Shown here in pieces: positions 1 through 53,030 of a stretch of DNA of 53,030 bases. Made by a program: the position numbers and the translations under genes. The notes beneath the pieces are model-generated. The model was not told the DNA's origin. It searched no databases and saw only the letters and a list, made by a program, of their open reading frames with translations. The DNA is taken from positions 1 through 53,030 of the IMG/VR virus record IMGVR_UViG_3300025120_000074, one strand, 5' to 3'. Numbering within the stretch: position 1 is the stretch's first letter; each line of letters begins with the position of its first letter. This DNA is from a virus. Taxonomy: Duplodnaviria > Caudoviricetes.

Positions 1-7
1 GTCACTA

Positions 8-35
8 GTTATACTCATAAAATGTTATTTGTCAA
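8..35 (-). promoter_or_regulatory. sigma70-type promoter, probably for the major capsid gene beyond the window edge
   Basis: Minus strand TTGACA-16 nt-TATAAC right after the scaffold stop; very similar to the promoter at 15848-15875. Confidence 0.7.
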
Positions 36-39
36 CACT

Positions 40-942
40 TTATCTTCTATTTCCTGATAAATCATAAATCATTTTACCAGAACGTATTGCTGTATTAATT
101 TTGTCTACGTTAGCAGCGTACTGTGTATCAGACATTCTTTCTATTTCAGACTCTTTTATTGTATCTGCCATCTCTTCAGCATCTACACTTGTCTTAGAAC
201 CCTTGTTTACTAACGACGCAGCATCTTTTGCTTTACTTTTCTTAGCACTTGGACTAAGCCCATTATCAATTTTATATAAATCCAAGACACGAATAACTGA
301 TGCAGCATCATCTGTATTTTCATACAAAGCGTTTTGAACCCATTTAGGTTGTACTTCAACCCAATTATGAAATTCATCTGAGTCACGGAGTTTATCAAAG
401 TCTTTATGCGATTCCCTAATGTCATTTTCTGCACGACTCCTTGTTGCTTCTGACTTAGCTTTACTTAATTCTTCTAACTGTATATTAGCCTTATCAAATA
501 ATTGTTGAGCTTTCTTTTCAGCTATAGTCTCAACTATTCCTGCTACATCAGGATATTCTTTTGCCCATGCAGCTATGTCTTCATCAGACTTAGGTGGTAC
601 AAGTTTTTTAGTAGACGTTACTTGACTTTCAAGTTCTTTTATTTTAGCATCAAACTCTTTTTCTTTTGCAGCAAGATGTCTTCTAACATCGCCATATCTC
701 GTTTTAAAAGATTTTTCTTCTTCAGTAAGAGCCTCTTCTGGTACTCTAGTTTCTTCTCTTGCTTCACTTGAAGAGGTTTCTTGAGCTTCTTCTGTTCCTT
801 CTTGGACTCTCTCTCCTTGCTCTTTAGCAATGAGTTCCTTAAGTTCCTGCTCTTCTCTTGCAATTTTTTCTTTGCTACTTGTCCTTGTTCTTGACATGTA
901 ACCTGCATCTTTAGTTTTTTCAATTTGTCCTAGTTCTGGCAT
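40..942 (-). CDS. capsid scaffolding protein
   Basis: Acidic, coiled-coil 300 aa with FKTRYGDVRRH and F..WV..QP.W motifs; lies between portal-region genes and the expected capsid gene. Confidence 0.75.
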   Translation of the reverse strand: MPELGQIEKTKDAGYMSRTRTSSKEKIAREEQELKELIAKEQGERVQEGTEEAQETSSSEAREETRVPEEALTEEEKSFKTRYGDVRRHLAAKEKEFDAKIKELESQVTSTKKLVPPKSDEDIAAWAKEYPDVAGIVETIAEKKAQQLFDKANIQLEELSKAKSEATRSRAENDIRESHKDFDKLRDSDEFHNWVEVQPKWVQNALYENTDDAASVIRVLDLYKIDNGLSPSAKKSKAKDAASLVNKGSKTSVDAEEMADTIKESEIERMSDTQYAANVDKINTAIRSGKMIYDLSGNRR

Positions 943-956
943 TTATTTTCCTTTGC

Positions 957-984
957 TTGGGGTCAACTACTGTTGAGTAGCCAA
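957..984 (-). promoter_or_regulatory. intergenic hairpin upstream of the scaffold RBS
   Basis: UUGG-CUAC-UCAAC-AGUA-GUUGA-CC-CCAA: two stems with an asymmetric internal loop and no U-tract. Confidence 0.45.
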
Positions 985-987
985 TTA

Positions 988-3135
988 TCATTTACTTGCT
1001 AAACCCTTACCTCTGGGTTTCTTTGGTTTACGTTTTGGTTTGGTTAATAATCCTCCTTTATTTAATACTCCAAAAGCATCTACTTTATCAGCACCTACAA
1101 ATTTTTCTTGTGCTTCTGAACCTGTTCCACTTGTTGCTTGATACTTATTGCCTTGCAACCCTATATTTTGTTTTGAAAGTGCTTTTAAATTATCTACAGT
1201 TTTTTGACTTTTATCTTCAGATTCTTTTGAACTACCAGAAGATACAAATTTTGGTAATGGAGATGAACTTGCTACTGCACCTGAAACTTCAGCAGCAGTG
1301 CTAGGATTTAATAAAGCTTTAAATACACTACCTATACCTTCAAACACATCTTTAATTATTGTAAGTGCTGATCCAAATAAACCAAAACCTAGTGTACTAG
1401 CAAGACCTTCTAATGCATCAGGATTATCTTTGTCATTAATAATTGCATTAATATCATCTGCAGAAACATCTTTTCCTGTAGCAGATTTTATTTCAGCAGG
1501 AATAAGTGCTACTCGTTTAGATAGAGGTAGATTATAATAGTCTGTAAAATTTAAATCTATTCCTTCTACTTTTTCTAAACGACCAAAAGAAGTTTTTAAA
1601 GCATTGTAGTTTTTATTTGTTATTAAAGCACCACCTAAATCTTCTCTTGCAATTTTTTCTGGTTCAGGTTTAGGGTCTCTATCTTTTTTAGTTTGTACTA
1701 CATTTTGTGCAGGTAGTTGTTCTATTGGAAGATAACCTTCATCAAGATACCTTTGAAAAGCAGGATTTACTACATCGTTTGTAAATGGTATTTGCATTGT
1801 TTTTCTTGTAACAGGGTCTGCAAATGTTTTGTAAGTTATTATAGCATTATTGTTTGGAAGATTTGATGCAGCAGTTTGTGCTGCTGTTGTTCCACTTACA
1901 TTACCATATCTAAAACCTTGAAGTGGATCAGTTATTAAAGCAGTAGCTGCTTTATTTTTTATACCTGTTTCAAGAGATTTAACATCTCCTGCAACATTGT
2001 AGCCACCTATGTAACCACCTTTTGCAGCACCTGTTATTTTTCTAATCATGTCTTCTTCTTCAGAGGATAACTCTTCTTCTCCTGAACTAGTAATCATTGC
2101 TACAGCTACAGGCTCACCACCTATACGTCCATTACGTTCCATATTAGCTAAACCTATCTTAGCATTAGTACGTAAATCTTCAAAAAACTTTACTCCATAA
2201 AACCTTACCACATCAGCAGGTACAACATACTCACCCTCACTAAGTTGTGCAGGTATGTCATCTCTAACCTCTTCTGCTAGAGAACCAGAAGGTACATCAT
2301 TACCACTTACAGGGTCTTTGGTTGTACCATCATCCTTAAGACCGCCTTCTTCCATAAAAGCCATATTCATTTGTTGTTTCATTGCTGTACCACCCTTATT
2401 AAATTCTTTACCTGTGTTTTTTGTAAACATATAACCCTGTTGACCTGCTAATCTATCACCCTCTAATATATTTTTATATATTTTTTCACCTTCTTTACCA
2501 CGTAATTTTATGTTTGATAAAATATCTATAGGTACATATTCATGTCCTAAATCTTTTAATGCAGCAATTCTATGAGCACCTTCATGTCCAATGTTAAGTA
2601 ATGCACTTCCTTTTTTAGGTACGTCTACATGTAAAAAAGGAGGAGCTAGTTTTTTCCCACTTTGTATTGCTGATTTTAAAGACTCTATACGGTCAATACC
2701 CATACTACTTGAGCCATCTCCTGCTGAAATTCTTCTTCTATTAGGAAATAATTTTTCAGCTTCTTCTATAGGAACAAGGACTGTTTTTACATAGCTATCC
2801 CTTCCTTCAATTCCCCTACCAAAATCCATAGGAGGAGTTTCTATTTGTGAACCTACTAAACCCATAGGATTATCTGTTTTATTTTTAGAAAATAACTTTA
2901 ATGTTTTTTGAATACCCTTACTTGCTATTTTACCAACAGGTGTTACTCCTGCTAGTGCTAAACCTGCATCTATAGCTGCTTGACTGTAGTTGCCTGTTAG
3001 TAATGACTTTCCAATATCTGCAATATCAATTAGAGTACCTGTTACAGGAGCATTACGCACTACATTTTTTATTCTTTTAAAAGTTTTTTCACTTTTAAAT
3101 GGGTTAGAACTAAATGCTTTTTCTGTTTCAGACAT
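988..3135 (-). CDS. modular virion/injected protein: pre-toxin-TG-like N-terminus, ParB/Srx-like domain, conserved DDIPAxLSEGEYV domain, basic tail
   Basis: EGAHRIAALKDLGHEYVPI (ParB-like GxHR), DDIPAQLSEGEYVVPADVV, several xKGG motifs. Confidence 0.6.
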   Translation of the reverse strand: MSETEKAFSSNPFKSEKTFKRIKNVVRNAPVTGTLIDIADIGKSLLTGNYSQAAIDAGLALAGVTPVGKIASKGIQKTLKLFSKNKTDNPMGLVGSQIETPPMDFGRGIEGRDSYVKTVLVPIEEAEKLFPNRRRISAGDGSSSMGIDRIESLKSAIQSGKKLAPPFLHVDVPKKGSALLNIGHEGAHRIAALKDLGHEYVPIDILSNIKLRGKEGEKIYKNILEGDRLAGQQGYMFTKNTGKEFNKGGTAMKQQMNMAFMEEGGLKDDGTTKDPVSGNDVPSGSLAEEVRDDIPAQLSEGEYVVPADVVRFYGVKFFEDLRTNAKIGLANMERNGRIGGEPVAVAMITSSGEEELSSEEEDMIRKITGAAKGGYIGGYNVAGDVKSLETGIKNKAATALITDPLQGFRYGNVSGTTAAQTAASNLPNNNAIITYKTFADPVTRKTMQIPFTNDVVNPAFQRYLDEGYLPIEQLPAQNVVQTKKDRDPKPEPEKIAREDLGGALITNKNYNALKTSFGRLEKVEGIDLNFTDYYNLPLSKRVALIPAEIKSATGKDVSADDINAIINDKDNPDALEGLASTLGFGLFGSALTIIKDVFEGIGSVFKALLNPSTAAEVSGAVASSSPLPKFVSSGSSKESEDKSQKTVDNLKALSKQNIGLQGNKYQATSGTGSEAQEKFVGADKVDAFGVLNKGGLLTKPKRKPKKPRGKGLASK

Positions 3136-3153
3136 TTATATTTACCTGTTGTT

Positions 3154-6100
3154 TCATGCTACAAAACCGCCCTGTGCCATACCTACTCTTGTTTCATTTA
3201 GTTCTACATCATTTAATATTTCACTAATGTCAATAATTTTTGCAGCTTCTTTTTTATCTCCAACATTATTTTTAAGAAATTTTTCAAAATTATTTACTAA
3301 GTTGTTTTCGTATTCACCACCTTGTCCATCTCTTAATAACTCATAAGCTTGTTGTACTTTTTGAAATTCTTTACGATCTACTTTAATAGGTTGATTTTCA
3401 TATTCTAAATCTCCATTATAAGCTTTTATTTTACCTCTTGATTTTTTTACAAGATTAGCTACTGCTTCATCAAAAAATTTACCGTATATATCTTTAAATA
3501 ATTGATCGGTAGGTGCAAGTTTCATATCAAAACTACCGTCCCCTGTTTCTAAAAATTCTTCAAAGGTTGTTAATCCAGTTGCTGAATTTTGAGTACGTAC
3601 TGTCACAATTGATTGTGGTATATATATATTTGGATCATAATACTTCTGTTTACCATCTGAATCAACTGCAAGTTCTCCAATTTTATCTGTATTAAAACCT
3701 ATTTTATTATCTATATACAGTTTTTCTAAATCACCTGTATTTGTTTTATCTCTTGAACGAGCCAACATTTCTGTATTAGGTAAAACTATTCGTTTTACAC
3801 CACGTTTTTTTGCATCTAAAATTAAAGCAGATAAACTATATTCTAAAATTTGTTGTATATTTTTAATAGGATAACTGGGATTACCTTCTATAAAATCTTC
3901 AGATTTTTTTCTTATTGCTTCATAAACTTTATTTATACCTAATTGTTTAACAAGTACTATTTCACCATCAACCATTTTTACTTGTACATTTTTATTTGTT
4001 CCAATATTTTTTATTATTTTTCCAAAGCCATCTTTTTTATTGTCTATACCATCTTGAAGTTCTGTAACAATATTTAAAAAACTATCTCCATTTTCTTTTT
4101 TCTTTTTAACAATATTTAATAAATTTTGTGGCAGAGAAAAAATTTTTCTGCCTTCTTCTAATATACTTTCTAAATCAGGGTTATCTAAATCATCCATAAA
4201 TTGTTTTTGAATTGCATCAAATTGTAATTCATCAATAACTGCTACATCACCATTAATAGTATAACGTGAATGAGCTAATTGATCTTCACCAAAACCATGT
4301 AAAAGTCTTGGGTCATAAAATTTTCTAGAATCATCAGGAATACCATATTTTTTTATATTGTTAATATCTCCTGCTGTTCTTTCTATTAATTGTCTTTCTA
4401 TTAAATAAGCTAAAAAACTTTTTGTTTCTTCTATTGTTTTTGGATAATTAAGTTGTTGATCTAAAAATAAATTTTGCATACTTGATTCTGCATTAAAGGT
4501 TGTATTAAAACTTTTTAATATTTCTTCTTTAGAAATATACTGATCAGAATAAGGCAATCTTACTTCTTTACTATCATCTCTATAAAAATTTTTCCAAAAA
4601 GTATCTCGCCATTGTGCATTAATTTTATTTTTTGCTCCTGTTACTCTAGTAGTAGTTTCGTTTTCTGTTCCCTCATTAAATATTTTTTTAAAACTTCTAA
4701 AATCTATTTCTTTAGATAATGATCCATCTAAAGTTTTAAATGGTCCTATATCCATTATAAGTGACCTAAGTAAATTATCGTGTACTAATCCACTAAAAGG
4801 AGGAGGTTTTCCATAATCTCCTTGTTCAAAATAATCTGGATTAGTTCTATAAGTATAAGTTTGCCCTGAGTTTTTTAAAATAAATTCATCTGATGGTTTA
4901 TTTGTAGTCTTAAAAAGAAAAGAATATTCAGGTTTTAAATTAAGTTTTTTTACATTAATTAGATAGTTTTTAATTTTACGAGGGGAATAAAAACTAATAG
5001 GATTATTATCTGAATCTATTATATCTATTTGTCTAGATAATTCAACTCTATCTTCTATATCTTCTATTGTACTTGGCTGTCTTACAACAATTTCTACGTA
5101 GCCATTAATTTTTGGAGATTTGAGATTCGTATTTGAATTAGTTTTTAAACCAAGCTCAACCTGTCTTTGTACACTAGCAAATTGAGGTCTTGCCCGATTA
5201 GTTTTATAACGATTAAAAGGAAAAATAGGGTAAGTTCCTTCTTGCATTGCAACTTCTGCAGAATCAATATCAAGAGATTCAGCTTCTTTTTTTTGTTGTA
5301 CTATAGCAGAAGTTTTACCAAAACCAGATTTTGAATCTGAATAAACATCTACCTCAAAATTAATACCTAAAGAATTAGGTTCTGATCTTTGAAGTTTTTT
5401 ATTTATAAAATTAAAATACTCTTGATTTAAATAGTTTAAATAAACTTCTTTATTAGGTATAATTAAAGGTCTAGTGTTTTGTCCAGTTTCATCAAATAGT
5501 TCAATTCTGTATCCACCAAGTTCTTCATCAAACTGAGCATCTTGTATTTGTTTATTAAACTGTAAAATATAACTTTCTACAGTTTTAGGTTCTAAAGGAT
5601 CTATATATGATGCTATTATTCTTTCTTCATCTATAGGAATAATACCATTATCTTCAAAAAATTTAGCACTTAATCCATCTTCACTAAAAATGTAATCTGC
5701 ATCAACACTTTTTAAAATTGCTTTATTATCTTCAGGTATATTTTTTATATAGTTATATAGAGTCGAGGGTAGTATAAGTTCAGATGTAAAATCAGTTGTA
5801 GGAAAATTACGCAGTGCTTCTACAGTAGGACTAAATGTTGTTATACCACTTCGTGTACCTAAATCATATATATCAAGATTTATTGGGTTTGTATTTATAT
5901 CTAATATTTTTTTATCATCAAAATTTACGTAAGGTAAAACTGGACCACCATCTAATTTAATTGGTTTTCCAAAAACAGGTACTGTTGTTTCTGCAATGGT
6001 ATTATATTCATCTATTTTTTGTACTGTTAATGCAGGGGTTGTTGTTACAAGATTATCATAAACATTTTTAAAAATTTCTTTATTATATTTTTCTTCTGTT

Positions 6101-6627
6101 TGTGGAATTACTTTTAATGATTTTGTAGTTAAACTTGCTAAAGGTACTACCTCAGATGCAATTAATAAATCTCCAAGAACACCTTCTTTTGCTTGATTTA
6201 ATTGTTCCCATGTTGCTTCTTCTTTATTTACATCAAATTTTTCAAAGAGTCTTTCATCTAAACTTTTTGTAAATATATCTCTAGCACTCTTATATATTTC
6301 TGTACCATAGTTTATTGTGCCTTGTACTGGACCTGTTCCACCAAATATTTCAGGTGTAAGAAAATCTTTACCGCCTTCATAAACACTTGAAATTACTTGT
6401 TGTCCAAATTCAACTGGGTCTTCTTTAATTATTTTAATAAGGTTTTCACCTGCTGAAGTAAAGTTATTATCTAATCCAAGTAAATTATCAACAGCTAACT
6501 CACCGTAGCTAAGTGGTTCTTTAACATAAGTATCACCAGTTGCTATAGCTTTTTGAATGGCTGCTTCTGTATCACTATCTTGACTAAAAATTACACCACT
6601 GTTATTTGATAATTTACTCAGTGCCAT
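3154..6627 (-). CDS. large polyvalent-type protein, probably virion-packaged
   Basis: 1157 aa, AT-rich; AHSRY...IDELQFD and LILDAKKRGVKRIVL motifs; ends MAQGGFVA. Confidence 0.5.
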   Translation of the reverse strand: MALSKLSNNSGVIFSQDSDTEAAIQKAIATGDTYVKEPLSYGELAVDNLLGLDNNFTSAGENLIKIIKEDPVEFGQQVISSVYEGGKDFLTPEIFGGTGPVQGTINYGTEIYKSARDIFTKSLDERLFEKFDVNKEEATWEQLNQAKEGVLGDLLIASEVVPLASLTTKSLKVIPQTEEKYNKEIFKNVYDNLVTTTPALTVQKIDEYNTIAETTVPVFGKPIKLDGGPVLPYVNFDDKKILDINTNPINLDIYDLGTRSGITTFSPTVEALRNFPTTDFTSELILPSTLYNYIKNIPEDNKAILKSVDADYIFSEDGLSAKFFEDNGIIPIDEERIIASYIDPLEPKTVESYILQFNKQIQDAQFDEELGGYRIELFDETGQNTRPLIIPNKEVYLNYLNQEYFNFINKKLQRSEPNSLGINFEVDVYSDSKSGFGKTSAIVQQKKEAESLDIDSAEVAMQEGTYPIFPFNRYKTNRARPQFASVQRQVELGLKTNSNTNLKSPKINGYVEIVVRQPSTIEDIEDRVELSRQIDIIDSDNNPISFYSPRKIKNYLINVKKLNLKPEYSFLFKTTNKPSDEFILKNSGQTYTYRTNPDYFEQGDYGKPPPFSGLVHDNLLRSLIMDIGPFKTLDGSLSKEIDFRSFKKIFNEGTENETTTRVTGAKNKINAQWRDTFWKNFYRDDSKEVRLPYSDQYISKEEILKSFNTTFNAESSMQNLFLDQQLNYPKTIEETKSFLAYLIERQLIERTAGDINNIKKYGIPDDSRKFYDPRLLHGFGEDQLAHSRYTINGDVAVIDELQFDAIQKQFMDDLDNPDLESILEEGRKIFSLPQNLLNIVKKKKENGDSFLNIVTELQDGIDNKKDGFGKIIKNIGTNKNVQVKMVDGEIVLVKQLGINKVYEAIRKKSEDFIEGNPSYPIKNIQQILEYSLSALILDAKKRGVKRIVLPNTEMLARSRDKTNTGDLEKLYIDNKIGFNTDKIGELAVDSDGKQKYYDPNIYIPQSIVTVRTQNSATGLTTFEEFLETGDGSFDMKLAPTDQLFKDIYGKFFDEAVANLVKKSRGKIKAYNGDLEYENQPIKVDRKEFQKVQQAYELLRDGQGGEYENNLVNNFEKFLKNNVGDKKEAAKIIDISEILNDVELNETRVGMAQGGFVA

Positions 6628-6808
6628 TCATTTCATCCCTAAGATATTTAAGTCTGCGTAGTGCAGAGATTGAACCCTGTGCTTTATAGAGAGTATGTAT
6701 ATCGTCTGCTTGTTCCATTGCACTGTGATGTATTGCAATAGTATGATTTAAGTATTGTACAAAGTTATCCCACAGTTCTTTATTGTTGACTAACTGTTTT
6801 AAGTTCAT
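6614..6808 (-). CDS. small helical protein downstream of portal
   Basis: 64 aa with YKAQG...LRRL motif; overlaps both neighbours. Confidence 0.65.
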   Translation of the reverse strand: MNLKQLVNNKELWDNFVQYLNHTIAIHHSAMEQADDIHTLYKAQGSISALRRLKYLRDEMNGTE

Positions 6809-8916
6809 TGCACAGAACCACTGTTAGCAGAAAACCCTTGCTCATCAGGAGTAGGCACTGAACCTGTTCCTATGTTTCCACCACCTGATCCCTGAGTGTC
6901 TTGTACTTGTCCACCTACAGGAGCTTGTCCTTGTGGTGGTGGTTGACCCTGTGGTTGTTGAGGTGGAGGTGGTGGTGGATTTTGTTCTTGAAATTTCTTA
7001 AGTATCTCAGCCTGTACTGCAGCCTGACTCATTGAGTTAGCTACCTTATCAGGGTCTAAGTCCATGCTCTTAGCAATCTCTCTAACTAAGTAGTCCATTC
7101 GTGCAAAGGGAGCTAGTGCAGGATTAGATACAGTTTGCATAAATTGCATGAGTCTTTGACTACGTACTTCGTTAGCCATTAAACTTTCTGTACCCTGTGC
7201 CTTAACTTCAAGATCACCTTTTATCTCAGGGTCAAAGTCAAACTGCATGTTAAAACTAAAGAAGGCTTTACCCAGTGGTCCTAGTAAGTAGTCATCTACA
7301 TTCTTAATAACACTCCGTATAGAACCATTAGCAGCATTCATAAGCATAGAGATACCAGAGGCTGTTCTACCTACTCCTGTTACACCTGTTTGTCCATGTG
7401 CAAATGATGCAAGTCCTGTACTCTCATCTGACAGTTGTCTAGCCTTATCAAACATCTGCATATTTTCATTAGAAACATTAGGAAACTTAGTTCCAAAAAT
7501 ACCTTGTCCAGGTGCTCCTCCCTGTCTTCTAAATACTTTTCCAGGGTATACACTTAAGTCTTGTCCAGGTACTAAGTTAGTTTCATCTACTTCTATTAAT
7601 AGATTACCTGACAGTGCAGCATTGTCTACAGACATACGCATAAACCCATTCATTAATGTCTGAGTATCATCCATGTTTTCTGCAATACCCACACCAAATA
7701 TACTGTATGGGTTCATTTCATAGGGTGTAGCATAGTAAGGTAAATAGGCAGGAGTAAATGGATTCATAACTAAACGTAGTACATTGTTGTTACATACCCA
7801 CACGTTAACACTAACTTGCTCTACATCTTTTAACTCATCAGGGATATCTACATCATGCTGTTCAATAACTTCTTTGTCAACAAATCCCCAGAACTCTAGG
7901 ATTTCAAAACGCTCTGCTCTGTCTTCTTCAGCGTTGTCTTCCATGACATGTTCCCACCACTCCTTATTGTACATCTCTCCTTCTGCAAGAGATTTATCAA
8001 TAGCATTGGCACGAAAGAATGGTCTACGTTTAAGAGCACGTAATTGAGAACGTGACATCTTATGTCTTTCTATAACATACTCTGCTTCATCCATATTATT
8101 TGCGTCAGGATCAGGATAAAAATTCCATACAGATACATTAGAAGTTTGTGGTACTGTTTTAAAAATAGGAGTGTACACACCCTCATCATCCCAATTAGGA
8201 TACTCTTTGTCTACAGCAAATGGTCCTTTCATAATGCCAGTACCAAAGAGTGCAGCTTCAAATGCAGCAGAACGTAACTGCTTCTTAGCATTTGACTCTT
8301 CTAGTTGGTCATGTATCTTCTTCTCCATCTTCTTAGCTGCAACCATAGCAGGATGAAAGTTTACAGAGGTAGGACTACCAGTAGATTTAAACTCAATATC
8401 ATCCTCAACTGCACTCAGATCGTCTGTAAGTGGTCCTACACGCTCGTTAAACTCTGGCATAGTCTCACCTGCCAGAAGTTGTGGAGCGTCTGTAGCACCT
8501 GTTTCTGTTTCTCCTGTGGCTTCTTTAAGTTGAGCATTAGTTTCTAGACTAACTGTATCTTCTACTCCATCAGGTAAAACTGTAGGGTTAATACTAAGAG
8601 GAAACTTATTACTACCAAATAAAACTTCTACAAGTTGTCCGTAGGCTGCAAGTACTTTTGTTTTTGTAACTTTAACAAATACTCTTGATTTTTCTGTAGA
8701 TGTAAATTGAACCTCTGGGCTATATAAACCACGGTAGTTACGATAGCCTTGTATCCACCTTTCCTCATCACCTCTCCTAGCTGTTTCAGCCTTACGATAT
8801 TTACCCTTAACAAACTTTACAATATCTCCTACGTTTTCATCTGAATAAGAATCTTCTTCCATATCTTCAATAGCAACTACTTGTTCAGAGTCTGCAGTTA
8901 TATTATCTTCTTCCAT
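6805..8916 (-). CDS. portal protein
   Basis: 703 aa; FGTGIMKGP, WNFYPDP, Pro/Gln-rich C-tail; follows the terminase. Confidence 0.9.
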   Translation of the reverse strand: MEEDNITADSEQVVAIEDMEEDSYSDENVGDIVKFVKGKYRKAETARRGDEERWIQGYRNYRGLYSPEVQFTSTEKSRVFVKVTKTKVLAAYGQLVEVLFGSNKFPLSINPTVLPDGVEDTVSLETNAQLKEATGETETGATDAPQLLAGETMPEFNERVGPLTDDLSAVEDDIEFKSTGSPTSVNFHPAMVAAKKMEKKIHDQLEESNAKKQLRSAAFEAALFGTGIMKGPFAVDKEYPNWDDEGVYTPIFKTVPQTSNVSVWNFYPDPDANNMDEAEYVIERHKMSRSQLRALKRRPFFRANAIDKSLAEGEMYNKEWWEHVMEDNAEEDRAERFEILEFWGFVDKEVIEQHDVDIPDELKDVEQVSVNVWVCNNNVLRLVMNPFTPAYLPYYATPYEMNPYSIFGVGIAENMDDTQTLMNGFMRMSVDNAALSGNLLIEVDETNLVPGQDLSVYPGKVFRRQGGAPGQGIFGTKFPNVSNENMQMFDKARQLSDESTGLASFAHGQTGVTGVGRTASGISMLMNAANGSIRSVIKNVDDYLLGPLGKAFFSFNMQFDFDPEIKGDLEVKAQGTESLMANEVRSQRLMQFMQTVSNPALAPFARMDYLVREIAKSMDLDPDKVANSMSQAAVQAEILKKFQEQNPPPPPPQQPQGQPPPQGQAPVGGQVQDTQGSGGGNIGTGSVPTPDEQGFSANSGSVQ

Positions 8917-8925
8917 ATTATATCC

Positions 8926-10479
8926 TTAATATCCAAATGTTGCATCAGCAGCTTGAAAACCAGTGCGTTGACTTGCAGGGTCAAAATCAAATAAACTGCT
9001 TCTTGGTCTTGTCATTATTCCATATCTTAAAGCATCGTATAGGTGATCTTCAGAATGAGTGTCAACATCTTCAGAGTTATTCTTATCTAGTGGTATAGAC
9101 GGTAGTTGAGAAGTTGTTTGGACACACGAATTAAAAAATACTATTCTTGGTTCTTCTGTAAACTCATCAACTTGTAATCGTCTGTGTACTTCGTTTTTAC
9201 CTGCTATTCTTGACCCTCTACTCCTATCTGCAGGTCTCCAACGACAACCCTTTAATATCATTTGTTCTGCTAGTGATGGTCCTGTATCTCCACGTTTATG
9301 CCAGAGTGACGAATCAAGAACACCATATCTAATTTTTTCTCCATCCTCTGCTTCTAGTATTATATCTGCTAAGTCTGCAGCAGTAACCTTAGACACGTAC
9401 AACTCCCTGTAGACAACTAGTTGTTCTGATGGGCTGACGGCAAACCATAAGACTCCTGTGTGGCTTCCGTATCCGTAGTCACAGGCACGAAACCTAGACC
9501 AACTATGGGGTATATCATAAGGTTCAATAACATGGATATTCCTGTTCCATTCTGGAAAAGCAGCCCCCTCATTAACATCCCAGTTTCCTTCTAATAATTG
9601 TTTCCGTTGGTGTTCAGGTAGTGATAATAAGTTGGCTTCATACATCCCATCGTCAGCTAAGTAAGGATTGTCAAACAATGTAGCAGGTATAAACCTACGT
9701 TTAAATAATGGCTCTCCTTCACGACTGTGACCTTTAGGCATCTTTAAGGTTTCACCTGTTGCAATGTCTGTAGCCCAGAATGATTCCCCATGTGGGGCAG
9801 GTTCTATAAACATTTTCTTAACCCAACTGTGTCCATTTCCACCTGGGTTTGAAGTAGCTCTCTGATATAAGTCTAAGCCACTTCCTTTTGTAGTACGCAG
9901 TCTTGACCTCATATAGTCAAATGGGTATGGACTTGCCCACTGCGTTAACTCGTCAAATCCTATCCAACTAAAAGCCTGTCCTTGGTATCGTGTAACATCA
10001 TCATCTCTATCTAAGTAGGACAACCAGAGTGTTGCTCCTGATGGTGCTACCCAAGTCTTGTCTCTTTCCATAAACTTTATATTTGGTATTGCCTGTGGGT
10101 AGAGTTGTTTGGATACTGATATAAGTTCTCTTAGTTCTTCTGTTGTCTTTCTTACAAGTAGCCCACGGAAATGTGGGTTGTTGAGGTATCTAACAGGGTC
10201 TGCTAACATTGCATAACTCTTACCACCACCTGCACTGCCACCATATAATACTTCTCGTTCACTGGCTGAAAGAAACTCTGTCTGTGGTCCTTTGTTTGGT
10301 TGAAAGATTACTCCCTGTGCTTTTTCTACTTCTATTGGTTCTGGTTTAACTTGGGGATAAACTTTCTGTTCTTCCACCAATTCTTTTTTCTTCAAGCTTT
10401 TCCGCTTTCTCAAGGGCTTCTTTGTACCTTTGAGCAAGGTAGCGTTGCGTTGAAGCATCTGTTTTACGTTTTTGCTCAA
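8926..10479 (-). CDS. terL: terminase large subunit (true start may be nearer 10380)
   Basis: Walker A YGGSAGGGKS, Walker B IGFDE, ATSNPGG coupling motif, RNase H-like DYGY...DH.YDALRY. Confidence 0.95.
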   Translation of the reverse strand: MSKNVKQMLQRNATLLKGTKKPLRKRKSLKKKELVEEQKVYPQVKPEPIEVEKAQGVIFQPNKGPQTEFLSASEREVLYGGSAGGGKSYAMLADPVRYLNNPHFRGLLVRKTTEELRELISVSKQLYPQAIPNIKFMERDKTWVAPSGATLWLSYLDRDDDVTRYQGQAFSWIGFDELTQWASPYPFDYMRSRLRTTKGSGLDLYQRATSNPGGNGHSWVKKMFIEPAPHGESFWATDIATGETLKMPKGHSREGEPLFKRRFIPATLFDNPYLADDGMYEANLLSLPEHQRKQLLEGNWDVNEGAAFPEWNRNIHVIEPYDIPHSWSRFRACDYGYGSHTGVLWFAVSPSEQLVVYRELYVSKVTAADLADIILEAEDGEKIRYGVLDSSLWHKRGDTGPSLAEQMILKGCRWRPADRSRGSRIAGKNEVHRRLQVDEFTEEPRIVFFNSCVQTTSQLPSIPLDKNNSEDVDTHSEDHLYDALRYGIMTRPRSSLFDFDPASQRTGFQAADATFGY

Positions 10480-10756
10480 GCTTTACTCTTTTCATTAGAC
10501 CAACGTGAGATATGTATCTCCCTGATTCTGTGCTCAACCAATTTGCTACATCCCTGTAACTGTACTGTTTAAGAAACTTCTTTGCCTTTTGTAGTAACTC
10601 TAACTCATTTTCAATAGGTAAGAGCATATCTCTATCTTCCTCATCCTGTGTATATCCAAAGGGTATAATCCTACCTACCCTTATTACAGGTTGCCAATCA
10701 AAACCTAACTCAGTTTTGTCAGGCACTGGAAGTTTCCAATCCTTACTCGTCTTCAT
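10346..10756 (-). CDS. putative HTH DNA-binding protein of the packaging module
   Basis: IPFGY motif then YSYRDVANWLS...ISHVGL HTH-like segment. Confidence 0.55.
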   Translation of the reverse strand: MKTSKDWKLPVPDKTELGFDWQPVIRVGRIIPFGYTQDEEDRDMLLPIENELELLQKAKKFLKQYSYRDVANWLSTESGRYISHVGLMKRVKLEQKRKTDASTQRYLAQRYKEALEKAEKLEEKRIGGRTESLSPS

Positions 10757-11111
10757 CTTTTTTCGGTGGTAATATAAATAAAGGGCTTGATGATGTTACT
10801 TCAACTTTATCAGTCTTAGTAAAACCACCACGATCTAGTATATCTTTTGCTGCTGTCATCTTTTCTTTATTACCTAAATCTGTTGGGCTACTCATTACTT
10901 CATACATAGAGTATGCAGCCTTAGTTGCTGTAGAAGAAATAAACTTTTTAGTTATGTCTGCAATTTCATCCTGTAAAACATTTGTAATAGAAGAAGTAGC
11001 TACCGTATCAGCATAACCTGCAAGTTTACGTGCTGTTGCAGGATTACCCCTAGCTTCTTCAAATAAAACATCCAGAAACTTTTGTTGCTTTTCTGTTAGA
11101 TTTCTACTCAT
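10743..11111 (-). CDS. terS: terminase small subunit
   Basis: LTEKQQKFL...A.KLAGY N-terminus and AAKDILDR.G motif; upstream of terL. Confidence 0.75.
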   Translation of the reverse strand: MSRNLTEKQQKFLDVLFEEARGNPATARKLAGYADTVATSSITNVLQDEIADITKKFISSTATKAAYSMYEVMSSPTDLGNKEKMTAAKDILDRGGFTKTDKVEVTSSSPLFILPPKKDEDE

Positions 11112-11115
11112 TATA

Positions 11116-11322
11116 TCATATCCTTACTGACTTGTCAATACATTTATACTGTATTGTGTGTGGAGCAGGAAGACTAGGTGTCATTTGTTTTACAAACGCT
11201 CCTACCATTTTTCTACATTCTTGTTGTGTTATTGCCATTTCTTGTGGATTAAACATCTTACAATCTACAGATTGGTCTATAGGTGATAGTAAACATATTG
11301 TAACTAACGGCAAAAACATCAA
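11116..11322 (-). CDS. small exported Cys-containing protein in the lysis cluster
   Basis: Hydrophobic N-terminus, four Cys, coupled to the endolysin. Confidence 0.5.
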   Translation of the reverse strand: MMFLPLVTICLLSPIDQSVDCKMFNPQEMAITQQECRKMVGAFVKQMTPSLPAPHTIQYKCIDKSVRI

Positions 11323-11771
11323 CTCAATTCAAAGTGTGGACCATCAATAAATGGTCTTCTACCTTGTCCTCTTCTAAGATCAACATACGCATTCATAGCA
11401 TCTTCCATAGTACCACTCCACTGACGCATATCATCTATCTGCCAAGCTGCACCCCAACGTATACCTACGTCCTCAAGCTTTGCAGCTTCCTTCATAGCGT
11501 CAGCAATGTCATCATAGACATTGAGTTCCCATGAAGCCCTCCCACCAATATATGCCATTAAGTCTACAGCTAGTCCTTCCAGATGCTTTGACTTCATGGT
11601 TTGTGAAGCTCCTTTAGCTACTAGTGCTTCCTGCTCTTCTATGGTACGCATACCACAGATAACGCCAAAGTCTATCTTCGTAAGTTCTATAGCTTTCTTA
11701 ACTACACGTACCATGTCTGCATTAACACCGTCTAGTCTATCTTGGCTTCGTTGTGAGAGAGTGAATCCCAT
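11319..11771 (-). CDS. endolysin, peptidase M15 family (L-Ala-D-Glu peptidase-like)
   Basis: G.RT.EEQ, SKHLEGLAVD and DGPHFEL zinc motifs. Confidence 0.9.
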   Translation of the reverse strand: MGFTLSQRSQDRLDGVNADMVRVVKKAIELTKIDFGVICGMRTIEEQEALVAKGASQTMKSKHLEGLAVDLMAYIGGRASWELNVYDDIADAMKEAAKLEDVGIRWGAAWQIDDMRQWSGTMEDAMNAYVDLRRGQGRRPFIDGPHFELS

Positions 11772-11941
11772 TATATATCCTTTTTGTTTTGTAGTCGTTC
11801 TCTGTCTGCTTTTTCTTTACAGGGTAAACAAACACTATTCATCTCTATAAATTTTTGTTGTCTTGTATAAACTGTATATATTAATAAAGGTTCACTACAT
11901 ACAAGACAGTATTTATTTAGTAATTCCTTTTTGTTTTTCAT
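11771..11941 (-). CDS. 56-aa CxxC...CxxC zinc-finger protein (not in ORF track)
   Basis: MKNKKELLNKYCLVCSEP...VCLPCKEK...; stop overlaps the endolysin ATG (TAATG). Confidence 0.55.
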   Translation of the reverse strand: MKNKKELLNKYCLVCSEPLLIYTVYTRQQKFIEMNSVCLPCKEKADRERLQNKKDI

Positions 11942-12314
11942 AGGTTCTTAACCCACCTAGTCCTAACATACCCATCAGGACTGTCATCAAACTTCCCATA
12001 TCAAACTCAGGTATAGGTGGTATGTCCACTCCTGCTAATGATACACCAAATAAAATTAAAGGGGATAGAATAAAATGATACAGCAAAGCTATACCACATA
12101 TCCAACCAACAAAAGGTCTCCAACCGCCTTTAAATAAACTTCCACTTGCAGCTTCCGCTTTGTTTACTTCTACCTGTGCCAGTGCCAACTGTTGTGCATG
12201 TTGGTCTGACATGGTAGCAATCTCATGGGCTAGTCTAGCCTTCTCATCAGCATCAGGTACTACCTTGTCTAAGATACTTGATACTGGTCCTATGAGAGAA
12301 GCTATAATGCTCAT
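11913..12314 (-). CDS. holin, GTA 3TM (DUF3154-like)
   Basis: VNKAEA...GGWRPFVGW...L.GMLGLGGLRTYEK. Confidence 0.85.
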   Translation of the reverse strand: MSIIASLIGPVSSILDKVVPDADEKARLAHEIATMSDQHAQQLALAQVEVNKAEAASGSLFKGGWRPFVGWICGIALLYHFILSPLILFGVSLAGVDIPPIPEFDMGSLMTVLMGMLGLGGLRTYEKQKGITK

Positions 12315-12523
12315 TACTTTTTCTTACCTTTAATAACACCACCCTTATTAAAGTTATCAATATATTCCATACCACCATTAACATACTGTCCTGCTAGTCT
12401 TACAAGACTTTTAGCAAGAGGTGATTTAGAATCTAAAGTTTTATGGATTCTGCGTAATCGTTTTAAACCTTTTATATCAGTTGCATTCATATCTTTTTTT
12501 AAAGCTGCATCATATCTAGTCAT
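12314..12523 (-). CDS. small basic protein with C-terminal FNKGG motif
   Basis: 69 aa ending FNKGGVIKGKKK; coupled to the holin. Confidence 0.6.
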   Translation of the reverse strand: MTRYDAALKKDMNATDIKGLKRLRRIHKTLDSKSPLAKSLVRLAGQYVNGGMEYIDNFNKGGVIKGKKK

Positions 12524-12529
12524 ATCTAA

Positions 12530-12772
12530 TCACCCACATTTACAGTCGGGGTTGTTACACCCTTTGCCTTTTACAGATGACTTAGTACCATTAACATAGA
12601 TACCAAACCATGCTGCACCTGCCCCCACAACGACAGAAACAAACCCTGCCTGTGCGTTGTTAGGGTCTGTTAAATTCATAAACCAATTACACGTTTGATA
12701 AAACACTATCATATAAGATAGTATTAACATACGTGGCACTATTCTCCAAGCTGATAGTTTTTCTGGTGTCAT
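12530..12772 (-). CDS. small two-TM membrane protein (holin-like)
   Basis: WRIVPR then two hydrophobic helices. Confidence 0.6.
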   Translation of the reverse strand: MTPEKLSAWRIVPRMLILSYMIVFYQTCNWFMNLTDPNNAQAGFVSVVVGAGAAWFGIYVNGTKSSVKGKGCNNPDCKCG

Positions 12773-12799
12773 TTCTTGCCCCCTAAATAATTTACGGTA

Positions 12800-13051
12800 C
12801 TACCTGTATCTAGCCGTCTTCTTAGCCACCTTTTTGGGTTGGGCAACATGTTGTTTGCCCTTACCCTTACCCAATCTCTTAGCCTTACTGGTTGCAGCAT
12901 ATTCAGAGGAAGATAGATTCTTGATAGCATTAGCAGGAAGGTAACGCTCACCAGTTGCTTTTGAACCCTGCGTAGAAGGTTTACCACTCTTGGTTCTCCA
13001 CTTTTGTTTACCCCAATCCTTAAGACTCTTCTGAGACTTTGCGAGTGCCAT
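12800..13051 (-). CDS. basic protein resembling the C-terminal half of DUF5872-like proteins
   Basis: SQKSLK.W.KQKWRTKSG...GERYLP...GKQHV.QP. Confidence 0.6.
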   Translation of the reverse strand: MALAKSQKSLKDWGKQKWRTKSGKPSTQGSKATGERYLPANAIKNLSSSEYAATSKAKRLGKGKGKQHVAQPKKVAKKTARYR

Positions 13052-13233
13052 TACTTCTTTTTCTTCTTTACAGCACCACCTTTAGCCATGCCCTTCTTCT
13101 TCATTGCACCGCCTTTAGCCATACCTTTCTTCTTCATCATGCCACCCTTATTCATCTTACCCTTACCGTCTGCAGCAAAAGCAGGAATCATCTTACCATT
13201 TTTTTTAACCATCGGTAGTTTTTTTGCAGCCAT
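13051..13233 (-). CDS. Lys/Met-rich peptide with tandem M[AN]KGG repeats
   Basis: MNKGGMMKKKGMAKGGAMKKKGMAKGG; GAGGAG RBS before the ATG at 13233. Confidence 0.65.
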   Translation of the reverse strand: MAAKKLPMVKKNGKMIPAFAADGKGKMNKGGMMKKKGMAKGGAMKKKGMAKGGAVKKKKK

Positions 13234-13234
13234 C

Positions 13235-13912
13235 TTATTTCTCCTCATTATATAAGTTATCAAATACTCGTTCAGTATTCCAGACGTAATCAGTTTCTAG
13301 TTTAGAATGAAACACATGTTGGTTGGGTCTAAAGTCTGGTGCTCCTTCTCCTGTTTCAAACCATGCAGGGTGCGTTACTCTCACTCTGTTATTGGGTAAC
13401 GCAACAATGTTACCTGTGTACTTACCTGCGTCCATTAACTCTAGCACATGACTTTGTTTGTGTTGTGCAGGGTCATCAGCTATTTCACTGTCTGTGTAGT
13501 CTACAGTAAAGTAATACTTAGCAGGGTAAAATTCTCCATCAACTTTAGCAATCCACGGTGCAGGAGTTGCTCTATTTAAAACATACACAGAGTGGTCATG
13601 TGACATACAATCCCAAGGTTGTGCTGCATATACTGGCAGTGGTTCTGCCCATTCTTCTACAGGTGTATCTCCAACCAAAGCTGTAATAGGCAACCTAGCC
13701 CACATTGCTCCACCATGTATGTTTGGTTCATCTGTACTATCTGACTCACAACCTGTGAAGATAACTTGAAAACTCAAACATCTGTTTGGCATACTCGTTA
13801 CTGCTATTACCATACAGTGTAAAAATTCACCATGGTACTGTTCAAAATTACACGTATACTCTCGTCTTACCCATGCCTTGAAGTATGGGATGTTGCTTTG
13901 TAAGTAGGGCAT
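13235..13912 (-). CDS. conserved phage protein of unknown function
   Basis: 225-aa globular, aromatic-rich ORF coupled to its neighbours. Confidence 0.7.
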   Translation of the reverse strand: MPYLQSNIPYFKAWVRREYTCNFEQYHGEFLHCMVIAVTSMPNRCLSFQVIFTGCESDSTDEPNIHGGAMWARLPITALVGDTPVEEWAEPLPVYAAQPWDCMSHDHSVYVLNRATPAPWIAKVDGEFYPAKYYFTVDYTDSEIADDPAQHKQSHVLELMDAGKYTGNIVALPNNRVRVTHPAWFETGEGAPDFRPNQHVFHSKLETDYVWNTERVFDNLYNEEK

Positions 13913-14208
13913 TAAGCATTTTCCTTTTCCTTTTGCTTTCTCAACTGAAGCTTTGCTTGTTTTGCAAGTCTCACAACTTCAGTCTTACCCATAACTTTAG
14001 CACGTTGTTCCATCACTGTCAAGATTTGAATTTTCCTAGCGTAAGATTTTTTAATCCTCTTGACTTTTGCGATTGTTTCTTTAGCATCTTTTACAGTAGC
14101 AAACTTTATACTCACTGTATCTTTTGGATTCTCATCTGTGTACAGTCTTCTGCCACTACCTTTAGGTTTTTTACCAGTTCCTTTTAGAGGGTCTTTTTTC
14201 TTTGTCAC
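13912..14208 (-). CDS. small basic protein
   Basis: RRLYTDENPKDTV.IKFAT; GTG start; coupled to the next gene. Confidence 0.65.
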   Translation of the reverse strand: MTKKKDPLKGTGKKPKGSGRRLYTDENPKDTVSIKFATVKDAKETIAKVKRIKKSYARKIQILTVMEQRAKVMGKTEVVRLAKQAKLQLRKQKEKENA

Positions 14209-14210
14209 AG

Positions 14211-14336
14211 TTATTTAGCTTTTTTACTTGTTATGCCTTTTAAAACTTTGGCTTGACCTGCGTGTAACTTAGAAGCTTTATTTAAACCCTTAATAACTTT
14301 TTTAACTTTCTTTTTACTTTGATTAGTTAATGCCAT
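14211..14336 (-). CDS. 41-aa basic protein (not in ORF track)
   Basis: MALTNQSKKKVKKVIKGLNKASKLHAGQAKSLKGITSKKAK; TAATG coupling. Confidence 0.6.
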   Translation of the reverse strand: MALTNQSKKKVKKVIKGLNKASKLHAGQAKVLKGITSKKAK

Positions 14337-14500
14337 TATTTATAACCCCCACCCTTGGCTTTATATTGTTTGGCAACCATCTGGGCTTTACGTGCAGACC
14401 ATTGACCTGCACCTCCACCCTTAGAACTTGCTTTAACCTTGGCAACTAAGTTTTTACGCATAGTTGGTTTCGTGTAATTCTTAGCTGCATTTACTACCAT
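14336..14500 (-). CDS. 54-aa protein resembling the N-terminal half of DUF5872-like proteins (not in ORF track)
   Basis: YTKPTMRK...KGGGAGQWSARKAQMVAKQYKAKGGGYK. Confidence 0.7.
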   Translation of the reverse strand: MVVNAAKNYTKPTMRKNLVAKVKASSKGGGAGQWSARKAQMVAKQYKAKGGGYK

Positions 14501-14656
14501 TTATTTTATCCCATAAACTCTTGCATATATTTCACTGCGTCCTATACCTAAGTCTTGCAGTTCTCTATCACTAAATCTATATAACTCACCCATTGCTGCT
14601 CTACGTGCTCTGGCTTCTTGTGATCGTTTAAACCATTCCTTTAGTATCTTAATCAT
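14501..14656 (-). CDS. DUF1127 (YjiS-like) small protein (not in ORF track)
   Basis: 51 aa, RRAAMGELYRFSDRELQDLGIGRSEI; GGAGG RBS. Confidence 0.8.
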   Translation of the reverse strand: MIKILKEWFKRSQEARARRAAMGELYRFSDRELQDLGIGRSEIYARVYGIK

Positions 14657-14659
14657 TGT

Positions 14660-14697
14660 ACTACCTCCTGTGTTTTGTGTACGAGGTAGTTATACCA
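14660..14697 (-). promoter_or_regulatory. RBS-sequestering hairpin plus extended -10 promoter of the DUF1127 gene
   Basis: ACUACCUC/GAGGUAGU 8-bp stem covers the SD; TGG-TATAAC overlaps the 5' arm. Confidence 0.5.
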
Positions 14698-14737
14698 TAT
14701 CTACTCCTATCTTACTATAGATAGTTATGCATTTCCG

Positions 14738-15088
14738 TTATGCAGTTGTTGTCTTAGGTACTTCAACTAAAGAAGCTATCACATGTAATCTGTTAGCTGT
14801 GGCTGCAGTCACTTTTAAAATATCTCCTGAAACTAAAATTAAATCGCTGGTTAATAATTCTACTGTACCGTTAGCTCCCACTGCCTTAACTTTAAATACA
14901 CTAAAAACAGAACTACCATTTGTGATAGTTACTGTTATAGTGTCAGCATTGCCTGTATCCTCAGACACCAGTATAGAAGATACAAAGGTTGTCATCAGGG
15001 GTGGACAGGTATAGAATGTAGTTGCAGTAGCTGTGGTTAAATCTACTTTAACATTCTTATAACGTGAGGTGCTAAGTACGTTAGCCAT
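14738..15088 (-). CDS. small beta-rich putative virion protein, paralogue-like to 46850..47215
   Basis: Shared T.Y...TT.V...V...G..EL...L..L...D.L pattern. Confidence 0.55.
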   Translation of the reverse strand: MANVLSTSRYKNVKVDLTTATATTFYTCPPLMTTFVSSILVSEDTGNADTITVTITNGSSVFSVFKVKAVGANGTVELLTSDLILVSGDILKVTAATANRLHVIASLVEVPKTTTA

Positions 15089-15283
15089 TTATTTTTTACG
15101 TGCCATACCGCCACCATAAAACATCCCTGTCTTACGCAGGTCTGTCATACCACCTTTAGCATAACCCTTTTTCTTTTTACTCATGCCACCCTTATTCATA
15201 GCCATACCAGTAGTAGGGTTGATTTTCTTTTGATCCATGGGCATCATGCCACCCATTGAGTATCCTTTTTTCTTCATTTTCAT
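15089..15283 (-). CDS. Lys/Met/Gly-rich peptide with four xxxGG motifs
   Basis: YSMGG, MNKGG, YAKGG, FYGGG; AGGAG RBS. Confidence 0.65.
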   Translation of the reverse strand: MKMKKKGYSMGGMMPMDQKKINPTTGMAMNKGGMSKKKKGYAKGGMTDLRKTGMFYGGGMARKK

Positions 15284-15293
15284 TTTGGTTCTC

Positions 15294-15593
15294 CTACCAT
15301 TTGACTTTATCTGCCCAGTATGCAGCAGACATTTTTCCCTTTTTAATATTCTTAGCGTGTCTCGCCTTGAATGATTTACGCTTTGCTTTCATTCGTGCTG
15401 ACTCTCCTGCTTTAGGACTTCCTGCAGTTTCAGCACCCTTCTCTCCAAATTTAATTAGCTTGTACTTGCCACCCTCACTTGCCATCACAACGTGAGACTT
15501 GCCACTTGGATCATCCCTAAGTCTCTTAGGTTTGTTGACACCCTCAAGTCCATACTTCTTCATCAGCGTTTTGACTCGTTCAGGTATCGCCAT
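15294..15593 (-). CDS. conserved basic phage protein
   Basis: K.H.V.A...I.FG..G...RKSFKARH...SAAYWA..KW. Confidence 0.7.
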   Translation of the reverse strand: MAIPERVKTLMKKYGLEGVNKPKRLRDDPSGKSHVVMASEGGKYKLIKFGEKGAETAGSPKAGESARMKAKRKSFKARHAKNIKKGKMSAAYWADKVKW

Positions 15594-15840
15594 AGTGTTC
15601 TCTCTTCATGTGTGGCTTGTAAACATCCCTAGCTTCTAGCATACCCTCAAGATACATAGCTCTTTCTACGTGATCCAGTGTGTACAGTACTCCAGTGTCA
15701 AGTTGAATCTTCTTTCTAACATAGAATACGTCAGAACGAGGGATGTGGCATCTTCTAAGTCTTACTTCATCTTCATCTGCTAGTGCGTGATAGAACTCTT
15801 CTATTACATTATCACTAATGTAAGTTTTAATTTTGGACAT
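15580..15840 (-). CDS. first gene of the late arm, hypothetical (start revised to ATG 15840)
   Basis: AGGAG upstream of ATG 15840; H.PRSDVFYVR motif. Confidence 0.6.
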   Translation of the reverse strand: MSKIKTYISDNVIEEFYHALADEDEVRLRRCHIPRSDVFYVRKKIQLDTGVLYTLDHVERAMYLEGMLEARDVYKPHMKREHYGDT

Positions 15841-15847
15841 GGTACTA

Positions 15848-15875
15848 GTTATACTCCTAAAGTTTCTTTTGTCAA
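15848..15875 (-). promoter_or_regulatory. sigma70-type promoter, TTGACA-N13-GAG-TATAACT class
   Basis: TTGACA-16-TATAAC; matches promoters at 8-35 and 29867-29894. Confidence 0.65.
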
Positions 15876-15920
15876 CAAGAAACGACAATAAATCTCCCCC
15901 ATCTCTAAAATATATTTTCG

Positions 15921-16010
15921 TTACATTAAGTATACCTTATGTTCTTTAAGTATATACTTATAGGTGGAGGAGATTAGGTATACTTAATGTTACATTAAGT
16001 TACTTTAAGT
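15921..16010. repeat. array of quasi-palindromic ACWTWAWGT motifs
   Basis: tacttaatgt-tacattaagt-tactttaagt in 10-bp phase (15981-16010) plus copies at 15923-15951. Confidence 0.7.
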
Positions 16011-16012
16011 AT

Positions 16013-16040
16013 ATTATACCACGATTATACATTATGTCAA
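16013..16040 (-). promoter_or_regulatory. consensus sigma70 promoter of the late arm
   Basis: TTGACA-16 nt-TATAAT with TGn extended -10. Confidence 0.75.
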
Positions 16041-16448
16041 GCATTAATTTAACTAATATGTAACAAATATAGGTTTTTCACAGTGTATTTCCCAGAGTTG
16101 TTCTTAACATTGCCCCCAGTTGTACATTATGTGGCTGAGAGGCTCTAGGTTGTTCACTGAGTGGGGTCTGGGAGTTATTACATCGTATCATACCTAACGT
16201 ATCTATTCCCTCCTCAGAGGGGATTTACAAGATGCTCTGTGTATTCTGCATAAATGCCTAAAAAATAGGCAATATAATACAACTGCACGTTTTGTATGCA
16301 GAAATACAATGTAGTTAACACTCTGTTTCCCCCTTCTCTGGCAGAGTATGTACATAGTATCTACGTAGGGTAGGGTGGCTCATGCAACCCAGTAGTAAAA
16401 ATACCACAGTGATGCAACATATTGTAGCTTTCAGGTAACACGTGCAGC

Positions 16449-16513
16449 TAAACCATTGATTTTAAACAATATCTTATACAATAATACATTCTATTACGTG
16501 TAAGTTATTGATT
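16449..16513 (-). promoter_or_regulatory. two IHF-consensus sites
   Basis: AATCAATGGTTTA (16449-16461) and AATCAATAACTTA (16501-16513) both fit WATCAANNNNTTR. Confidence 0.5.
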
Positions 16514-16715
16514 TTACTGGTAGTTTTACAGCCATTGCACGAATTTTGAAGTATTCAAGTATAATTTTTTTGTCGCATATATATAGTCATAAAAATAATT
16601 TAAAAAAAAATAAAAATAATTCTTTACATATCTATTTTTTTAAATTAGAACTGTACTCAACAAACAAAAACATTTTAATAACCGCTAAGGCAATCTTTAA
16701 AATAAGTTAGTTTGT

Positions 16716-16783
16716 TAAGACTAAACTAAAAACTTTCATTTAGTATAAAAATGTGAATTATAAGACTAAACACTAAGACTAAA
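16716..16783 (+). repeat. three TAAGACTAAA direct repeats after an A/T tract
   Basis: Exact copies at 16716, 16761 and 16774. Confidence 0.7.
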
Positions 16784-16791
16784 ATTAATAC

Positions 16792-16821
16792 TTGACTAAC
16801 AATACGAATTAAGATTACGAT
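16792..16821 (+). promoter_or_regulatory. early promoter
   Basis: TTGACT-18 nt-TACGAT with AT-rich upstream DNA. Confidence 0.55.
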
Positions 16822-16827
16822 ATAAAC

Positions 16828-17200
16828 AAGCGGTAAGAAAGCGGTAGGTTAGAAATAAAAAGATCTTGTATAGACGCTACAAGCCACTCTCTAAGTGATA
16901 TTAGAAAAGGTACACGCCATTTATTGATTTTGTGGAAACACATGGGCTAACTTTAACGCAATCCTTACGATTGTATTAGGTGTCTTAAAAGGATAATGGT
17001 AAACGTAAAGAGCTAAGGTCAATCAGTCTTTACTACCACAGTGCGAGGGATAATTAAGCCACGCTGTTGTCTATCATAGTTATGGTAACACTATGACAAG
17101 GCTAGTCCAACAGACGTTATCCTTTAGGTGAATATATAAGCCTATAAATAATGATTAGAGGGTGCAAGGCATAGTGATATGATGACAACTTGCATCCTAT
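16828..17200 (+). ncRNA. candidate large structured RNA / 5' leader
   Basis: No ORF of 60 aa or more; at least eight stems seen by eye, including a GAAA tetraloop and a 10-bp closing stem 17159-17168/17189-17198. Confidence 0.55.
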
Positions 17201-17201
17201 A

Positions 17202-17572
17202 GTTTAAATTAAGTATAACCTCTCAAACTTATGATTGGAAATATTATGAATATACTACAAAAATTTAGCGTAAAAATGATTACTAAAAGAACAAGTAGAA
17301 GTCTAAGTAAGCAAGGTCAAAAGCCTGTTTACTTTAACACCCATAAAAATATTAAGGATAGATGGGGTAGCTATATTACTTCTGGTGGTGTGAGTGATAA
17401 GGCTTTTCTTGCACTATGTATGGGTGATCAAACGTCATACTTTCCACTTGAAAGTGTGGCAAAAAAGACACCATTTAAAAACAATGCAAAGACAAGAATT
17501 AATTTTGTACAGCATAAACAATAATAACTTGACAACTATTTAAATTTAATAGAGGTTATACTTAATTTAAAC
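17202..17572. repeat. perfect 22-bp inverted repeat flanking the first early ORF
   Basis: GTTTAAATTAAGTATAACCTCT (17202-17223) / AGAGGTTATACTTAATTTAAAC (17551-17572). Confidence 0.9.
17231..17524 (+). CDS. first early protein, basic, hypothetical (start may be 17246)
   Basis: 97-aa ORF enclosed by the inverted repeat. Confidence 0.6.
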   Translation: MIGNIMNILQKFSVKMITKRTSRSLSKQGQKPVYFNTHKNIKDRWGSYITSGGVSDKAFLALCMGDQTSYFPLESVAKKTPFKNNAKTRINFVQHKQ

Positions 17573-17584
17573 AAGAGGTGTAAT

Positions 17585-17755
17585 ATGACATATACAATAT
17601 TTTTAATTATAGGTATTGATAGAAGTGTGGGTGACGTACAAGAAAGCGTATACGCTGTTTACCATGATTCAGATGATATTGGTGGTGATATACAAGACGC
17701 AATTAATGAGGGTTGGGATGATGTCCAACTTGTAACAAGAGAAGTTGAGGTGTAA
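17585..17755 (+). CDS. 56-aa acidic early protein (not in ORF track)
   Basis: GAGGTG RBS; MTYTIFLIIGIDRSVGDVQ... Confidence 0.6.
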   Translation: MTYTIFLIIGIDRSVGDVQESVYAVYHDSDDIGGDIQDAINEGWDDVQLVTREVEV

Positions 17756-17756
17756 C

Positions 17757-18353
17757 ATGACTGTAAAAAATAGAAATAATATTGAGAGGGTGTTTAACTT
17801 AAGAACACCAGAAGAAGAAAAAGATGGTGTGACATGGTATGCACTAGCACAAGCAGATGCCAGACGCATGGCAATCTATTACAGCATACCCTTAACTACT
17901 GCGGTGGGTGTCATTGCGTCACTATCACCTAACAATAAATGGGAACGCAATGTAATAAATGCTAAGGATTTAATAGAGGGATACTTGAACGGAGAACACA
18001 AGGAAAGTATCAAAGTTAGCACCTACCATGCAATGAAAGACAAGGCATGGTCTATGCTTGAGGATATGTTAGAGACTGATGAGGATATATTGACTAGGCT
18101 TAATGGGCAAAAAATCAAGAGTTTTTACGAGTGTATCATGGGATATGATGCCTGTTGTATAGATGGACATGCCTATAATATTTGGAGATATGAGAGGGTA
18201 GGATTAACCACAGATAAAACCAACATAGGCAAGAAATTATACGCAGAAATACAAGGTGATTATGTGAGGGTAGCTAAGAAATTAGATATGAAAGCCTACG
18301 AATTACAAGCAATAACTTGGGTAGCATGGAGAAGAATACATGGCATTACGTAA
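17757..18353 (+). CDS. HhH-GPD/DNA-glycosylase-like fold protein
   Basis: WY...IASLSP...W..N, G.KI.SF, IDGHA, QAITW; start revised to ATG 17757 after GAGGTG. Confidence 0.55.
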   Translation: MTVKNRNNIERVFNLRTPEEEKDGVTWYALAQADARRMAIYYSIPLTTAVGVIASLSPNNKWERNVINAKDLIEGYLNGEHKESIKVSTYHAMKDKAWSMLEDMLETDEDILTRLNGQKIKSFYECIMGYDACCIDGHAYNIWRYERVGLTTDKTNIGKKLYAEIQGDYVRVAKKLDMKAYELQAITWVAWRRIHGIT

Positions 18354-18513
18354 AGAAAGATTCTGGAGTGTAGTACTATTAGATAAGGAACGCTTAGATG
18401 GTAGCTATATCTATCTAAAAGTTAAGGCTAATACTAAGGCTGATGTACTACATACATTTCTAGATTACTATGAGATAGTAGACGTAAACTTATTTAATGT
18501 GAGGGTAATATAA
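18340..18513 (+). CDS. 57-aa hypothetical (not in ORF track)
   Basis: MALRKERFWSVVLL...; fills the gap, TAATG coupling. Confidence 0.55.
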   Translation: MALRKERFWSVVLLDKERLDGSYIYLKVKANTKADVLHTFLDYYEIVDVNLFNVRVI

Positions 18514-18791
18514 TGGCAACAATGGGTGAGATACAGACACGCAATAGGATTAAGATTGCTGTCTTTGCATACGCTTATGAGTTTAAGAATGATAGCCTTG
18601 TAAGTGACGCAGAGTTTGATGAGTTAGCTAAAGAGGTGAAGGCAGGTTTAGATATTGGTACAGGTAATGATAAGCTTGATGACTTCTTTGCTAAAGAATT
18701 TGTTACTGATAGTGGAATGTGGATACATAGACACCCAGAATTACACAAGGTGTGTGATATGTACCACACAATATGGAAGGATGAAGTGTGA
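18513..18791 (+). CDS. stand-alone NAD+-dependent ligase subdomain Ia-like protein
   Basis: AYAYEFKNDSLVSDAEFDEL parallels the LigA YY..D.P.ISDAEYD.L motif. Confidence 0.65.
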   Translation: MATMGEIQTRNRIKIAVFAYAYEFKNDSLVSDAEFDELAKEVKAGLDIGTGNDKLDDFFAKEFVTDSGMWIHRHPELHKVCDMYHTIWKDEV

Positions 18792-18796
18792 CAATT

Positions 18797-18907
18797 ATGG
18801 AACTATACATGGTAATTTTTATAACAGTATTATTATTTTGGAGTGGATGCTTGACAGGTTATATCATAGGTGCTAGACCTTGGGATAGAAGGAGATTTAA
18901 ACGATGA
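18797..18907 (+). CDS. 36-aa single-TM peptide (not in ORF track)
   Basis: MELYMVIFITVLLFWSGCLTGYIIGARPWDRRRFKR; ATGA overlap. Confidence 0.45.
   Translation: MELYMVIFITVLLFWSGCLTGYIIGARPWDRRRFKR
18851..18879 (+). promoter_or_regulatory. possible internal early promoter
   Basis: TTGACA-17 nt-TAGACC with TGC extension. Confidence 0.4.
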
Positions 18908-19227
18908 AAGCATTTTTAATTGACCCAGAACTGAGGGTAATAAAAGAAGTAGAATATAGTGGAGACTATAGAGAAATCTATGCTCTAACAGGGTGTAAAA
19001 CTTTTGATGTCGTTGGGATACCATTTGGTTCTGATGGCATCTACGTAGATGATGAAGGGTTATACGCTGATGTGATGCACAAGTGGGAGTTTAACTTGCA
19101 CCACCAACCACCTATAAAGCTAGTCAATAGAGGGCTAGTGCTAGGGTGTGATGATGAGGGTGACAGCATAGAACCTGTAATAAGTCTGGATATGCTACAA
19201 CATTTTGTAACGTGGGATTGGAGTTGA
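18904..19227 (+). CDS. DUF3846-like protein
   Basis: MKA.LIDP...EVE...IY...GC...IYVDDEGL. Confidence 0.65.
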   Translation: MKAFLIDPELRVIKEVEYSGDYREIYALTGCKTFDVVGIPFGSDGIYVDDEGLYADVMHKWEFNLHHQPPIKLVNRGLVLGCDDEGDSIEPVISLDMLQHFVTWDWS

Positions 19228-19228
19228 T

Positions 19229-19450
19229 ATGATTATCACAAAGACAAGCACGATGACAGGTCAAACTAACACTATGGAGTTAGATGTAACGCAACAACAG
19301 ATTGAGCAATGGGAAGGAGGTATGCTCATTCAAAACGCTATGCCTAACTTAACAACAGAAGAGAGGGAGTTTATCATGTCTGGTATAACATCAAGTGAGT
19401 GGGCTGTAGCCTATGGAGATATGGAAGAGGTGTATGATGAGGATAGATAG
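19229..19450 (+). CDS. conserved small phage protein
   Basis: G.LIQNAMPNLT.EEREFI.SGIT..EW. Confidence 0.65.
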   Translation: MIITKTSTMTGQTNTMELDVTQQQIEQWEGGMLIQNAMPNLTTEEREFIMSGITSSEWAVAYGDMEEVYDEDR

Positions 19451-19607
19451 TGGAATAGATAGAGCTTGGGAAGGTTATTGGTTGACACTCAAAGGATTAA
19501 CGAGTAAAGAAGTAGAAGATATAAACACACTAGTAGAAGCATACAAAAAAATAAAGGGGATTAAAGATGGCTATACCACACTTAAAAATAACAGAGACTA
19601 TGCGTAA
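19434..19607 (+). CDS. hypothetical early protein
   Basis: GAGGTG RBS before ATG 19434/19437. Confidence 0.45.
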   Translation: MMRIDSGIDRAWEGYWLTLKGLTSKEVEDINTLVEAYKKIKGIKDGYTTLKNNRDYA

Positions 19608-19926
19608 CAAGTATTATGCTGACGCTAAGAATGAGGTAATAGATTTTTTTGAGATTGATATGAACTTATGGGGAAGTAACCCTTTGTATTATGTAGGTTG
19701 TTATGGTCATCTTGACATGGATGATGTACTCATTAAGTTCTACAAGACAGCCAGAGGTGACAAGCGTATGTCCATACCCAAGCTACGTAAAGTTACAGAG
19801 GCAGGTGACTACGTATGGTTTACTGAAGCTAAAGACGGTGAGACTATCTACTACAATATACACATAGGCAAGGAGCTACCCTTTGATAGCGAACAGTATG
19901 AGCAACTACAGCAGAGGTTTGGCTGA
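19567..19926 (+). CDS. hypothetical early protein
   Basis: 119 aa with AGGGG RBS; FYKTARGDKRMSI. Confidence 0.6.
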   Translation: MAIPHLKITETMRNKYYADAKNEVIDFFEIDMNLWGSNPLYYVGCYGHLDMDDVLIKFYKTARGDKRMSIPKLRKVTEAGDYVWFTEAKDGETIYYNIHIGKELPFDSEQYEQLQQRFG

Positions 19927-20099
19927 TGGCATTAGATTATAGATGGTACAAGAAAGACTTAGAAGCTATGCGTACATTAACTAAAAGCACTATGCCTTTG
20001 GTTAAGCTATGTAAAGATGATGAAGAACTCAAGGCATACAAGGAAGTAAGTAAGGGTATGCGAGGCATAAAGAATATTGAATTTAAAAAAGGAGAATGA
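19926..20099 (+). CDS. 57-aa hypothetical (not in ORF track)
   Basis: MALDYRWYKKDLEAM...; overlaps both neighbours. Confidence 0.55.
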   Translation: MALDYRWYKKDLEAMRTLTKSTMPLVKLCKDDEELKAYKEVSKGMRGIKNIEFKKGE

Positions 20100-20470
20100 C
20101 AATGGCTAACACAGACAAGAGATACCAGAAGAGTACCACACCCATCCTAGATGATGAGGATAACCATTCGTCACACCATTTAGTTCAAGCACTGTGGTTA
20201 CAGAGGCAACCTGATTGGCAAGAGGGTGTAACGTGGGAAGATTGCGATGAAGATGTACAAGGCAGATACTACGATGAACGCAGAGAGCAATGTCAGATAC
20301 GCACTACAGCTAAGTGGGATGCACTATCTGAAGATAGCAGACGTATGCAAATAGAATCCTACAACAATACCGTAGATGCGTTAGACAAGATGATGCACGT
20401 AATGTATGGCTTGCAACATCCTATACCAGAGAGCATACGTAAGATAGCGTGTAAGGAGTTTGAGTGGTGA
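20096..20470 (+). CDS. hypothetical early protein
   Basis: 124-aa ORF with AGGAG RBS. Confidence 0.6.
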   Translation: MTMANTDKRYQKSTTPILDDEDNHSSHHLVQALWLQRQPDWQEGVTWEDCDEDVQGRYYDERREQCQIRTTAKWDALSEDSRRMQIESYNNTVDALDKMMHVMYGLQHPIPESIRKIACKEFEW

Positions 20471-20598
20471 TGAACAAGGTACACCCACTAGAGGTACACA
20501 TCTGTATAGGCATAGCTTTAGTCATTGCCTGTATAGAGTATTGGCTTAATCAAATAGGTATGAGTGGCTTCACTTATGCTTTAATAGTAGGAGACTAA
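20470..20598 (+). CDS. 42-aa hydrophobic peptide (not in ORF track)
   Basis: MNKVHPLEVHICIGIALVIACIEYWL... Confidence 0.45.
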   Translation: MNKVHPLEVHICIGIALVIACIEYWLNQIGMSGFTYALIVGD

Positions 20599-20599
20599 T

Positions 20600-20803
20600 A
20601 TGTTTTTTGAGAATGAATTACCCATGAACCATGAGCCTAGCTTAGACTACATAGCACAGGCTTGGGCAACTTACGATGTAGAAGGTGGTGAGACATTAAA
20701 TTTTGACCACGCATATGAAATGTCATGGTCTGCACTTGAATCTGAATTAGAATTTGAGGGATTAAAGATGACTACTGAGTGGTGGGATAGAGGTAGAACA
20801 TGA
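20600..20803 (+). CDS. acidic hypothetical protein
   Basis: AGGAG RBS; 67 aa. Confidence 0.6.
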   Translation: MFFENELPMNHEPSLDYIAQAWATYDVEGGETLNFDHAYEMSWSALESELEFEGLKMTTEWWDRGRT

Positions 20804-20997
20804 AACCATACCACAACGAGGGCTTCTTTAAGGCAGCACTGCTAGTAATCTTTCTACTTGTACCTCTGCCCTACATCATAGGCTACCTAGCGTGGGGAGA
20901 TCCTTGGGTAGCAACATACAAAGAGATGTTTCACCCTGACAGATGCAGGTATGAGGACAACAAACATAATGTAATAGATAACTGTGAGAAGGAGTAA
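20800..20997 (+). CDS. small membrane protein
   Basis: One TM segment; ATGA overlap. Confidence 0.6.
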   Translation: MKPYHNEGFFKAALLVIFLLVPLPYIIGYLAWGDPWVATYKEMFHPDRCRYEDNKHNVIDNCEKE

Positions 20998-21000
20998 CAG

Positions 21001-21186
21001 ATGGTAGCATGGATGCCAAGCCCAGTGTATAACTATGCTGTAGAGTATGAGGGTGTAAGTTTTAATGACTCTGGTGTGAACACTAGGGTGAGGTCTATAT
21101 ATTTGTACGCAACTAGTGAGCTACACATTAAGCAGATACTAGGTGACTACAAAGTTTTAACAATAGAAAAGTATGAAGGGAAGTAA
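21001..21186 (+). CDS. hypothetical protein
   Basis: AAGGAG RBS; 61 aa. Confidence 0.55.
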   Translation: MVAWMPSPVYNYAVEYEGVSFNDSGVNTRVRSIYLYATSELHIKQILGDYKVLTIEKYEGK

Positions 21187-21187
21187 G

Positions 21188-21382
21188 ATGTATCACATAA
21201 CGATAGAAAGAAATGATGAGGTAGTAGAGGATTGGCATGGCAAGATATTCTCTGATGAGATAGGTAAGGCTGACAGTATGACTAAGAGTGGTGACACACT
21301 GACTGTTGTATGGTCACTGGAATGTCTTGATGGGTATGAGGATACAGATGAAGTGTTGTATCAAAGACACATTGATAAATAA
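21188..21382 (+). CDS. acidic hypothetical protein
   Basis: ORF continues the early operon; start likely 21188. Confidence 0.55.
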   Translation: MYHITIERNDEVVEDWHGKIFSDEIGKADSMTKSGDTLTVVWSLECLDGYEDTDEVLYQRHIDK

Positions 21383-21398
21383 AAATATATTATCAGGG

Positions 21399-21428
21399 TT
21401 GTCACACTTCTGTAAGTGACTGTATAAT
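21399..21428 (+). promoter_or_regulatory. promoter upstream of the recombinase/replication operon, with an overlapping palindrome
   Basis: TTGTCA-18-TATAAT; GTCAC...GTGAC inverted repeat at 21401-21420. Confidence 0.55.
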
Positions 21429-21429
21429 T

Positions 21430-21517
21430 ACATTAAGTATACTTTAAGTAAGACATTAACTCCTACAACTTAAAGAAAGATAAAACTTTATGTATACTTT
21501 ATGTAAACTTTAAGTAT
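21430..21517. repeat. second ACWTTAWGT array, 11-bp phased
   Basis: acattaagt 21430, actttaagt 21441, actttatgt 21485 and 21496, actttaagt 21507. Confidence 0.7.
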
Positions 21518-21550
21518 AACTAGGGTCTTTGTATCCAAGAGGAGATGAAG

Positions 21551-21622
21551 ATGCTAGGTAAAGATGATGATCCATGTGATGAGATGATGCCACCTATACC
21601 AAAAAAGAAAGAAGAGAAATGA
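21551..21622 (+). CDS. 23-aa peptide coupled to the recombinase (not in ORF track)
   Basis: GAGGAG RBS; MLGKDDDPCDEMMPPIPKKKEEK; ATGA overlap. Confidence 0.4.
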   Translation: MLGKDDDPCDEMMPPIPKKKEEK

Positions 21623-22704
21623 AATATACGACTAAGGTAAAACTTAAGGATGGCTCTGCTGTCTATCGTTTTAATCCACCCAATGATGCTAAGTCAGCAG
21701 GTGTTGTATCACCTAAGACTTTCCACGATGGGAGACAGGCGAGACATGAAGTACCAAAGCTTGTAAAGATTGTTGATGACTTCAGAAAGGGTAACATACT
21801 TGTTGGTACTCTAGGTGTTAAGAGTAACCTAAGACAGGTGACAGCACACTACCTTAACACTGGACAGTTTAATTCTTTGTCGTCAAGGACTAGGAAGACC
21901 TACGAGTATGGCTTTGCAAAGATCAATAGCACTAAGCTGTTTGCTAGGGAGTTAGGTGACATAACTGTCAAGGCTGTCACATCTGCTCACTGCACAGAAC
22001 TCTATGAGATTTGGGTTAGGAACGTGAGTGTTGACCATGCTAACCAACTGTCAAGAATCTTCTCAGTCCTATTAAACTTCTGTCGTTCCATTGAACTGAT
22101 AGACACCAACCCAATGTCTAGGGTTAAGAAGCGTTCACACACACCTCGCTCTGTAGTATGGACTAAGCCACAGGTAGAGCTATTCATTGAGACTGCCTTC
22201 TCTCAATTTAAGTGGAGAAACATTGGACTACTGGCACTCCTTGCCTACGAGTGGGGACAAAGACCCATTGACATTACTCTACTTGAGTGGTCTAGCATAG
22301 ATTTTGATAAGAAGATGGTAACAATCAAGCAGACTAAGCGTGGTGCTACAGTAATGTTACCCATTGAGGATAAGATAATGGAGCTTATGGTACAACAGTT
22401 AGGTGATTGGGATTGGCAGAAGTATGTTATACCTCACCAGAGACCTTCAGATGGGGCATACAGACCTATACCATCAGGTCAGGTATCTACCCTAGCAAAT
22501 GAGGTTAAGGCTGAGTGTGGGCTACCTTCAGACCTACATATGGGAGACCTACGTAAGACTGCCATCACTGAGTTAATTGAGAGTGGAGTTGATGCACTGG
22601 CAATCATGCACGTAACAGGGCATAAAAATGTACAGAGTCTTAACCCATACAACAAACACAACTATGAGACTGCAAAGTCTGCACTAGATATAAGGAGAGG
22701 GTGA
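21619..22704 (+). CDS. int: tyrosine recombinase/integrase
   Basis: GQRPIDI (R), KQTKRG (K), GDLRKT (R), VTGH (H), LNPY (Y). Confidence 0.85.
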   Translation: MKYTTKVKLKDGSAVYRFNPPNDAKSAGVVSPKTFHDGRQARHEVPKLVKIVDDFRKGNILVGTLGVKSNLRQVTAHYLNTGQFNSLSSRTRKTYEYGFAKINSTKLFARELGDITVKAVTSAHCTELYEIWVRNVSVDHANQLSRIFSVLLNFCRSIELIDTNPMSRVKKRSHTPRSVVWTKPQVELFIETAFSQFKWRNIGLLALLAYEWGQRPIDITLLEWSSIDFDKKMVTIKQTKRGATVMLPIEDKIMELMVQQLGDWDWQKYVIPHQRPSDGAYRPIPSGQVSTLANEVKAECGLPSDLHMGDLRKTAITELIESGVDALAIMHVTGHKNVQSLNPYNKHNYETAKSALDIRRG

Positions 22705-23163
22705 TTGGCAAAGTATCAAACTTATATTAATAAAGAAGAAGCAATAGAGTTAGGTTTACCAGACCTAAGAGGCACAGTAAATAAAAAAGGTTATAAATTT
22801 TTACACTACGCTATGTCTAGACTTAGTGGTAAGGTATGCACAGTATACGAGAACCCTAACTTTAGATCAAATAAGTGCAGTACTGCAAGAAGAAAAAGAA
22901 AAACATTAAGGGAGTTTACAACTAGGGTTAAGATGAGGTTTGGTTGCAGAGAATGTGGGTATAAAAAACACCCTGCTGCTTTACATTTTAATCATTTAAA
23001 TCAAGAAACAAAATCTACAAATGTAAGTAGGATTTCAACTTGGATGAAGCTTAAAAATGAAATTAGAAAATGTGAAATTCTTTGTGCTAATTGTCATGCT
23101 ATACACAGCGTAGAAAATAAACACCACTTAAAATTTAACCACACTATACATGAGGAAACATAA
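22705..23163 (+). CDS. HNH endonuclease
   Basis: CRECGY...LHFNH...KCEILCANCHAIH; AT-richer than flanks; TTG start. Confidence 0.8.
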   Translation: MAKYQTYINKEEAIELGLPDLRGTVNKKGYKFLHYAMSRLSGKVCTVYENPNFRSNKCSTARRKRKTLREFTTRVKMRFGCRECGYKKHPAALHFNHLNQETKSTNVSRISTWMKLKNEIRKCEILCANCHAIHSVENKHHLKFNHTIHEET

Positions 23164-23582
23164 TGTTTACAACAGCACTCGTATGTTTAGCAATGAACGT
23201 ATACTGGGAAGCTAGGTCACAATCTACAGCAGGTCAAATTGCTGTGGCACAGGTTGTAATCAACAGGGTAAATGATAAAAGATACCCTGACAACGTGTGT
23301 GATGTCGTTACACAGGCAGTAAGACATTCGGGTAGTGACCTACCTGTAAGGCATAAGTGCCAGTTCTCATGGTATTGTGACGGTCTGAAGGACAATCCTA
23401 CTGACGATTCAGCTTGGGCAAAGGCACTGCTTGTGGCTGTAACTGTACATGACGGTAAGACTATTGATATGTTAGAGGGTGCAACACACTACCACTCCAC
23501 CTCTGTGTATCCTGATTGGGCAAGCACAAAGACAAGGACATCAAGGATAGATGACCACATATTTTATAGATGGGAGAAGTAG
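23163..23582 (+). CDS. SleB-like cell wall hydrolase (Hydrolase_2)
   Basis: CLAMNVYWEAR, AVAQVVINRV, CQFSW, GATHYH, HIFY. Confidence 0.9.
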   Translation: MFTTALVCLAMNVYWEARSQSTAGQIAVAQVVINRVNDKRYPDNVCDVVTQAVRHSGSDLPVRHKCQFSWYCDGLKDNPTDDSAWAKALLVAVTVHDGKTIDMLEGATHYHSTSVYPDWASTKTRTSRIDDHIFYRWEK

Positions 23583-24251
23583 ATGATTAAAGTAACTTAT
23601 ATGGAACATATGGGGTCTGACCTGAGTGTAGTAAATGCAGCAAGGGTTAGCTTCAACAACTGGTCTAACTCATTTGATATGAGTAAAGAAAGAAACATTA
23701 AGCTTATCAAGTACTTAGCTAAACACAAACACATGTCACCCTTTGGTCATTGCTTTGCTAAATTTCATGTACGTGCCCCTATCTTTGTAGCTAGGCAGTT
23801 GGTCAAGCATAAGTTCCTACGTTGGAATGAGATGAGTAGGAGATACGTAGACACTACACCTAACTGGTACAGACCAGACATGAATGATGAGAACACTGCA
23901 CTCTGGAGAAAGCAAACAAAAGATAAGAAGCAGGGCAGTGGTGGTGTATTAGAATCTGAAACAGAACAGAGCCTTGCCAACTTTGAGTTGAACCATGTAA
24001 TTGCTGAAGCTATGCAAGCCTATCAGAGACTATTAGAGATGGGTGTGTGTGAGGAACAGGCACGTATGGTGTTACCTTTATGTCACATGACTGAATGGTA
24101 TTGGTCTGGTAGTCTTGACGCATTCGCTGACATGTGTATACTTCGATGTGCAGAAGATGCTCAAGTAGAAAGCAGAATGGTAGCAGACGATATTAGTAGA
24201 GAGATGGGAAAGTTATTCCCTGTATCATGGAAGGAATTAATGAATGAGTGA
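23583..24251 (+). CDS. thyX: flavin-dependent thymidylate synthase
   Basis: VNAARVSF, H.SPF.H, ARQLVKHK...NEMSRRY, EQARMVLP. Confidence 0.92.
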   Translation: MIKVTYMEHMGSDLSVVNAARVSFNNWSNSFDMSKERNIKLIKYLAKHKHMSPFGHCFAKFHVRAPIFVARQLVKHKFLRWNEMSRRYVDTTPNWYRPDMNDENTALWRKQTKDKKQGSGGVLESETEQSLANFELNHVIAEAMQAYQRLLEMGVCEEQARMVLPLCHMTEWYWSGSLDAFADMCILRCAEDAQVESRMVADDISREMGKLFPVSWKELMNE

Positions 24252-25845
24252 TAACCCACATCAGGCATGTCCATTTGAAGACTGTGGATCATCAGATGCA
24301 TTCAACTGGAATGACGATGGGTATGGATTCTGTCACAGTTGTGGGGAATCTTACCCTACTAAAAAGAGAATAGGCATATTTGATTGGGTAAGAGAGAGCT
24401 ACCCTGTAAAACAGAAGGTGAATGTAATGCAAGTAGAAGTTAAAGGTATGACGTTTGATAACATCAGGGGTATCAACCCAGATGTATGCAAACTGTATGG
24501 CATACAGGTACAGACAGGTGCAAACGGTGAGCCTGTAAGGTATGCATACAAGTACCCACACACCGTCAAGTACAGAGACTTCAACGATAAGTCTAAGACT
24601 TGGATTAAAGACAGGGGTGTAGGTATGAATCACCTATTTGGACCTGAGTTTAACTCCAACTCTTCCAACAAGATATACATAACAGAGGGAGAGTTTGATG
24701 CTGCAAGTCTCTACCAGATACTAGGTCAGAAATACTTTGTGAAGTCACTACCTTCTGCATCTATTGGTGAGAAGTTTATCAAGCAGAATTATGATTACCT
24801 CAACTCTTTCAAGGAAATAATCTACGCAGGGGAACTTGATGATGCAGGTAAGCGTAGTGCAGAGAAGATATATGAAGCCTTCCCTGCTAAGTTATACTTT
24901 GTACCTATGTCCAAGCACAAGGATGCTAACGAGTTCTTGATGGCAGGTGATAGTGAGGCACTCAAGTGGACTGCATTGAAACCACAACGCTACTCACCTG
25001 ACAACTTCTTTTGTTCTGATGAGGAAGTTGAACAGGCGATAAGGACTGAGAGTCCATACCAGTACACACCAACAGGTCACACAGGACTTGACGATAAGAT
25101 CAGGGGCATTGTCAAGGGTGGCTTAACTTTTCTCAAAGCACCAAGGGGTACAGGTAAGACAGAGGTGATACGATACTTTGAGACAGGGCTACTGTCTAAC
25201 CCTGATACACGCATAGCCCTGCTACACATGGAAGAGATGAAGTCTACAACCTACAGAGCAATGGCAACGTACAACCTTGGTGTTAATGTTAGGACTGAGG
25301 ACGATGCAAAGGAGAATGGTATCTCTGAGGATGACGTAGTGGCTGCTGCTAAGTTAGCTACACAGGGTGAGCGTACCATAGTCTTTGAGATGAGGTCACA
25401 TGATGATCCACTCAAGCTACTAGAGTACACTAGACTTGCAGCTACTGTCTACGGTGCAGAGTACATCTTTGTAGACCACGTTCAAAGACTAGCCTACCTC
25501 AGTCAGGCAGGTGTAGATGGTGCTACCTCAGTACTCACATCACTTGGAGCTAGGATGGCACAGCTATCTAAGGAGTTGAACATAGGTGTGGTATTAATAT
25601 CACAGGTTAATGATGATGGACGTACCAAATATGCATCATCTCTTGAAGAAGAAGCAATCATTTGTATAAAGATTGAAAGAGATGTTGACAGTGATGATGA
25701 ATTAGTTCAGAATACAACTAACTTTATTGTTGATAAGAACAGACCCTTTGCAAAGTTGGGTAAGGCAGGTAGTGTTTACTATGATCCTGAGACTACGTTG
25801 CTTACTGAAGAGTCAGGGGGTACAGAAGATAGGATGGTTGCATGA
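24244..25845 (+). CDS. T7 gp4-like DNA primase/helicase
   Basis: N-terminal Zn finger, TOPRIM ITEGEFDA, KDANE, Walker A APRGTGKT, VDH. Confidence 0.92.
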   Translation: MSDNPHQACPFEDCGSSDAFNWNDDGYGFCHSCGESYPTKKRIGIFDWVRESYPVKQKVNVMQVEVKGMTFDNIRGINPDVCKLYGIQVQTGANGEPVRYAYKYPHTVKYRDFNDKSKTWIKDRGVGMNHLFGPEFNSNSSNKIYITEGEFDAASLYQILGQKYFVKSLPSASIGEKFIKQNYDYLNSFKEIIYAGELDDAGKRSAEKIYEAFPAKLYFVPMSKHKDANEFLMAGDSEALKWTALKPQRYSPDNFFCSDEEVEQAIRTESPYQYTPTGHTGLDDKIRGIVKGGLTFLKAPRGTGKTEVIRYFETGLLSNPDTRIALLHMEEMKSTTYRAMATYNLGVNVRTEDDAKENGISEDDVVAAAKLATQGERTIVFEMRSHDDPLKLLEYTRLAATVYGAEYIFVDHVQRLAYLSQAGVDGATSVLTSLGARMAQLSKELNIGVVLISQVNDDGRTKYASSLEEEAIICIKIERDVDSDDELVQNTTNFIVDKNRPFAKLGKAGSVYYDPETTLLTEESGGTEDRMVA

Positions 25846-27683
25846 TAATATTTGACGCAGAAGCAGATGGTTTACTTGATCGTGCCACTAAGATACACTG
25901 CTTCTCTTACTTAGATGGAGAAGAACTAAAGACACTGCATCACTATGATGACATGAGGCATCTGTTAGTAAATGCAAAAGGTTTGCTAGGTCACAACATT
26001 ATTCGCTACGATGTACCACTCTTGAATAAGATACTTGGTATTAAGATTACAGCTAGGTTATTTGATACACTTCCTATGTCGTGGGTACTCAATCCACTAC
26101 GCAGTAAGCATGGCTTGGATAGTTTCTTCCCTGACTTTGGTATTGAGAAACCTAAGATAGATGATTGGCACAACCTATCACCGACTGACTACGCTCACAG
26201 ATGTGAACAGGATGTACTGATTACACAAGCCTTGTGGAACAATCTACTGAAAAGATTTATGTTTCTCTACAAGGACAAGGTAAAGCTAGACAAGTTCTTT
26301 CGTTACCTTGAGTTCAAGATGGACTGTGCTAATGAAGCAGAGCAACAGGGTTGGAAGTTAGACACTGACTTGGCAATCAGTTGTGTTGATAAGATAACTA
26401 AGCTACAGGAAGAGAAGGTAGCAGAACTTATAGAGGTTATGCCCATGCGTAAGCTGACTAAGGTACAGACTAAACCTAAAGTTTGCCACAAGAAGGATGG
26501 CTCACTGTCTGCTCATGGTGCAAGATGGTTTGGTTTACTAGATGAGTATGGACTACCAGACGGTTACAACGGTGATGTTACAGTGACTAAGGGTGCAGAA
26601 GAAGCTAACCCTAACTCCACTGAACAGGTAAAAGATTGGTTAACTTCTTTAGGTTGGAAGCCATGTACATACAAGTACAATAAGAACAAGGAGACAGGTG
26701 AAGAGAAGAAGGTATCACAGATACGAAAGAATGGTGAGCTAACCAAGTCAGTACGTTTACTTATCAAAGACAGCCCTGCTGTTGAGGTACTTGATGGTCT
26801 GACAATACTCCAACACCGCCTCAGTATATTCAAAGGCTTTGTTGAGTGTGAACATGATGGTTACGTAAGAGCAGAGATAGATGGACTAACCAACACACTA
26901 CGCTTTAAGCATAAGAAACCATTGGTTAATTTACCTAGTGTGGACAAGCCTTGGGGTAGAGAGATACGCAGTTGCTTGGTTGCACCAGAAGGTTACACAC
27001 TCTGTGGTGCTGACATGACATCACTTGAAGATACAACTAAGAGACACTATATGAAACCCTATGACCCTGAGTATGTAGAGGAAATGTCAAGAGATGGCTT
27101 TGACCCACACCTTGACCTTGCTAAACATGCAGGTGTGATTACACAGGGTGATATAGACAAGCATGTGAGTGGAGAGAAGGACTTGAAGCCACTGCGTAAG
27201 AACTTTAAGGTGGTTAACTATTCTGCAACTTACGGTGTTGGTGCAGCAAAACTATCAAGAGAAACAGGTATGTCAGTGCAGGAATCACAGAAGTTACTTG
27301 ACGCATACTGGCAACGTAACTGGTCAGTCAAACAGTTTGCTGAAGAACAGAATGTTAGAGAGATAGGTGGTGAGATGTGGATACAGAACCCTGTGAGTAA
27401 GTTCTGGCACAGCCTACGGTACAAGAAGGATGCCTTCTCCACCATCAACCAAAGCACAGGTTCTTATTGCTTTGATAAGTGGGTAGCATTCTACCGTATC
27501 AAGAGGTCAAACATTGTGGGTCAGTTCCACGATGAAAGTATTAACGTAGTTAGAAAAGGAGAAGAGCAACAGCATACAAGTGTACTGAGTTGGGCTATCA
27601 CTAAGTTGAATGAACAACTCAAGTTAAATGTACAGTTAGGTATTGATGTACAGTATGGAAAAAACTATGCAGAAATACATTAA
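25842..27683 (+). CDS. polA: family A DNA polymerase with 3'-5' exonuclease
   Basis: ExoI FDAEADG, GHNIIRYD; motif A GADMTSLE, motif B RKNFKVVNYSATYG, motif C QFHDE. Confidence 0.95.
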   Translation: MIIFDAEADGLLDRATKIHCFSYLDGEELKTLHHYDDMRHLLVNAKGLLGHNIIRYDVPLLNKILGIKITARLFDTLPMSWVLNPLRSKHGLDSFFPDFGIEKPKIDDWHNLSPTDYAHRCEQDVLITQALWNNLLKRFMFLYKDKVKLDKFFRYLEFKMDCANEAEQQGWKLDTDLAISCVDKITKLQEEKVAELIEVMPMRKLTKVQTKPKVCHKKDGSLSAHGARWFGLLDEYGLPDGYNGDVTVTKGAEEANPNSTEQVKDWLTSLGWKPCTYKYNKNKETGEEKKVSQIRKNGELTKSVRLLIKDSPAVEVLDGLTILQHRLSIFKGFVECEHDGYVRAEIDGLTNTLRFKHKKPLVNLPSVDKPWGREIRSCLVAPEGYTLCGADMTSLEDTTKRHYMKPYDPEYVEEMSRDGFDPHLDLAKHAGVITQGDIDKHVSGEKDLKPLRKNFKVVNYSATYGVGAAKLSRETGMSVQESQKLLDAYWQRNWSVKQFAEEQNVREIGGEMWIQNPVSKFWHSLRYKKDAFSTINQSTGSYCFDKWVAFYRIKRSNIVGQFHDESINVVRKGEEQQHTSVLSWAITKLNEQLKLNVQLGIDVQYGKNYAEIH

Positions 27684-27688
27684 AGTAC

Positions 27689-27718
27689 TTGCATTATAAT
27701 TATTAATCGTGTTAGAAT
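27689..27718 (+). promoter_or_regulatory. promoter for the SSB operon
   Basis: TTGCAT-18-TAGAAT with TGn extension in the intergenic gap. Confidence 0.5.
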
Positions 27719-27746
27719 AAACTTTCAATAAATTAGGAGACTAAAA

Positions 27747-28280
27747 ATGGCTACAAGAAAAGTAATATTAACTGGAATAGGTGAGTGGGCAAAGGTTTTT
27801 GAAGAGAACCGTGACACTAAAGGCTATGAAGGTGCATACGAAGTGTGTGATGGAGCGTGTACCATTGACATGATACTTGATGATGACAACATGAAGAGGT
27901 TGACAGCATCTAGGTCTATGAAGAAGGGAACACCAGACCCTGAAGGTAGAGGAACTAAGGTTAGACTTGTACGTAAGTTTGATACTGGTAGGGATTGGGA
28001 TAGTGGTGCTCCTGTAGTGACCAAGGCTGATGGTACTAGGTGGAACTACGATGAAGATGGTACGATTGGTAATGGTTCTACCATCCAAGTTACCCTCTCT
28101 GTCTACGACACTAGCCGTAAAGCTATTGTAGGTACACGACTAGACAGGGTAAAGGTTATAGATCATGTGGAGTACATTGCTCCTGATGATGTAGATGAGG
28201 TAGTTCCACCACATTCACCACCACCTCTGACTCAAGTCACAGCAGGGAGCAGAGAAAATGCGGAAGAAATACTCTTCTAA
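27747..28280 (+). CDS. ssb: single-stranded DNA-binding protein (T7 gp2.5-like)
   Basis: IGNGS motif, acidic tail ending in Phe, located after polA. Confidence 0.7.
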   Translation: MATRKVILTGIGEWAKVFEENRDTKGYEGAYEVCDGACTIDMILDDDNMKRLTASRSMKKGTPDPEGRGTKVRLVRKFDTGRDWDSGAPVVTKADGTRWNYDEDGTIGNGSTIQVTLSVYDTSRKAIVGTRLDRVKVIDHVEYIAPDDVDEVVPPHSPPPLTQVTAGSRENAEEILF

Positions 28281-28398
28281 ACCCAGAAACCTTGAGGCTA
28301 AAGAACTTTGGACAACCAAGTATAGCCTCAAGGTTATCCCTCTTAAGATCAAGAAGCTCTTTAGAAAAAGAAAACATAAGTTAGGACTTAAAGAATGA
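28258..28398 (+). CDS. 46-aa basic ArfA-like peptide (not in ORF track)
   Basis: GGGAG RBS; PRNLEAKELWTTKYSLKV...FRKRKHK; ATGA overlap with the nuclease. Confidence 0.55.
   Translation: MRKKYSSKPRNLEAKELWTTKYSLKVIPLKIKKLFRKRKHKLGLKE
28288..28335 (+). promoter_or_regulatory. long hairpin, candidate RNase III site
   Basis: 13-bp perfect stem AACCTTGAGGCTA/TAGCCTCAAGGTT, internal loop, upper stem TTGG-ACAA-CCAA. Confidence 0.55.
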
Positions 28399-29249
28399 AA
28401 ACAATAAAGACTCTTGTAAAAGATATGTACAAAACCTTAGAGGGTAAGGGTGAGTGGAATGAAATACGCAGTAAGACTTTGGCTGATGGCATCTCTGTTC
28501 TATCTAATCAACGTTTCAGTAAACCTCAAGAACCCAGAGGTTATCTATCTCTTTCTTCTATTGGTACTCCTTGTAAACGTAAGCTCTGGTACAAGGTAAA
28601 CAAGTCAGGAGAGGGAGAGAGCCTAACACCTAACACTCTACTAAAGTTCTTCTACGGTGATATGATAGAGGAGTTGATACTAGAACTAGCGAAAGCCAGT
28701 GGGCATGACATAAAAGGGCAGCAAGATAGACTCAATGTTCATGGTATCAAGGGGCATAGAGATGCAGTGATTGATGGTATGACAGTAGATGTTAAGTCCT
28801 GTAGCACCTACGCATTTAAAAAGTTTAAGGAAGGAAAACTTAGAGATGATGATCCATTTGGATATATATCACAGCTTAGTTCCTACGTCTACGCAGGTAA
28901 GGATGACCCACTTGTTACTGACAAAACACATGGAGCTTTTTTGGCAGTTGACAAACAGAATGGACATATTTGTTTGGATGTATATGATTTTACTGAGGAG
29001 TTAAAGACTAAACAAAAAGAAATGTTAGCAGCAGCAGAAATGGTTAAGAACGACATTCCAGAAGAAAGAATAGATGCTGTACCACAGTCTAAGACAAGCC
29101 CCAATACAAAGCTAAGTATGCAGTGCAGCTACTGTGAATACAAGTATCTTTGTTGGGATGAGGTGAGAACATTCATCTACTCCTATGGACCTGAGTATTT
29201 AATTAATGTCGTTAATGAACCTAAAGTACCAGAGGTGTTCCATGACTAA
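28395..29249 (+). CDS. PD-(D/E)XK exonuclease, Cas4/RecB-like with Cys cluster
   Basis: LSLSSIG.PC.RKLWY, GHRD...DVKS, Q..SY, CSYCEYK.LC. Confidence 0.8.
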   Translation: MKTIKTLVKDMYKTLEGKGEWNEIRSKTLADGISVLSNQRFSKPQEPRGYLSLSSIGTPCKRKLWYKVNKSGEGESLTPNTLLKFFYGDMIEELILELAKASGHDIKGQQDRLNVHGIKGHRDAVIDGMTVDVKSCSTYAFKKFKEGKLRDDDPFGYISQLSSYVYAGKDDPLVTDKTHGAFLAVDKQNGHICLDVYDFTEELKTKQKEMLAAAEMVKNDIPEERIDAVPQSKTSPNTKLSMQCSYCEYKYLCWDEVRTFIYSYGPEYLINVVNEPKVPEVFHD

Positions 29250-29598
29250 GACTAGGACAGGTAAGGCAAAGGGTAGGCTAGGTCAACAAGAAGTTAGGGA
29301 TACACTACTTAAAACTTTTTATGAATTACACCCTGACGATATAAAGAGTACAGTTATGGGAGATACAGGAGAAGATATACAACTCTCTCCTGCTGCTAGA
29401 AGACTTATACCACTGTCTATAGAAGTTAAAAGACGTAAGGAAGGTATGAAAACTGCATACGGTTACATAGAACAGGCAGCTAAACATAATACAGGAGAGC
29501 CTGTAGTATTCTTTAGGTCAGACAGAAAGCCTTGGATAGTTATGGTAGGTATGGAACACTATATGGATTTGATTAGAACTTGGGGAGTTAGTAAATGA
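29242..29598 (+). CDS. putative Holliday-junction resolvase (PD-(D/E)XK)
   Basis: K.KGR..QQ, MG..GEDI.LSP, SIEVK, PVVFF; start revised to 29242 after GAGGTG. Confidence 0.7.
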   Translation: MTKTRTGKAKGRLGQQEVRDTLLKTFYELHPDDIKSTVMGDTGEDIQLSPAARRLIPLSIEVKRRKEGMKTAYGYIEQAAKHNTGEPVVFFRSDRKPWIVMVGMEHYMDLIRTWGVSK

Positions 29599-29870
29599 GT
29601 ACTGTAAAGATATGGGCTGTTACTGAAGGTCCAAAATCTATAGATGAAGTAGACTATGATGATAACTTTGCAGAGGATCATCCAGAAGGTTGTAATTATT
29701 TTACTGTGTGCAAGGTAGAAAAAAATGGTAAGCTTGAAGACCATGAGTTTTGGTTTCCTACACTGACCAACGCTCACGAATTTAAAAACTATATAGACTC
29801 TCATATGGAAGCTGTTGAGTTAGATGATGAGGGTATATTAGACTATCAAAATTATGGAAATATAAATTGA
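29595..29870 (+). CDS. hypothetical protein
   Basis: ATGA overlap; 91 aa. Confidence 0.6.
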   Translation: MSTVKIWAVTEGPKSIDEVDYDDNFAEDHPEGCNYFTVCKVEKNGKLEDHEFWFPTLTNAHEFKNYIDSHMEAVELDDEGILDYQNYGNIN

Positions 29871-29894
29871 CATTTAAAGTATATGGAGTATAAC
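29867..29894 (+). promoter_or_regulatory. promoter, TTGACA-N13-GAG-TATAACT class
   Basis: TTGACA-16-TATAAC upstream of the MazG/RNR genes. Confidence 0.6.
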
Positions 29895-29895
29895 T

Positions 29896-30126
29896 ATGGG
29901 TTTACGTTATGAGATATTGATGACGATAGATATTGAACCTACTGCAAACTTCTTAGAAGTAGAGGGGGTTAGTGATTTTAATGTTATAAAAGAAACAATA
30001 CAGTCAGCACTGTATGATTTAGATGATGTAGATATAGAAGATTTAGATGTAACAAGGAGATTAGATGAAATATACAATGAAGATTTACAGTCAGGAAGTA
30101 GAAAAATTAATTATAACAGAGCCTAG
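29896..30126 (+). CDS. acidic hypothetical protein
   Basis: GGAG RBS; 76 aa. Confidence 0.55.
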   Translation: MGLRYEILMTIDIEPTANFLEVEGVSDFNVIKETIQSALYDLDDVDIEDLDVTRRLDEIYNEDLQSGSRKINYNRA

Positions 30127-30382
30127 AAATAGGTTGTTAGAAAATACATTAGGTCTTGGAGAGGAAGCAGGTGAGGTACTTGGTAAGATCAAGAAGCTTG
30201 TCAGAGACAAAACTTATTCTAAAGAAGAAATTATTAAGGAACTAGGTGACTGTCTCTTTTATGTCACTGCTATAGCAAACTATCTAGGTGATGACTTACA
30301 GGCTGTAGCAGATGCTAACATGGCTAAGTTAAAAGATAGAAAGAAGAGAGATGTAATCCAAGGGTCAGGAGATAATAGATGA
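30065..30382 (+). CDS. mazG: MazG-like nucleotide pyrophosphohydrolase
   Basis: LGL.EEAGEV..KIKK..RD, KELGD.LFY, N..KL.DR..R..I.GSGDNR. Confidence 0.85.
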   Translation: MKYTMKIYSQEVEKLIITEPRNRLLENTLGLGEEAGEVLGKIKKLVRDKTYSKEEIIKELGDCLFYVTAIANYLGDDLQAVADANMAKLKDRKKRDVIQGSGDNR

Positions 30383-32304
30383 ACAACATGTTACCATCAG
30401 ACTACCAAAACTTTATAGCTACATCACGTTATGCACGATGGCTAGACGATGAAGGACGTAGAGAAACGTGGAGTGAAACTGTGTCACGCTACGTAAACTA
30501 TATGCATGACAAGGTTAAGTTCTCTAAGGAAGACAAGTCTGAGATTGAACAGGCTATCTTAGGGCTAGATGTTATGCCAAGCATGAGAGCCTTGATGAGT
30601 GCAGGTACAGCTTTAGAGAGAGACAACACAGCAGGATACAACTGTAGCTACCTACCAGTAGATGACCCTAAGTCTTTTGATGAGGCTATGTACATCCTAC
30701 TGTGTGGTACAGGTGTAGGCTTCTCAGTTGAGCGTCAGTACATTGACAAGCTACCTGAGATACCAGAGAAGATGTTCAAAAGCGACACTACAATAGTTGT
30801 TAAGGACAGCAAGGAAGGTTGGGCTAAGTCACTACGTATGCTGATAGCGTTACTGTACGCAGGAGAGATACCCTCTTACGATGTCAGCAAAGTTAGACCT
30901 GCAGGAGCTAGGCTTAAAACATTTGGTGGCAGAGCCAGTGGTCCTGCACCTCTCGTAGACCTATTCAAGTTTACTATCAACCTGTTCAACAACAATGCAG
31001 GTAAGAAGCTCACAAGCTATGACTGCCACTCTCTTATGTGTAAGATAGGTGAGGTTGTGGTTGTGGGTGGTGTACGTAGGTCAGCTATGATTAGCCTGAG
31101 TAACCTCTCAGACATACGTATGAGACAGGCTAAGTCTGGACAGTGGTGGGATACTGCACCTCACATGGCACTCTCTAACAACTCTGTTAGCTACACAGAC
31201 AAGCCTGACGCAGAGACATTCATGCGTGAGTGGACATCTCTGATTGAATCTAAGTCTGGTGAACGTGGTATCTTCAATAGAGTAGCTGCTAAGAAACAGG
31301 CTGCTAAGAATGGAAGGAGAGATGCTGACCATGAGTTTGGCTGTAACCCCTGTTCAGAAATAATATTACGTCCATACCAATTTTGTAATCTTACTGAGGT
31401 AATCATACGAGCTACAGATACCTTGGCTGACTTAAAACGTAAGGTACGTATAGCTACTATCTTGGGTACAGCACAGGCTACACTCACTAAGTTCCCTTAC
31501 TTGCGTAAGATATGGAGTACAAACACAGAGGAAGAAAGACTACTAGGTGTATCTCTTACAGGTATTATGGACAATCAGTTGACCAATGGCAGACAGGAGT
31601 TCATATCACATGAAGGAAAGTTGAGTACTATACTACCTAGATTAAAACAGGAAGCTGTAGATACAAATAAAGAGTATGCTAAGAAATGGAAGATACCTCA
31701 GTCAGTAGCTATCACCTGTGTTAAACCATCAGGTACAGTGTCACAACTCTGTGACAGTGCGAGTGGCATACATGCTAGACACAGCAACTACTACATCAGG
31801 ACTGTACGTGGTGACAACAAAGACCCACTGACACAGTTTATGATTGACCAAGGTATACCTAGTGAGCCTGACGTAATGAAGCCTGATGCTACTACAGTGT
31901 TTAGTTTTCCTATGCAGTCACCTGAAGGTTCAGTCACACGTAATGACATGACAGCTATCCAACAACTACGAATGTGGATGGCATATCAAGAGCATTGGTG
32001 TGAGCATAAACCTAGCTGTACTGTAACAGTACGTGACCACGAATGGGTAGAGGTAGGTGCATATGTTTACAATCACTTTGATGCAATGTCAGGTGTATCA
32101 TTCTTGCCACACTCTGACCATGTTTATCAACAAGCACCATATCAAGACTGTACTAAAGAAGAGTATGATGTTATGATTAAGTCTACTAACACCAACATAA
32201 ATTGGGATAGACTGATGGACTATGAGAAGGAAGATACTACATCAGGCAGTCAAACTTTTGCTTGTAGTGGTGACACCTGTGAAATTGTAGACATAGGGGC
32301 ATAG
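30379..32304 (+). CDS. nrdJ: class II (adenosylcobalamin) ribonucleotide reductase
   Basis: NPCSEI, TCVKPSGTVS, GGVRRSA, C-terminal CSGDTC; no beta subunit gene. Confidence 0.9.
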   Translation: MNNMLPSDYQNFIATSRYARWLDDEGRRETWSETVSRYVNYMHDKVKFSKEDKSEIEQAILGLDVMPSMRALMSAGTALERDNTAGYNCSYLPVDDPKSFDEAMYILLCGTGVGFSVERQYIDKLPEIPEKMFKSDTTIVVKDSKEGWAKSLRMLIALLYAGEIPSYDVSKVRPAGARLKTFGGRASGPAPLVDLFKFTINLFNNNAGKKLTSYDCHSLMCKIGEVVVVGGVRRSAMISLSNLSDIRMRQAKSGQWWDTAPHMALSNNSVSYTDKPDAETFMREWTSLIESKSGERGIFNRVAAKKQAAKNGRRDADHEFGCNPCSEIILRPYQFCNLTEVIIRATDTLADLKRKVRIATILGTAQATLTKFPYLRKIWSTNTEEERLLGVSLTGIMDNQLTNGRQEFISHEGKLSTILPRLKQEAVDTNKEYAKKWKIPQSVAITCVKPSGTVSQLCDSASGIHARHSNYYIRTVRGDNKDPLTQFMIDQGIPSEPDVMKPDATTVFSFPMQSPEGSVTRNDMTAIQQLRMWMAYQEHWCEHKPSCTVTVRDHEWVEVGAYVYNHFDAMSGVSFLPHSDHVYQQAPYQDCTKEEYDVMIKSTNTNINWDRLMDYEKEDTTSGSQTFACSGDTCEIVDIGA

Positions 32305-32305
32305 T

Positions 32306-32677
32306 ATGACAGTATTTAAGTGGGGGATAGAGATGTGTTCCATGTGTGGTTATCTTCTTGATGACAACATGGAATGCCCTGAGTGTGAAATATGTAATGG
32401 AGATAAAATGAATAAGCAAATGACAGCAGAGAATGTATTTAAAACTAACAACTTTGACACAGTAACGAAACCAATTCACTACAATCAGAGTGGCATAGAG
32501 TGTATTGATGCTATCAATGCAATGACTAACACAATGAATGGTACGTCAGCTTACATGGCAGGTAATGTCTTGAAGTATGTATGGAGACATGAGTATAAGA
32601 ATGGACTAGAAGATTTGGAGAAGGCACAAGTGTACTTGGGGTGGTTGATAGAGAACTACAAGAAGGTACACAAGTAG
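32306..32677 (+). CDS. DUF3310 (T7 gp1.7-like) protein with N-terminal Cys-rich Zn ribbon
   Basis: V.KP.HYN..GIECIDAI...GNVLKYVWR...KNG.EDL.KA..YL. Confidence 0.8.
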   Translation: MTVFKWGIEMCSMCGYLLDDNMECPECEICNGDKMNKQMTAENVFKTNNFDTVTKPIHYNQSGIECIDAINAMTNTMNGTSAYMAGNVLKYVWRHEYKNGLEDLEKAQVYLGWLIENYKKVHK

Positions 32678-32682
32678 TTAGT

Positions 32683-35600
32683 CTATTGTGTTGCTATATT
32701 TTGCAAACCTAAACTAATTGTTTCATATTCTTTCATATAATAAAGTATATTTTGTAGTACTTGTACAGCATCTTCTCTTTTTAGAATAGCATCCATATCA
32801 TCTTCAAGACCTAGAAACTTAAGTGCAAAATCTCTTTTTACTTTTGAACCCTTAGTCACATCCCTAAGTAAACTGAGACTTGGTGGTGTTTGTGCATTTA
32901 ATATTTCTAAAGTTCTTTTCTTTAATTCTTCCTTAAGCCCACCCTTACCAAGTATAATTTCTCTCTTCTGATCTAAATCTAATTTACCAAAAGTAGGATA
33001 CTTTTTTAAAGTTTCTATAGCTAACTCTTCAAAGATGGGTGCAGCTATAGTATTCATAGCATTTTTTACTCTAGCATCTCCTTGCCAGTTAATAAAATCC
33101 CAAGTCTTTAAACCTATTTGATTTAATAAAACTTTTCCATACGTTAATTTTTGAGAGTTTCTTGAACCTAAAAACTTTGCTAAGTCAGGACGATACTCTG
33201 TACCTGAAGTAATACTTCCTTTAAGTTCAGGTTTTTCATACATCTCTGAGTAAGGTATCTCCATATCAAATATGTTAAGTCTATCCTCTGGTATTAGACC
33301 CTCTATATATTTTGTAGCAGTGTTATAATTAATTGCACCCTGTTTTAAATCAAAGTTTGTATGATTACCATTTAAAACATTTGCAACTGTACTAGCAGGT
33401 TCAAATCCTCTTGATGCACCTTGAGCAATTCTAGCAAAAAGAATTGGAAGTCTATCTAAAAGAAATTCTGTTCCACTATCTACCCTACCATCTGCAATAT
33501 CTTTCATCGTAGTACCTAGTGCTTTATATAATCTATCTACCTGTCGTATAGCTGATCCACCTAATTGTAATCCTAGTTCTTCAACTAACTCAAAGGGTAT
33601 GTTTTTAGGATTAAAATTTTGTGCAAAGTATTCTTCGTAATCAGCTACAGTATTTAACTTACTTAAATCTTGTTTTAAATTTCTACCATCTCCAGATAAA
33701 CCATGTGCAATCATCTGTGCAATCAACTGTCCTTGATTTATATTCCAATCAAATTGAGAATCATCTAAACTACCATCTGGTCTAATATTTTCATTATAAG
33801 CTCTACCCTCAGTAACTTTATTTATAGCAGAGTTTGTACCCACAACAGTAAATAAACCAACTGTACCCCAACCTGCCATAGTTTTTCCTATAACTGCTGT
33901 AGCTTCTTGTGTTACAGGGTCTAACTTTTTTCTTAATGCTTTGTGAGACATGTATCTTATAGCTTGTATACCTGATGTATCTGCAAAGGTAGCAAGAACA
34001 GTATTCATAAAACTTCCAAAGGGTATCCCAAAACCTACAACTGTTTTATTAGTAGCATATTCTAAACCTTTAGCTAGTTCTAACATTATAGTCGAACCAT
34101 GTTTAGTTTTTAGTGTACTCCAATTAACAGAAGCAGTTTGCATTTTTGTTCTGTGAGCACTTTTTTCTAACAACTGCATAAATTTTGGTGTCATCATTTC
34201 TACAGCAATATCATCTCTGTCAAAAAATTTTGAAGGAGAAACTCCATATGTCTTCATAATATTAGAGTTTACATTATTACCAAAAGCCCATAGTTTAGTT
34301 AGCTCATCTTGAAGTCTAACTAAGGCTACAGTTTGCATGAGTTTAGTACCGCCATCTACTATATTAATAAATGTATCTTCACCTGGAAATAACTTAGATT
34401 TGTCATCCATGTTATACAATGTTTTAGAATCAAAAGCACCACCATCTCCACTTATGTCTCTAAACAACTGTCTTTTAAAGTGTGGAATTCTTTCTAGTAT
34501 ATCTCTAGAAAACTTTATTTCTAAGTCTGGTGTAAAAACAGAAACACCTCTTCTTATAGCACCAAGAAAATTACCATACATTTGATTGTGATAATATTCT
34601 GGTGCTTTTACACCATCAATTATTTTGTTAGGGTCAAATGTTTTATAAAAAAGTGACTGACTCATATTTAAAACAGAGGTATTAATTTCTGAAGCTGCAT
34701 CTAATATAGTAAGAGCTTTAAAACCTTTTATGTTTGAACCTGTTGTTGCAGGGTGAGAGGTTAGTAATCTTTTAAATATTGATAAAGCCCACTGCATTCT
34801 TGCAGGACTAGTATCTAAACCACCGTCATTTAGTAATACCTTTAAAGCATCTTCTGGATCACCTATTTGAGTATTTAATTTAAAGAAAGCTTGAGAAGAT
34901 ATGTTTTGAATTGCACCTGCTTCAGATGCTGTTGATATAAATCGAGCACCCATTCTTTTAGCGAGAGTTCCTTTTGTATCTTTTTGTGTTAGTCTAAGTG
35001 GTCTGCCAGTTTTATCTTCAAACTTCTTAACAATCCTTTCAAGTACTTCTTCTGGTAGATATTCAATAGTTTCTGCTAAAATACCACTTACTTTTTTATC
35101 TTGTAACATCTCTTTATGAAATAAAAATCCTGCTTCTTGTAATACAGAAACATAACCTTTAGTAATAACTTTACCTTTTTCATCTACGGTGTCAGTAAAA
35201 AATTCTTTAAAAAATCTTTTAGTGTTTATTAAATCTAATTCAAAAGGGTCATATGATTTTTCATTTTTTAATAATACAATAGCTTTTTCTTTTGCTTCTT
35301 CCCAACTCTTTAATTTAGATGGATCACCTACAATATTACCAAAGTTTTCATCTACATATTTAATCATTTGTGGGATAAACGGCTTAACCTTATCGTCTAT
35401 AAGTTGTTTAGCTTTTTTACCACTTACTTTTATCTTATTGTCTATATCAACATAACCTAGCCAACTATCTTTTAAACCATCTGATCTTCTTAATTCCTTA
35501 AGACTTTGATTAGTTGCTATGTATGCAGGTATAACCATAGTCGCTAAGGCAGATAACATTACTCTACTCTTATCAATTTCTTTTTGATTACCTACATTAA

Positions 35601-36708
35601 TTAATTGTGATTGCTCTCCAATATCTAAAGCAATATTCATAACTAAGTCTGGTAGAGAATAAGTACCTGCTGCTAAGATAGACTCTCTTCTACCTACAGA
35701 TTTTAAAACATTTTGCCTAGCAACTTTTACAGGTACTCCCTTAGTTAACATAGTTTTATAGTAACCCTGCATTAACTTTGTTACACCTGCAGCAGCAGCT
35801 TTTTGTCCTGCTCCAAAGAGTACTTTACCTACTCCAAGAGTTACTATATTAAGAGGATCATGTACAGCAGACCTACTATAATCCCAGAGTGCATCTCCCA
35901 TTTCTCCCCAAGAACCACGACCAGTTATAGCATTATCCATTTTAGACCAGAGATGATAAGCTCCACCCATCTGACCTTTTTCTTTTTCATCAGCGTATAA
36001 ACCTGCAATAAGTTCATTAGCTACAGTCACAGAGTTTAATGAATTAAAAAGTCTCATCCAATTTTTATAATTTTCATAGAGTTCTTCTTTACCCATGTTT
36101 GCATAGTCTCTACTATTACCACCCATAGGAGCACCTGCTAATGCAGTTGTATACCCTGCAAGTTTACTTACTAGTGTAGGAGAAAATCTAGCCTGTAATC
36201 CTGAACGTATAGTCTCTACAAAAACTTCATCATTAAGTAAATCTTCTTTAGTCAAAGTGCCTTGATAATAATCTTCTTGAATTAAAGGTCTATCAACAAT
36301 AGGATCACCTACTTCAATGTCACTACCTCTAATATTTACAGTTTCTGCTGTACCCCTACCACTGAATGCACGACTTCTTGCTTTATTATTTATGTACTCT
36401 GGTAAATTTATTACATTATTTTTACTGCCTATAGTAGTTAAAGAAGGTGCATTTATAGGTACTATATTACTAAAGTCAATATTACCTACAGGTATATTAC
36501 TAGTATCTATTACTCCACCATAATCAATAGGGGGTGGAGCAGAGTTTTTTAAATAGTCAGTAATGACACCAGTAGGATAATCTTTTTTAATCTCAGGTGC
36601 ATCCACTATAAAATCTGAAGTAGGTTCAATAACAACTTCTTCATTGTCAATAACAAACTCTTCTACATTATTTAAATTAATATTACCTACAGGATAATTC
36701 TCTGCCAT
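32683..36708 (-). CDS. large internal virion (ejection) protein
   Basis: 1341 aa, helical, last gene of the structural arm as for T7 gp16. Confidence 0.6.
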   Translation of the reverse strand: MAENYPVGNINLNNVEEFVIDNEEVVIEPTSDFIVDAPEIKKDYPTGVITDYLKNSAPPPIDYGGVIDTSNIPVGNIDFSNIVPINAPSLTTIGSKNNVINLPEYINNKARSRAFSGRGTAETVNIRGSDIEVGDPIVDRPLIQEDYYQGTLTKEDLLNDEVFVETIRSGLQARFSPTLVSKLAGYTTALAGAPMGGNSRDYANMGKEELYENYKNWMRLFNSLNSVTVANELIAGLYADEKEKGQMGGAYHLWSKMDNAITGRGSWGEMGDALWDYSRSAVHDPLNIVTLGVGKVLFGAGQKAAAAGVTKLMQGYYKTMLTKGVPVKVARQNVLKSVGRRESILAAGTYSLPDLVMNIALDIGEQSQLINVGNQKEIDKSRVMLSALATMVIPAYIATNQSLKELRRSDGLKDSWLGYVDIDNKIKVSGKKAKQLIDDKVKPFIPQMIKYVDENFGNIVGDPSKLKSWEEAKEKAIVLLKNEKSYDPFELDLINTKRFFKEFFTDTVDEKGKVITKGYVSVLQEAGFLFHKEMLQDKKVSGILAETIEYLPEEVLERIVKKFEDKTGRPLRLTQKDTKGTLAKRMGARFISTASEAGAIQNISSQAFFKLNTQIGDPEDALKVLLNDGGLDTSPARMQWALSIFKRLLTSHPATTGSNIKGFKALTILDAASEINTSVLNMSQSLFYKTFDPNKIIDGVKAPEYYHNQMYGNFLGAIRRGVSVFTPDLEIKFSRDILERIPHFKRQLFRDISGDGGAFDSKTLYNMDDKSKLFPGEDTFINIVDGGTKLMQTVALVRLQDELTKLWAFGNNVNSNIMKTYGVSPSKFFDRDDIAVEMMTPKFMQLLEKSAHRTKMQTASVNWSTLKTKHGSTIMLELAKGLEYATNKTVVGFGIPFGSFMNTVLATFADTSGIQAIRYMSHKALRKKLDPVTQEATAVIGKTMAGWGTVGLFTVVGTNSAINKVTEGRAYNENIRPDGSLDDSQFDWNINQGQLIAQMIAHGLSGDGRNLKQDLSKLNTVADYEEYFAQNFNPKNIPFELVEELGLQLGGSAIRQVDRLYKALGTTMKDIADGRVDSGTEFLLDRLPILFARIAQGASRGFEPASTVANVLNGNHTNFDLKQGAINYNTATKYIEGLIPEDRLNIFDMEIPYSEMYEKPELKGSITSGTEYRPDLAKFLGSRNSQKLTYGKVLLNQIGLKTWDFINWQGDARVKNAMNTIAAPIFEELAIETLKKYPTFGKLDLDQKREIILGKGGLKEELKKRTLEILNAQTPPSLSLLRDVTKGSKVKRDFALKFLGLEDDMDAILKREDAVQVLQNILYYMKEYETISLGLQNIATQ

Positions 36709-36723
36709 ATAATTTACCTTCTA

Positions 36724-37863
36724 TTATCTATTAAAAGCAGGTGTTGTAAATACAGTATTACCATCATCATCTGCTTGAGATTCAGGAACTCTAACTCGTT
36801 GACCTTCTCTAACCATACCTATCTTATATAGATACTCTAAAAATGATAAGCTTGGTACAAATAATATAGCATCGGGTATTGTTAAATTTATATCAGGGTT
36901 TGTATTTGGGAATTTAAATTGAGAAAACGCTTGTTTCTGTTGTTCATAAAAACTATCTGTGCCATAAAGTTCATATACAAGTTTATTACCTTTTTGAACA
37001 GTACCAATATTTTTAATCTGTAAATTTCTTTTACGCATCCAAGCTTCTAGTTCGTTTTCTGCATCAGAAAAAGGTTTACCTTCTCTTCTTTTTCTTTCAA
37101 AACTTGCTAAAGTATTACCTATCATATTTGATTCATAATCAATTCTATTTTCAATTTGATTAAAAATATTTGTTTTTATTTGATTAAGTTTCTCTGGACC
37201 TATTAGTGGTCTCTTAGGATTAACAGTACCTATATTTATCATAGTAGTTATTTTATTAAATAAACTAGAATCTTCTAATTGTTTTCTAACTTTATCTCCT
37301 GCTGTTCCAACTAAAGAATCTACAAGTCCTTGTACACCACTAAAGTCTAGTTCAACTTCATTAGTAACTAATTTATTTAAAATATCTGTTATTTGATTTG
37401 TATTAAGAACATAGTCTCCAGTATTTTTAATATTAGCTGCTTCTAAAGTTCTAATAAAATCATGTAAAGTTTTCCCTGTATCTTTATGTAAATTTGTTTT
37501 TGCTAATAGTTCTGCAGCTTTAGGTTTAAAGTCTTCGTATTCGTTTAGTATTATACCAAAATATTCTTTGTTTGTTTTTAGATCAGTACTAGTACCAGTT
37601 CCAGTTCCAGTTCCAGTTCCAGTTCCAGTTCTAGTACCAGTATTGCTAATAAGACCTGCTTTTCTTAGTTCTCCAAGAGCATCTACTACATTTTTATTTG
37701 TTTGATAATCTATAGTTTGTTCTAGAGTTTTTAACTGAAGATCATAAGTTTTTTGTTTAAACTCTGAAGCTTCTTCCTGTAACTTAAAGGCTTGGTCATA
37801 TCTTTCCTGTTCCTTAAGTTCCTTAGAGTAGTCTTCTAATCCTTGCCATCTAAACCATCCCAT
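36724..37863 (-). CDS. putative internal virion protein
   Basis: Position in the ejection cluster; TG linker. Confidence 0.5.
   Translation of the reverse strand: MGWFRWQGLEDYSKELKEQERYDQAFKLQEEASEFKQKTYDLQLKTLEQTIDYQTNKNVVDALGELRKAGLISNTGTRTGTGTGTGTGTGTSTDLKTNKEYFGIILNEYEDFKPKAAELLAKTNLHKDTGKTLHDFIRTLEAANIKNTGDYVLNTNQITDILNKLVTNEVELDFSGVQGLVDSLVGTAGDKVRKQLEDSSLFNKITTMINIGTVNPKRPLIGPEKLNQIKTNIFNQIENRIDYESNMIGNTLASFERKRREGKPFSDAENELEAWMRKRNLQIKNIGTVQKGNKLVYELYGTDSFYEQQKQAFSQFKFPNTNPDINLTIPDAILFVPSLSFLEYLYKIGMVREGQRVRVPESQADDDGNTVFTTPAFNR
37595..37630. repeat. (CCAGTT)6 microsatellite encoding (TG)n
   Basis: Six exact hexamers, in frame. Confidence 0.9.
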
Positions 37864-38399
37864 TAAACTACCCTTTCCATTAAGCCTTGTTCTTTTGGTA
37901 ATGGTTCTTCTGCTACAACAGGCTCTTCTAATTGAGTAACTTCTGTTTCTTCTGTAGGTGTATCATAATTTACATTACCACTAGCAATATCTTTTTGTAC
38001 TTCTCTTATTATTTTTTGAGCCTCTGCACTAATTCTAGATTTCTTTATTATATCTTTTTCTTTTCTATTATCTATCCCCTCATCATACTCTATACCTGCA
38101 GCTTCAACAAGACCTTTTATTGCTTCATGCAATACAGGAGCTATGATTATACTTATATCAATAGAATGTAAACCTTCTGCTACAGCACTTCTAAGTAAAC
38201 CCTCATTTAAAGTTTTTATATCTACACCCTGTTGAACAAAATGTATGATATCTTCTACAGCATCTGGATCATTTAAATTTTGTAAGTGTATTTTTAAAGC
38301 TTCTTCAGGGTCTGAAGTTTGTGGGGGTCTTTCATAAGCAGCACCTTTAGGGGGAGCAGTTAAAGATTGACCTGGGATAGGACGATCAAACTGAGCCAT
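37863..38399 (-). CDS. conserved virion-associated protein
   Basis: FDRPIPGQSLT..P....YERPP. Confidence 0.65.
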   Translation of the reverse strand: MAQFDRPIPGQSLTAPPKGAAYERPPQTSDPEEALKIHLQNLNDPDAVEDIIHFVQQGVDIKTLNEGLLRSAVAEGLHSIDISIIIAPVLHEAIKGLVEAAGIEYDEGIDNRKEKDIIKKSRISAEAQKIIREVQKDIASGNVNYDTPTEETEVTQLEEPVVAEEPLPKEQGLMERVV

Positions 38400-38610
38400 C
38401 TAACATCTCCTTTAGTTTTAAATTTTTTCTTACAACATTTGTAAAAGCGTCCTGTTGAAATGTATCAAGACTAGGTTTTTCTTCTACCTTTTCTTTTTTA
38501 TTAGGTTTATTAAACAAAGAATCTTTAGGTGGTGTAGGAGTTGTTTTATTTAAGTACTCCCCACTCCTCAATTCTAACAATCTTTTTTCGTACTGTAAAG
38601 ACATTACCAT
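38386..38610 (-). CDS. hypothetical protein
   Basis: 74 aa filling the gap in the operon. Confidence 0.5.
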   Translation of the reverse strand: MVMSLQYEKRLLELRSGEYLNKTTPTPPKDSLFNKPNKKEKVEEKPSLDTFQQDAFTNVVRKNLKLKEMLDGSV

Positions 38611-38613
38611 TTT

Positions 38614-41600
38614 TTAGTCACTCCCAATATTTAAAAATCCATCATCGCCAAATATATTTAAACCTTTATTACCAAACAACATCCTTGCAAAGAAGCCAGT
38701 CTTAGCTGCACCCTCTGCAGCATCTGCTTGTTCTCTCACACCCTCTAAACTTTTATCTCCAAGGAGAAGGCGAGTAGACCTTTCAAGAGCACTCTCAGAT
38801 TGAGCAACAGCAAACTGCATAAGGTCTCTTTCTCTCTGCCATATCTGGTCAAGTACTTTATTTGACAACCCATTAACTTGTTTAGCATATTCAAAGTTAG
38901 ACTGATTAGCTGCAGCAGTATTCATTGTAGTAGAATCTTGTCTCCACTTAGCATTAGCCTGTGCTATTACTGCATACTGTTGAGCATTAAACATCTCTCT
39001 CTGGTTTTGTATCTCAGAGTTATACTTAGTCATGGCATTAGCTTCATTAGCATTAAATTGTTTCATTGCATTAGTTTGAGAAGAGTTAAACTGACTAACT
39101 TGTGAAGCCATAGATATCATAAACTGGTCACGTTGATTTTCATTTGTAGCATTAAATTGTGCCATAGCATTTTCTGCTGCTGCATCTGTAAGTATAGAGT
39201 TAGCTAGTGTCTGCTGTTTAAACATCTCCATCTGCTGACTGTTAGCTAAGTTAGTCATGTCCATCTGTAAAAAGTTTTGTGCATTCTGAACTGCAGCCTG
39301 TTGTAAGTTACTAAGGTTAGCCATATCTAAGTTAGCCAGTGATGCAGCTTCAGCCATAACTACAGCCTGACTGTTACTAAGATTAGCTAGGTCTACTGTC
39401 TGTGCCATACGTGCATTCTCTAATGCTATTTGTTGGTCAGCACTAAAGTTCATGTTAGCTATTTCACTAACCTTAGATGCATTGATAACTTTAGCTTGAA
39501 AGTCTTGGTCAAACTCTATCTGTAAAAACTTAGCACGTTGCTCACCCTTAAACAATGCCATCTGTTGTTTGTTACCTGCATCTATCTGGGCTATAGGTAG
39601 TGCAGCTTCCATAGCAGCCTGTATAACTGCCTGACCTGCCATTGATGAAGCACCTAGTCCTCTAGCAGCTAGTATTTGATTTGCTTTACGCATACTTCCT
39701 GCTGCCCATGCAGGTGTATTACCACCCTCAAACTGATCCATAAGAGTTGATAGTTCATCTTGAACAGATGCTGCTGCTATTTCACCTGTACCAAAAGCAT
39801 CGCCTACTTTAGTCTGATCTACTGCACTACCTGATACTAACTCACTACCCTTATACATAATGTTTCCATCAGCATCTTTAATAGTTTCACCCTTATCATC
39901 TTTTAAAGGTTCTCTTGTTTCCTGTAGTGTACGAGTAGGAGCATCCTGTACAGTCTGTGCTTTGTCATCATACGTAAGTTTACCTTCTGCATCTAATACA
40001 GGTGTACCATCAGGATTTAATATAGGTTGACCTAACTGTGCAGCCTGTACATCTGATACACTTGTACCTGCAGCCTGTTGACCTGTTATGGTAGCTGCAT
40101 CAGACAATGCTGTTTGCATTTTAATTTGTTGTTTATAGATTGGCATATCATTACTATCTACAATAGGTTTACCTTCACCATCTGTTGCAGGTATAGGTCT
40201 TCCTCTACCATCTAATACATTTTCCATAACAGGTTTACCATCTTTACCTATGACAGGTTGAGATGTGTACTCACTTGTAGCAGGAGCAAAAGACATTTGG
40301 TTTATATCAGTTTGAGTACCAACAGCAGTAGCAGGATTATATTCAGTTTGTATATTTCTTCCTGTAGGATTACCATCTTTATCATATTCAGGAGTTAAGT
40401 TAGTAGGTAAATTAGCTTGAGTAACTTCTTGAACTTGAGCTATTTGATTTGCATCAACAATAGGAGCGACAGGTAGTGCTTGACCTGTGTTAGCACCCAT
40501 AACTGTACCTGCAGCATTAGGGTCTACATTAGCTACAGGAGCAGCAGCTATAGCACCTGCAGGATTTACAAATGCCTGTGCTTGAGCATCACTCTGTGCC
40601 TGTGCAATTTGTTCAGCGGTAAGATTAGCAGCACCAGTTTGAATAGGTTTGTTTACATTATATCCACCTTCTTGATAACCTTGAACATACATACCTTGTG
40701 CAGCGGTGGCTACAGGAGAATAACCTTGTGGAATAGGTTGTTGTGCTTTACCATCTATAAAAGTAATATACTGTATCATACCTTGTCTATTTTGATATTG
40801 ACGCTGTTCTATTTTACCTGCAAAATCTCCTGTACCTGCAGCCTGTTGTTCAGCTACAGTCTGTGGTTGCATATAAGATTGCTGTGCAAGACCTCTCTGT
40901 GTAAAATCTGCAGCTTGATTTACAAATTGATTTTCATAAGTAGGGATTCCAACTTCTGTTGTACCTATACTATCTGTTACAGGTTCATAGGGTACAGAAG
41001 GTTCAAAAGGAGTAGTGGTAGGAGTATAAGCAGGTACATCAGTACCTGTAACTGTTGGTCCAGTATAAGCAGGTTCTTCTTCTACAACAGGTGTTTCTTC
41101 AATTATTTCAAAAGGAAGTTCTTCTTCTTCTACTACTGAAGGAGATGGAATAAGACTAGCTACATAAACTTCTCCCCTGTCTGTTAATATTTTAGCATCT
41201 TCTTGGTCTATGTCTCCATCATTATCAGCATCTTTCATTGCATCAAGTCGAGCAGAACCTTTTGCATCAGCTATACTTGGTGTTGTTAAAATAAAGTTAT
41301 TTTCTTCAGGTGGTGATCCTACAACACTTGTTCCTGAAACAGGTATAACTCCATCAAATTGAGACAACTCATCTGCAGTAAAATTACCGCTACCATCTGT
41401 ATCAAACATAGTAGCTGTTGCTCTAGGTATCATTGTGTTATCACTAAGTTTAACCCAATTTAAATTCATTAATTGAGCTTCTTTAGCAGGATCATTGGAT
41501 ACATCTATAGTGTAAACTTCTTCTCCACCTGACCAAGAAGTTACACCTAAACCACCTGTATTAAATCCTTTAATTACACCACCTTTATTTGAACCTACTA

Positions 41601-41724
41601 CACCTAATCCAATACCTCCGCTTGCACTAGAGGCTAGAATTTGTCTTATTTGTGCCATACTACTAGGTTTAAAACCAAACTTTGCTTCAACTAATCTTGC
41701 AGCTTCTGGAAATTTCATTGCCAT
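38614..41724 (-). CDS. internal virion/pilot-like protein with Q/A/N-rich coiled C-half, EF-hand loops and DxDGxP repeats
   Basis: RGLGASSMAG, ANLSN.QQA repeats, xxxGG motifs. Confidence 0.6.
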   Translation of the reverse strand: MAMKFPEAARLVEAKFGFKPSSMAQIRQILASSASGGIGLGVVGSNKGGVIKGFNTGGLGVTSWSGGEEVYTIDVSNDPAKEAQLMNLNWVKLSDNTMIPRATATMFDTDGSGNFTADELSQFDGVIPVSGTSVVGSPPEENNFILTTPSIADAKGSARLDAMKDADNDGDIDQEDAKILTDRGEVYVASLIPSPSVVEEEELPFEIIEETPVVEEEPAYTGPTVTGTDVPAYTPTTTPFEPSVPYEPVTDSIGTTEVGIPTYENQFVNQAADFTQRGLAQQSYMQPQTVAEQQAAGTGDFAGKIEQRQYQNRQGMIQYITFIDGKAQQPIPQGYSPVATAAQGMYVQGYQEGGYNVNKPIQTGAANLTAEQIAQAQSDAQAQAFVNPAGAIAAAPVANVDPNAAGTVMGANTGQALPVAPIVDANQIAQVQEVTQANLPTNLTPEYDKDGNPTGRNIQTEYNPATAVGTQTDINQMSFAPATSEYTSQPVIGKDGKPVMENVLDGRGRPIPATDGEGKPIVDSNDMPIYKQQIKMQTALSDAATITGQQAAGTSVSDVQAAQLGQPILNPDGTPVLDAEGKLTYDDKAQTVQDAPTRTLQETREPLKDDKGETIKDADGNIMYKGSELVSGSAVDQTKVGDAFGTGEIAAASVQDELSTLMDQFEGGNTPAWAAGSMRKANQILAARGLGASSMAGQAVIQAAMEAALPIAQIDAGNKQQMALFKGEQRAKFLQIEFDQDFQAKVINASKVSEIANMNFSADQQIALENARMAQTVDLANLSNSQAVVMAEAASLANLDMANLSNLQQAAVQNAQNFLQMDMTNLANSQQMEMFKQQTLANSILTDAAAENAMAQFNATNENQRDQFMISMASQVSQFNSSQTNAMKQFNANEANAMTKYNSEIQNQREMFNAQQYAVIAQANAKWRQDSTTMNTAAANQSNFEYAKQVNGLSNKVLDQIWQRERDLMQFAVAQSESALERSTRLLLGDKSLEGVREQADAAEGAAKTGFFARMLFGNKGLNIFGDDGFLNIGSD

Positions 41725-41729
41725 GTATT

Positions 41730-41960
41730 CTATTCCTTGCTCAATACTCTATCTAATTTATCTTCTACTCTGTGCAGTGCATCAACAACTAACTTCATGT
41801 CATCTCTCATCTCTTTACGAGTAGCGTAGTCTTCTCTTGTCCTGTTGAGTAGTATGTCTACACGTTTAACTTCACTCATAAGACTTCTGAATGTCCAAAA
41901 GGCAGGTGCTATTATAAGCGTTAAGACTACATTCCAAAATATTATTGGGCTTATTTCCAT
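41730..41960 (-). CDS. small membrane-anchored coiled-coil protein
   Basis: N-terminal TM; LLNRTREDYAT...LHRVEDKLD. Confidence 0.65.
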   Translation of the reverse strand: MEISPIIFWNVVLTLIIAPAFWTFRSLMSEVKRVDILLNRTREDYATRKEMRDDMKLVVDALHRVEDKLDRVLSKE

Positions 41961-41961
41961 A

Positions 41962-42390
41962 CTACTGTATCTCCTGTAAATACTTAGCTAAGAATACCAT
42001 ACCTACTAAACCACCTGCAAATACAAGGACACCAAATGCTATAGACAGTCCATTCATTATCTGATTACGTCTTTTAATTGATGCATACTTAGATTGTATG
42101 TCTCTCTCTGTAGCCTGTGCTCTCATGCGTTTAAATGTAGCTACACCCTTTGACCCTCTAGTTTCCCATATGACCTGCTCCAGTTGCTTCTCCATATCCA
42201 GTGCCTTCTCATAGGCAATGTAGTCAGAGAGTGGGTCATTTTTATTACCAGACTTCTGTGCTTCCTTTGTTCCATCAATGAAATCAAAAACCTTGTTGAG
42301 GTCTTTGCCCATAGCTGAAAGGTCTTTCCCTAAAGCAATACCCTTTTTAAGAGCAGTGAATGAGACTAGGGCTATACTAATAGGGTCTAT
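41962..42390 (-). CDS. membrane protein, probable ATA start at 42390
   Basis: AAGGAG 7 nt before ATA; in-frame (M)DPISIALVSFTALKKGIALGKDL; C-terminal TM. Confidence 0.6.
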   Translation of the reverse strand: MDPISIALVSFTALKKGIALGKDLSAMGKDLNKVFDFIDGTKEAQKSGNKNDPLSDYIAYEKALDMEKQLEQVIWETRGSKGVATFKRMRAQATERDIQSKYASIKRRNQIMNGLSIAFGVLVFAGGLVGMVFLAKYLQEIQ

Positions 42391-42402
42391 GGTCTTGCTC
42401 CT

Positions 42403-42645
42403 TTAGTTCGCTATTGCATTTTCTAAAGCTACGTCCTCTGCTTCAGATGTAGTGAGTGAGGATATTAGTTTAGTTGTAGCAAACTGCAGTGCCATCTGTG
42501 CTTGGTCTAGCTCAAACTTCATGGACTCTGTTTTATTCTGTAGGTTGCGTATCTGACGTATGCAGTATGTCTGCTCTTGGTTGAGGTCAGACTCTTTGTA
42601 CTCTTTACCGTCTATGTTTATTACTTTTGATTCTTGTTGTGTCAT
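42403..42645 (-). CDS. small coiled-coil protein of the tail-fibre region
   Basis: INIDGKEY...DL..EQ motif. Confidence 0.6.
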   Translation of the reverse strand: MTQQESKVINIDGKEYKESDLNQEQTYCIRQIRNLQNKTESMKFELDQAQMALQFATTKLISSLTTSEAEDVALENAIAN

Positions 42646-42659
42646 GTTTGTTTCCTTAT

Positions 42660-42848
42660 TTAATCAGCATCAGCTATGGTTAATGTACCTGCGTCTATCT
42701 TTGCTTGTATATCATCTGGTAAACTATCTTTGTTAGCTCGTAACCAATCTTGAAATATATTATCTATTCCAATGCAAGTTCTTTTATTATCACTGCTAAT
42801 ATATGTAATTTCATCGCTGCTTGTTTTACCTAATACTGAATAGCTCAT
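42660..42848 (-). CDS. putative fibre assembly/chaperone protein
   Basis: Follows a fibre gene; Q.WL...G..TIADAD C-terminus. Confidence 0.5.
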   Translation of the reverse strand: MSYSVLGKTSSDEITYISSDNKRTCIGIDNIFQDWLRANKDSLPDDIQAKIDAGTLTIADAD

Positions 42849-43936
42849 AGTTCTGCACTCCACGCTAAAAAGGCTGTGCCATTAAGACTTCGACATTCTA
42901 CTGCTTGACCTGTTGTTAATCCTGAGCCAACTGTAAAAACAGTTGAACCACTGTCAATCGTTGCTCTATCAAAACTTGGCACAGCACTGCAAGCTGTACT
43001 TGTAGAAGCATGAGCAATTCTATAATGTGCAGCCGTACCATTTTGTTCTACCGCAGTAGGGTCTGCTCTCATTGTTACAGGGTAGTGTGTTACCCCTACA
43101 GCTACAGTTGCACTACCATTAAAGCCTAAACAAAAGGTATCATTTAAAGCAAGTGGTCCTGTTTTATAATAATACCGTTGGCACTCTTCTAAATCCTGTG
43201 CAAAAGTTTTATGCTCAAAGGGTGTAGCTGACGAACCGACTTCCAGTTGCAACCCAGTCATAAAGAAGGTACGGTTTGTGCTGTCAAAGAAAGATGAGAT
43301 ACCTGCACGCCTAGTTGCATTATCTGACATTGCCCCCCATGCTGTAGAGTTTAAAGTGCCTCCTGTATAAGTTGAACCACTATGAAGTCCTATAATTATA
43401 TTTAAACTAACAGCATTGTCATCATCAAATGCACCAGTAGTATCAGCAGGAAAAATTAATTCTATTCTATTCCAAGACGTAGTTACAGAAAAAAGTTTTG
43501 TTATTTGTCTGGTATTATCTGAATCAAACAATTCACAAGCGTATGTAGCAGAGGCATTACCTTTCACATAAAAACTTACTGCAAATTGTTCTGCATCTGC
43601 TGTGCCTTTTTTAAATCTTTGTAGATTTTGACCTTCTATTCTATGGTCTATAGTTAATTGCTCACTTGCTGCAATAGATGTGTCTGCTGTGGTACAGTCT
43701 AACTTTAAACAATTAGCAAAACCACTTGGACCATCAGCCGTTTGTGTCATTGTAAAACGCCCTGCACTTGTAGCATTAATATTTACTAAAAATCTATCTA
43801 AGGTAAAATACCCATCTGCAGTTCCCAAGCCTGTCACTGACACACTGCGTTGTGCCACATTCATCGCCCCATTTATGACCATGTTACGGTTTGGTGTAGC
43901 AGCACCGTTGTCGGCTAGTTGTCTAGCTTTGCTCAT
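42845..43936 (-). CDS. tail fibre/receptor-binding protein with carbohydrate-binding-like domain
   Basis: RN.VINGAM.VAQR, DRF, TG.QLEVG..AT.FEH...L..CQRYY. Confidence 0.7.
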   Translation of the reverse strand: MSKARQLADNGAATPNRNMVINGAMNVAQRSVSVTGLGTADGYFTLDRFLVNINATSAGRFTMTQTADGPSGFANCLKLDCTTADTSIAASEQLTIDHRIEGQNLQRFKKGTADAEQFAVSFYVKGNASATYACELFDSDNTRQITKLFSVTTSWNRIELIFPADTTGAFDDDNAVSLNIIIGLHSGSTYTGGTLNSTAWGAMSDNATRRAGISSFFDSTNRTFFMTGLQLEVGSSATPFEHKTFAQDLEECQRYYYKTGPLALNDTFCLGFNGSATVAVGVTHYPVTMRADPTAVEQNGTAAHYRIAHASTSTACSAVPSFDRATIDSGSTVFTVGSGLTTGQAVECRSLNGTAFLAWSAEL

Positions 43937-44217
43937 GCGTCATCCCTCGCTTTACGATTTTTGTAATCATCCCTAGCTACTACTAATTTAATAAAGTCAG
44001 CTTGATTGCTAGGTATACTGTCAGTAAAACTGTCATCGTTCATTAGCTTGGTAGTCCACTCCTGTTGCATCCTTGTCCAACAGTTGTTTATTTTACCTGT
44101 GACTGCACCTGCAATCCAAGCATCTAGCCCTGCCATATCTGTATCTGTGTACAGGTCATTCGCTAAGATTTTTTGTTGGTCATCTGTAAGTGTGACCGTG
44201 TAAGTATGATTTGCCAT
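43933..44217 (-). CDS. putative fibre-associated small protein
   Basis: Follows the C1q-like fibre gene; AAGGAG RBS. Confidence 0.55.
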   Translation of the reverse strand: MANHTYTVTLTDDQQKILANDLYTDTDMAGLDAWIAGAVTGKINNCWTRMQQEWTTKLMNDDSFTDSIPSNQADFIKLVVARDDYKNRKARDDA

Positions 44218-44255
44218 TTTTAAACTCCTTTATGTTTGCTTATTTCAGCGTTGGC

Positions 44256-45338
44256 TTAACAGGCTAAGAAACCTGAAAAAAATGATTCTATCCCAATATC
44301 CGTCTGTGCTGTACCAGAGGCTTGAACAATACGCACAATAGCTGTATCACCTGCATCCATGTCAGCAAGTGTAGAAATACTCATTGTATATAGAGCATTA
44401 TCTTGTCCAAAATCAGGGTCAAAGTCAAACGTATAACCCCTGTTACTTGTATCTAAACTTAAATGATAACTAGTGCTTGCTGAATCTATATTTTCTAATC
44501 TTACATTTACGTCTAACTGATACTTGCCAGTTATAGGTGCAGTAAAAGTATTAGATGCAAAGTCAGCATTTTGGTCAAATATTTCTGTTCCAAAAACTAC
44601 CACAACAGCAGCATTGACAGCAAAATTTGTTTGGTCTGAAGCAGGTATAGCTTGAAACGCAGGTTGTAGTGGCTTGGTGACTGCACCTGTTGTGTCTATG
44701 TTCATAGCTACTTTATTTGTGGCAGTTACAAACGCAAATTTCTGGTCTGTGAGCAGTGATACTAACCCACTTGCGTGTGCAATTGAAAAAGTCCCAGTTA
44801 TCGCATCAGAAAAACTAGCACTAACCACGCCATGATTATTCCCTGATGCTGTATCAATAGCCCCACGTATTGCTAACGAACCAAAGAAGGCAGGATTATT
44901 CGATTTAATACCAATAGCATCATTCCCACCATCCACAAACAGCATGTTGGCATTGCCATTAGACTCCACTCTAAAGTCTACATCTGCGGAATCCTCGTTA
45001 AACACAGCACCACTTGCAACATTTAAAGTTCCACCTATACTAAAATCACTATTTACGTTTCCATCAAACACACTAAACACATCGTACACTACCACCTCAA
45101 CCACATCATTCGCTGACATAGCTGAGAGAGAACCAATCGTGTTGGCTGTAGTTGTTACATAGTCTGTACCTGCTACAAGCGTTACACCGTTGAGTGACAC
45201 ATCTACGAACTCACCGTCACTGAATATCAGTGTGTTGGAGTTATCGTCTGAGCCAGTTACGGATGTAGCACCTGATGCAACAGTGTAGTAATACCTAGCT
45301 CTTACGGCTTGCGTAGGTGACCTTCCTAAATATGGCAT
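44256..45338 (-). CDS. tail fibre protein with C-terminal C1q/TNF-like domain
   Basis: PAF...F..EIFD...F...FTAP.TGKY...FSGFL. Confidence 0.7.
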   Translation of the reverse strand: MPYLGRSPTQAVRARYYYTVASGATSVTGSDDNSNTLIFSDGEFVDVSLNGVTLVAGTDYVTTTANTIGSLSAMSANDVVEVVVYDVFSVFDGNVNSDFSIGGTLNVASGAVFNEDSADVDFRVESNGNANMLFVDGGNDAIGIKSNNPAFFGSLAIRGAIDTASGNNHGVVSASFSDAITGTFSIAHASGLVSLLTDQKFAFVTATNKVAMNIDTTGAVTKPLQPAFQAIPASDQTNFAVNAAVVVVFGTEIFDQNADFASNTFTAPITGKYQLDVNVRLENIDSASTSYHLSLDTSNRGYTFDFDPDFGQDNALYTMSISTLADMDAGDTAIVRIVQASGTAQTDIGIESFFSGFLAC

Positions 45339-45349
45339 TTATGTTTCTC

Positions 45350-45658
45350 CTATGCTTCCTGTGCTGCTTTGTAAGCTGTCTTAACTGCATCTGTCCAAGC
45401 TGCATTACAGATGGCTTGTACGCTTGCGTCTTCACCTGAGATGTCTGTAGCTGTGTGCGTCCACTTGTTATCAACTTCACTTTTTGCTGAATTGAATGGA
45501 GTTAAAGCATGACGATGAAAGTTTCTTGTAAGTTCTTTTTTAGAACCATCAGCTTGCTCTTCCAAAATTATAGTCGCTTGCCTGACTTGTATTCCCCAAG
45601 TATTAACGACTTCTATCTTATCGTATTCTGTTGTTTTAGTTATATCACCATTTGCCAT
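45350..45658 (-). CDS. putative fibre assembly/chaperone protein
   Basis: DKIEVV...IQVR.A...R.FHRH...VQAICNAAWT. Confidence 0.6.
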   Translation of the reverse strand: MANGDITKTTEYDKIEVVNTWGIQVRQATIILEEQADGSKKELTRNFHRHALTPFNSAKSEVDNKWTHTATDISGEDASVQAICNAAWTDAVKTAYKAAQEA

Positions 45659-45672
45659 TTTTTACTCCTTAA

Positions 45673-46848
45673 TTAATCTGCTGCTATATATGTTATATGG
45701 ACATCATAAACATTTCCTGAAGCACTCACGGAAGCTAGGTGAGTGTAATTTTGACCAGAACCACTACCACCACCGAATGAAATTACATCTGCGGTAGTTG
45801 CATTTACGTTAGGTGAAAAAGCATGATGCTGACTTGATGCACTAAAACCATTAAATTGTCGTATCATCATCGTTCCAGATAAATTATTAGTAGAATTTTT
45901 TACTGTAAAAGGTAATCCAGAAATTTGCCTATTTCCATTCAATGCAGTGGTAATTTCTGTCCACTGAATGAAACCTGATAATTTTACAAGGTTTCCTATT
46001 TTGGTATAGTAACCTACGTTACCTGAACCTGGTGTAGCTACTCCTGCTGTACTAGCAGTAATACGTGGTGTCCAAGTACCTTCTTCATAGTCATGCAACG
46101 TGTTTGCATCTGTGTTACTTGTAGCTCCAAGCACAATGCCCTTACCTGCTGTGGAAAAGAATATGTCACCTGTTTCAACATCAATGTCACCACCAGAAGT
46201 GATTGTTGCTCTTGCAGAACCTGCTGTATAAAATATAAATTTATCAGCACCGTGGTCATATTCAAACGCTCCACGAAACGGTGATGCTGTATTATCAGCA
46301 AATTGTATTCTTCCACCACTATCTGTGCCAGAAGCAATAGTCATTCCATTATTGCCAGAGGTTGTACCAATTACAAGGTTGTCAACAAGAGAGCCATAAT
46401 CAGCAGGATTGTTATTCCCAATGCCAACAGCATCATTACCTGCATCAACAAAAAGCATATTAGCATTGCCGTTACTCTCAACACGGAAGTCTACGTCAGC
46501 AGAACCATCATTAAATACTGTTTCAGACCCACTAAAAAGAACAGAATTATTAATAGAAGGGTTTCCATCGTTGGCAGACAAAACAACTTCTAATTGCCCT
46601 GCCGTAGACGCATCTGCACCATACGCTCTTATTTGACTTTTTGTAGAACTTTCTTGACTTAAAACTATTGAACTTGTTTTATGTGATGCGTTTTGTCCAG
46701 TTGAAACAACAGGTGCAGCAACAGTTGTTGTGCCTGTTACAGTTAAATCACCACCAATCGTAGCGTCATCTGTTACCGTTAAGTCATCGCTAACTGTTAC
46801 ATCTACTACGGTAGTAAATGAGTTAGCTTCTCTTCCTACGTAGGGCAT
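45673..46848 (-). CDS. tail fibre protein
   Basis: L.DYEEGTWTP...G.YTKIGNLV...GLPFT. Confidence 0.7.
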   Translation of the reverse strand: MPYVGREANSFTTVVDVTVSDDLTVTDDATIGGDLTVTGTTTVAAPVVSTGQNASHKTSSIVLSQESSTKSQIRAYGADASTAGQLEVVLSANDGNPSINNSVLFSGSETVFNDGSADVDFRVESNGNANMLFVDAGNDAVGIGNNNPADYGSLVDNLVIGTTSGNNGMTIASGTDSGGRIQFADNTASPFRGAFEYDHGADKFIFYTAGSARATITSGGDIDVETGDIFFSTAGKGIVLGATSNTDANTLHDYEEGTWTPRITASTAGVATPGSGNVGYYTKIGNLVKLSGFIQWTEITTALNGNRQISGLPFTVKNSTNNLSGTMMIRQFNGFSASSQHHAFSPNVNATTADVISFGGGSGSGQNYTHLASVSASGNVYDVHITYIAAD

Positions 46849-46849
46849 A

Positions 46850-47215
46850 TTATGTTATCTCCATAATTGAAAGTGTACCACTCAGTTTATCCGCTACAGA
46901 GCAATCAATCGTAATCTGGTCTGTAGTTTCAAGTACAACTTTATTTCCTGACATTAGTTCTAGTGAGCCACCTACAGGTACAGGTGCATTCTTAATAATC
47001 ACACTTGTTCCATTTGCTGTGTTGTTTGTTACTGCTCTATTAGCTGTATCACTGACTAAGTTTACAGTAGCATTTACAGTTGCAGTATGTATGTTTGTTA
47101 GTATTAAGCCTAGCACAACTGTAGTTGTACCTGACGCTGCAGTATACATTACATACGGTGTTCCTGCACTGGCAGGTTCTGCTGCAAAGTTTACTACCTT
47201 AAAAGTATTAGCCAT
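46850..47215 (-). CDS. small beta-rich tail/virion protein
   Basis: MANTFK...GGSLEL..GNKVVL...S.MEIT. Confidence 0.65.
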   Translation of the reverse strand: MANTFKVVNFAAEPASAGTPYVMYTAASGTTTVVLGLILTNIHTATVNATVNLVSDTANRAVTNNTANGTSVIIKNAPVPVGGSLELMSGNKVVLETTDQITIDCSVADKLSGTLSIMEIT

Positions 47216-47227
47216 TTGTTTCTCCTA

Positions 47228-49909
47228 TTATCCTAACGCTATAGCTAATGCCGTAGCTTCTTCCTGTATGAGTGGTGTTAAATATGTCTTTAATGTAGCC
47301 AATGTTTCCTGTACCATTGTGCCGTTATCGTTTACTATAATTCTATCTGCATCTGCAAGTGTGCCACCTGTAGCACTTGTGTTACCATCTACTATGTTTA
47401 ACTCTGCTGCAGTAGATGTAATAGCTGCACCTGCTATCTGAAGTGTAGTAGCATTTACCTCACCACTTGACCCATATATAACAGCTTTACTATTAACTAT
47501 AGTACCTGCACTTGAACCATCTACTAAGTTTAACTCTGCACCTGTAGATGTAATAGCTGTACTTGCGTAGTTTAAATTACCTGCAGCTATAACAACTTCA
47601 CCTGTACCTTTAGGTGTAATAGTAATGTCTACGTTAGTTTCACCTGCTGCTCCTATAATAGGTCCATTGCCTGTAGAAGCATTAGTTATTTCTAACTCAT
47701 TAACTGCACTACCTGTAACTTGAAACCTTAATAATTCATTTCCATTAGGGTCTTTTATAAATCCATTGTCTGCAATTACAGGAGCAGTAAGTGTTTTATT
47801 AGTTAGTGTCTTAGTACTAGCTGCAAAGTATGTGTCTAATAGGTCTACATCTAAATACTTAGCTGCTGTAGCTGATGTATCAAATACTAACACACCGTCA
47901 TTATTAGCTACTGCAGTACTTGTGTCTACACTAATAGCAGAGTTATCCGCTACTGTATTTAGTTCTGCACCTGTAGCATTTAGTCCTGTTACGTTTCTGT
48001 TGTCATCTACATATGCCTTAACGGATTGTTGTGTAGGTACAAGTGTAGCACTGTTACTGTCCATTCCATCTTCATCTACAAATGCAGTAATGTTTATAGT
48101 ACCGTCACTTAGTGTGCCATATGTTACTGTACCTGTAGTAGTTATAGCGGATGAGCCATTATCTATTGAACCAAACCCACTTGTAATACTACCACTATTC
48201 ATTGCCCCTGTCAAGACAATATTTTGACCTACATAAGTTTGTAAGTCTGTTAGAGCTACCTGCTTCATAGTTCCTGCGTCATTGACTACAAATCTGTCAG
48301 CGTCTACTAAGGTTGTACTGGTAGCGGATGTGTCACCATCTATAATGTTTATCTCAGCAGCAGTAGAAGTTACACCGTCAAGTATGTTTAATTCTGCTGC
48401 AGTAGAGGTTACACCATCTAAGATGTTTAACTCAGCAGGAGTAGATGTAATGGCTGTGTTACTCGCTGCTGCCAACAATGGAATAGTACCACTTTGGTTG
48501 GGTAGGTTAATTGTTCTATCGGCTGTAGGGTCTACAATGGTCAATGTAGTTTCGTGGGCATCTGCTGTAGCACCCTCAAAGACTAAAGCATTCGCTGCAT
48601 TCATAGTTACTGTGTCTACAACTGTCTGTGTTCCACCTACAGTTAAGTTACCTGTAATAGTAAAGTTTCGTATGCCTGTGTAGTCTTTGCTACTATCTAG
48701 GATAACTGCCTTACTCGCTACGGCTGTACCCACTGCTGTACTGCCTATGTCTAGGGCATTAAGTTCACCTACAACTGCTGTAATACCGTCAAGGGCATTG
48801 AGTTCTGCAGCAGTAGATGTAACGGCTGTTGAGCCTAGTGTAAACTGCCCATCTGGAACTATAAGTCCTGCATCACCACCAAATATTAAGTCATCTGCTG
48901 ATGTATCCCAAAGCATAAATGCACTAGCTGTGTCACCAAAGAACTTGGTGTCATACCCTTGCCCATCTACACCTGAAGTAAATGCAGCATCTATCTGTAC
49001 TGCACCGTCAATGTCCACAGCATCTAGGTTAGTTGTACCATCTATATCAATGTCACCAGATATATCTAAGGCTGTACCTATTAATGTTTGAGTTAGAGTT
49101 ATCTGTCCATTAGAAGCTATGGTCATTGCGTCTACATCAGATGTTGAACCTATAGTCTTACCATCACCTATAATTATGTCATCTGTAAATGTAGCTATGC
49201 CAGTTACACCTAAAGTACCACCTACTGTAGAATTTCCAGTTACACCTAAAGTACCACCTACCGTTGCGTTACCTGTTTGTGTAAGTGTACCACTAATTTC
49301 TACGTTGCCATTAATATCAATAAGAGTTGAAGTAATATCTATTTCATCATCAGCAACAATCATTAAATCGCCATCATTAACAGAACTTATACTAATATTT
49401 CCATCACGGAACTGAAGTGCCATTGCAGCGTTAAGAAGAAGTCCAGTATCATGTACGTGAGTTAAAGTAACTTCATCATTTGCACCAAACTTTAATACTG
49501 CACCATCACTCTGTAAAAGAACGTCATCAGTAATAGTTAAGTCATCTCCTACATTTACATCACCTGAAAAGTGTGCATCTTTAAATTTTAATGAAGCTGT
49601 ACCTAAATCTATGTCATTAGTTGTAGTGGGTATAATACCACCGTCTTGTATTATTAGTTGTTCTGTACCTGCTATATCGAATCTAATTTTATCTTCATCA
49701 GCAGACTCTTCAACCTGTATCTTAGTGTCACCGTCAGCATCTCGCATTGCAGTTATAGGACCACCTTCTGCTGCTGTACCATCGTGTTTATGTCCTGTTG
49801 AAGCATGTAGTGCAGCAACAAGTGCATTTAATTCTGCATTAATTGGGGCAGATTTAACAGTAGTACCTGCCTGAATGTCTGCTAGATTTGTTCTTGTATA
49901 ACCTGCCAT
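47228..49909 (-). CDS. main tail fibre/spike
   Basis: GH.HDG..EG N-terminal anchor, many T.AELN.LDG repeats, ends ALAIALG. Confidence 0.75.
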   Translation of the reverse strand: MAGYTRTNLADIQAGTTVKSAPINAELNALVAALHASTGHKHDGTAAEGGPITAMRDADGDTKIQVEESADEDKIRFDIAGTEQLIIQDGGIIPTTTNDIDLGTASLKFKDAHFSGDVNVGDDLTITDDVLLQSDGAVLKFGANDEVTLTHVHDTGLLLNAAMALQFRDGNISISSVNDGDLMIVADDEIDITSTLIDINGNVEISGTLTQTGNATVGGTLGVTGNSTVGGTLGVTGIATFTDDIIIGDGKTIGSTSDVDAMTIASNGQITLTQTLIGTALDISGDIDIDGTTNLDAVDIDGAVQIDAAFTSGVDGQGYDTKFFGDTASAFMLWDTSADDLIFGGDAGLIVPDGQFTLGSTAVTSTAAELNALDGITAVVGELNALDIGSTAVGTAVASKAVILDSSKDYTGIRNFTITGNLTVGGTQTVVDTVTMNAANALVFEGATADAHETTLTIVDPTADRTINLPNQSGTIPLLAAASNTAITSTPAELNILDGVTSTAAELNILDGVTSTAAEINIIDGDTSATSTTLVDADRFVVNDAGTMKQVALTDLQTYVGQNIVLTGAMNSGSITSGFGSIDNGSSAITTTGTVTYGTLSDGTINITAFVDEDGMDSNSATLVPTQQSVKAYVDDNRNVTGLNATGAELNTVADNSAISVDTSTAVANNDGVLVFDTSATAAKYLDVDLLDTYFAASTKTLTNKTLTAPVIADNGFIKDPNGNELLRFQVTGSAVNELEITNASTGNGPIIGAAGETNVDITITPKGTGEVVIAAGNLNYASTAITSTGAELNLVDGSSAGTIVNSKAVIYGSSGEVNATTLQIAGAAITSTAAELNIVDGNTSATGGTLADADRIIVNDNGTMVQETLATLKTYLTPLIQEEATALAIALG
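49200..49261. repeat. 26-bp exact direct repeat (36-bp period)
   Basis: CCAGTTACACCTAAAGTACCACCTAC at 49200 and 49236, encoding VGGTLGVTG twice. Confidence 0.85.
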
Positions 49910-52053
49910 TACCTTACATCTCCTAATCCATAAGTAATTGTGAAGCCTTGAATACTGTGGCTTGCATTTGTATCGTCTGTAACATAAGTAAGAGCCAATG
50001 CTTTACCTGAACCTGAAAAGGTTACTGATTCAACTGGTGATGGATTACCATCATAAATATCTGTTGTATCAAAAACTGCTATATTACTACCACTATCATA
50101 GAAAGCTCCAGGTGCTGTATTAATCATACTAAGGTTGTCTGGTGTACTAATATCTGTATTATCATAATCATAAGTAACTGACAAAGCTATTTCAAAGTTT
50201 CCTTCTGCACTCATATATGTTGATGTGCTGTAATAATTTTTTCTTTGTTCAGGATTATCCATATATACAAAAGGTGTTTTATAAATACTTAATATGTTAC
50301 TTGTATCAAAAGCGTCACCTGATTCTTGTTGAAATACTTTACCTGAACTAGCCCCATGTATAACAAATTCTGTTTGACCTACGTAACCACTGTCTGCACA
50401 AGTACATTCTATACCTGATATTTGACCAAACTCAAAGGAGTAGTTACCTTGAAATTCTCTTAGTGCTCCTATAATTCCTGCTGAACCTGATGTAGAAAAC
50501 ATATATCTAAACTGTGACTTAGACCTTATAATAACAGAAGATAAATTACTTAATGTTTCTCCTGTAATAATATTATTAACTGTTGACTGTATGTTTTTAG
50601 ATATTGTTTCTAAATTAACATCACCAATTTTGTTTGTACCACCAATCGGTCTAATACCATCAGGTGAAAGAAAAAGCAAATCACCACCTAATTCTACCAC
50701 ACTATCTCTTGCAAGGCAACCTAAATTTGATGTAACTGTTTCTAATCTAAAGTTAGCTGAGTTTTCACCCACTAGTCTTTTAATATTATTAGTTCCAAAT
50801 ATATAGAGTACGTTACGAAACTTTTTAATCGCTATTATTTCAAATCCTACATTTATAACTCCACCACCATTTGCAGGACTAAAATCTGTTTCTGATGTAG
50901 GAGCACTAAAATGCAAGTTACTTACTTCTGCAGGATCACCTGTTAAAAATAAATGGTTTTGAAACTCTGCAGATATAGTAGGGTCTGTTGGAGCATTAGT
51001 ATCTGTTATTTGTATATAGTTTGTTCCATCATATGTAGCTGCAGGATTAATACCATCTGTTAAAACTATTTTAGGTACACCAAAGTTAATTTTTTCAAAT
51101 CGTACTTTAGTTACCCCTGTCATCGTAGGATTAGCAGGTCTGTATTGTCCTGCACCTGAACCTACTTCTATGTTACCTGTAACTGCACCACTAGAAGCTA
51201 TCTGTGTAATTGTATTAAAAAAATTTATACTCGTTACTGTAGCATCTGCTGCAGGTCCAGTTATAATTTCTTCTAAAGTTGTACCTAAAAAATCTGTACC
51301 TGTAATAGTAAACGTAATACTTGAAACATCTCCACCTGCTGAAAATATAGTAACTTTTCTAGGTTGTTCTGCTGCAGATGTAGTAAAGTTAATTGTGTTA
51401 GATGAGTGTAATGCACCATTAATAGTTAAGTTAGCAGCCCCTGAGTTTGTTTGTGCTGCACATACACCGTTCCTATCATTAGCTATTAAGTCAGATGTTA
51501 CTTCTACCCAACCTACTCTGGTAGCTGCTCCTGTTGCTGTTGTAGCAGACTCTGATGAAACTCCAGTTATTACATTACCTGAAGCAAATACTATTGTAGG
51601 ATTAAATCCAAAGTCTACTGTTAACTCTGCAGATGCTGTAGCTTTAACTACTCCTTCTGCACTAACTGCTGTGGCATCACTTGAACTTGTTACGGCTGTT
51701 ATAGTTTCACCTACTGTAAAGTTTGTACCCTGACCAGATGTCACAGCTATTGTAAAATAAAAATTCCAATGATGAAGATAGTTAGCTGCTGAACCTTCTC
51801 TAGCTGCTAGTATCCCTTGATGTATTCCGTTAGCTACGCACACACCTAATACTGATTTACCACTTGCACCTGTAACAGTCCCCATGTTATTTGCAAAACC
51901 AGATATTCTTCTATATCCACCCTCTAGGTTAGGCTCATAGTTTACTAACTGTGTAGCTGCACCTGGAGATTCTGAACCTAGAGACAAAACATCTGATCCA
52001 GTATTTAGACCGCCTCTGCAGACAGATTTAAATGTGGAGACTGCATCTGCCAT
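49909..52053 (-). CDS. tail tubular protein B/nozzle-like
   Basis: GGLN N-terminus, GGYRRI.GF, beta-propeller-like GC...S..E.GGDL.FL. Confidence 0.7.
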   Translation of the reverse strand: MADAVSTFKSVCRGGLNTGSDVLSLGSESPGAATQLVNYEPNLEGGYRRISGFANNMGTVTGASGKSVLGVCVANGIHQGILAAREGSAANYLHHWNFYFTIAVTSGQGTNFTVGETITAVTSSSDATAVSAEGVVKATASAELTVDFGFNPTIVFASGNVITGVSSESATTATGAATRVGWVEVTSDLIANDRNGVCAAQTNSGAANLTINGALHSSNTINFTTSAAEQPRKVTIFSAGGDVSSITFTITGTDFLGTTLEEIITGPAADATVTSINFFNTITQIASSGAVTGNIEVGSGAGQYRPANPTMTGVTKVRFEKINFGVPKIVLTDGINPAATYDGTNYIQITDTNAPTDPTISAEFQNHLFLTGDPAEVSNLHFSAPTSETDFSPANGGGVINVGFEIIAIKKFRNVLYIFGTNNIKRLVGENSANFRLETVTSNLGCLARDSVVELGGDLLFLSPDGIRPIGGTNKIGDVNLETISKNIQSTVNNIITGETLSNLSSVIIRSKSQFRYMFSTSGSAGIIGALREFQGNYSFEFGQISGIECTCADSGYVGQTEFVIHGASSGKVFQQESGDAFDTSNILSIYKTPFVYMDNPEQRKNYYSTSTYMSAEGNFEIALSVTYDYDNTDISTPDNLSMINTAPGAFYDSGSNIAVFDTTDIYDGNPSPVESVTFSGSGKALALTYVTDDTNASHSIQGFTITYGLGDVR

Positions 52054-52784
52054 TAAGAACTCAGACTTAACATATTAGAAGAGTAACTAGCTTTTTGAAT
52101 AACAGTAGACCTTACAGACAGTGGATCATCAAGTAGTAGTCTACGCATAGACTTAACACCCTCTTTAAATTTTTGTTGGTGTATCTGAGCACTTTGTTCA
52201 TTTGATCTAAATCTCATCATATAGACCATTGCACCATCAATAATTATAAACTTAAACCTATTAGGTATAATCATTGTATCAGTGTATGCAGATAAATCAC
52301 TTGGGAATTTGTAGTACACAAACTCAACCACATAGGCTGCATCAGGAAGAGGAGTTACACCAAATTTTTCTTCTGCTGTTTGGTATACTACACTTGGTGC
52401 TGTACGTGCTGACGTACCAGAGTTTTCTTCTATAGACTTATAAAATCTTACGTATTGTTCAAAAGGTATTACAGACAAAGCTTTAGCAGAATTGTTTGAA
52501 GAAGATAAAGCTTGTAAGTAAAATGTATCCCAATCTACACTAGCGGTGTCTGCAGGAAAATCATATGTTCCTGTACCTGCTGTAAGTGTTTGGGTAGCAG
52601 TTGTTTTTAAAAATGGAAATTGATGTCCATCCTGTAAAATTTCTCGTATTGAATTATTAATAGCATCTTTAGCTATAGCCTGAACATTCTTAGCGGTATC
52701 AAACCCATCACCTGAAGTAGGGAGAGGAACTTCATTCATCCTACGTAGTAGGTCATTTACTAAAGTTATATACGTTGTTGACAT
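52053..52784 (-). CDS. head-tail adaptor (tail tubular protein A-like)
   Basis: YI.LVN..LRR.NEV N-terminus, P.PD.AY, IP..F. Confidence 0.7.
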   Translation of the reverse strand: MSTTYITLVNDLLRRMNEVPLPTSGDGFDTAKNVQAIAKDAINNSIREILQDGHQFPFLKTTATQTLTAGTGTYDFPADTASVDWDTFYLQALSSSNNSAKALSVIPFEQYVRFYKSIEENSGTSARTAPSVVYQTAEEKFGVTPLPDAAYVVEFVYYKFPSDLSAYTDTMIIPNRFKFIIIDGAMVYMMRFRSNEQSAQIHQQKFKEGVKSMRRLLLDDPLSVRSTVIQKASYSSNMLSLSS

Positions 52785-52804
52785 CCGCTATCCTTATATT
52801 AAGC

Positions 52805-52832
52805 TAAAGAGGGCAAGTTTCCCTGCCCCCTT
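52805..52832 (-). terminator. rho-independent terminator after the capsid operon
   Basis: GGGGGCAGG-GAAA-CUUGCCCUC-UUU hairpin with GNRA loop. Confidence 0.7.
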
Positions 52833-52839
52833 ATTTGAT

Positions 52840-53030
52840 TTAAGCTAGTAAGTCTCTGTCAACCTCTGCTGCAATATTATCGTCTGCACCTGTATCAGAT
52901 ACATCCATCATAATTGCCCAGAAACGGAGTTTACCAAGAGTAACATCTCCTTCTGTTGCAAATTTAACAGAAATAATATCTGTACCTGCACCTGAACCAA
53001 TAACTTGTATCTGTGCAGCTTCTGTAGCAG
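52840..53030 (-). CDS. 3' end of a probable capsid decoration/minor capsid protein (truncated by the window)
   Basis: Open frame ...GKLRFWAIMMDVSDTGADDNIAAEVDRDLLA* followed by the terminator. Confidence 0.55.
   Translation of the reverse strand, partial: ATEAAQIQVIGSGAGTDIISVKFATEGDVTLGKLRFWAIMMDVSDTGADDNIAAEVDRDLLA

Follow-up and report, generated by a model that had tools for sequence, protein, structure and literature searches.

What is a short peptide motif that ends in two glycines doing in the late proteins of a marine phage, where it recurs at the joints of large modular proteins as well as in tiny lysine-rich ones? The whole stretch of DNA analysed here (the window, 53,030 nucleotides) is a near-complete genome of an HMO-2011-type marine podovirus, a group that PMC9038755 describes as dominant and broadly distributed among marine viruses. 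Its late genes lie on the minus strand (43 proteins, 11,901 aa) and its early genes on the plus strand (30 proteins, 5,001 aa). Along the minus strand, the terminase gene TerL (8926-10479) and the portal gene (6805..8916; SU10_portal, E 1.1e-25) are followed by a 64-aa gene, a 1157-aa gene, a 715-aa gene and a scaffold-like gene. The coat gene is absent from the contig; the coat annotated in HMO-2011 is P22-like, and coats of this type need no head protease to mature. The literature searched contained no virion proteome of an HMO-2011-type phage.

All 16 instances of the motif listed in the original prediction are present in the named genes; four of them (MEEGG, YSMGG, SNKGG and YQEGG) fall outside the regular expression that accompanied the list, and the others fit it. 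We counted a strict pattern, [MFYLA][AN]xGG, and a core pattern, [MFYL][AN]KGG, against 2000 shuffles of each protein, with the limit that the motif was defined after inspection of the data. The strict pattern occurs 14 times in late proteins (3.16±1.77 expected) and the core eight times (0.13 expected), numbers that none of the 2000 shuffles reached, and the GG dipeptide as such is not enriched (80 vs 77.5). As noted for the replication arm, the strict pattern is missing from all 30 plus-strand proteins (0.47 expected by shuffling). Three of the 14 strict matches, none of them on the original list, are probably due to chance: LNDGG (32683), AAEGG (47228) and ANGGG (49909). Three small genes account for six of the eight core matches: the tandem-repeat genes 13051 and 15089 contribute five and 12314 one. 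When the two repeat genes are removed, a hydrophobic residue at position -3 is enriched before GG (19/60 vs 10.2, p=0.004), and [AN] at -2 (12/60 vs 8.8, p=0.16) and K at -1 (7/60 vs 4.0, p=0.1) are not clearly enriched. Late-protein enrichment in related phages, which had been suggested as a check, has the same direction in two isolates but is much weaker, with seven motifs vs 2.9 in HMO-2011 (32 of 1000 shuffles reach 7) and six vs 3.1 in CRP-13 (99 of 1000 reach 6). The post-portal protein of the terrestrial relative phiM6 has neither the motif nor the constant domain described below. Much of the signal within the window comes from the two tandem-repeat genes, and the strong evidence is the positional conservation in relatives: because the motif keeps its place in hundreds of homologues, it is more than a product of chance.

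This conservation is seen best in the 715-aa post-portal protein (988..3135, minus strand), which carries FNKGG(245), MEEGG(261), AAKGG(370) and LNKGG(691). Its constant domain, named here after its DDIPAxLSEGEYV motif, is flanked by variable modules on the N-terminal (residues 1-244) and the C-terminal side, and the chain ends in a Lys-rich tail. Searches of Pfam, NCBIfam and PDB sequences gave no match to the protein, and the N-terminal module, in which residues 180-205 and the HEGAHRIAAL stretch have a presumably ParB-like look, is without a Pfam match. The constant 'DDIPAxLSEGEYVVPADVV' domain (2101..2382, minus strand; residues 252-345, approximately) spans about 100 aa and has 42 invariant columns across 14 sequences. 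It has no family name, and no description of it was found in Pfam, among PDB sequences or in publications, in spite of its abundance (3,812 cluster representatives at 50% identity and E<=1e-3; over 7,000 sequence clusters). Its core is weakly matched (E 1e-4 to 2e-4) by phrog_3547, a PHROG with a tape-measure protein annotation.

A hydrophobic-x-x-GG site occurs about 50 aa upstream of the domain core in 229 of 240 homologues (in the window FNKGG, residues 245-249; 2389..2403, minus strand) and at the start of the domain likewise in 229 (MEEGG; 2341..2355, minus strand). A third site follows 60-135 aa past the core in 216 of the 240 (AAKGG, residues 370-374; 2014..2028, minus strand), and a fourth lies no more than 30 aa from the C-terminus in 166. 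In the window the C-terminal tail is LNKGGLLTKPKRKPKKPRGKGLASK (988..1065, minus strand), that is, the motif and a Lys/Pro-rich tract; 117 of 120 long forms have, in their last 30 aa, a GG+hydrophobic site together with a Lys tract, with the signature hydrophobic-N-K-G-G-L-M-T-K-G-K-K-K. These 120 long forms contain the strict motif 423 times, compared to 40.5±6.9 times in shuffles, a ten-fold excess. A single polypeptide can carry up to six copies, and several unrelated junctions of one protein can be marked (FAEGG-DTVRPEP, FNKGG-DVIGPKSE and FNEGG-DVKNQM). The consensus reaches upstream of the glycines, P-K/R-x-F/L-N/A-K/E-G-G, and the residue directly after them varies (A, T, L, I, M, D or S). 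The tails past the last GG are strongly conserved, with an identical GGLLTKPKRKPKKPRGKGLASK on proteins that differ upstream, and because of this conservation they must have a function of their own. The same tail is present on unrelated small proteins, namely the product of 12314, HMO-2011 gp68 (..FNRGGMVKKRKK) and fusions to the phrog_14910 domain. Altogether, the tail pattern occurs in 14 of 1835 locus ORFs vs 0.14 in shuffles, and of these 14, six are small, rich in Lys and devoid of the DDIPA domain.

The original placement of the motif at module boundaries and C-termini is borne out by the architecture of the homologues, in which genes are fused and split exactly there. Of 22 family proteins that start no more than 60 aa from the core, 19 begin two to three residues past the GG place. 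The 1157-aa post-portal protein (3154..6627, minus strand), which is without a family match, ends in ..VGMAQGGFVA (motif at 3166..3180), so that the stand-alone form has only three residues past the motif; in relatives it and the next gene are joined into one, and FNKGG marks the joint where the window protein ends in MAQGGFVA. Where the upstream module stands alone, as in the window and in the loci L005 and L006, its extreme end still carries the motif. Two adjacent small basic genes (14211..14336 and 14336..14500, minus strand; the latter is phrog_17747) form a single gene in L005 with FAKGG-STV at the joint, and the motif is missing at the joint position from the split copies of the window. 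Five of seven 14336 homologues with an N-terminal extension of at least 26 aa have [FY][AS]KGG-STV at the joint. A further large protein of 1036 aa (38614..41724, minus strand) carries SNKGG(45), FNTGG(54) and YQEGG(350); the first two lie in its N-terminal part within SNKGGVIKGFNTGG (residues 45-58; 41551..41592, minus strand), and the orthologues HMO-2011 gp25 (MAKGGMIRKMQTGG) and CRP-13 gp39 (MATGGM) have the motif at residues 52-67, with differing N-terminal sequences.

Three motif proteins are small. The 69-aa basic protein of 12314..12523 (minus strand), encoded between two lysis-type membrane proteins, ends in ..FNKGGVIKGKKK / ..NFNKGGVIKGKKK with an FNKGG motif and has the tail type of the polyvalent family; no homologue of it was found in 80 loci. 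The other two tiny genes had been described as little more than concatemers of the motif, and tandem-repeat genes they are. The 60-aa protein of 13051..13233 (minus strand; ATG start at 13233, the longest ORF beginning with TTG at 13263; pI 11.2) contains MNKGG and two copies of MAKGG; it has a conserved GKMIPAFAADGKGKM core and, after it, three tandem KKKGMAKGG-type units. The 64-aa protein of 15089..15283 (minus strand; pI 10.5, 12 Met, 13 Gly) has four GG sites (YSMGG, MNKGG, YAKGG and MFYGGG), and its relatives are fused to varied N-terminal parts. The second motif-bearing family (303 homologues) is built of two to eight tandem KKKG[MY]A[KR]GG units. Motif logos place the hydrophobic residue (M 56% / Y 38%) at the third position ahead of the first Gly, followed by A/N and K/R. 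Pfam searches with 13051 and 15089 (E<=10) and with 14336 (E<=0.01) yielded no family, the KGG stress-protein repeat (PF10685) included. Both repeat genes sit in a cluster of eight small basic proteins. The part of the genome that holds them, upstream of the terminase, mixes small basic genes with lysis and metabolic ones, and they are not among the recognised virion genes. The protein of 13235..13912 matches a PHROG annotated as 'ferredoxin' in the auxiliary metabolic gene category (E 9.8e-30); it had been named earlier as a possible partner of the motif. A hydrophobic residue and a Lys tract, said to come often after the motif, are indeed found in the small family and the C-terminal tails, but not at the internal junctions.

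What the sequences show is that, among HMO-2011-type marine podoviruses, hydrophobic-[N/A]-[K/E]-G-G is a 'module-end' motif specific to this lineage. It stands at the joints and C-termini of the large post-portal modular proteins, brackets their sole constant domain and builds the repeats of small, extremely basic proteins. The repeat units differ in synonymous codons and the motif Gly codons vary between GGT, GGC and GGA, and selection on the motif acts at the protein level.

As to its function, we favour, with a probability of roughly one in three, a Gly-Gly-directed processing site at module ends combined with Lys-rich tracts that would bind DNA. Proteolysis at the motif would part fused modules from one another, remove extensions at either terminus and convert the small concatemers to oligolysine peptides; candidates for the enzyme are a protease of the host, a phage fold that escaped recognition and the DDIPA domain. 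A motif repeated at unrelated joints would be superfluous for a single packaging tag, and therefore the repetition favours processing of each joint. Processing is also in line with the conservation upstream of GG next to a variable first residue after it, and with the gene fissions at the motif, including the fused 14211/14336 pair of L005. The family context, as far as it can be predicted, points the same way. Many of the 120 long homologues have LPD23 (PF18838) in their precomputed annotation, and a scan of five of them confirmed it in four; since longer relatives contain LPD23, the post-portal proteins probably belong with the polyvalent proteins. One long homologue has a putative zincin peptidase (DUF6782/SprT-like) and one has NlpC/P60-CHAP, whereas the 3154 and 988 proteins of the window have no Pfam match even at E<=10. 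The idea of modular virion cargo gains from the swappable N- and C-terminal modules around a constant domain and from LPD23 in the longer homologues, and cargo status in the virion is a prediction. Several observations count against processing. Pfam, PHROGs and NCBIfam reveal no protease in the window besides an M15 endolysin (11319..11771), the sole HExxH motif is HEGAH in the 988 protein, and HMO-2011 has a P22-like coat. In addition, the tails past the last GG are conserved, cleavage of the 3154 protein would achieve little with three residues left, the enrichment in the isolates is modest, and phiM6 does without both motif and domain.

Nearly as likely is a short linear binding motif that is not cleaved, a packaging or tethering tag that a common receptor (the coat interior, scaffold, portal or DDIPA domain) would recognise; the tags at junctions would be relics of modules that were already tagged, and the small concatemers would be multivalent adaptors, tandem copies of the motif giving avidity. 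The near-universal C-terminal signature, the tail shared by unrelated small proteins, its rarity in shuffled ORFs, the conserved residues after GG and the terminal motif of the stand-alone upstream modules would all be expected of such a tag. However, six copies in a polypeptide exceed the need for one tag, the upstream protein of the split 14211/14336 pair has lost the motif, and both the receptor and the location in the virion are predictions. Encapsulin cargo-loading peptides, short C-terminal Gly/hydrophobic/Lys peptides that dock cargo inside an HK97-fold shell, are an example of the principle, but they have a different consensus, a single C-terminal copy and a non-viral compartment.

It is less probable, and on balance unlikely, that the motif belongs to a disordered element that binds nucleic acid, with neither a specific protein partner nor cleavage. 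K-G-G units, Met/Tyr 'stickers' and Lys tracts would bind (AT-rich) DNA or RNA, the small proteins would act as histone- or protamine-like condensers in the capsid or on the host nucleoid, and the tails would tether injected proteins to the genome. The clustered small proteins are indeed extremely charged (pI 10.3-11.2; 13051 has 24 K+R among its 70 aa, 15089 has 17 among 64), the tails are of the KPKRKPKKPRGKG or KPKAKPKRKK type, and many 13051 homologues, though not the window's own copy, end in a helix, ..LT[LV]xQ[IL]RAAAKAKGYK... In one of five scanned homologues of the small family (P0140), this helix gave a SAP-domain match (E 0.031, 14.3 bits, below the 23.9-bit Pfam cut-off), which is not significant, and DNA-binding families are unmatched. 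Furthermore, the motifs at internal junctions are often acidic and not followed by Lys (FAEGG-DTVRPEP, MAEGG), and charge leaves the conserved hydrophobic and N/A positions unexplained.

That the motif would be a flexible linker of a generic kind, or would have arisen merely from composition and repeat expansion, with no specific reader, is very unlikely: Gly-Gly hinges would part the modules for unfolding and threading through the tail, and the enrichment would be inflated by duplication and by a motif chosen post hoc. The crowding of core matches in three small genes, the loss of significance at -2 and -1 without the repeat genes, the weak enrichment in the isolates and the unenriched GG dipeptide agree with this, but specific non-glycine positions (P-K-x-F-N-K-G-G) are conserved at set places across 240 homologues, the long forms exceed their shuffles ten-fold, and the motif survives synonymous change. 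A DNA-level signal, that is, an internal Shine-Dalgarno sequence and start or a DNA repeat that merely resembles a peptide motif, is largely refuted: the pre-domain site does read AAG GGT GGT with a conserved ATG 6 nt further on, whose Met is the first residue of split genes, but the ribosome-binding sites of this phage are of the AGGA/GGAG type (40 of 65 genes, with GGTGG upstream of 3 of 65 starts), the Gly codons vary, the hydrophobic and N/A positions are kept as amino acids, and the ATG of the repeat genes directly follows GG, too near for a ribosome-binding site.

Known systems offer partial parallels to processing at the motif. In T4 (gp21; L/I-x-x-E sites and an N-terminal CTS) and phiKZ-type phages (gp175; S/A/G-x-E sites), several late proteins that are head-internal or injected carry the same short motif, and its cleavage removes targeting peptides and turns core proteins into small peptides kept in the head. 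In these phages the head protease is identified and the motif ends in Glu, whereas no prohead protease such as those of T4-, phiKZ- or HK97-type systems was found in the window, and the motif ends in Gly-Gly and is placed at C-terminal ends and internal joints. The consensus of the adenovirus protease AVP is (M/I/L)XGG-X; an adenain-type register is ruled out here, because the hydrophobic residue is located three and not two positions before the first Gly. AVP is described as cutting Gly-Gly-type consensus sites in basic core precursors (PMC4246237). The likeness lies in a hydrophobic residue shortly before Gly-Gly, sites in very basic DNA-condensing precursors and products that include a short polybasic peptide; unlike the phage, however, adenovirus is a eukaryotic virus, and a clan CE cysteine protease domain such as it uses was not found in the window.

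Tape-measure proteins, which are DNA conduits or ejected, are likewise cut near a Gly-rich C-terminal region: lambda gpH is reported to yield gpH* and gpHC, and T5 pb2 to yield pb2* and pb2C (PMC12617516; bioRxiv 10.1101/2022.09.20.507954), and for gpH, cut in a Gly-rich region, PMC12617516 states that site and enzyme are not yet identified. In or just past this region, gpH has the elements FATGG..PAGIVHRGEFV..YATGG, in the same order as FNKGG..DDIPAQLSEGEYV..AAKGG of the 988 protein. In T5 pb2, the single GG of the C-terminal 700 residues (RAEGGMM, 1127-1133) coincides with the published place of cleavage, a pb2C of 92 residues implying a cut four residues before GG. A FATGG-GEFV-YATGG-like element is absent from Mu gp42. 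The DDIPA domain shows no detectable homology to residues 700-853 of gpH (hhalign probability 0.7%; BLASTP best 16 aa, E 0.085), and Pfam Tape_meas_lam_C (PF09718), which covers gpH 627-701, has no match to the window protein; the phrog_3547 match is the sole, weak connection to tape-measure proteins. The cargo and ejection proteins of other podoviruses and relatives (crAss001 cargo, P22 gp7/16/20, T7 gp14-16, MuF/SPP1 gp7-type) resemble the post-portal proteins in their portal-adjacent genes, large size and predicted storage in the head and ejection before the DNA (PMC10172136), but there is no sequence, family or Pfam match. At 0.79, the Atlas feature score to crAss_CARG1 is one often reached by chance, and the available text of PMC10172136 does not mention a shared delimiter motif.

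A further relationship is that with the polyvalent proteins, which have been predicted to be packaged in the head, injected and processed by built-in peptidases (Iyer, Burroughs, Anand, de Souza, Aravind 2017, PMC5512222), and of which P1 DdrB is reported to enter heads in processed form (PMC5512222). Large multi-module proteins, late genes beside the portal and shuffling of modules among relatives are common to both, and long homologues carry LPD23; on the other side, the two window proteins match no Pfam family and most members lack the zincin peptidase invoked in the text of PMC5512222. Its main text, as available, mentions neither the DDIPA domain nor a GG module-end motif, and 'glycine', 'linker' and 'LPD23' occur in it 0 times each.

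The most far-reaching version, distinctly unlikely in our view, is that the DDIPA domain and hydrophobic-[N/A]-[K/E]-G-G would form a self-contained code (protease and site, or receptor and ligand) that, in what is the most abundant marine podovirus group, loads, tethers and releases swappable injected effector modules and turns the concatemer genes into DNA-neutralising oligolysine peptides. Phages would then have their own version of what AVP, pVII and mu do in adenovirus, and possibly the chemistry by which lambda and T5 tape-measure proteins are cut beside their Gly-Gly elements would be the same. A single short code for the ends of interchangeable injected modules might bear on how and where tape-measure proteins are cut, which the 2025 lambda paper (PMC12617516) describes as unresolved. 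Such a code would also help to predict the marine phage proteins that accompany the DNA, offer a route to the processing enzyme or receptor, and provide a means of tagging foreign cargo. If the motif is instead just a sticky DNA-binding linker, two large orphan families gain a useful annotation from it.

The strict motif [MFYLA][AN]xGG occurs 14 times in the 43 late proteins of the window versus 3.16+-1.77 in per-protein shuffles (none of 2000 reached 14), and its core form [MFYL][AN]KGG 8 times versus 0.13 expected, while the GG dipeptide itself is not enriched. All 16 instances listed in the original prediction were recovered in the genes to which they had been assigned, and its remark that the motif is not noticeable in the replication arm was borne out, as the strict pattern is absent from the 30 early proteins (0.47 expected). 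It should be noted that the signal within the window leans on small genes, chiefly two genes with tandem repeats; when these two are removed, a hydrophobic residue three positions before GG is still clearly enriched (19 of 60 versus 10.2, p=0.004), whereas [AN] and K before GG are not. The expected contrast between late and early proteins stands in the window; in the isolated phages it has the same sign and is weak, both in HMO-2011 (late 7 versus 2.9, reached by 32 of 1000 shuffles; early 1 versus 0.76) and in CRP-13 (late 6 versus 3.1, reached by 99 of 1000; early 0 versus 0.71). With a broader pattern the numbers are 23 versus 12.7 (4/1000) and 23 versus 13.5 (8/1000), respectively. Judged on the counts in the window and the isolates alone, the motif would be suggestive only; we regard it as real because its position is conserved in relatives.

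This conservation is evident around a domain in the 715-aa protein encoded after the portal gene (988..3135, minus strand). Residues 245-385 hold the sharply conserved sequence ..DPVSGNxVPxGSxxxEVRDDIPAxLSEGEYVVPADVVRFxGVKFFEDLR..GRIGGEP, with 42 invariant columns in 14 sequences (the DDIPA domain). At E<=1e-3, 6,727 of 7,121 similarly sized candidates and 637 of 900 longer ones proved to be relatives, and a profile search yielded 3,812 representatives of 50%-identity clusters. The domain has no match in Pfam, NCBIfam or PDB sequences, and among isolated phages it is present in 14 records, all of the HMO-2011 type and all annotated "hypothetical protein". Among the 240 best homologues retrieved, a hydrophobic-x-x-GG element lies about 50 aa ahead of the DDIPA core in 229, opens the domain in 229, occurs at least once within 60-135 aa after it in 216, and is found at most 30 aa from the C-terminus in 166. 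The 120 long forms contain the strict motif 423 times versus 40.5+-6.9 in shuffles, and 117 of them have GG plus a hydrophobic residue and then lysines at the end (consensus ..RNKGGLMTKGKKK). In these long forms the motif also marks other, unrelated joints (FAEGG/DTVRPEP, FNKGG/DVIGPKSE, FNEGG/DVKNQM), and the extended consensus is P-K/R-x-F/L-N/A-K/E-G-G.

Gene fusions and fissions fall at the same place. The 1157-aa protein encoded next to it (3154..6627, minus strand) ends ..VGMAQGGFVA* in the window, and in relatives it forms one polypeptide with the next protein, with FNKGG at the corresponding place; two loci (L005 and L006) are split as in the window, the upstream protein ending ..VGMAKGGLV... 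In the DDIPA family, 22 of 341 proteins start at most 60 aa from the core, 19 of these 22 only 2-3 residues past the GG place. In L005, the neighbouring small genes 14211 and 14336 form a single gene with the joint FAKGG/STV, and [FY][AS]KGG-STV is present at the joint in five of seven 14336 homologues with an N-terminal extension of at least 26 aa. Lastly, the 1036-aa protein 38614..41724 (minus strand), HMO-2011 gp25 and CRP-13 gp39 are orthologues alike only in their C-terminal halves, and in all three the motif is found near the N-terminus, 45-67 residues into the protein; the relatives in IMG/VR (two loci) match the C-terminal half only.

The two tandem-repeat genes, 13051 and 15089, are genuine and conserved: they match 30 and 36 ORFs, respectively, in the 80 related loci. 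For 13051, 303 database relatives were found among 550 candidates, and the family has a conserved GKMIPAFAADGKGKM core followed by 2-8 (median 5) tandem K-K-K-G-[M/Y]-A-[K/R]-G-G-[M/A] units spaced 10-12 residues apart; a tblastn search of isolated phages with the 15089 protein found nothing, probably owing to the low-complexity filter. In relatives, the 13051-type repeat tail is fused to different N-terminal parts, among them a phrog_14910 domain (in CRP-13 gp65 and in several loci) and long proteins rich in Lys. The same kind of C-terminal tail ends the 69-aa basic 12314 protein of the window and HMO-2011 gp68, and the tail pattern is present in 14 of 1835 locus ORFs versus 0.14 in shuffles. 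In many 13051 homologues (P0122-P0145) the C-terminus is a conserved helix, ..LT[LV]xQ[IL]RAAAKAKGYK[IL].., that gave a sub-threshold match to the SAP domain (E 0.031); the window copy lacks the helix and ends KKKKK. A group of repeat-tail proteins in other loci (L073:4251-4688 and relatives in L072, L074, L076 and L077) contains CxxC..CxxC zinc-ribbon-like segments as well as "HKMPDGTMMKD" units rich in Met and His, and has ..CGASMKPTQ.. at the end.

Eight small proteins with a pI of 10.3-11.2 are encoded at 12.3-15.6 kb (12314..15593, minus strand), interleaved with holin-like genes, endolysin genes and one metabolic gene. Two of the eight fall into orphan PHROGs that are common across the related loci: phrog_14910 (12800..13051, minus strand; 48 ORFs matched in the 80 loci) and phrog_17747 (14336..14500, minus strand; 40 ORFs matched). 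A 225-aa protein (13235..13912, minus strand) matches phrog_3704 with E 9.8e-30, annotated "ferredoxin" and classed as an auxiliary metabolic gene, and belongs to no Pfam or NCBIfam family. The late genes form two blocks on the minus strand, and the early and replication genes form a plus-strand arm (17.2-32.7 kb); the divergent arms are separated by about 1.3 kb of AT-rich non-coding DNA (15889..17230) with several short repeated TAAGTATA-like words, presumably the promoter/origin region.

The window covers an entire IMG/VR virus record (53,030 bases, linear; CheckV completeness 95%). The large terminase, encoded at 8926..10479 on the minus strand, shares 60-78% identity with its counterparts in Roseobacter phages CRP-13, CRP-2 and CRP-9 and 70% with that of Puniceispirillum phage HMO-2011; the portal belongs to the SU10 type. 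For a tail-fibre-region protein (44256..45338, minus strand), Pfam assigns a C1q domain to the C-terminal part (E 1.1e-7), in line with the annotation of HMO-2011 gp31. In HMO-2011 and CRP-13 a P22-type coat gene sits between the scaffold-like gene, here 40..942, and the tail genes; it is absent from the window because the contig ends (1..39 and 52840..53030, the latter with a 5'-open ORF at 52840..53028) fall at this place.

The large proteins resemble polyvalent proteins in gene position and modularity, although the window's own proteins match no named domain. According to Iyer et al. 2017 (PMC5512222), polyvalent proteins are multi-domain effectors encoded among the late genes of phages with a portal-terminase packaging system, they are likely packaged and injected, processing by built-in peptidases is predicted, and a processed form of P1 DdrB enters heads; in its main text the words "glycine", "linker" and "LPD23" are all absent. 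Pfam LPD23 ("large polyvalent protein associated domain 23") is found in many long DDIPA-family homologues; NlpC/P60 and CHAP domains are present in one, and a putative zincin peptidase (DUF6782/SprT-like) in one. Position, modularity and the LPD23 homologues support the modular cargo proposed in the original prediction. The N-terminal module of the 988 protein (residues 1-244; 2404..3135, minus strand) contains ..NIGHEGAHRIAALKDLGHEYVPI.., the sole HExxH among the late proteins, which is reminiscent of the ParB/sulfiredoxin-type motif found in DdrB-like ParB domains; no family model matched this module. Searches of the motif proteins against Pfam, NCBIfam, PHROGs and PDB sequences gave nothing informative except phrog_3547, Atlas searches gave unnamed viral clusters only, and a weak match to a CAP-Gly chain (E 0.24) was taken as chance.

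Comparison with tape-measure proteins serves as a lead rather than a test. Lambda gpH has FATGG(733)..PAGIVHRGEFV..YATGG(778), with its elements arranged as in FNKGG..DDIPAQLSEGEYV..AAKGG of the window; in PMC12617516 its cleavage site and catalyst are stated as unknown and residues ~690-817 as unresolved. In the last 700 residues of T5 pb2, GG occurs just once (RAEGGMM, 1127-1133), with the hydrophobic stretch on one side and the metallopeptidase motif on the other; the T5 paper places the cut in this interval, and a "92-residue" pb2C would set it four residues ahead of this GG. A PHROG annotated as tape-measure protein matches the DDIPA core weakly. Homology of the domain to the gpH C-terminus was not supported by sequence comparison, Pfam Tape_meas_lam_C does not cover the FATGG..GEFV part of gpH, and Mu gp42 showed no "EVPAILQxGE" element.

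What might the motif do? We favour, with a probability of roughly 0.35, that it is a site of proteolytic processing, because it is found at every joint of the fused forms, conservation extends upstream of GG, and fissions occur there. Against processing, family searches found no protease in the window; the "protease" annotation of HMO-2011 gp04 (L088:2779-2961), a Cys-rich early-arm protein of 60 aa, looks doubtful. Two further observations count against processing and favour a tag that is not cleaved, a somewhat less probable alternative: the tails past the last GG are strongly conserved, and in a stand-alone protein the motif is kept although just three residues follow it. Direct DNA binding, favoured by the charge, the KPKRKPKK-type tails and the SAP match below threshold, appears less likely still. 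Explanations at the nucleic acid level fail, since the phage ribosome-binding site is AGGA/GGAG, not GGTGG, and synonymous codons differ between repeat units; a conserved 20-codon block in 15 loci has 107 synonymous versus 56 non-synonymous differences, a comparison biased by the choice of loci by peptide pattern. No virion proteome of the HMO-2011-type group was found in the literature searches.

The post-portal protein of the terrestrial relative phiM6 lacks both the DDIPA domain and the motif, and the system is therefore lineage-specific. Within it, processing, tagging and DNA binding are not mutually exclusive and can be combined, as in the original prediction.

Follow-up and report, generated by a model that had tools for sequence, protein, structure and literature searches.

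A sharply bounded, dispensable noncoding cassette of 370 nt in the control region of a marine podovirus

RNase III cuts off the early leader ('initiator') RNAs of phage T7 at its first site, upstream of gene 0.3; to our knowledge, the T7 leader is not a presence/absence cassette. The put RNA of phage HK022, which acts in cis, is some 70 nt long, contains two defined stem-loops and brings about processive antitermination on downstream terminators; put sites are not known to us as dispensable polymorphisms within a population. Also noncoding is the phi29 pRNA, an early-promoter transcript from the start of a podovirus genome that is essential for packaging. Small RNAs arising from 5′ untranslated regions through premature termination have been described for Pseudomonas phages 201phi2-1, phiKZ and PAK_P3; they are shorter than 250 nt, have 5′ and 3′ ends mapped by ONT-cappable-seq and include one that is structurally conserved across phages (PMC11512511). 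For the loss and gain of small pieces without function, the nearest described process is the PeSL-mediated shuffling of T4-type phages (PMC2839356).

The stretch of DNA analysed here, referred to as the window, is an IMG/VR virus record of 53,030 bases with a completeness rating of 95%, and is the 53-kb genome of a marine podovirus. New in this stretch is a discrete, dispensable noncoding cassette of 370 nt at the putative head of the early transcript. Like the T7 leader, it would provide a podovirus with an untranslated leader of several hundred nucleotides leading from host-type early promoters to the first early gene. The site at which the T7 leader is released is double-stranded RNA, for which the candidates here would be a hairpin at 17159–17198 and a duplex between 17202–17223 and 17553–17574; the T7 leader has further promoters, and the cassette bears no sequence relation to it. 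With put RNA, which the first-pass annotation had suggested as a model, the cassette shares a position directly downstream of an early promoter, here a candidate one, but no series of terminators, matching structure or homologue was found for it. Unlike the phi29 pRNA, it is absent from most copies in one marine DNA metagenome run (X3), and no Rfam family matched it, the pRNA model not being confirmed among those searched. The 5′ UTR-derived small RNAs resemble the cassette in being noncoding, in reaching from a promoter to the first ORF and in having a 3′ end just upstream of a gene; they differ from it in that the cassette has inferred ends, a length of 370 nt and a conservation known from one near-identical contig (PMC11512511).

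The features around the cassette are as follows.
16792–16821, plus strand: sigma-70-like promoter candidate, TTGACT-18 nt-TACGAT, 9 of 12 positions matching
16831–17200, plus strand: ORF-free cassette of 370 nt with presence/absence polymorphism, from an X3 contig joint and stops in all frames
16849–17149, plus strand: interior of 301 nt, absent from a possible 'mini' allele, from an X3 joint
17159–17198, plus strand: terminal hairpin AGGGTGCAAG / CTTGCATCCT of 10 pairs with a 20-nt loop, from its z-score against shuffles
17202–17223, plus strand: left arm of an inverted repeat with its partner at 17553–17574, holding one TTAAGTATA box, directly right of the cassette
17231–17524, plus strand: 97-aa ORF, the first early one, between the arms of the inverted repeat

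Encoded in the record are a terminase, a portal, a family-A DNA polymerase, a primase/helicase, a thymidylate synthase and a tyrosine integrase. The nearest match of the DNA polymerase is that of roseophage CRP-6 (56% amino-acid identity), and a DUF7178 protein (17757–18353) has hundreds of relatives among marine viral contigs and others in SIO1-like, Lentibacter and RCA roseophages. Minus-strand genes occupy the sequence up to 15888 and plus-strand genes that from 17231 onwards; between these divergent blocks lies a single ORF-free control region of 1.34 kb, which contains the cassette. Just left of the cassette is a tract of 13–24% G+C (16550–16800); the cumulative G+C-skew minimum falls at about 16700, and the cassette is on the side from which all plus-strand genes run. 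Its own G+C content of 35–39% is like that of local coding DNA.

Contigs of X3 and of three RNA runs were aligned to 15500–18499. In one X3 contig, with a depth of 59.2, position 16830 is joined directly to 17201, skipping exactly 370 nt; this empty-site joint is represented by that single contig, whose shorter side has 30 letters, and 0 letters are shared at the joint. The joint may reflect replacement instead of clean deletion. Another X3 contig carries the cassette (16827–17179, 0 differences in 353 nt, depth 10.6), and the flanks have depths of 69–140. A weaker joint, 16848→17150, skips 301 nt at a depth of 32.6 and points to a 'mini' allele in which 18 nt from the left end of the cassette and 51 nt from its right end are retained; the shorter side of this joint has only 22 letters, and joints with a side below 30 letters often come from other organisms or repeats. 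The depths of the empty, mini and full forms add up to about 102, inside the range of the flanks. The segment 16831–17200 is thus a discrete, dispensable and sharply bounded cassette, and the first-pass annotation, which had delimited a unit of about 370 nt, had placed its ends within 3 nt of these boundaries. Being absent from most X3 copies, the cassette cannot be essential, and service as a replication origin, a packaging RNA or an obligatory antitermination element is unlikely for the same reason.

A box, TAAACAAG, precedes both the cassette (16823–16830) and the next indel (17568–17575), and the left junction, ATATAAACAAGCGGT, resembles a gene-start box, ATTTAAACAAGAGGT, at 17565. A 56-aa ORF (17585–17755) is missing from a 98%-identical contig (L003) and from one X3 contig (joint 17575→17742); its deletion (window 17576–17749) lies between repeated ribosome-site/start boxes, GAGGTGTAAYATGAC. 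In a check for borders of the PeSL type, the TAAACAAG box shared by indel borders and the GAGGTGTAAYATGAC repeats bounding the 56-aa ORF are what was found, and these boxes are short (8–15 nt) with only two copies each. As described for PeSLs, insertions, deletions and replacements among close relatives cluster in a stretch of nonessential DNA, with short conserved regulatory boxes at the borders; PeSLs are present there as many promoter and terminator copies flanking ORFs, whereas here the shuffled unit is noncoding and two boxes of 8–15 nt are involved (PMC2839356). In these phages, the control region is pieced together from small cassettes, each present or absent.

The cassette is noncoding, as had been proposed. 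All three kinds of stop codon occur in five of its six reading frames and two kinds in the sixth; tblastn of its two longest open stretches (37 aa on the plus strand, 42 aa on the minus strand) in phage records, with E up to 1, returned none, and no coding similarity was found by tblastx and tblastn in 162 related loci and 50,697 phage records.

The first-pass annotation had further read the segment as a structured RNA with alternative folds and a possible pseudoknot. The complementary strings that it named are all in place: the stems CTTGTA (16865) / TACAAG (16878), TGTG (16931) / CACA (16939), CCAT (16917) / ATGG (16942), GCAATC (16958) / GATTGT (16969), TGGTA (16997) / TACCA (17034), GTAAAGA (17005) / TCTTTAC (17027), CTGTTG (17064) / CAACAG (17108), TCATAGT (17074) / ACTATGA (17090) and AGGGTGCAAG (17159) / CTTGCATCCT (17189); the alternative-fold strings GGATAAT (16991 and 17048) and GTTATCC (17116); and the pseudoknot strings ATTGATTTT (16923) and AAGGTCAAT (17015). 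Most of the named stems are used by the minimum-free-energy fold, in which two further features were delimited.
16996–17038, stable on both strands: hairpin TGGTA+GTAAAGA / TCTTTAC+TACCA, from its z-scores against shuffles
17045–17125, plus strand: nested helices GAGGGATA / TTATCC..., CTGTTG / CAACAG and TCATAGT / ACTATGA, from the minimum-free-energy fold

Stems were counted with G-U pairs allowed and loops of up to 60 nt, against 200 dinucleotide shuffles. Those of at least 6 pairs number 43, compared with 36.8 ± 5.8 in the shuffles, 31 of which reach 43; with a minimum of 7 pairs (11 versus 14.2) or 8 pairs (3 versus 5.4) there are fewer stems than in the shuffles, and an arm as long as the longest one here, 10 pairs, turned up in 95 to 113 of 200 shuffles over three runs. 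The plus-strand fold of 16828–17200 has an energy of −88.5 kcal/mol, compared with −81.2 ± 5.3 in shuffles (z −1.38, 10 of 100 as good), that of the exact cassette, 16831–17200, has a z-score of −1.31 (19 of 200 as good), and the minus strand gives −0.71 and −1.08. Among the parts, the hairpin at 16996–17038 is not strand-specific, with z −2.27 on the plus strand (8 of 300) and −3.74 on the minus strand (1 of 300); the nested helices reach −1.92 (12 of 300), which is non-significant given that they were chosen; and the left hairpin at 16865–16883 is at chance level (z −0.46). The hairpins 16996–17038 and 17155–17202 were likewise selected after the fold had been viewed.

The stems of the cassette are therefore real but ordinary, as expected by chance for its length and composition, and its interior 300 nt have no demonstrable conserved architecture. 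Judged by fold stability against dinucleotide shuffles, the reading of the cassette as a structured functional RNA is unsupported; folding no better than such shuffles, essentially the outcome here, is what the annotation had itself named as refuting it. The proposed alternative folds and pseudoknot amount to complementarities of 7–9 nt that shuffles yield too, leaving the elaborate structure, the switch and the pseudoknot unsupported. A list of stems found by hand in an AT-rich stretch of 370 nt is no evidence of structure.

The annotation had recognised no tRNA, riboswitch or intron consensus, and the searches agree. Rfam 15 gave 0 matches in the whole window at gathering thresholds, so that no family matches the cassette, be it a riboswitch, an intron, a phage RNA or, where included, a large structured RNA such as GOLLD, ROOL or HEARO; with E up to 10, slices of 1.9 kb and 0.48 kb (481 nt) yielded noise only, far below the thresholds. 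The sub-threshold overlaps are as follows.
17175–17260, plus strand: snR79, 16.2 bits against a threshold of 55
17196–17220, minus strand: plant-virus pseudoknot, 14.5 bits against 39
17109–17213, minus strand: NEAT1_2, 13.3 bits against 60
17154–17260, minus strand: SurA, 11.8 bits against 100

ARAGORN found 0 tRNA or tmRNA genes in the window. At a group I intron the upstream exon ends in U and the intron in G, and the core is conserved; here G precedes the cassette (16830), its last base is T (17200) and there is no Rfam intron match, and we rejected this candidate. A group II intron was rejected on its end bases, which do not fit.

Homologues were sought in 162 loci (80 from IMG/VR and 80 from metagenomes around relatives of the DUF7178 protein, and 2 for the 97-aa ORF). 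Searches of the intergenic region with blastn, nhmmer and tblastx against them returned a sole homologue, the 98%-identical contig L003 (the same contig as L163 and L165). It differs from the cassette at a single position (17135, unpaired in the fold; 99.7% identity), compared with 21 differences in 15889–16560 and 12 in 17231–17590. The cassette is nearly invariant among carriers; the low divergence from L003 also spans the AT-rich 16560–16830, and this block may reflect recent exchange as well as constraint. The next relatives (L083, L004 and L084) have protein identities of 76–70%. The upstream gene of L083 is a different one, and L004 has a different control region of 700 nt with three TGTGATCACA palindromes (2900–3000), which in this 71%-related phage look like repressor operators.

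Searches of wider scope returned no further copy. Against 50,697 phage records, blastn with 'distant' settings found only a 37-nt AT-rich match; exact probes of 20–25 nt, taken at five sites of the cassette and in either flank, found no further related copy in IMG/VR, two extra matches (L166 and L167) being rejected as unrelated perfect palindromes; and two exact probes had 0 matches in 185,579 species genomes. Five related records of 50–59 kb (four rated 100% complete, one 89%), searched with BLAST, also gave 0 matches, an empty result that is uninformative. A covariance model of 16990–17130 run over the 162 sources yielded three mutually related weak matches (21.7, 19.2 and 14.8 bits). These were rejected as homologues: all three are oriented against the early genes and consist of a hairpin with TTGACT-N17-TATAAT behind it, just upstream of the first gene. 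In L051 (407–505; also in L042 and L054), the unit is composed of the hairpin AAGGGCATT...AATGCCCTT, this promoter-like sequence and then the first early gene, and such hairpin-plus-promoter units are a trait by which the relatives resemble T4-type phages with their PeSLs.

The promoter candidate at 16792–16821 is preceded by the tract of low G+C content, and its expected start, at about 16828–16831, coincides with the first bases of the cassette, which begins 10 nt past the −10-like hexamer. Promoter-like sites are not enriched in the region (15, compared with 12.3 ± 3.6 in shuffles). In metatranscriptome X18, a single 250-nt contig (depth 2.2, 3 differences) lies wholly on 16951–17200 and runs up to the final base of the cassette, 2 nt past the terminal hairpin; the rest of 15500–18499 is represented in that run only by four AT-rich pieces of 31 letters with 4 mismatches each. 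Where this contig ends weakly suggests a transcript 3′ terminus right behind the terminal hairpin; the run was found via this very stretch, libraries of its kind can hold DNA, and contigs prove neither end nor strand. A contig of RNA library X20, the 5′ part of which is unlike the window, covers 16721–16836, upstream of the proposed start. Uncovered parts of 15500–18499 in the RNA runs are not counted as silence. The earlier placement of the segment at the head of the early transcript holds in part: the start within about 3 nt of that expected from the promoter candidate and the X18 contig on the 3′ two-thirds speak for it, and the unenriched promoter-like sites and the X20 contig against it. 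Promoter function, transcriptional direction, the position of the 3′ end and any effect on regulation are inferred.

The terminal hairpin closes 2 nt before the end of the cassette. Tested as 17155–17202, it has a z-score of −3.31 on the plus strand (1 of 300 shuffles) and −1.36 on the minus strand, and is the sole strand-specific stem better than shuffles; its strand specificity is due to its G-U pair. An X3 variant with a depth of 41.1 differs in the loop at three positions (17182, 17185 and 17186) and has a T>C change at 17195 that makes the G-U pair G-C, and a T>A change at 17198 that opens the outermost pair, which gives mild support to the hairpin being kept. Intrinsic (Rho-independent) terminators have a G+C-rich stem and a loop of 3–8 nt followed by a T run. 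With its 20-nt loop and a tail, ATAGTTTAAATT, that has no T run, the hairpin was rejected as such a terminator, and none was called here by a terminator scan; it is a candidate 3′-end, processing or stabilising hairpin.

Our preferred reading, held tentatively and at a little under an even chance, is that the cassette is an accessory noncoding 5′ leader, or a leader-derived RNA cassette, of the early operon. Its insertion point would lie precisely between the transcription start of the rightward early promoter and a conserved box upstream of the first early ORF, and the early transcript of carrier phages would open with an untranslated leader of about 370 nt terminating in the stable, plus-strand-specific hairpin at 17159–17198. 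That hairpin, the 22-bp duplex from 17202, or both would probably set the 3′ end through pausing and termination or through processing, the outcome being a discrete leader RNA of about 370 nt and a modulated expression of the downstream early genes. Support for this reading comes from the discrete 16830→17201 joint, the noncoding content, the position after a promoter-like site, the end of the X18 contig, the terminal hairpin formed on the plus strand only, the conservation among carriers, the allele depths that sum to a value within the flank range and the precedent of the 5′ UTR-derived phage small RNAs. It is weakened by a fold no better than shuffles, by the lack of an Rfam match and of a diverged homologue, by the single low-depth RNA contig and the X20 contig upstream, by a hairpin that is not a terminator, by promoter-like sites that are not enriched, by a low divergence that may be due to recent exchange and by an empty joint on one contig. 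A rival explanation, which we regard as rather unlikely, is a neutral filler with no function of its own, whether co-transcribed or not: either the remnant of a decayed gene cassette or a spacer left by illegitimate recombination in a hyperplastic regulatory region. The ordinary fold and the dispensability in most X3 copies agree with it, as do further X3 joints in the same intergenic region (15888→15999/16001, 16021/16042→16250/16251 and 17575→17742), the neighbouring 56-aa ORF that is likewise present or absent, a left junction (ATATAAACAAGCGGT) like the gene-start box ATTTAAACAAGAGGT, and a G+C content similar to local coding DNA. Yet no leftover coding similarity was detected in the 162 related loci or the 50,697 phage records, carriers diverge very little, the ends of the cassette coincide with a putative transcription start and a strand-specific hairpin, and the RNA-library contig halts at the cassette end.

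The cassette might instead act as double-stranded DNA, as a control element with operator or promoter sites or as part of a transcription-activated replication origin. Its location within the single control region, beside the tract of 13–24% G+C and the skew minimum, would fit such a role, and so would the hairpin at 16996–17038, which is at least equally stable on the minus strand, promoter-like sites on the minus strand at 17022–16993 and 17241–17212, a direct repeat of AGCGGTA (two copies with 11-nt spacing, 16829–16846) and the use, by relatives, of repeated palindromes or units of hairpin and promoter in their corresponding region. We nevertheless hold it to be decidedly unlikely, as a dispensable cassette is no essential origin or packaging site, none of the eight TTAAGTATA boxes of the genome and no array of repeated sites is inside it, and the terminal hairpin is strand-specific. 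Elements of the IS200/IS605 type insert beside a short target with no terminal inverted repeats or target duplication, and are marked by repeated occurrence with identical ends, by subterminal hairpins on either side and by a Y1 transposase of the genome or the host. A small mobile element that is non-autonomous, such as a palindrome-associated one of this type beside the short target ...AACAAG followed by AG..., would account for the clean insertion, for a joint without shared letters or visible terminal inverted repeat or duplication and for the subterminal hairpins near both ends (16865–16883 and 17159–17198); partial word shares with runs labelled freshwater and brine, which are no evidence of habitat, also accord with it. 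The chance of such an element is slight: no second copy was found in the window, in the five related genomes, in IMG/VR (six exact probes) or in 185,579 species genomes (two probes), no transposon-associated RNA of Rfam matched, a scan of 24 ORFs against PHROGs returned no transposase, only an integrase, and the left hairpin is at chance (z −0.46).

Beyond the preferred reading of an accessory early leader, the cassette could be an accessory RNA gene of 370 nt, the first transcribed on infection, that acts in trans and is a polymorphism of an abundant marine podovirus lineage, maybe as a decoy or sponge against host defence or an RNA-binding factor, with full, mini and empty alleles kept by host-dependent selection; we consider this very unlikely. 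Should the cassette be a real leader RNA that affects early expression or host defence, it would exemplify a noncoding 'moron', an accessory RNA gene that comes and goes at the very start of the early operon of a widespread, uncultured group of marine phages, and the three natural alleles would be a ready-made experiment. The sharply bounded, dispensable cassette is in itself modestly interesting.

Directly right of the cassette, the inverted repeat has a perfect core of 22 nt and extends to 28 nt at 93% complementarity (17196–17223 / 17551–17578). The 97-aa ORF that it encloses has no PHROG or Pfam match, and its relatives are only the near-identical contig and one weak 25-residue match. An X3 contig spans exactly 17201–17575, with 14 differences, none of them in the repeat arms. 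Repeat and ORF could be a terminal-inverted-repeat cassette or form a long-range RNA duplex; on the mRNA, the repeat arms would form a long duplex of the kind cut by RNase III.

Two further kinds of feature were delimited, most of them in the left half of the control region.
16013–16040, minus strand: predicted leftward promoter, a perfect TTGACA-16-TATAAT with an upstream TG, pointing to the minus-strand genes
15926, 15946, 15979 (minus), 16005, 17209, 17557 (minus), 21433 and 21510: boxes of the 9-mer TTAAGTATA

The 9-mer is present in 8 copies in the window, compared with 1.83 expected, a count reached by 0 of 100 shuffles. Its copies are confined to three noncoding spots, four by the leftward promoter, two in the inverted repeat and two upstream of the integrase gene (21619), and look like binding sites of one regulator. 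Adjoining the leftward promoter is an imperfect palindrome (49 nt, 71% complementary, 15906–16007). More skipping joints are found in X3 (15888→15999/16001, 16021/16042→16250/16251 and 15675→15920), by which the left half of the control region (15888–16251) is also a set of present/absent pieces; the joints in this half have sides of 21–44 letters, and some may derive from other phages.

A 32-nt piece at 16241–16272 is 84–88% identical in seven related loci that are otherwise unalignable (L015, L018, L030, L033, L103, L120 and L132, some being one contig twice), where it has the opposite orientation relative to the DUF7178 gene. Within it is the hairpin TGCCTA-AAAAA-TAGGCA (16255–16271), and by its sequence the piece is a conserved small palindrome. 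Further upstream, 13915–14333 is missing from L003, and the divergence from that contig, 1–3% elsewhere, rises to about 7% at 14800–15300 (83 differences in 500 nt), centred on a 116-aa ORF (14738–15088) and a Gly/Met/Lys-rich 64-aa ORF (15089–15283).

Follow-up and report, generated by a model that had tools for sequence, protein, structure and literature searches.

A 22-bp inverted repeat around the first early gene of a phage: a candidate long-range RNA stem for processing of the early transcript

The first small early gene of the uncultured marine phage studied here is bracketed by an exact 22-bp inverted repeat, whose two arms probably pair at long range in the early RNA; the host RNase III would then cut this stem, yielding a leader RNA, the mRNA of the enclosed gene (hereafter, the cargo) and a downstream mRNA. 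We put the probability of this reading at roughly 55%. The argument for it is mainly comparative, i.e., it is built on the recurrence of such brackets, with other arms and other cargo, in related phages and on the kinds of change that the paired arms have accepted. In the following, the window denotes the whole stretch of DNA that was analysed (53,030 nt).

Genomic Context and Structure of the Repeat

Judged by CheckV (95%), the IMG/VR virus record that makes up the window is complete or nearly so. Its genes include a tyrosine integrase, a primase-helicase, a family A DNA polymerase and a ribonucleotide reductase, and the closest cultured relatives are the Roseobacter RCA phages CRP-1, -2, -9, -13, -207, and -603, with genomes of ~54–56 kb. 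Two divergent gene blocks are separated by a 1.3-kb gap (15889–17230). Because a rightward promoter-like site and a leader of ~370 nt precede the bracketed ORF, we regard this ORF as the first gene of the rightward early unit, which contains the following features:

16792..16821, + strand: promoter-like TTGACT-18-TACGAT, a weak match (9/12 consensus positions) and putative early promoter for a transcript with both arms
16829..17201, + strand: non-coding leader of ~370 nt, without a + strand ORF of ≥40 aa and with TGGGCTAAC at 16943
17159..17198, + strand: predicted last hairpin of the leader, ending 3 nt before the left arm
17202..17223, + strand: left arm, 5' strand of the predicted long-range stem; when the transcript 16829–17660 is modelled, 21 of the 22 pairs reach a probability ≥0.98
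17231..17524, + strand: cargo gene for a basic 97-aa ORFan; alternative start possible at ATG 17246
17529..17534, + strand: TTGACA within the motif TT[GT]ACA..C.AT.T, found upstream of the right arm in 8/8 A-family alignment sequences
17551..17572, + strand: right arm, 3' strand of the stem, exact complement of the left arm
17573..17587, + strand: Shine-Dalgarno (SD) sequence AAGAGGTG (17573–17580) and ATG (17585) with which the next gene begins immediately behind the right arm
17585..17755, + strand: 56-aa ORF, missing from the closest relative (deletion in L005)
17757..18353, + strand: DUF7178 gene (PF23802, E = 9e-39), which in relatives is the conserved anchor following the cassette

The arms are exact reverse complements over 22 bp and enclose 327 nt; with two mismatches, the repeat reaches 28 nt (17196–17223/17551–17578). 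An exhaustive scan identifies it as the longest exact inverted repeat of the window, the runner-up having 16 nt. Allowing up to three mismatches, the arm occurs in the window at 17202–17223 and 17551–17572 only, and two matches were obtained in none of 100 dinucleotide shuffles. The repeat is real and not an assembly artefact, since the independent assemblies L005 and L175 each contain both arms exactly, as does a third one (L176) for the left arm. An earlier note on this DNA had described the exact repeat with its 327-bp interior, the 97-aa ORF and the TTGACA at 17529, all of which is correct; it had also placed the left arm against the last leader hairpin and the right arm against the next ribosome-binding site, and both neighbourhoods hold, the former for a predicted hairpin (17159–17198) at a distance of 3 nt and the latter for AAGAGGTG at 17573–17580 and the ATG at 17585. 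The minimum free energy fold of 17150–17620 includes the stem (z = −6.5), and the duplex has a predicted energy of −27.7 kcal/mol in the modelled transcript 16829–17660. If the TTGACA at 17529 is taken as a −35 element reading into the right arm, its spacing to −10-like hexamers varies between arm classes.

Promoter-like sites as such are not enriched across the region (15 found vs. 12.8 expected); in relatives of several clades, a TTGAC[TA] promoter is seen by eye after an A-run at the equivalent place. The leader alone folds no better than shuffled sequences (z = −1.3), with the same outcome on either strand, and the + strand is free of terminator-like sites from one arm to the other. At gathering scores, no Rfam family is found anywhere in the window; Rfam scans by E-value of the window region and seven related loci gave weak matches at chance level only, and no tRNA genes were found. 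The leader may be an undescribed phage leader RNA. Its motif TGGGCTAAC is common to the window, L089 and the class C loci described below. More generally, TGGGCTAAC..AGGTGT..AAAAGG and GGTCAAT recur across arm classes A, A', and C, in the leader of the window (16829–17201) and in L089, L052, L050, L040, L059, and L070. In L176, and also in a variant of DNA run X3, the leader has been exchanged as a unit.

Some further features were noticed on the leftward side of the gap. A sigma-70 promoter that matches the consensus perfectly (TTGACA-16-TATAAT, plus a TG upstream; 16040–16013, − strand) points toward the leftward genes, and a 15-bp exact hairpin-type inverted repeat (15923–15937/15976–15990) lies between this promoter and the first leftward gene. 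A 420-bp stretch (13914–14334), which holds two small − strand ORFs of 98 and 41 aa, is missing from the 96%-identical relative L005.

The 97-aa cargo protein has only three relatives (83–98% identity) among 5.8 billion proteins, can be assigned to neither a Pfam nor a PHROG family, is without a match when phage records are searched by tblastn, and shows no phmmer link to the other cargo families described below. It is present in the Atlas from residue 6 on; the Atlas search was without a match. Between the window and L005, the gene differs by six synonymous and two non-synonymous codons. A DNA search with 15800–18400 against 50,697 phage records gave no match. Downstream, 15-bp direct repeats (17575–17589/17747–17761), each with a ribosome-binding site and an ATG, flank the 56-aa ORF, and a form lacking this ORF is also found in the independent DNA run X3 (joint 17575>17742).

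Recurrence of the Bracket in Related Phages

The arms of the window are shared by few close relatives. L005 carries both arms exactly and in the same orientation; together with L004, L007, and L087, it represents a single viral contig, which is ~96% identical to the window. L175, a metagenome contig of 95% identity, likewise has both arms exactly. In L176, the left arm is identical at 22 of 22 positions and the cargo DNA at 91%, the contig ends within the right arm, and everything upstream of window position 17199 has given way to an unrelated sequence. The arms have thus remained unchanged in these relatives, while the enclosed unit differs by 2.4–9%. The replacement leader of L176 itself ends with a long-range inverted repeat of ~14 bp (~1296–1312/1453–1468) that adjoins the conserved left arm. 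A metagenome scan for relatives returned two loci, a scan of viral contigs with the alignment of class G cargo yielded none beyond those of the set, and in L008, the next-closest DUF7178 relative, no helix exceeds the shuffles.

For a broader comparison, two sets of 80 loci each were collected, one from the surroundings of DUF7178 gene relatives and the other from those of relatives of the leftward 102-aa gene. Among these, 92 have a DUF7178 match, two of them with too little upstream sequence, so that 90 loci and the window, 91 in total, were scanned for the best ungapped helix with a loop of 100–900 nt in the 900 nt upstream of the DUF7178 start; G.T and A.C mismatches were penalised alike. 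In 35 of the 91 loci, which include three loci of one contig as well as L054 (a repeated palindromic hairpin, later dropped), the helix scores above 33, the maximum of 273 mononucleotide shuffles. A seed-based scan of the 79 loci L088–L166, i.e., the window's own clade, added class G (six loci), class H (L102), L134, and L146. Not counted were L054, L115, L116, L120, L127, one pair of L134, and L149, which are repeated palindromic hairpins or unclear pairs. L115, L116, and L120 contain multiple copies of a TCTCGGAAATTCCGAGA-like palindrome over the early region, and these palindromes may be an operator or terminator family.

The helices fall into at least nine arm classes of unrelated sequence, with arms of 20–28 nt and interiors of 101–426 nt, and they sit between a promoter-proximal leader and the next ribosome-binding site. 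The unique interiors share a common layout: 33 of 36 hold one main + strand ORF (67–122 aa), three are without an ORF, and none has its main ORF on the − strand. The cargo ATG follows 8–37 nt downstream of the left arm. After the right arm, an SD-like motif and a start codon, as defined by a permissive pattern, are present in 35 of 36 unique loci, the SD at a median offset of 1 nt and the start codon 6–25 nt away. The earlier note had proposed a search for compensatory repeats around different cargo genes in relatives, and this search was positive: the at least nine arm classes enclose eight cargo families. The bracket is evidently dispensable, given that 56 of the 91 loci have no such helix and that a convincing helix is lacking in all six cultured relatives inspected (CRP-1, ICBM2, P12053L, SIO1, CRP-207, and CRP-9).

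Probable Selection on Pairing in the Transcript

Within classes, the arms are better conserved than the sequence between them. Mean pairwise column identity is 0.97/0.99 in the two arms vs. 0.81 in the interior for class B, 0.89/0.87 vs. 0.77 for class C, 0.91/0.95 vs. 0.50 for class A', and 0.92/0.96 vs. 0.51 for class D. Where the arms do change, pairing tends to be kept: among 18 unique arm pairs of six classes, eight helix columns contain compensatory double changes. In class C (eight units aligned with MAFFT), 94.3% of the cells are standard pairs, vs. 27–50% when the partners are slid by one to three columns, and both sides have changed in 4 of 24 pairs. The class C covariation score of 0.182 (shuffled mean, 0.099) lies above 500 of 500 shuffles, a count that should not be read as a probability, as the sequences are related.

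Covariation alone would also fit a repeat that is maintained at the DNA level, and the discriminating test is therefore the type of transition mismatch. A G.U-type mismatch is tolerated only in + strand RNA, and an A.C-type mismatch is the G.U of the opposite strand. With an unbiased helix definition, the within-class pairs comprise 17 of G.U type, four of A.C type and five others. When the single-member classes are added, 22 G.U-type stand against eight A.C-type mismatches (one-sided binomial p = 0.008), although the events are not fully independent, some having occurred repeatedly at a TATAAT-like element in the left arm. In total, eight A.C-type and eight other mismatches are tolerated in the helices. 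Judged from these alignments, the higher conservation of arms than of interiors, the compensatory changes and the excess of G.U over A.C favour the view that selection acts on pairing in the + strand transcript.

Class C deserves separate consideration, because its left arm coincides, by eye, with the spacer and −10 element of a near-consensus sigma-70 promoter (TTGACA-16/17-TATAAT). The left arms with this promoter are those of L046, L052, L055, L058, L067, L011, L050, and L063. In six of the eight, the third T of TATAAT faces a G that is kept in the right arm, forming a U.G pair, so that the complement of the right arm reads TACAAT and not TATAAT. Messages started at the left-arm promoter would lack the left arm, and only read-through from the upstream promoter would form the stem. 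The class C right arm was also considered as an antisense promoter and rejected on inspection, as it has no matching −35 element, which leaves complementarity as its only evident role.

Proposed Processing of the Stem

On the preferred reading, the early RNA would start at the putative promoter ~400 nt upstream of the left arm and, if it continues as one transcript, would carry both arms. In the cell, these would pair into a duplex of 22 bp (up to 28 bp) and thereby close off the cargo gene as a loop. Near-perfect duplexes of at least ~20 bp are substrates of bacterial RNase III, and it is for this reason that a cleavage step is proposed. Three RNAs would result from a cut: the ~370-nt leader, the message of the cargo, its ends being paired, and a downstream mRNA, the 5' end of which would fall just ahead of its ribosome-binding site. 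A search of the window revealed no RNase III encoded by the phage, so that any cleavage would be performed by the host enzyme. An RNA processing stalk had been one of two interpretations offered in the earlier note, and it has gained comparative support from the recurrence of unrelated helices, their covariation, the excess of G.U pairs and the fixed placement between leader and ribosome-binding site, with cleavage as the predicted step.

Three metatranscriptome runs were available for the region. They contain contigs at 16951–17200 (X18) and 17312–17534 (X19) with a depth of 2–3, and expression of leader and cargo is possible. The RNA contigs stop at 17200 and 17534, just outside the arms, but contigs cannot show RNA ends, the depth is low, and DNA unitigs break at the same left edge; these stops are therefore uninformative on processing, and uncovered stretches likewise carry no weight. 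Several observations speak against the cleavage model: the promoter match in the window is weak (9/12), class C has a promoter inside the left arm, mismatches are tolerated in the helices, the arms double as mosaic junctions (see below), many related loci do without a helix, and the phage has no RNase III gene.

If cleavage is left out, the same structure could still be useful. An uncut stem might loop out the cargo, keep the leader beside the downstream ribosome-binding site, and/or tune translation or stability via pairing of the untranslated regions. We consider this rather unlikely, even though all of the pairing evidence fits it equally well. In L022 and L024, an apparent empty site is present, in which the leader hairpin is directly followed by the ribosome-binding site and the DUF7178 gene. 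At the same place, their relative L019 (2807–2974) carries a 25-bp repeat around 118 nt in which there is no ORF, and the contrast between this bracketed insert and the empty site is compatible with a stem that acts by its structure alone. The right arm of L019 resembles the pre-existing 5' untranslated region of the empty site (L022 ~2950–2990, and L024). An uncut stem would also agree with the position of the next gene's SD, which is flush with or partly inside the helix and has a mean unpaired probability of 0.37 in the modelled transcript. However, a closing stem needs far fewer than ~20–28 pairs, yet all classes keep that length, and the escape of such a duplex from RNase III, which cuts duplexes of this kind, would require a special reason.

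Exchange of the Enclosed Gene

The cargo proteins form eight unrelated phmmer clusters, none of which has a Pfam or functional PHROG assignment or a match to a transposase family, and the arms coincide with the junctions of a mosaic. L088 and L089 share their arms and the flanks just inside them, while the cargo of L088 clusters with class G and that of L089 with class H; thus, the ORF has been replaced between conserved flanks. On the outside, it is precisely at the edge of the left arm that L176 switches to a different leader, and DNA run X3 contains a variant joint 16830>17201 together with one unitig that spans 17201–17575. All of this would be expected if the arms were DNA-level handles, at which homologous recombination swaps accessory early genes, with RNA pairing being incidental. 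A DNA-level role would indeed explain the junctions equally well. However, there is no need for recombination handles to be inverted relative to one another, and a purely DNA-level role does not lead one to expect compensatory changes or strand-dependent mismatches that favour G.U, which makes this explanation improbable as a complete account.

Exchange and RNA processing can also be combined. As the same design occurs with other arms and other cargo in related marine podoviruses, the stem and its immediate flanks constitute a portable bracket. A tentative extension of the RNase III reading, which we regard as possible, is that the arms define a portable cassette at the RNA level: the host RNase III would excise, with paired ends, the mRNA of whichever small accessory gene is located there, and the arms and flanks would serve gene trading as well. 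Excision of the cargo would leave the leader and the downstream operon intact, and the paired ends may stabilise the excised message or allow its circularisation. Marine podoviruses could in this manner trade first-early genes, possibly with functions in host takeover or anti-defence.

The second interpretation of the earlier note, an invertible DNA segment flipped by a site-specific recombinase for phase variation of the first gene, has found no support and appears highly improbable. The perfect flanking repeat and a tyrosine recombinase gene (Phage_integrase family, 21619–22704) had made it attractive, but none of the 36 unique interiors is inverted and 33 are co-directional, L005, L175, and L176 all have the same orientation, no strand-change joint exists among 110 contig pieces of X3 (in which rare forms can be missed), and the recombinase is encoded 4 kb away and resembles an ordinary phage integrase. 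Hardly credible, finally, is a small transposable element, MITE-like or IS-like, with the arms as its terminal inverted repeats: such repeats do bound a short unit, and filled (L019) and empty (L022) sites exist, but the element would be single-copy in the phage, its arm occurs in one other viral contig, that of a close relative, and in none of the bacterial and archaeal species genomes that were scanned, no target-site duplication is seen on inspection at the arm ends of any class, and the cargo proteins match no transposase family. Single orientation, the lack of strand-change joints, single copy number and the lack of target-site duplications thus make inversion and transposition unlikely.

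Comparison with Known Systems

A close structural parallel to the RNase III reading is found in the processing stalks of rRNA, i.e., the long-range stems that flank 16S and 23S rRNA and are cut by RNase III. As in these stalks, distant complementary segments bracket a functional RNA and pair into a duplex of more than 20 bp, the predicted cleavage of which would release the enclosed molecule and its neighbours. The near-perfect duplex of ~20 bp that is typical of the stalks has its counterpart in the 22 perfect pairs of the window (28 with two mismatches), and pairing is kept by compensatory and G.U changes as would be expected of a stalk. In contrast to rRNA, the enclosed RNA is a small protein-coding early message of a phage, and the arms differ completely between relatives.

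A functional parallel is provided by the early mRNA of T7, a polycistronic transcript that host RNase III splits just upstream of ribosome-binding sites. The cleavage proposed here would yield separate messages in the same manner. However, the T7 sites are local hairpins between genes, whereas here one long-range helix spans a whole gene, and a single cut would therefore define both gene ends. A link between T7 infection and RNase III is also made in PMC4858673.

Pairing between the untranslated ends of one message has been described in bacteria. A short 3'-UTR motif of the Staphylococcus aureus icaR mRNA pairs with the message's own SD, which it masks, and thereby makes an RNase III substrate (PMC3868564), and a 5'/3'-UTR interaction is described for the hbs mRNA (PMC5737220). 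The likeness is that both untranslated ends of a single message pair at long range and create an RNase III substrate, a predicted one in the present case. Unlike the icaR motif, the arms lie 8–37 nt before the cargo ATG and adjoin the SD of the next gene, have ~20–28 bp, and recur as the bracket of a cassette. Moreover, pairing with the message's own SD, as in icaR, is not the rule here, the cargo SD lying outside the left arm in most classes.

With regard to gene exchange, the PeSL cassettes of T4-type phages are comparable. Regulatory motifs, sigma-70-like promoters among them, flank small non-essential ORFans in these phages and coincide with the boundaries of gene swaps (PMC2839356); the cassettes are also treated in PMC4122927. 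Both systems have conserved motifs that flank ORFan genes at swap boundaries. The PeSL elements, however, are units of a promoter and a local stem-loop terminator that occur repeatedly along the genome and recombine with each other, unlike the single inverted pair around one gene that is found here, for which RNA pairing is indicated. Each genome carries one inverted pair, a local + strand terminator is lacking, and a clear left-arm promoter exists in class C only.

The invertible segments of the Hin/Gin/Cin systems and the fim switch are short and flanked by an inverted repeat. The likeness to the window ends with this layout, as the segments compared here occur in one orientation only and their arms are not conserved across relatives as recombinase sites would be.

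Long-range stems that excise a whole RNA are textbook knowledge for rRNA, and so are local RNase III hairpins for T7. For one duplex that brackets a protein-coding early gene and recurs with different arms and cargo in uncultured marine phages, no description was found in full-text searches of the literature outside subscription journals. The repeat bracket belongs to none of the above families as they are defined. If the RNase III reading is true, the bracket would offer a simple sequence signature for finding fast-evolving first-early genes, ORFans in the present case, in metagenomes; it would represent a route by which phages add accessory genes without disturbing downstream expression, and could be used as a natural insulator part for synthetic operons. 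The portable cassette, if it exists, would be the RNA-level counterpart of integron or moron cassettes.
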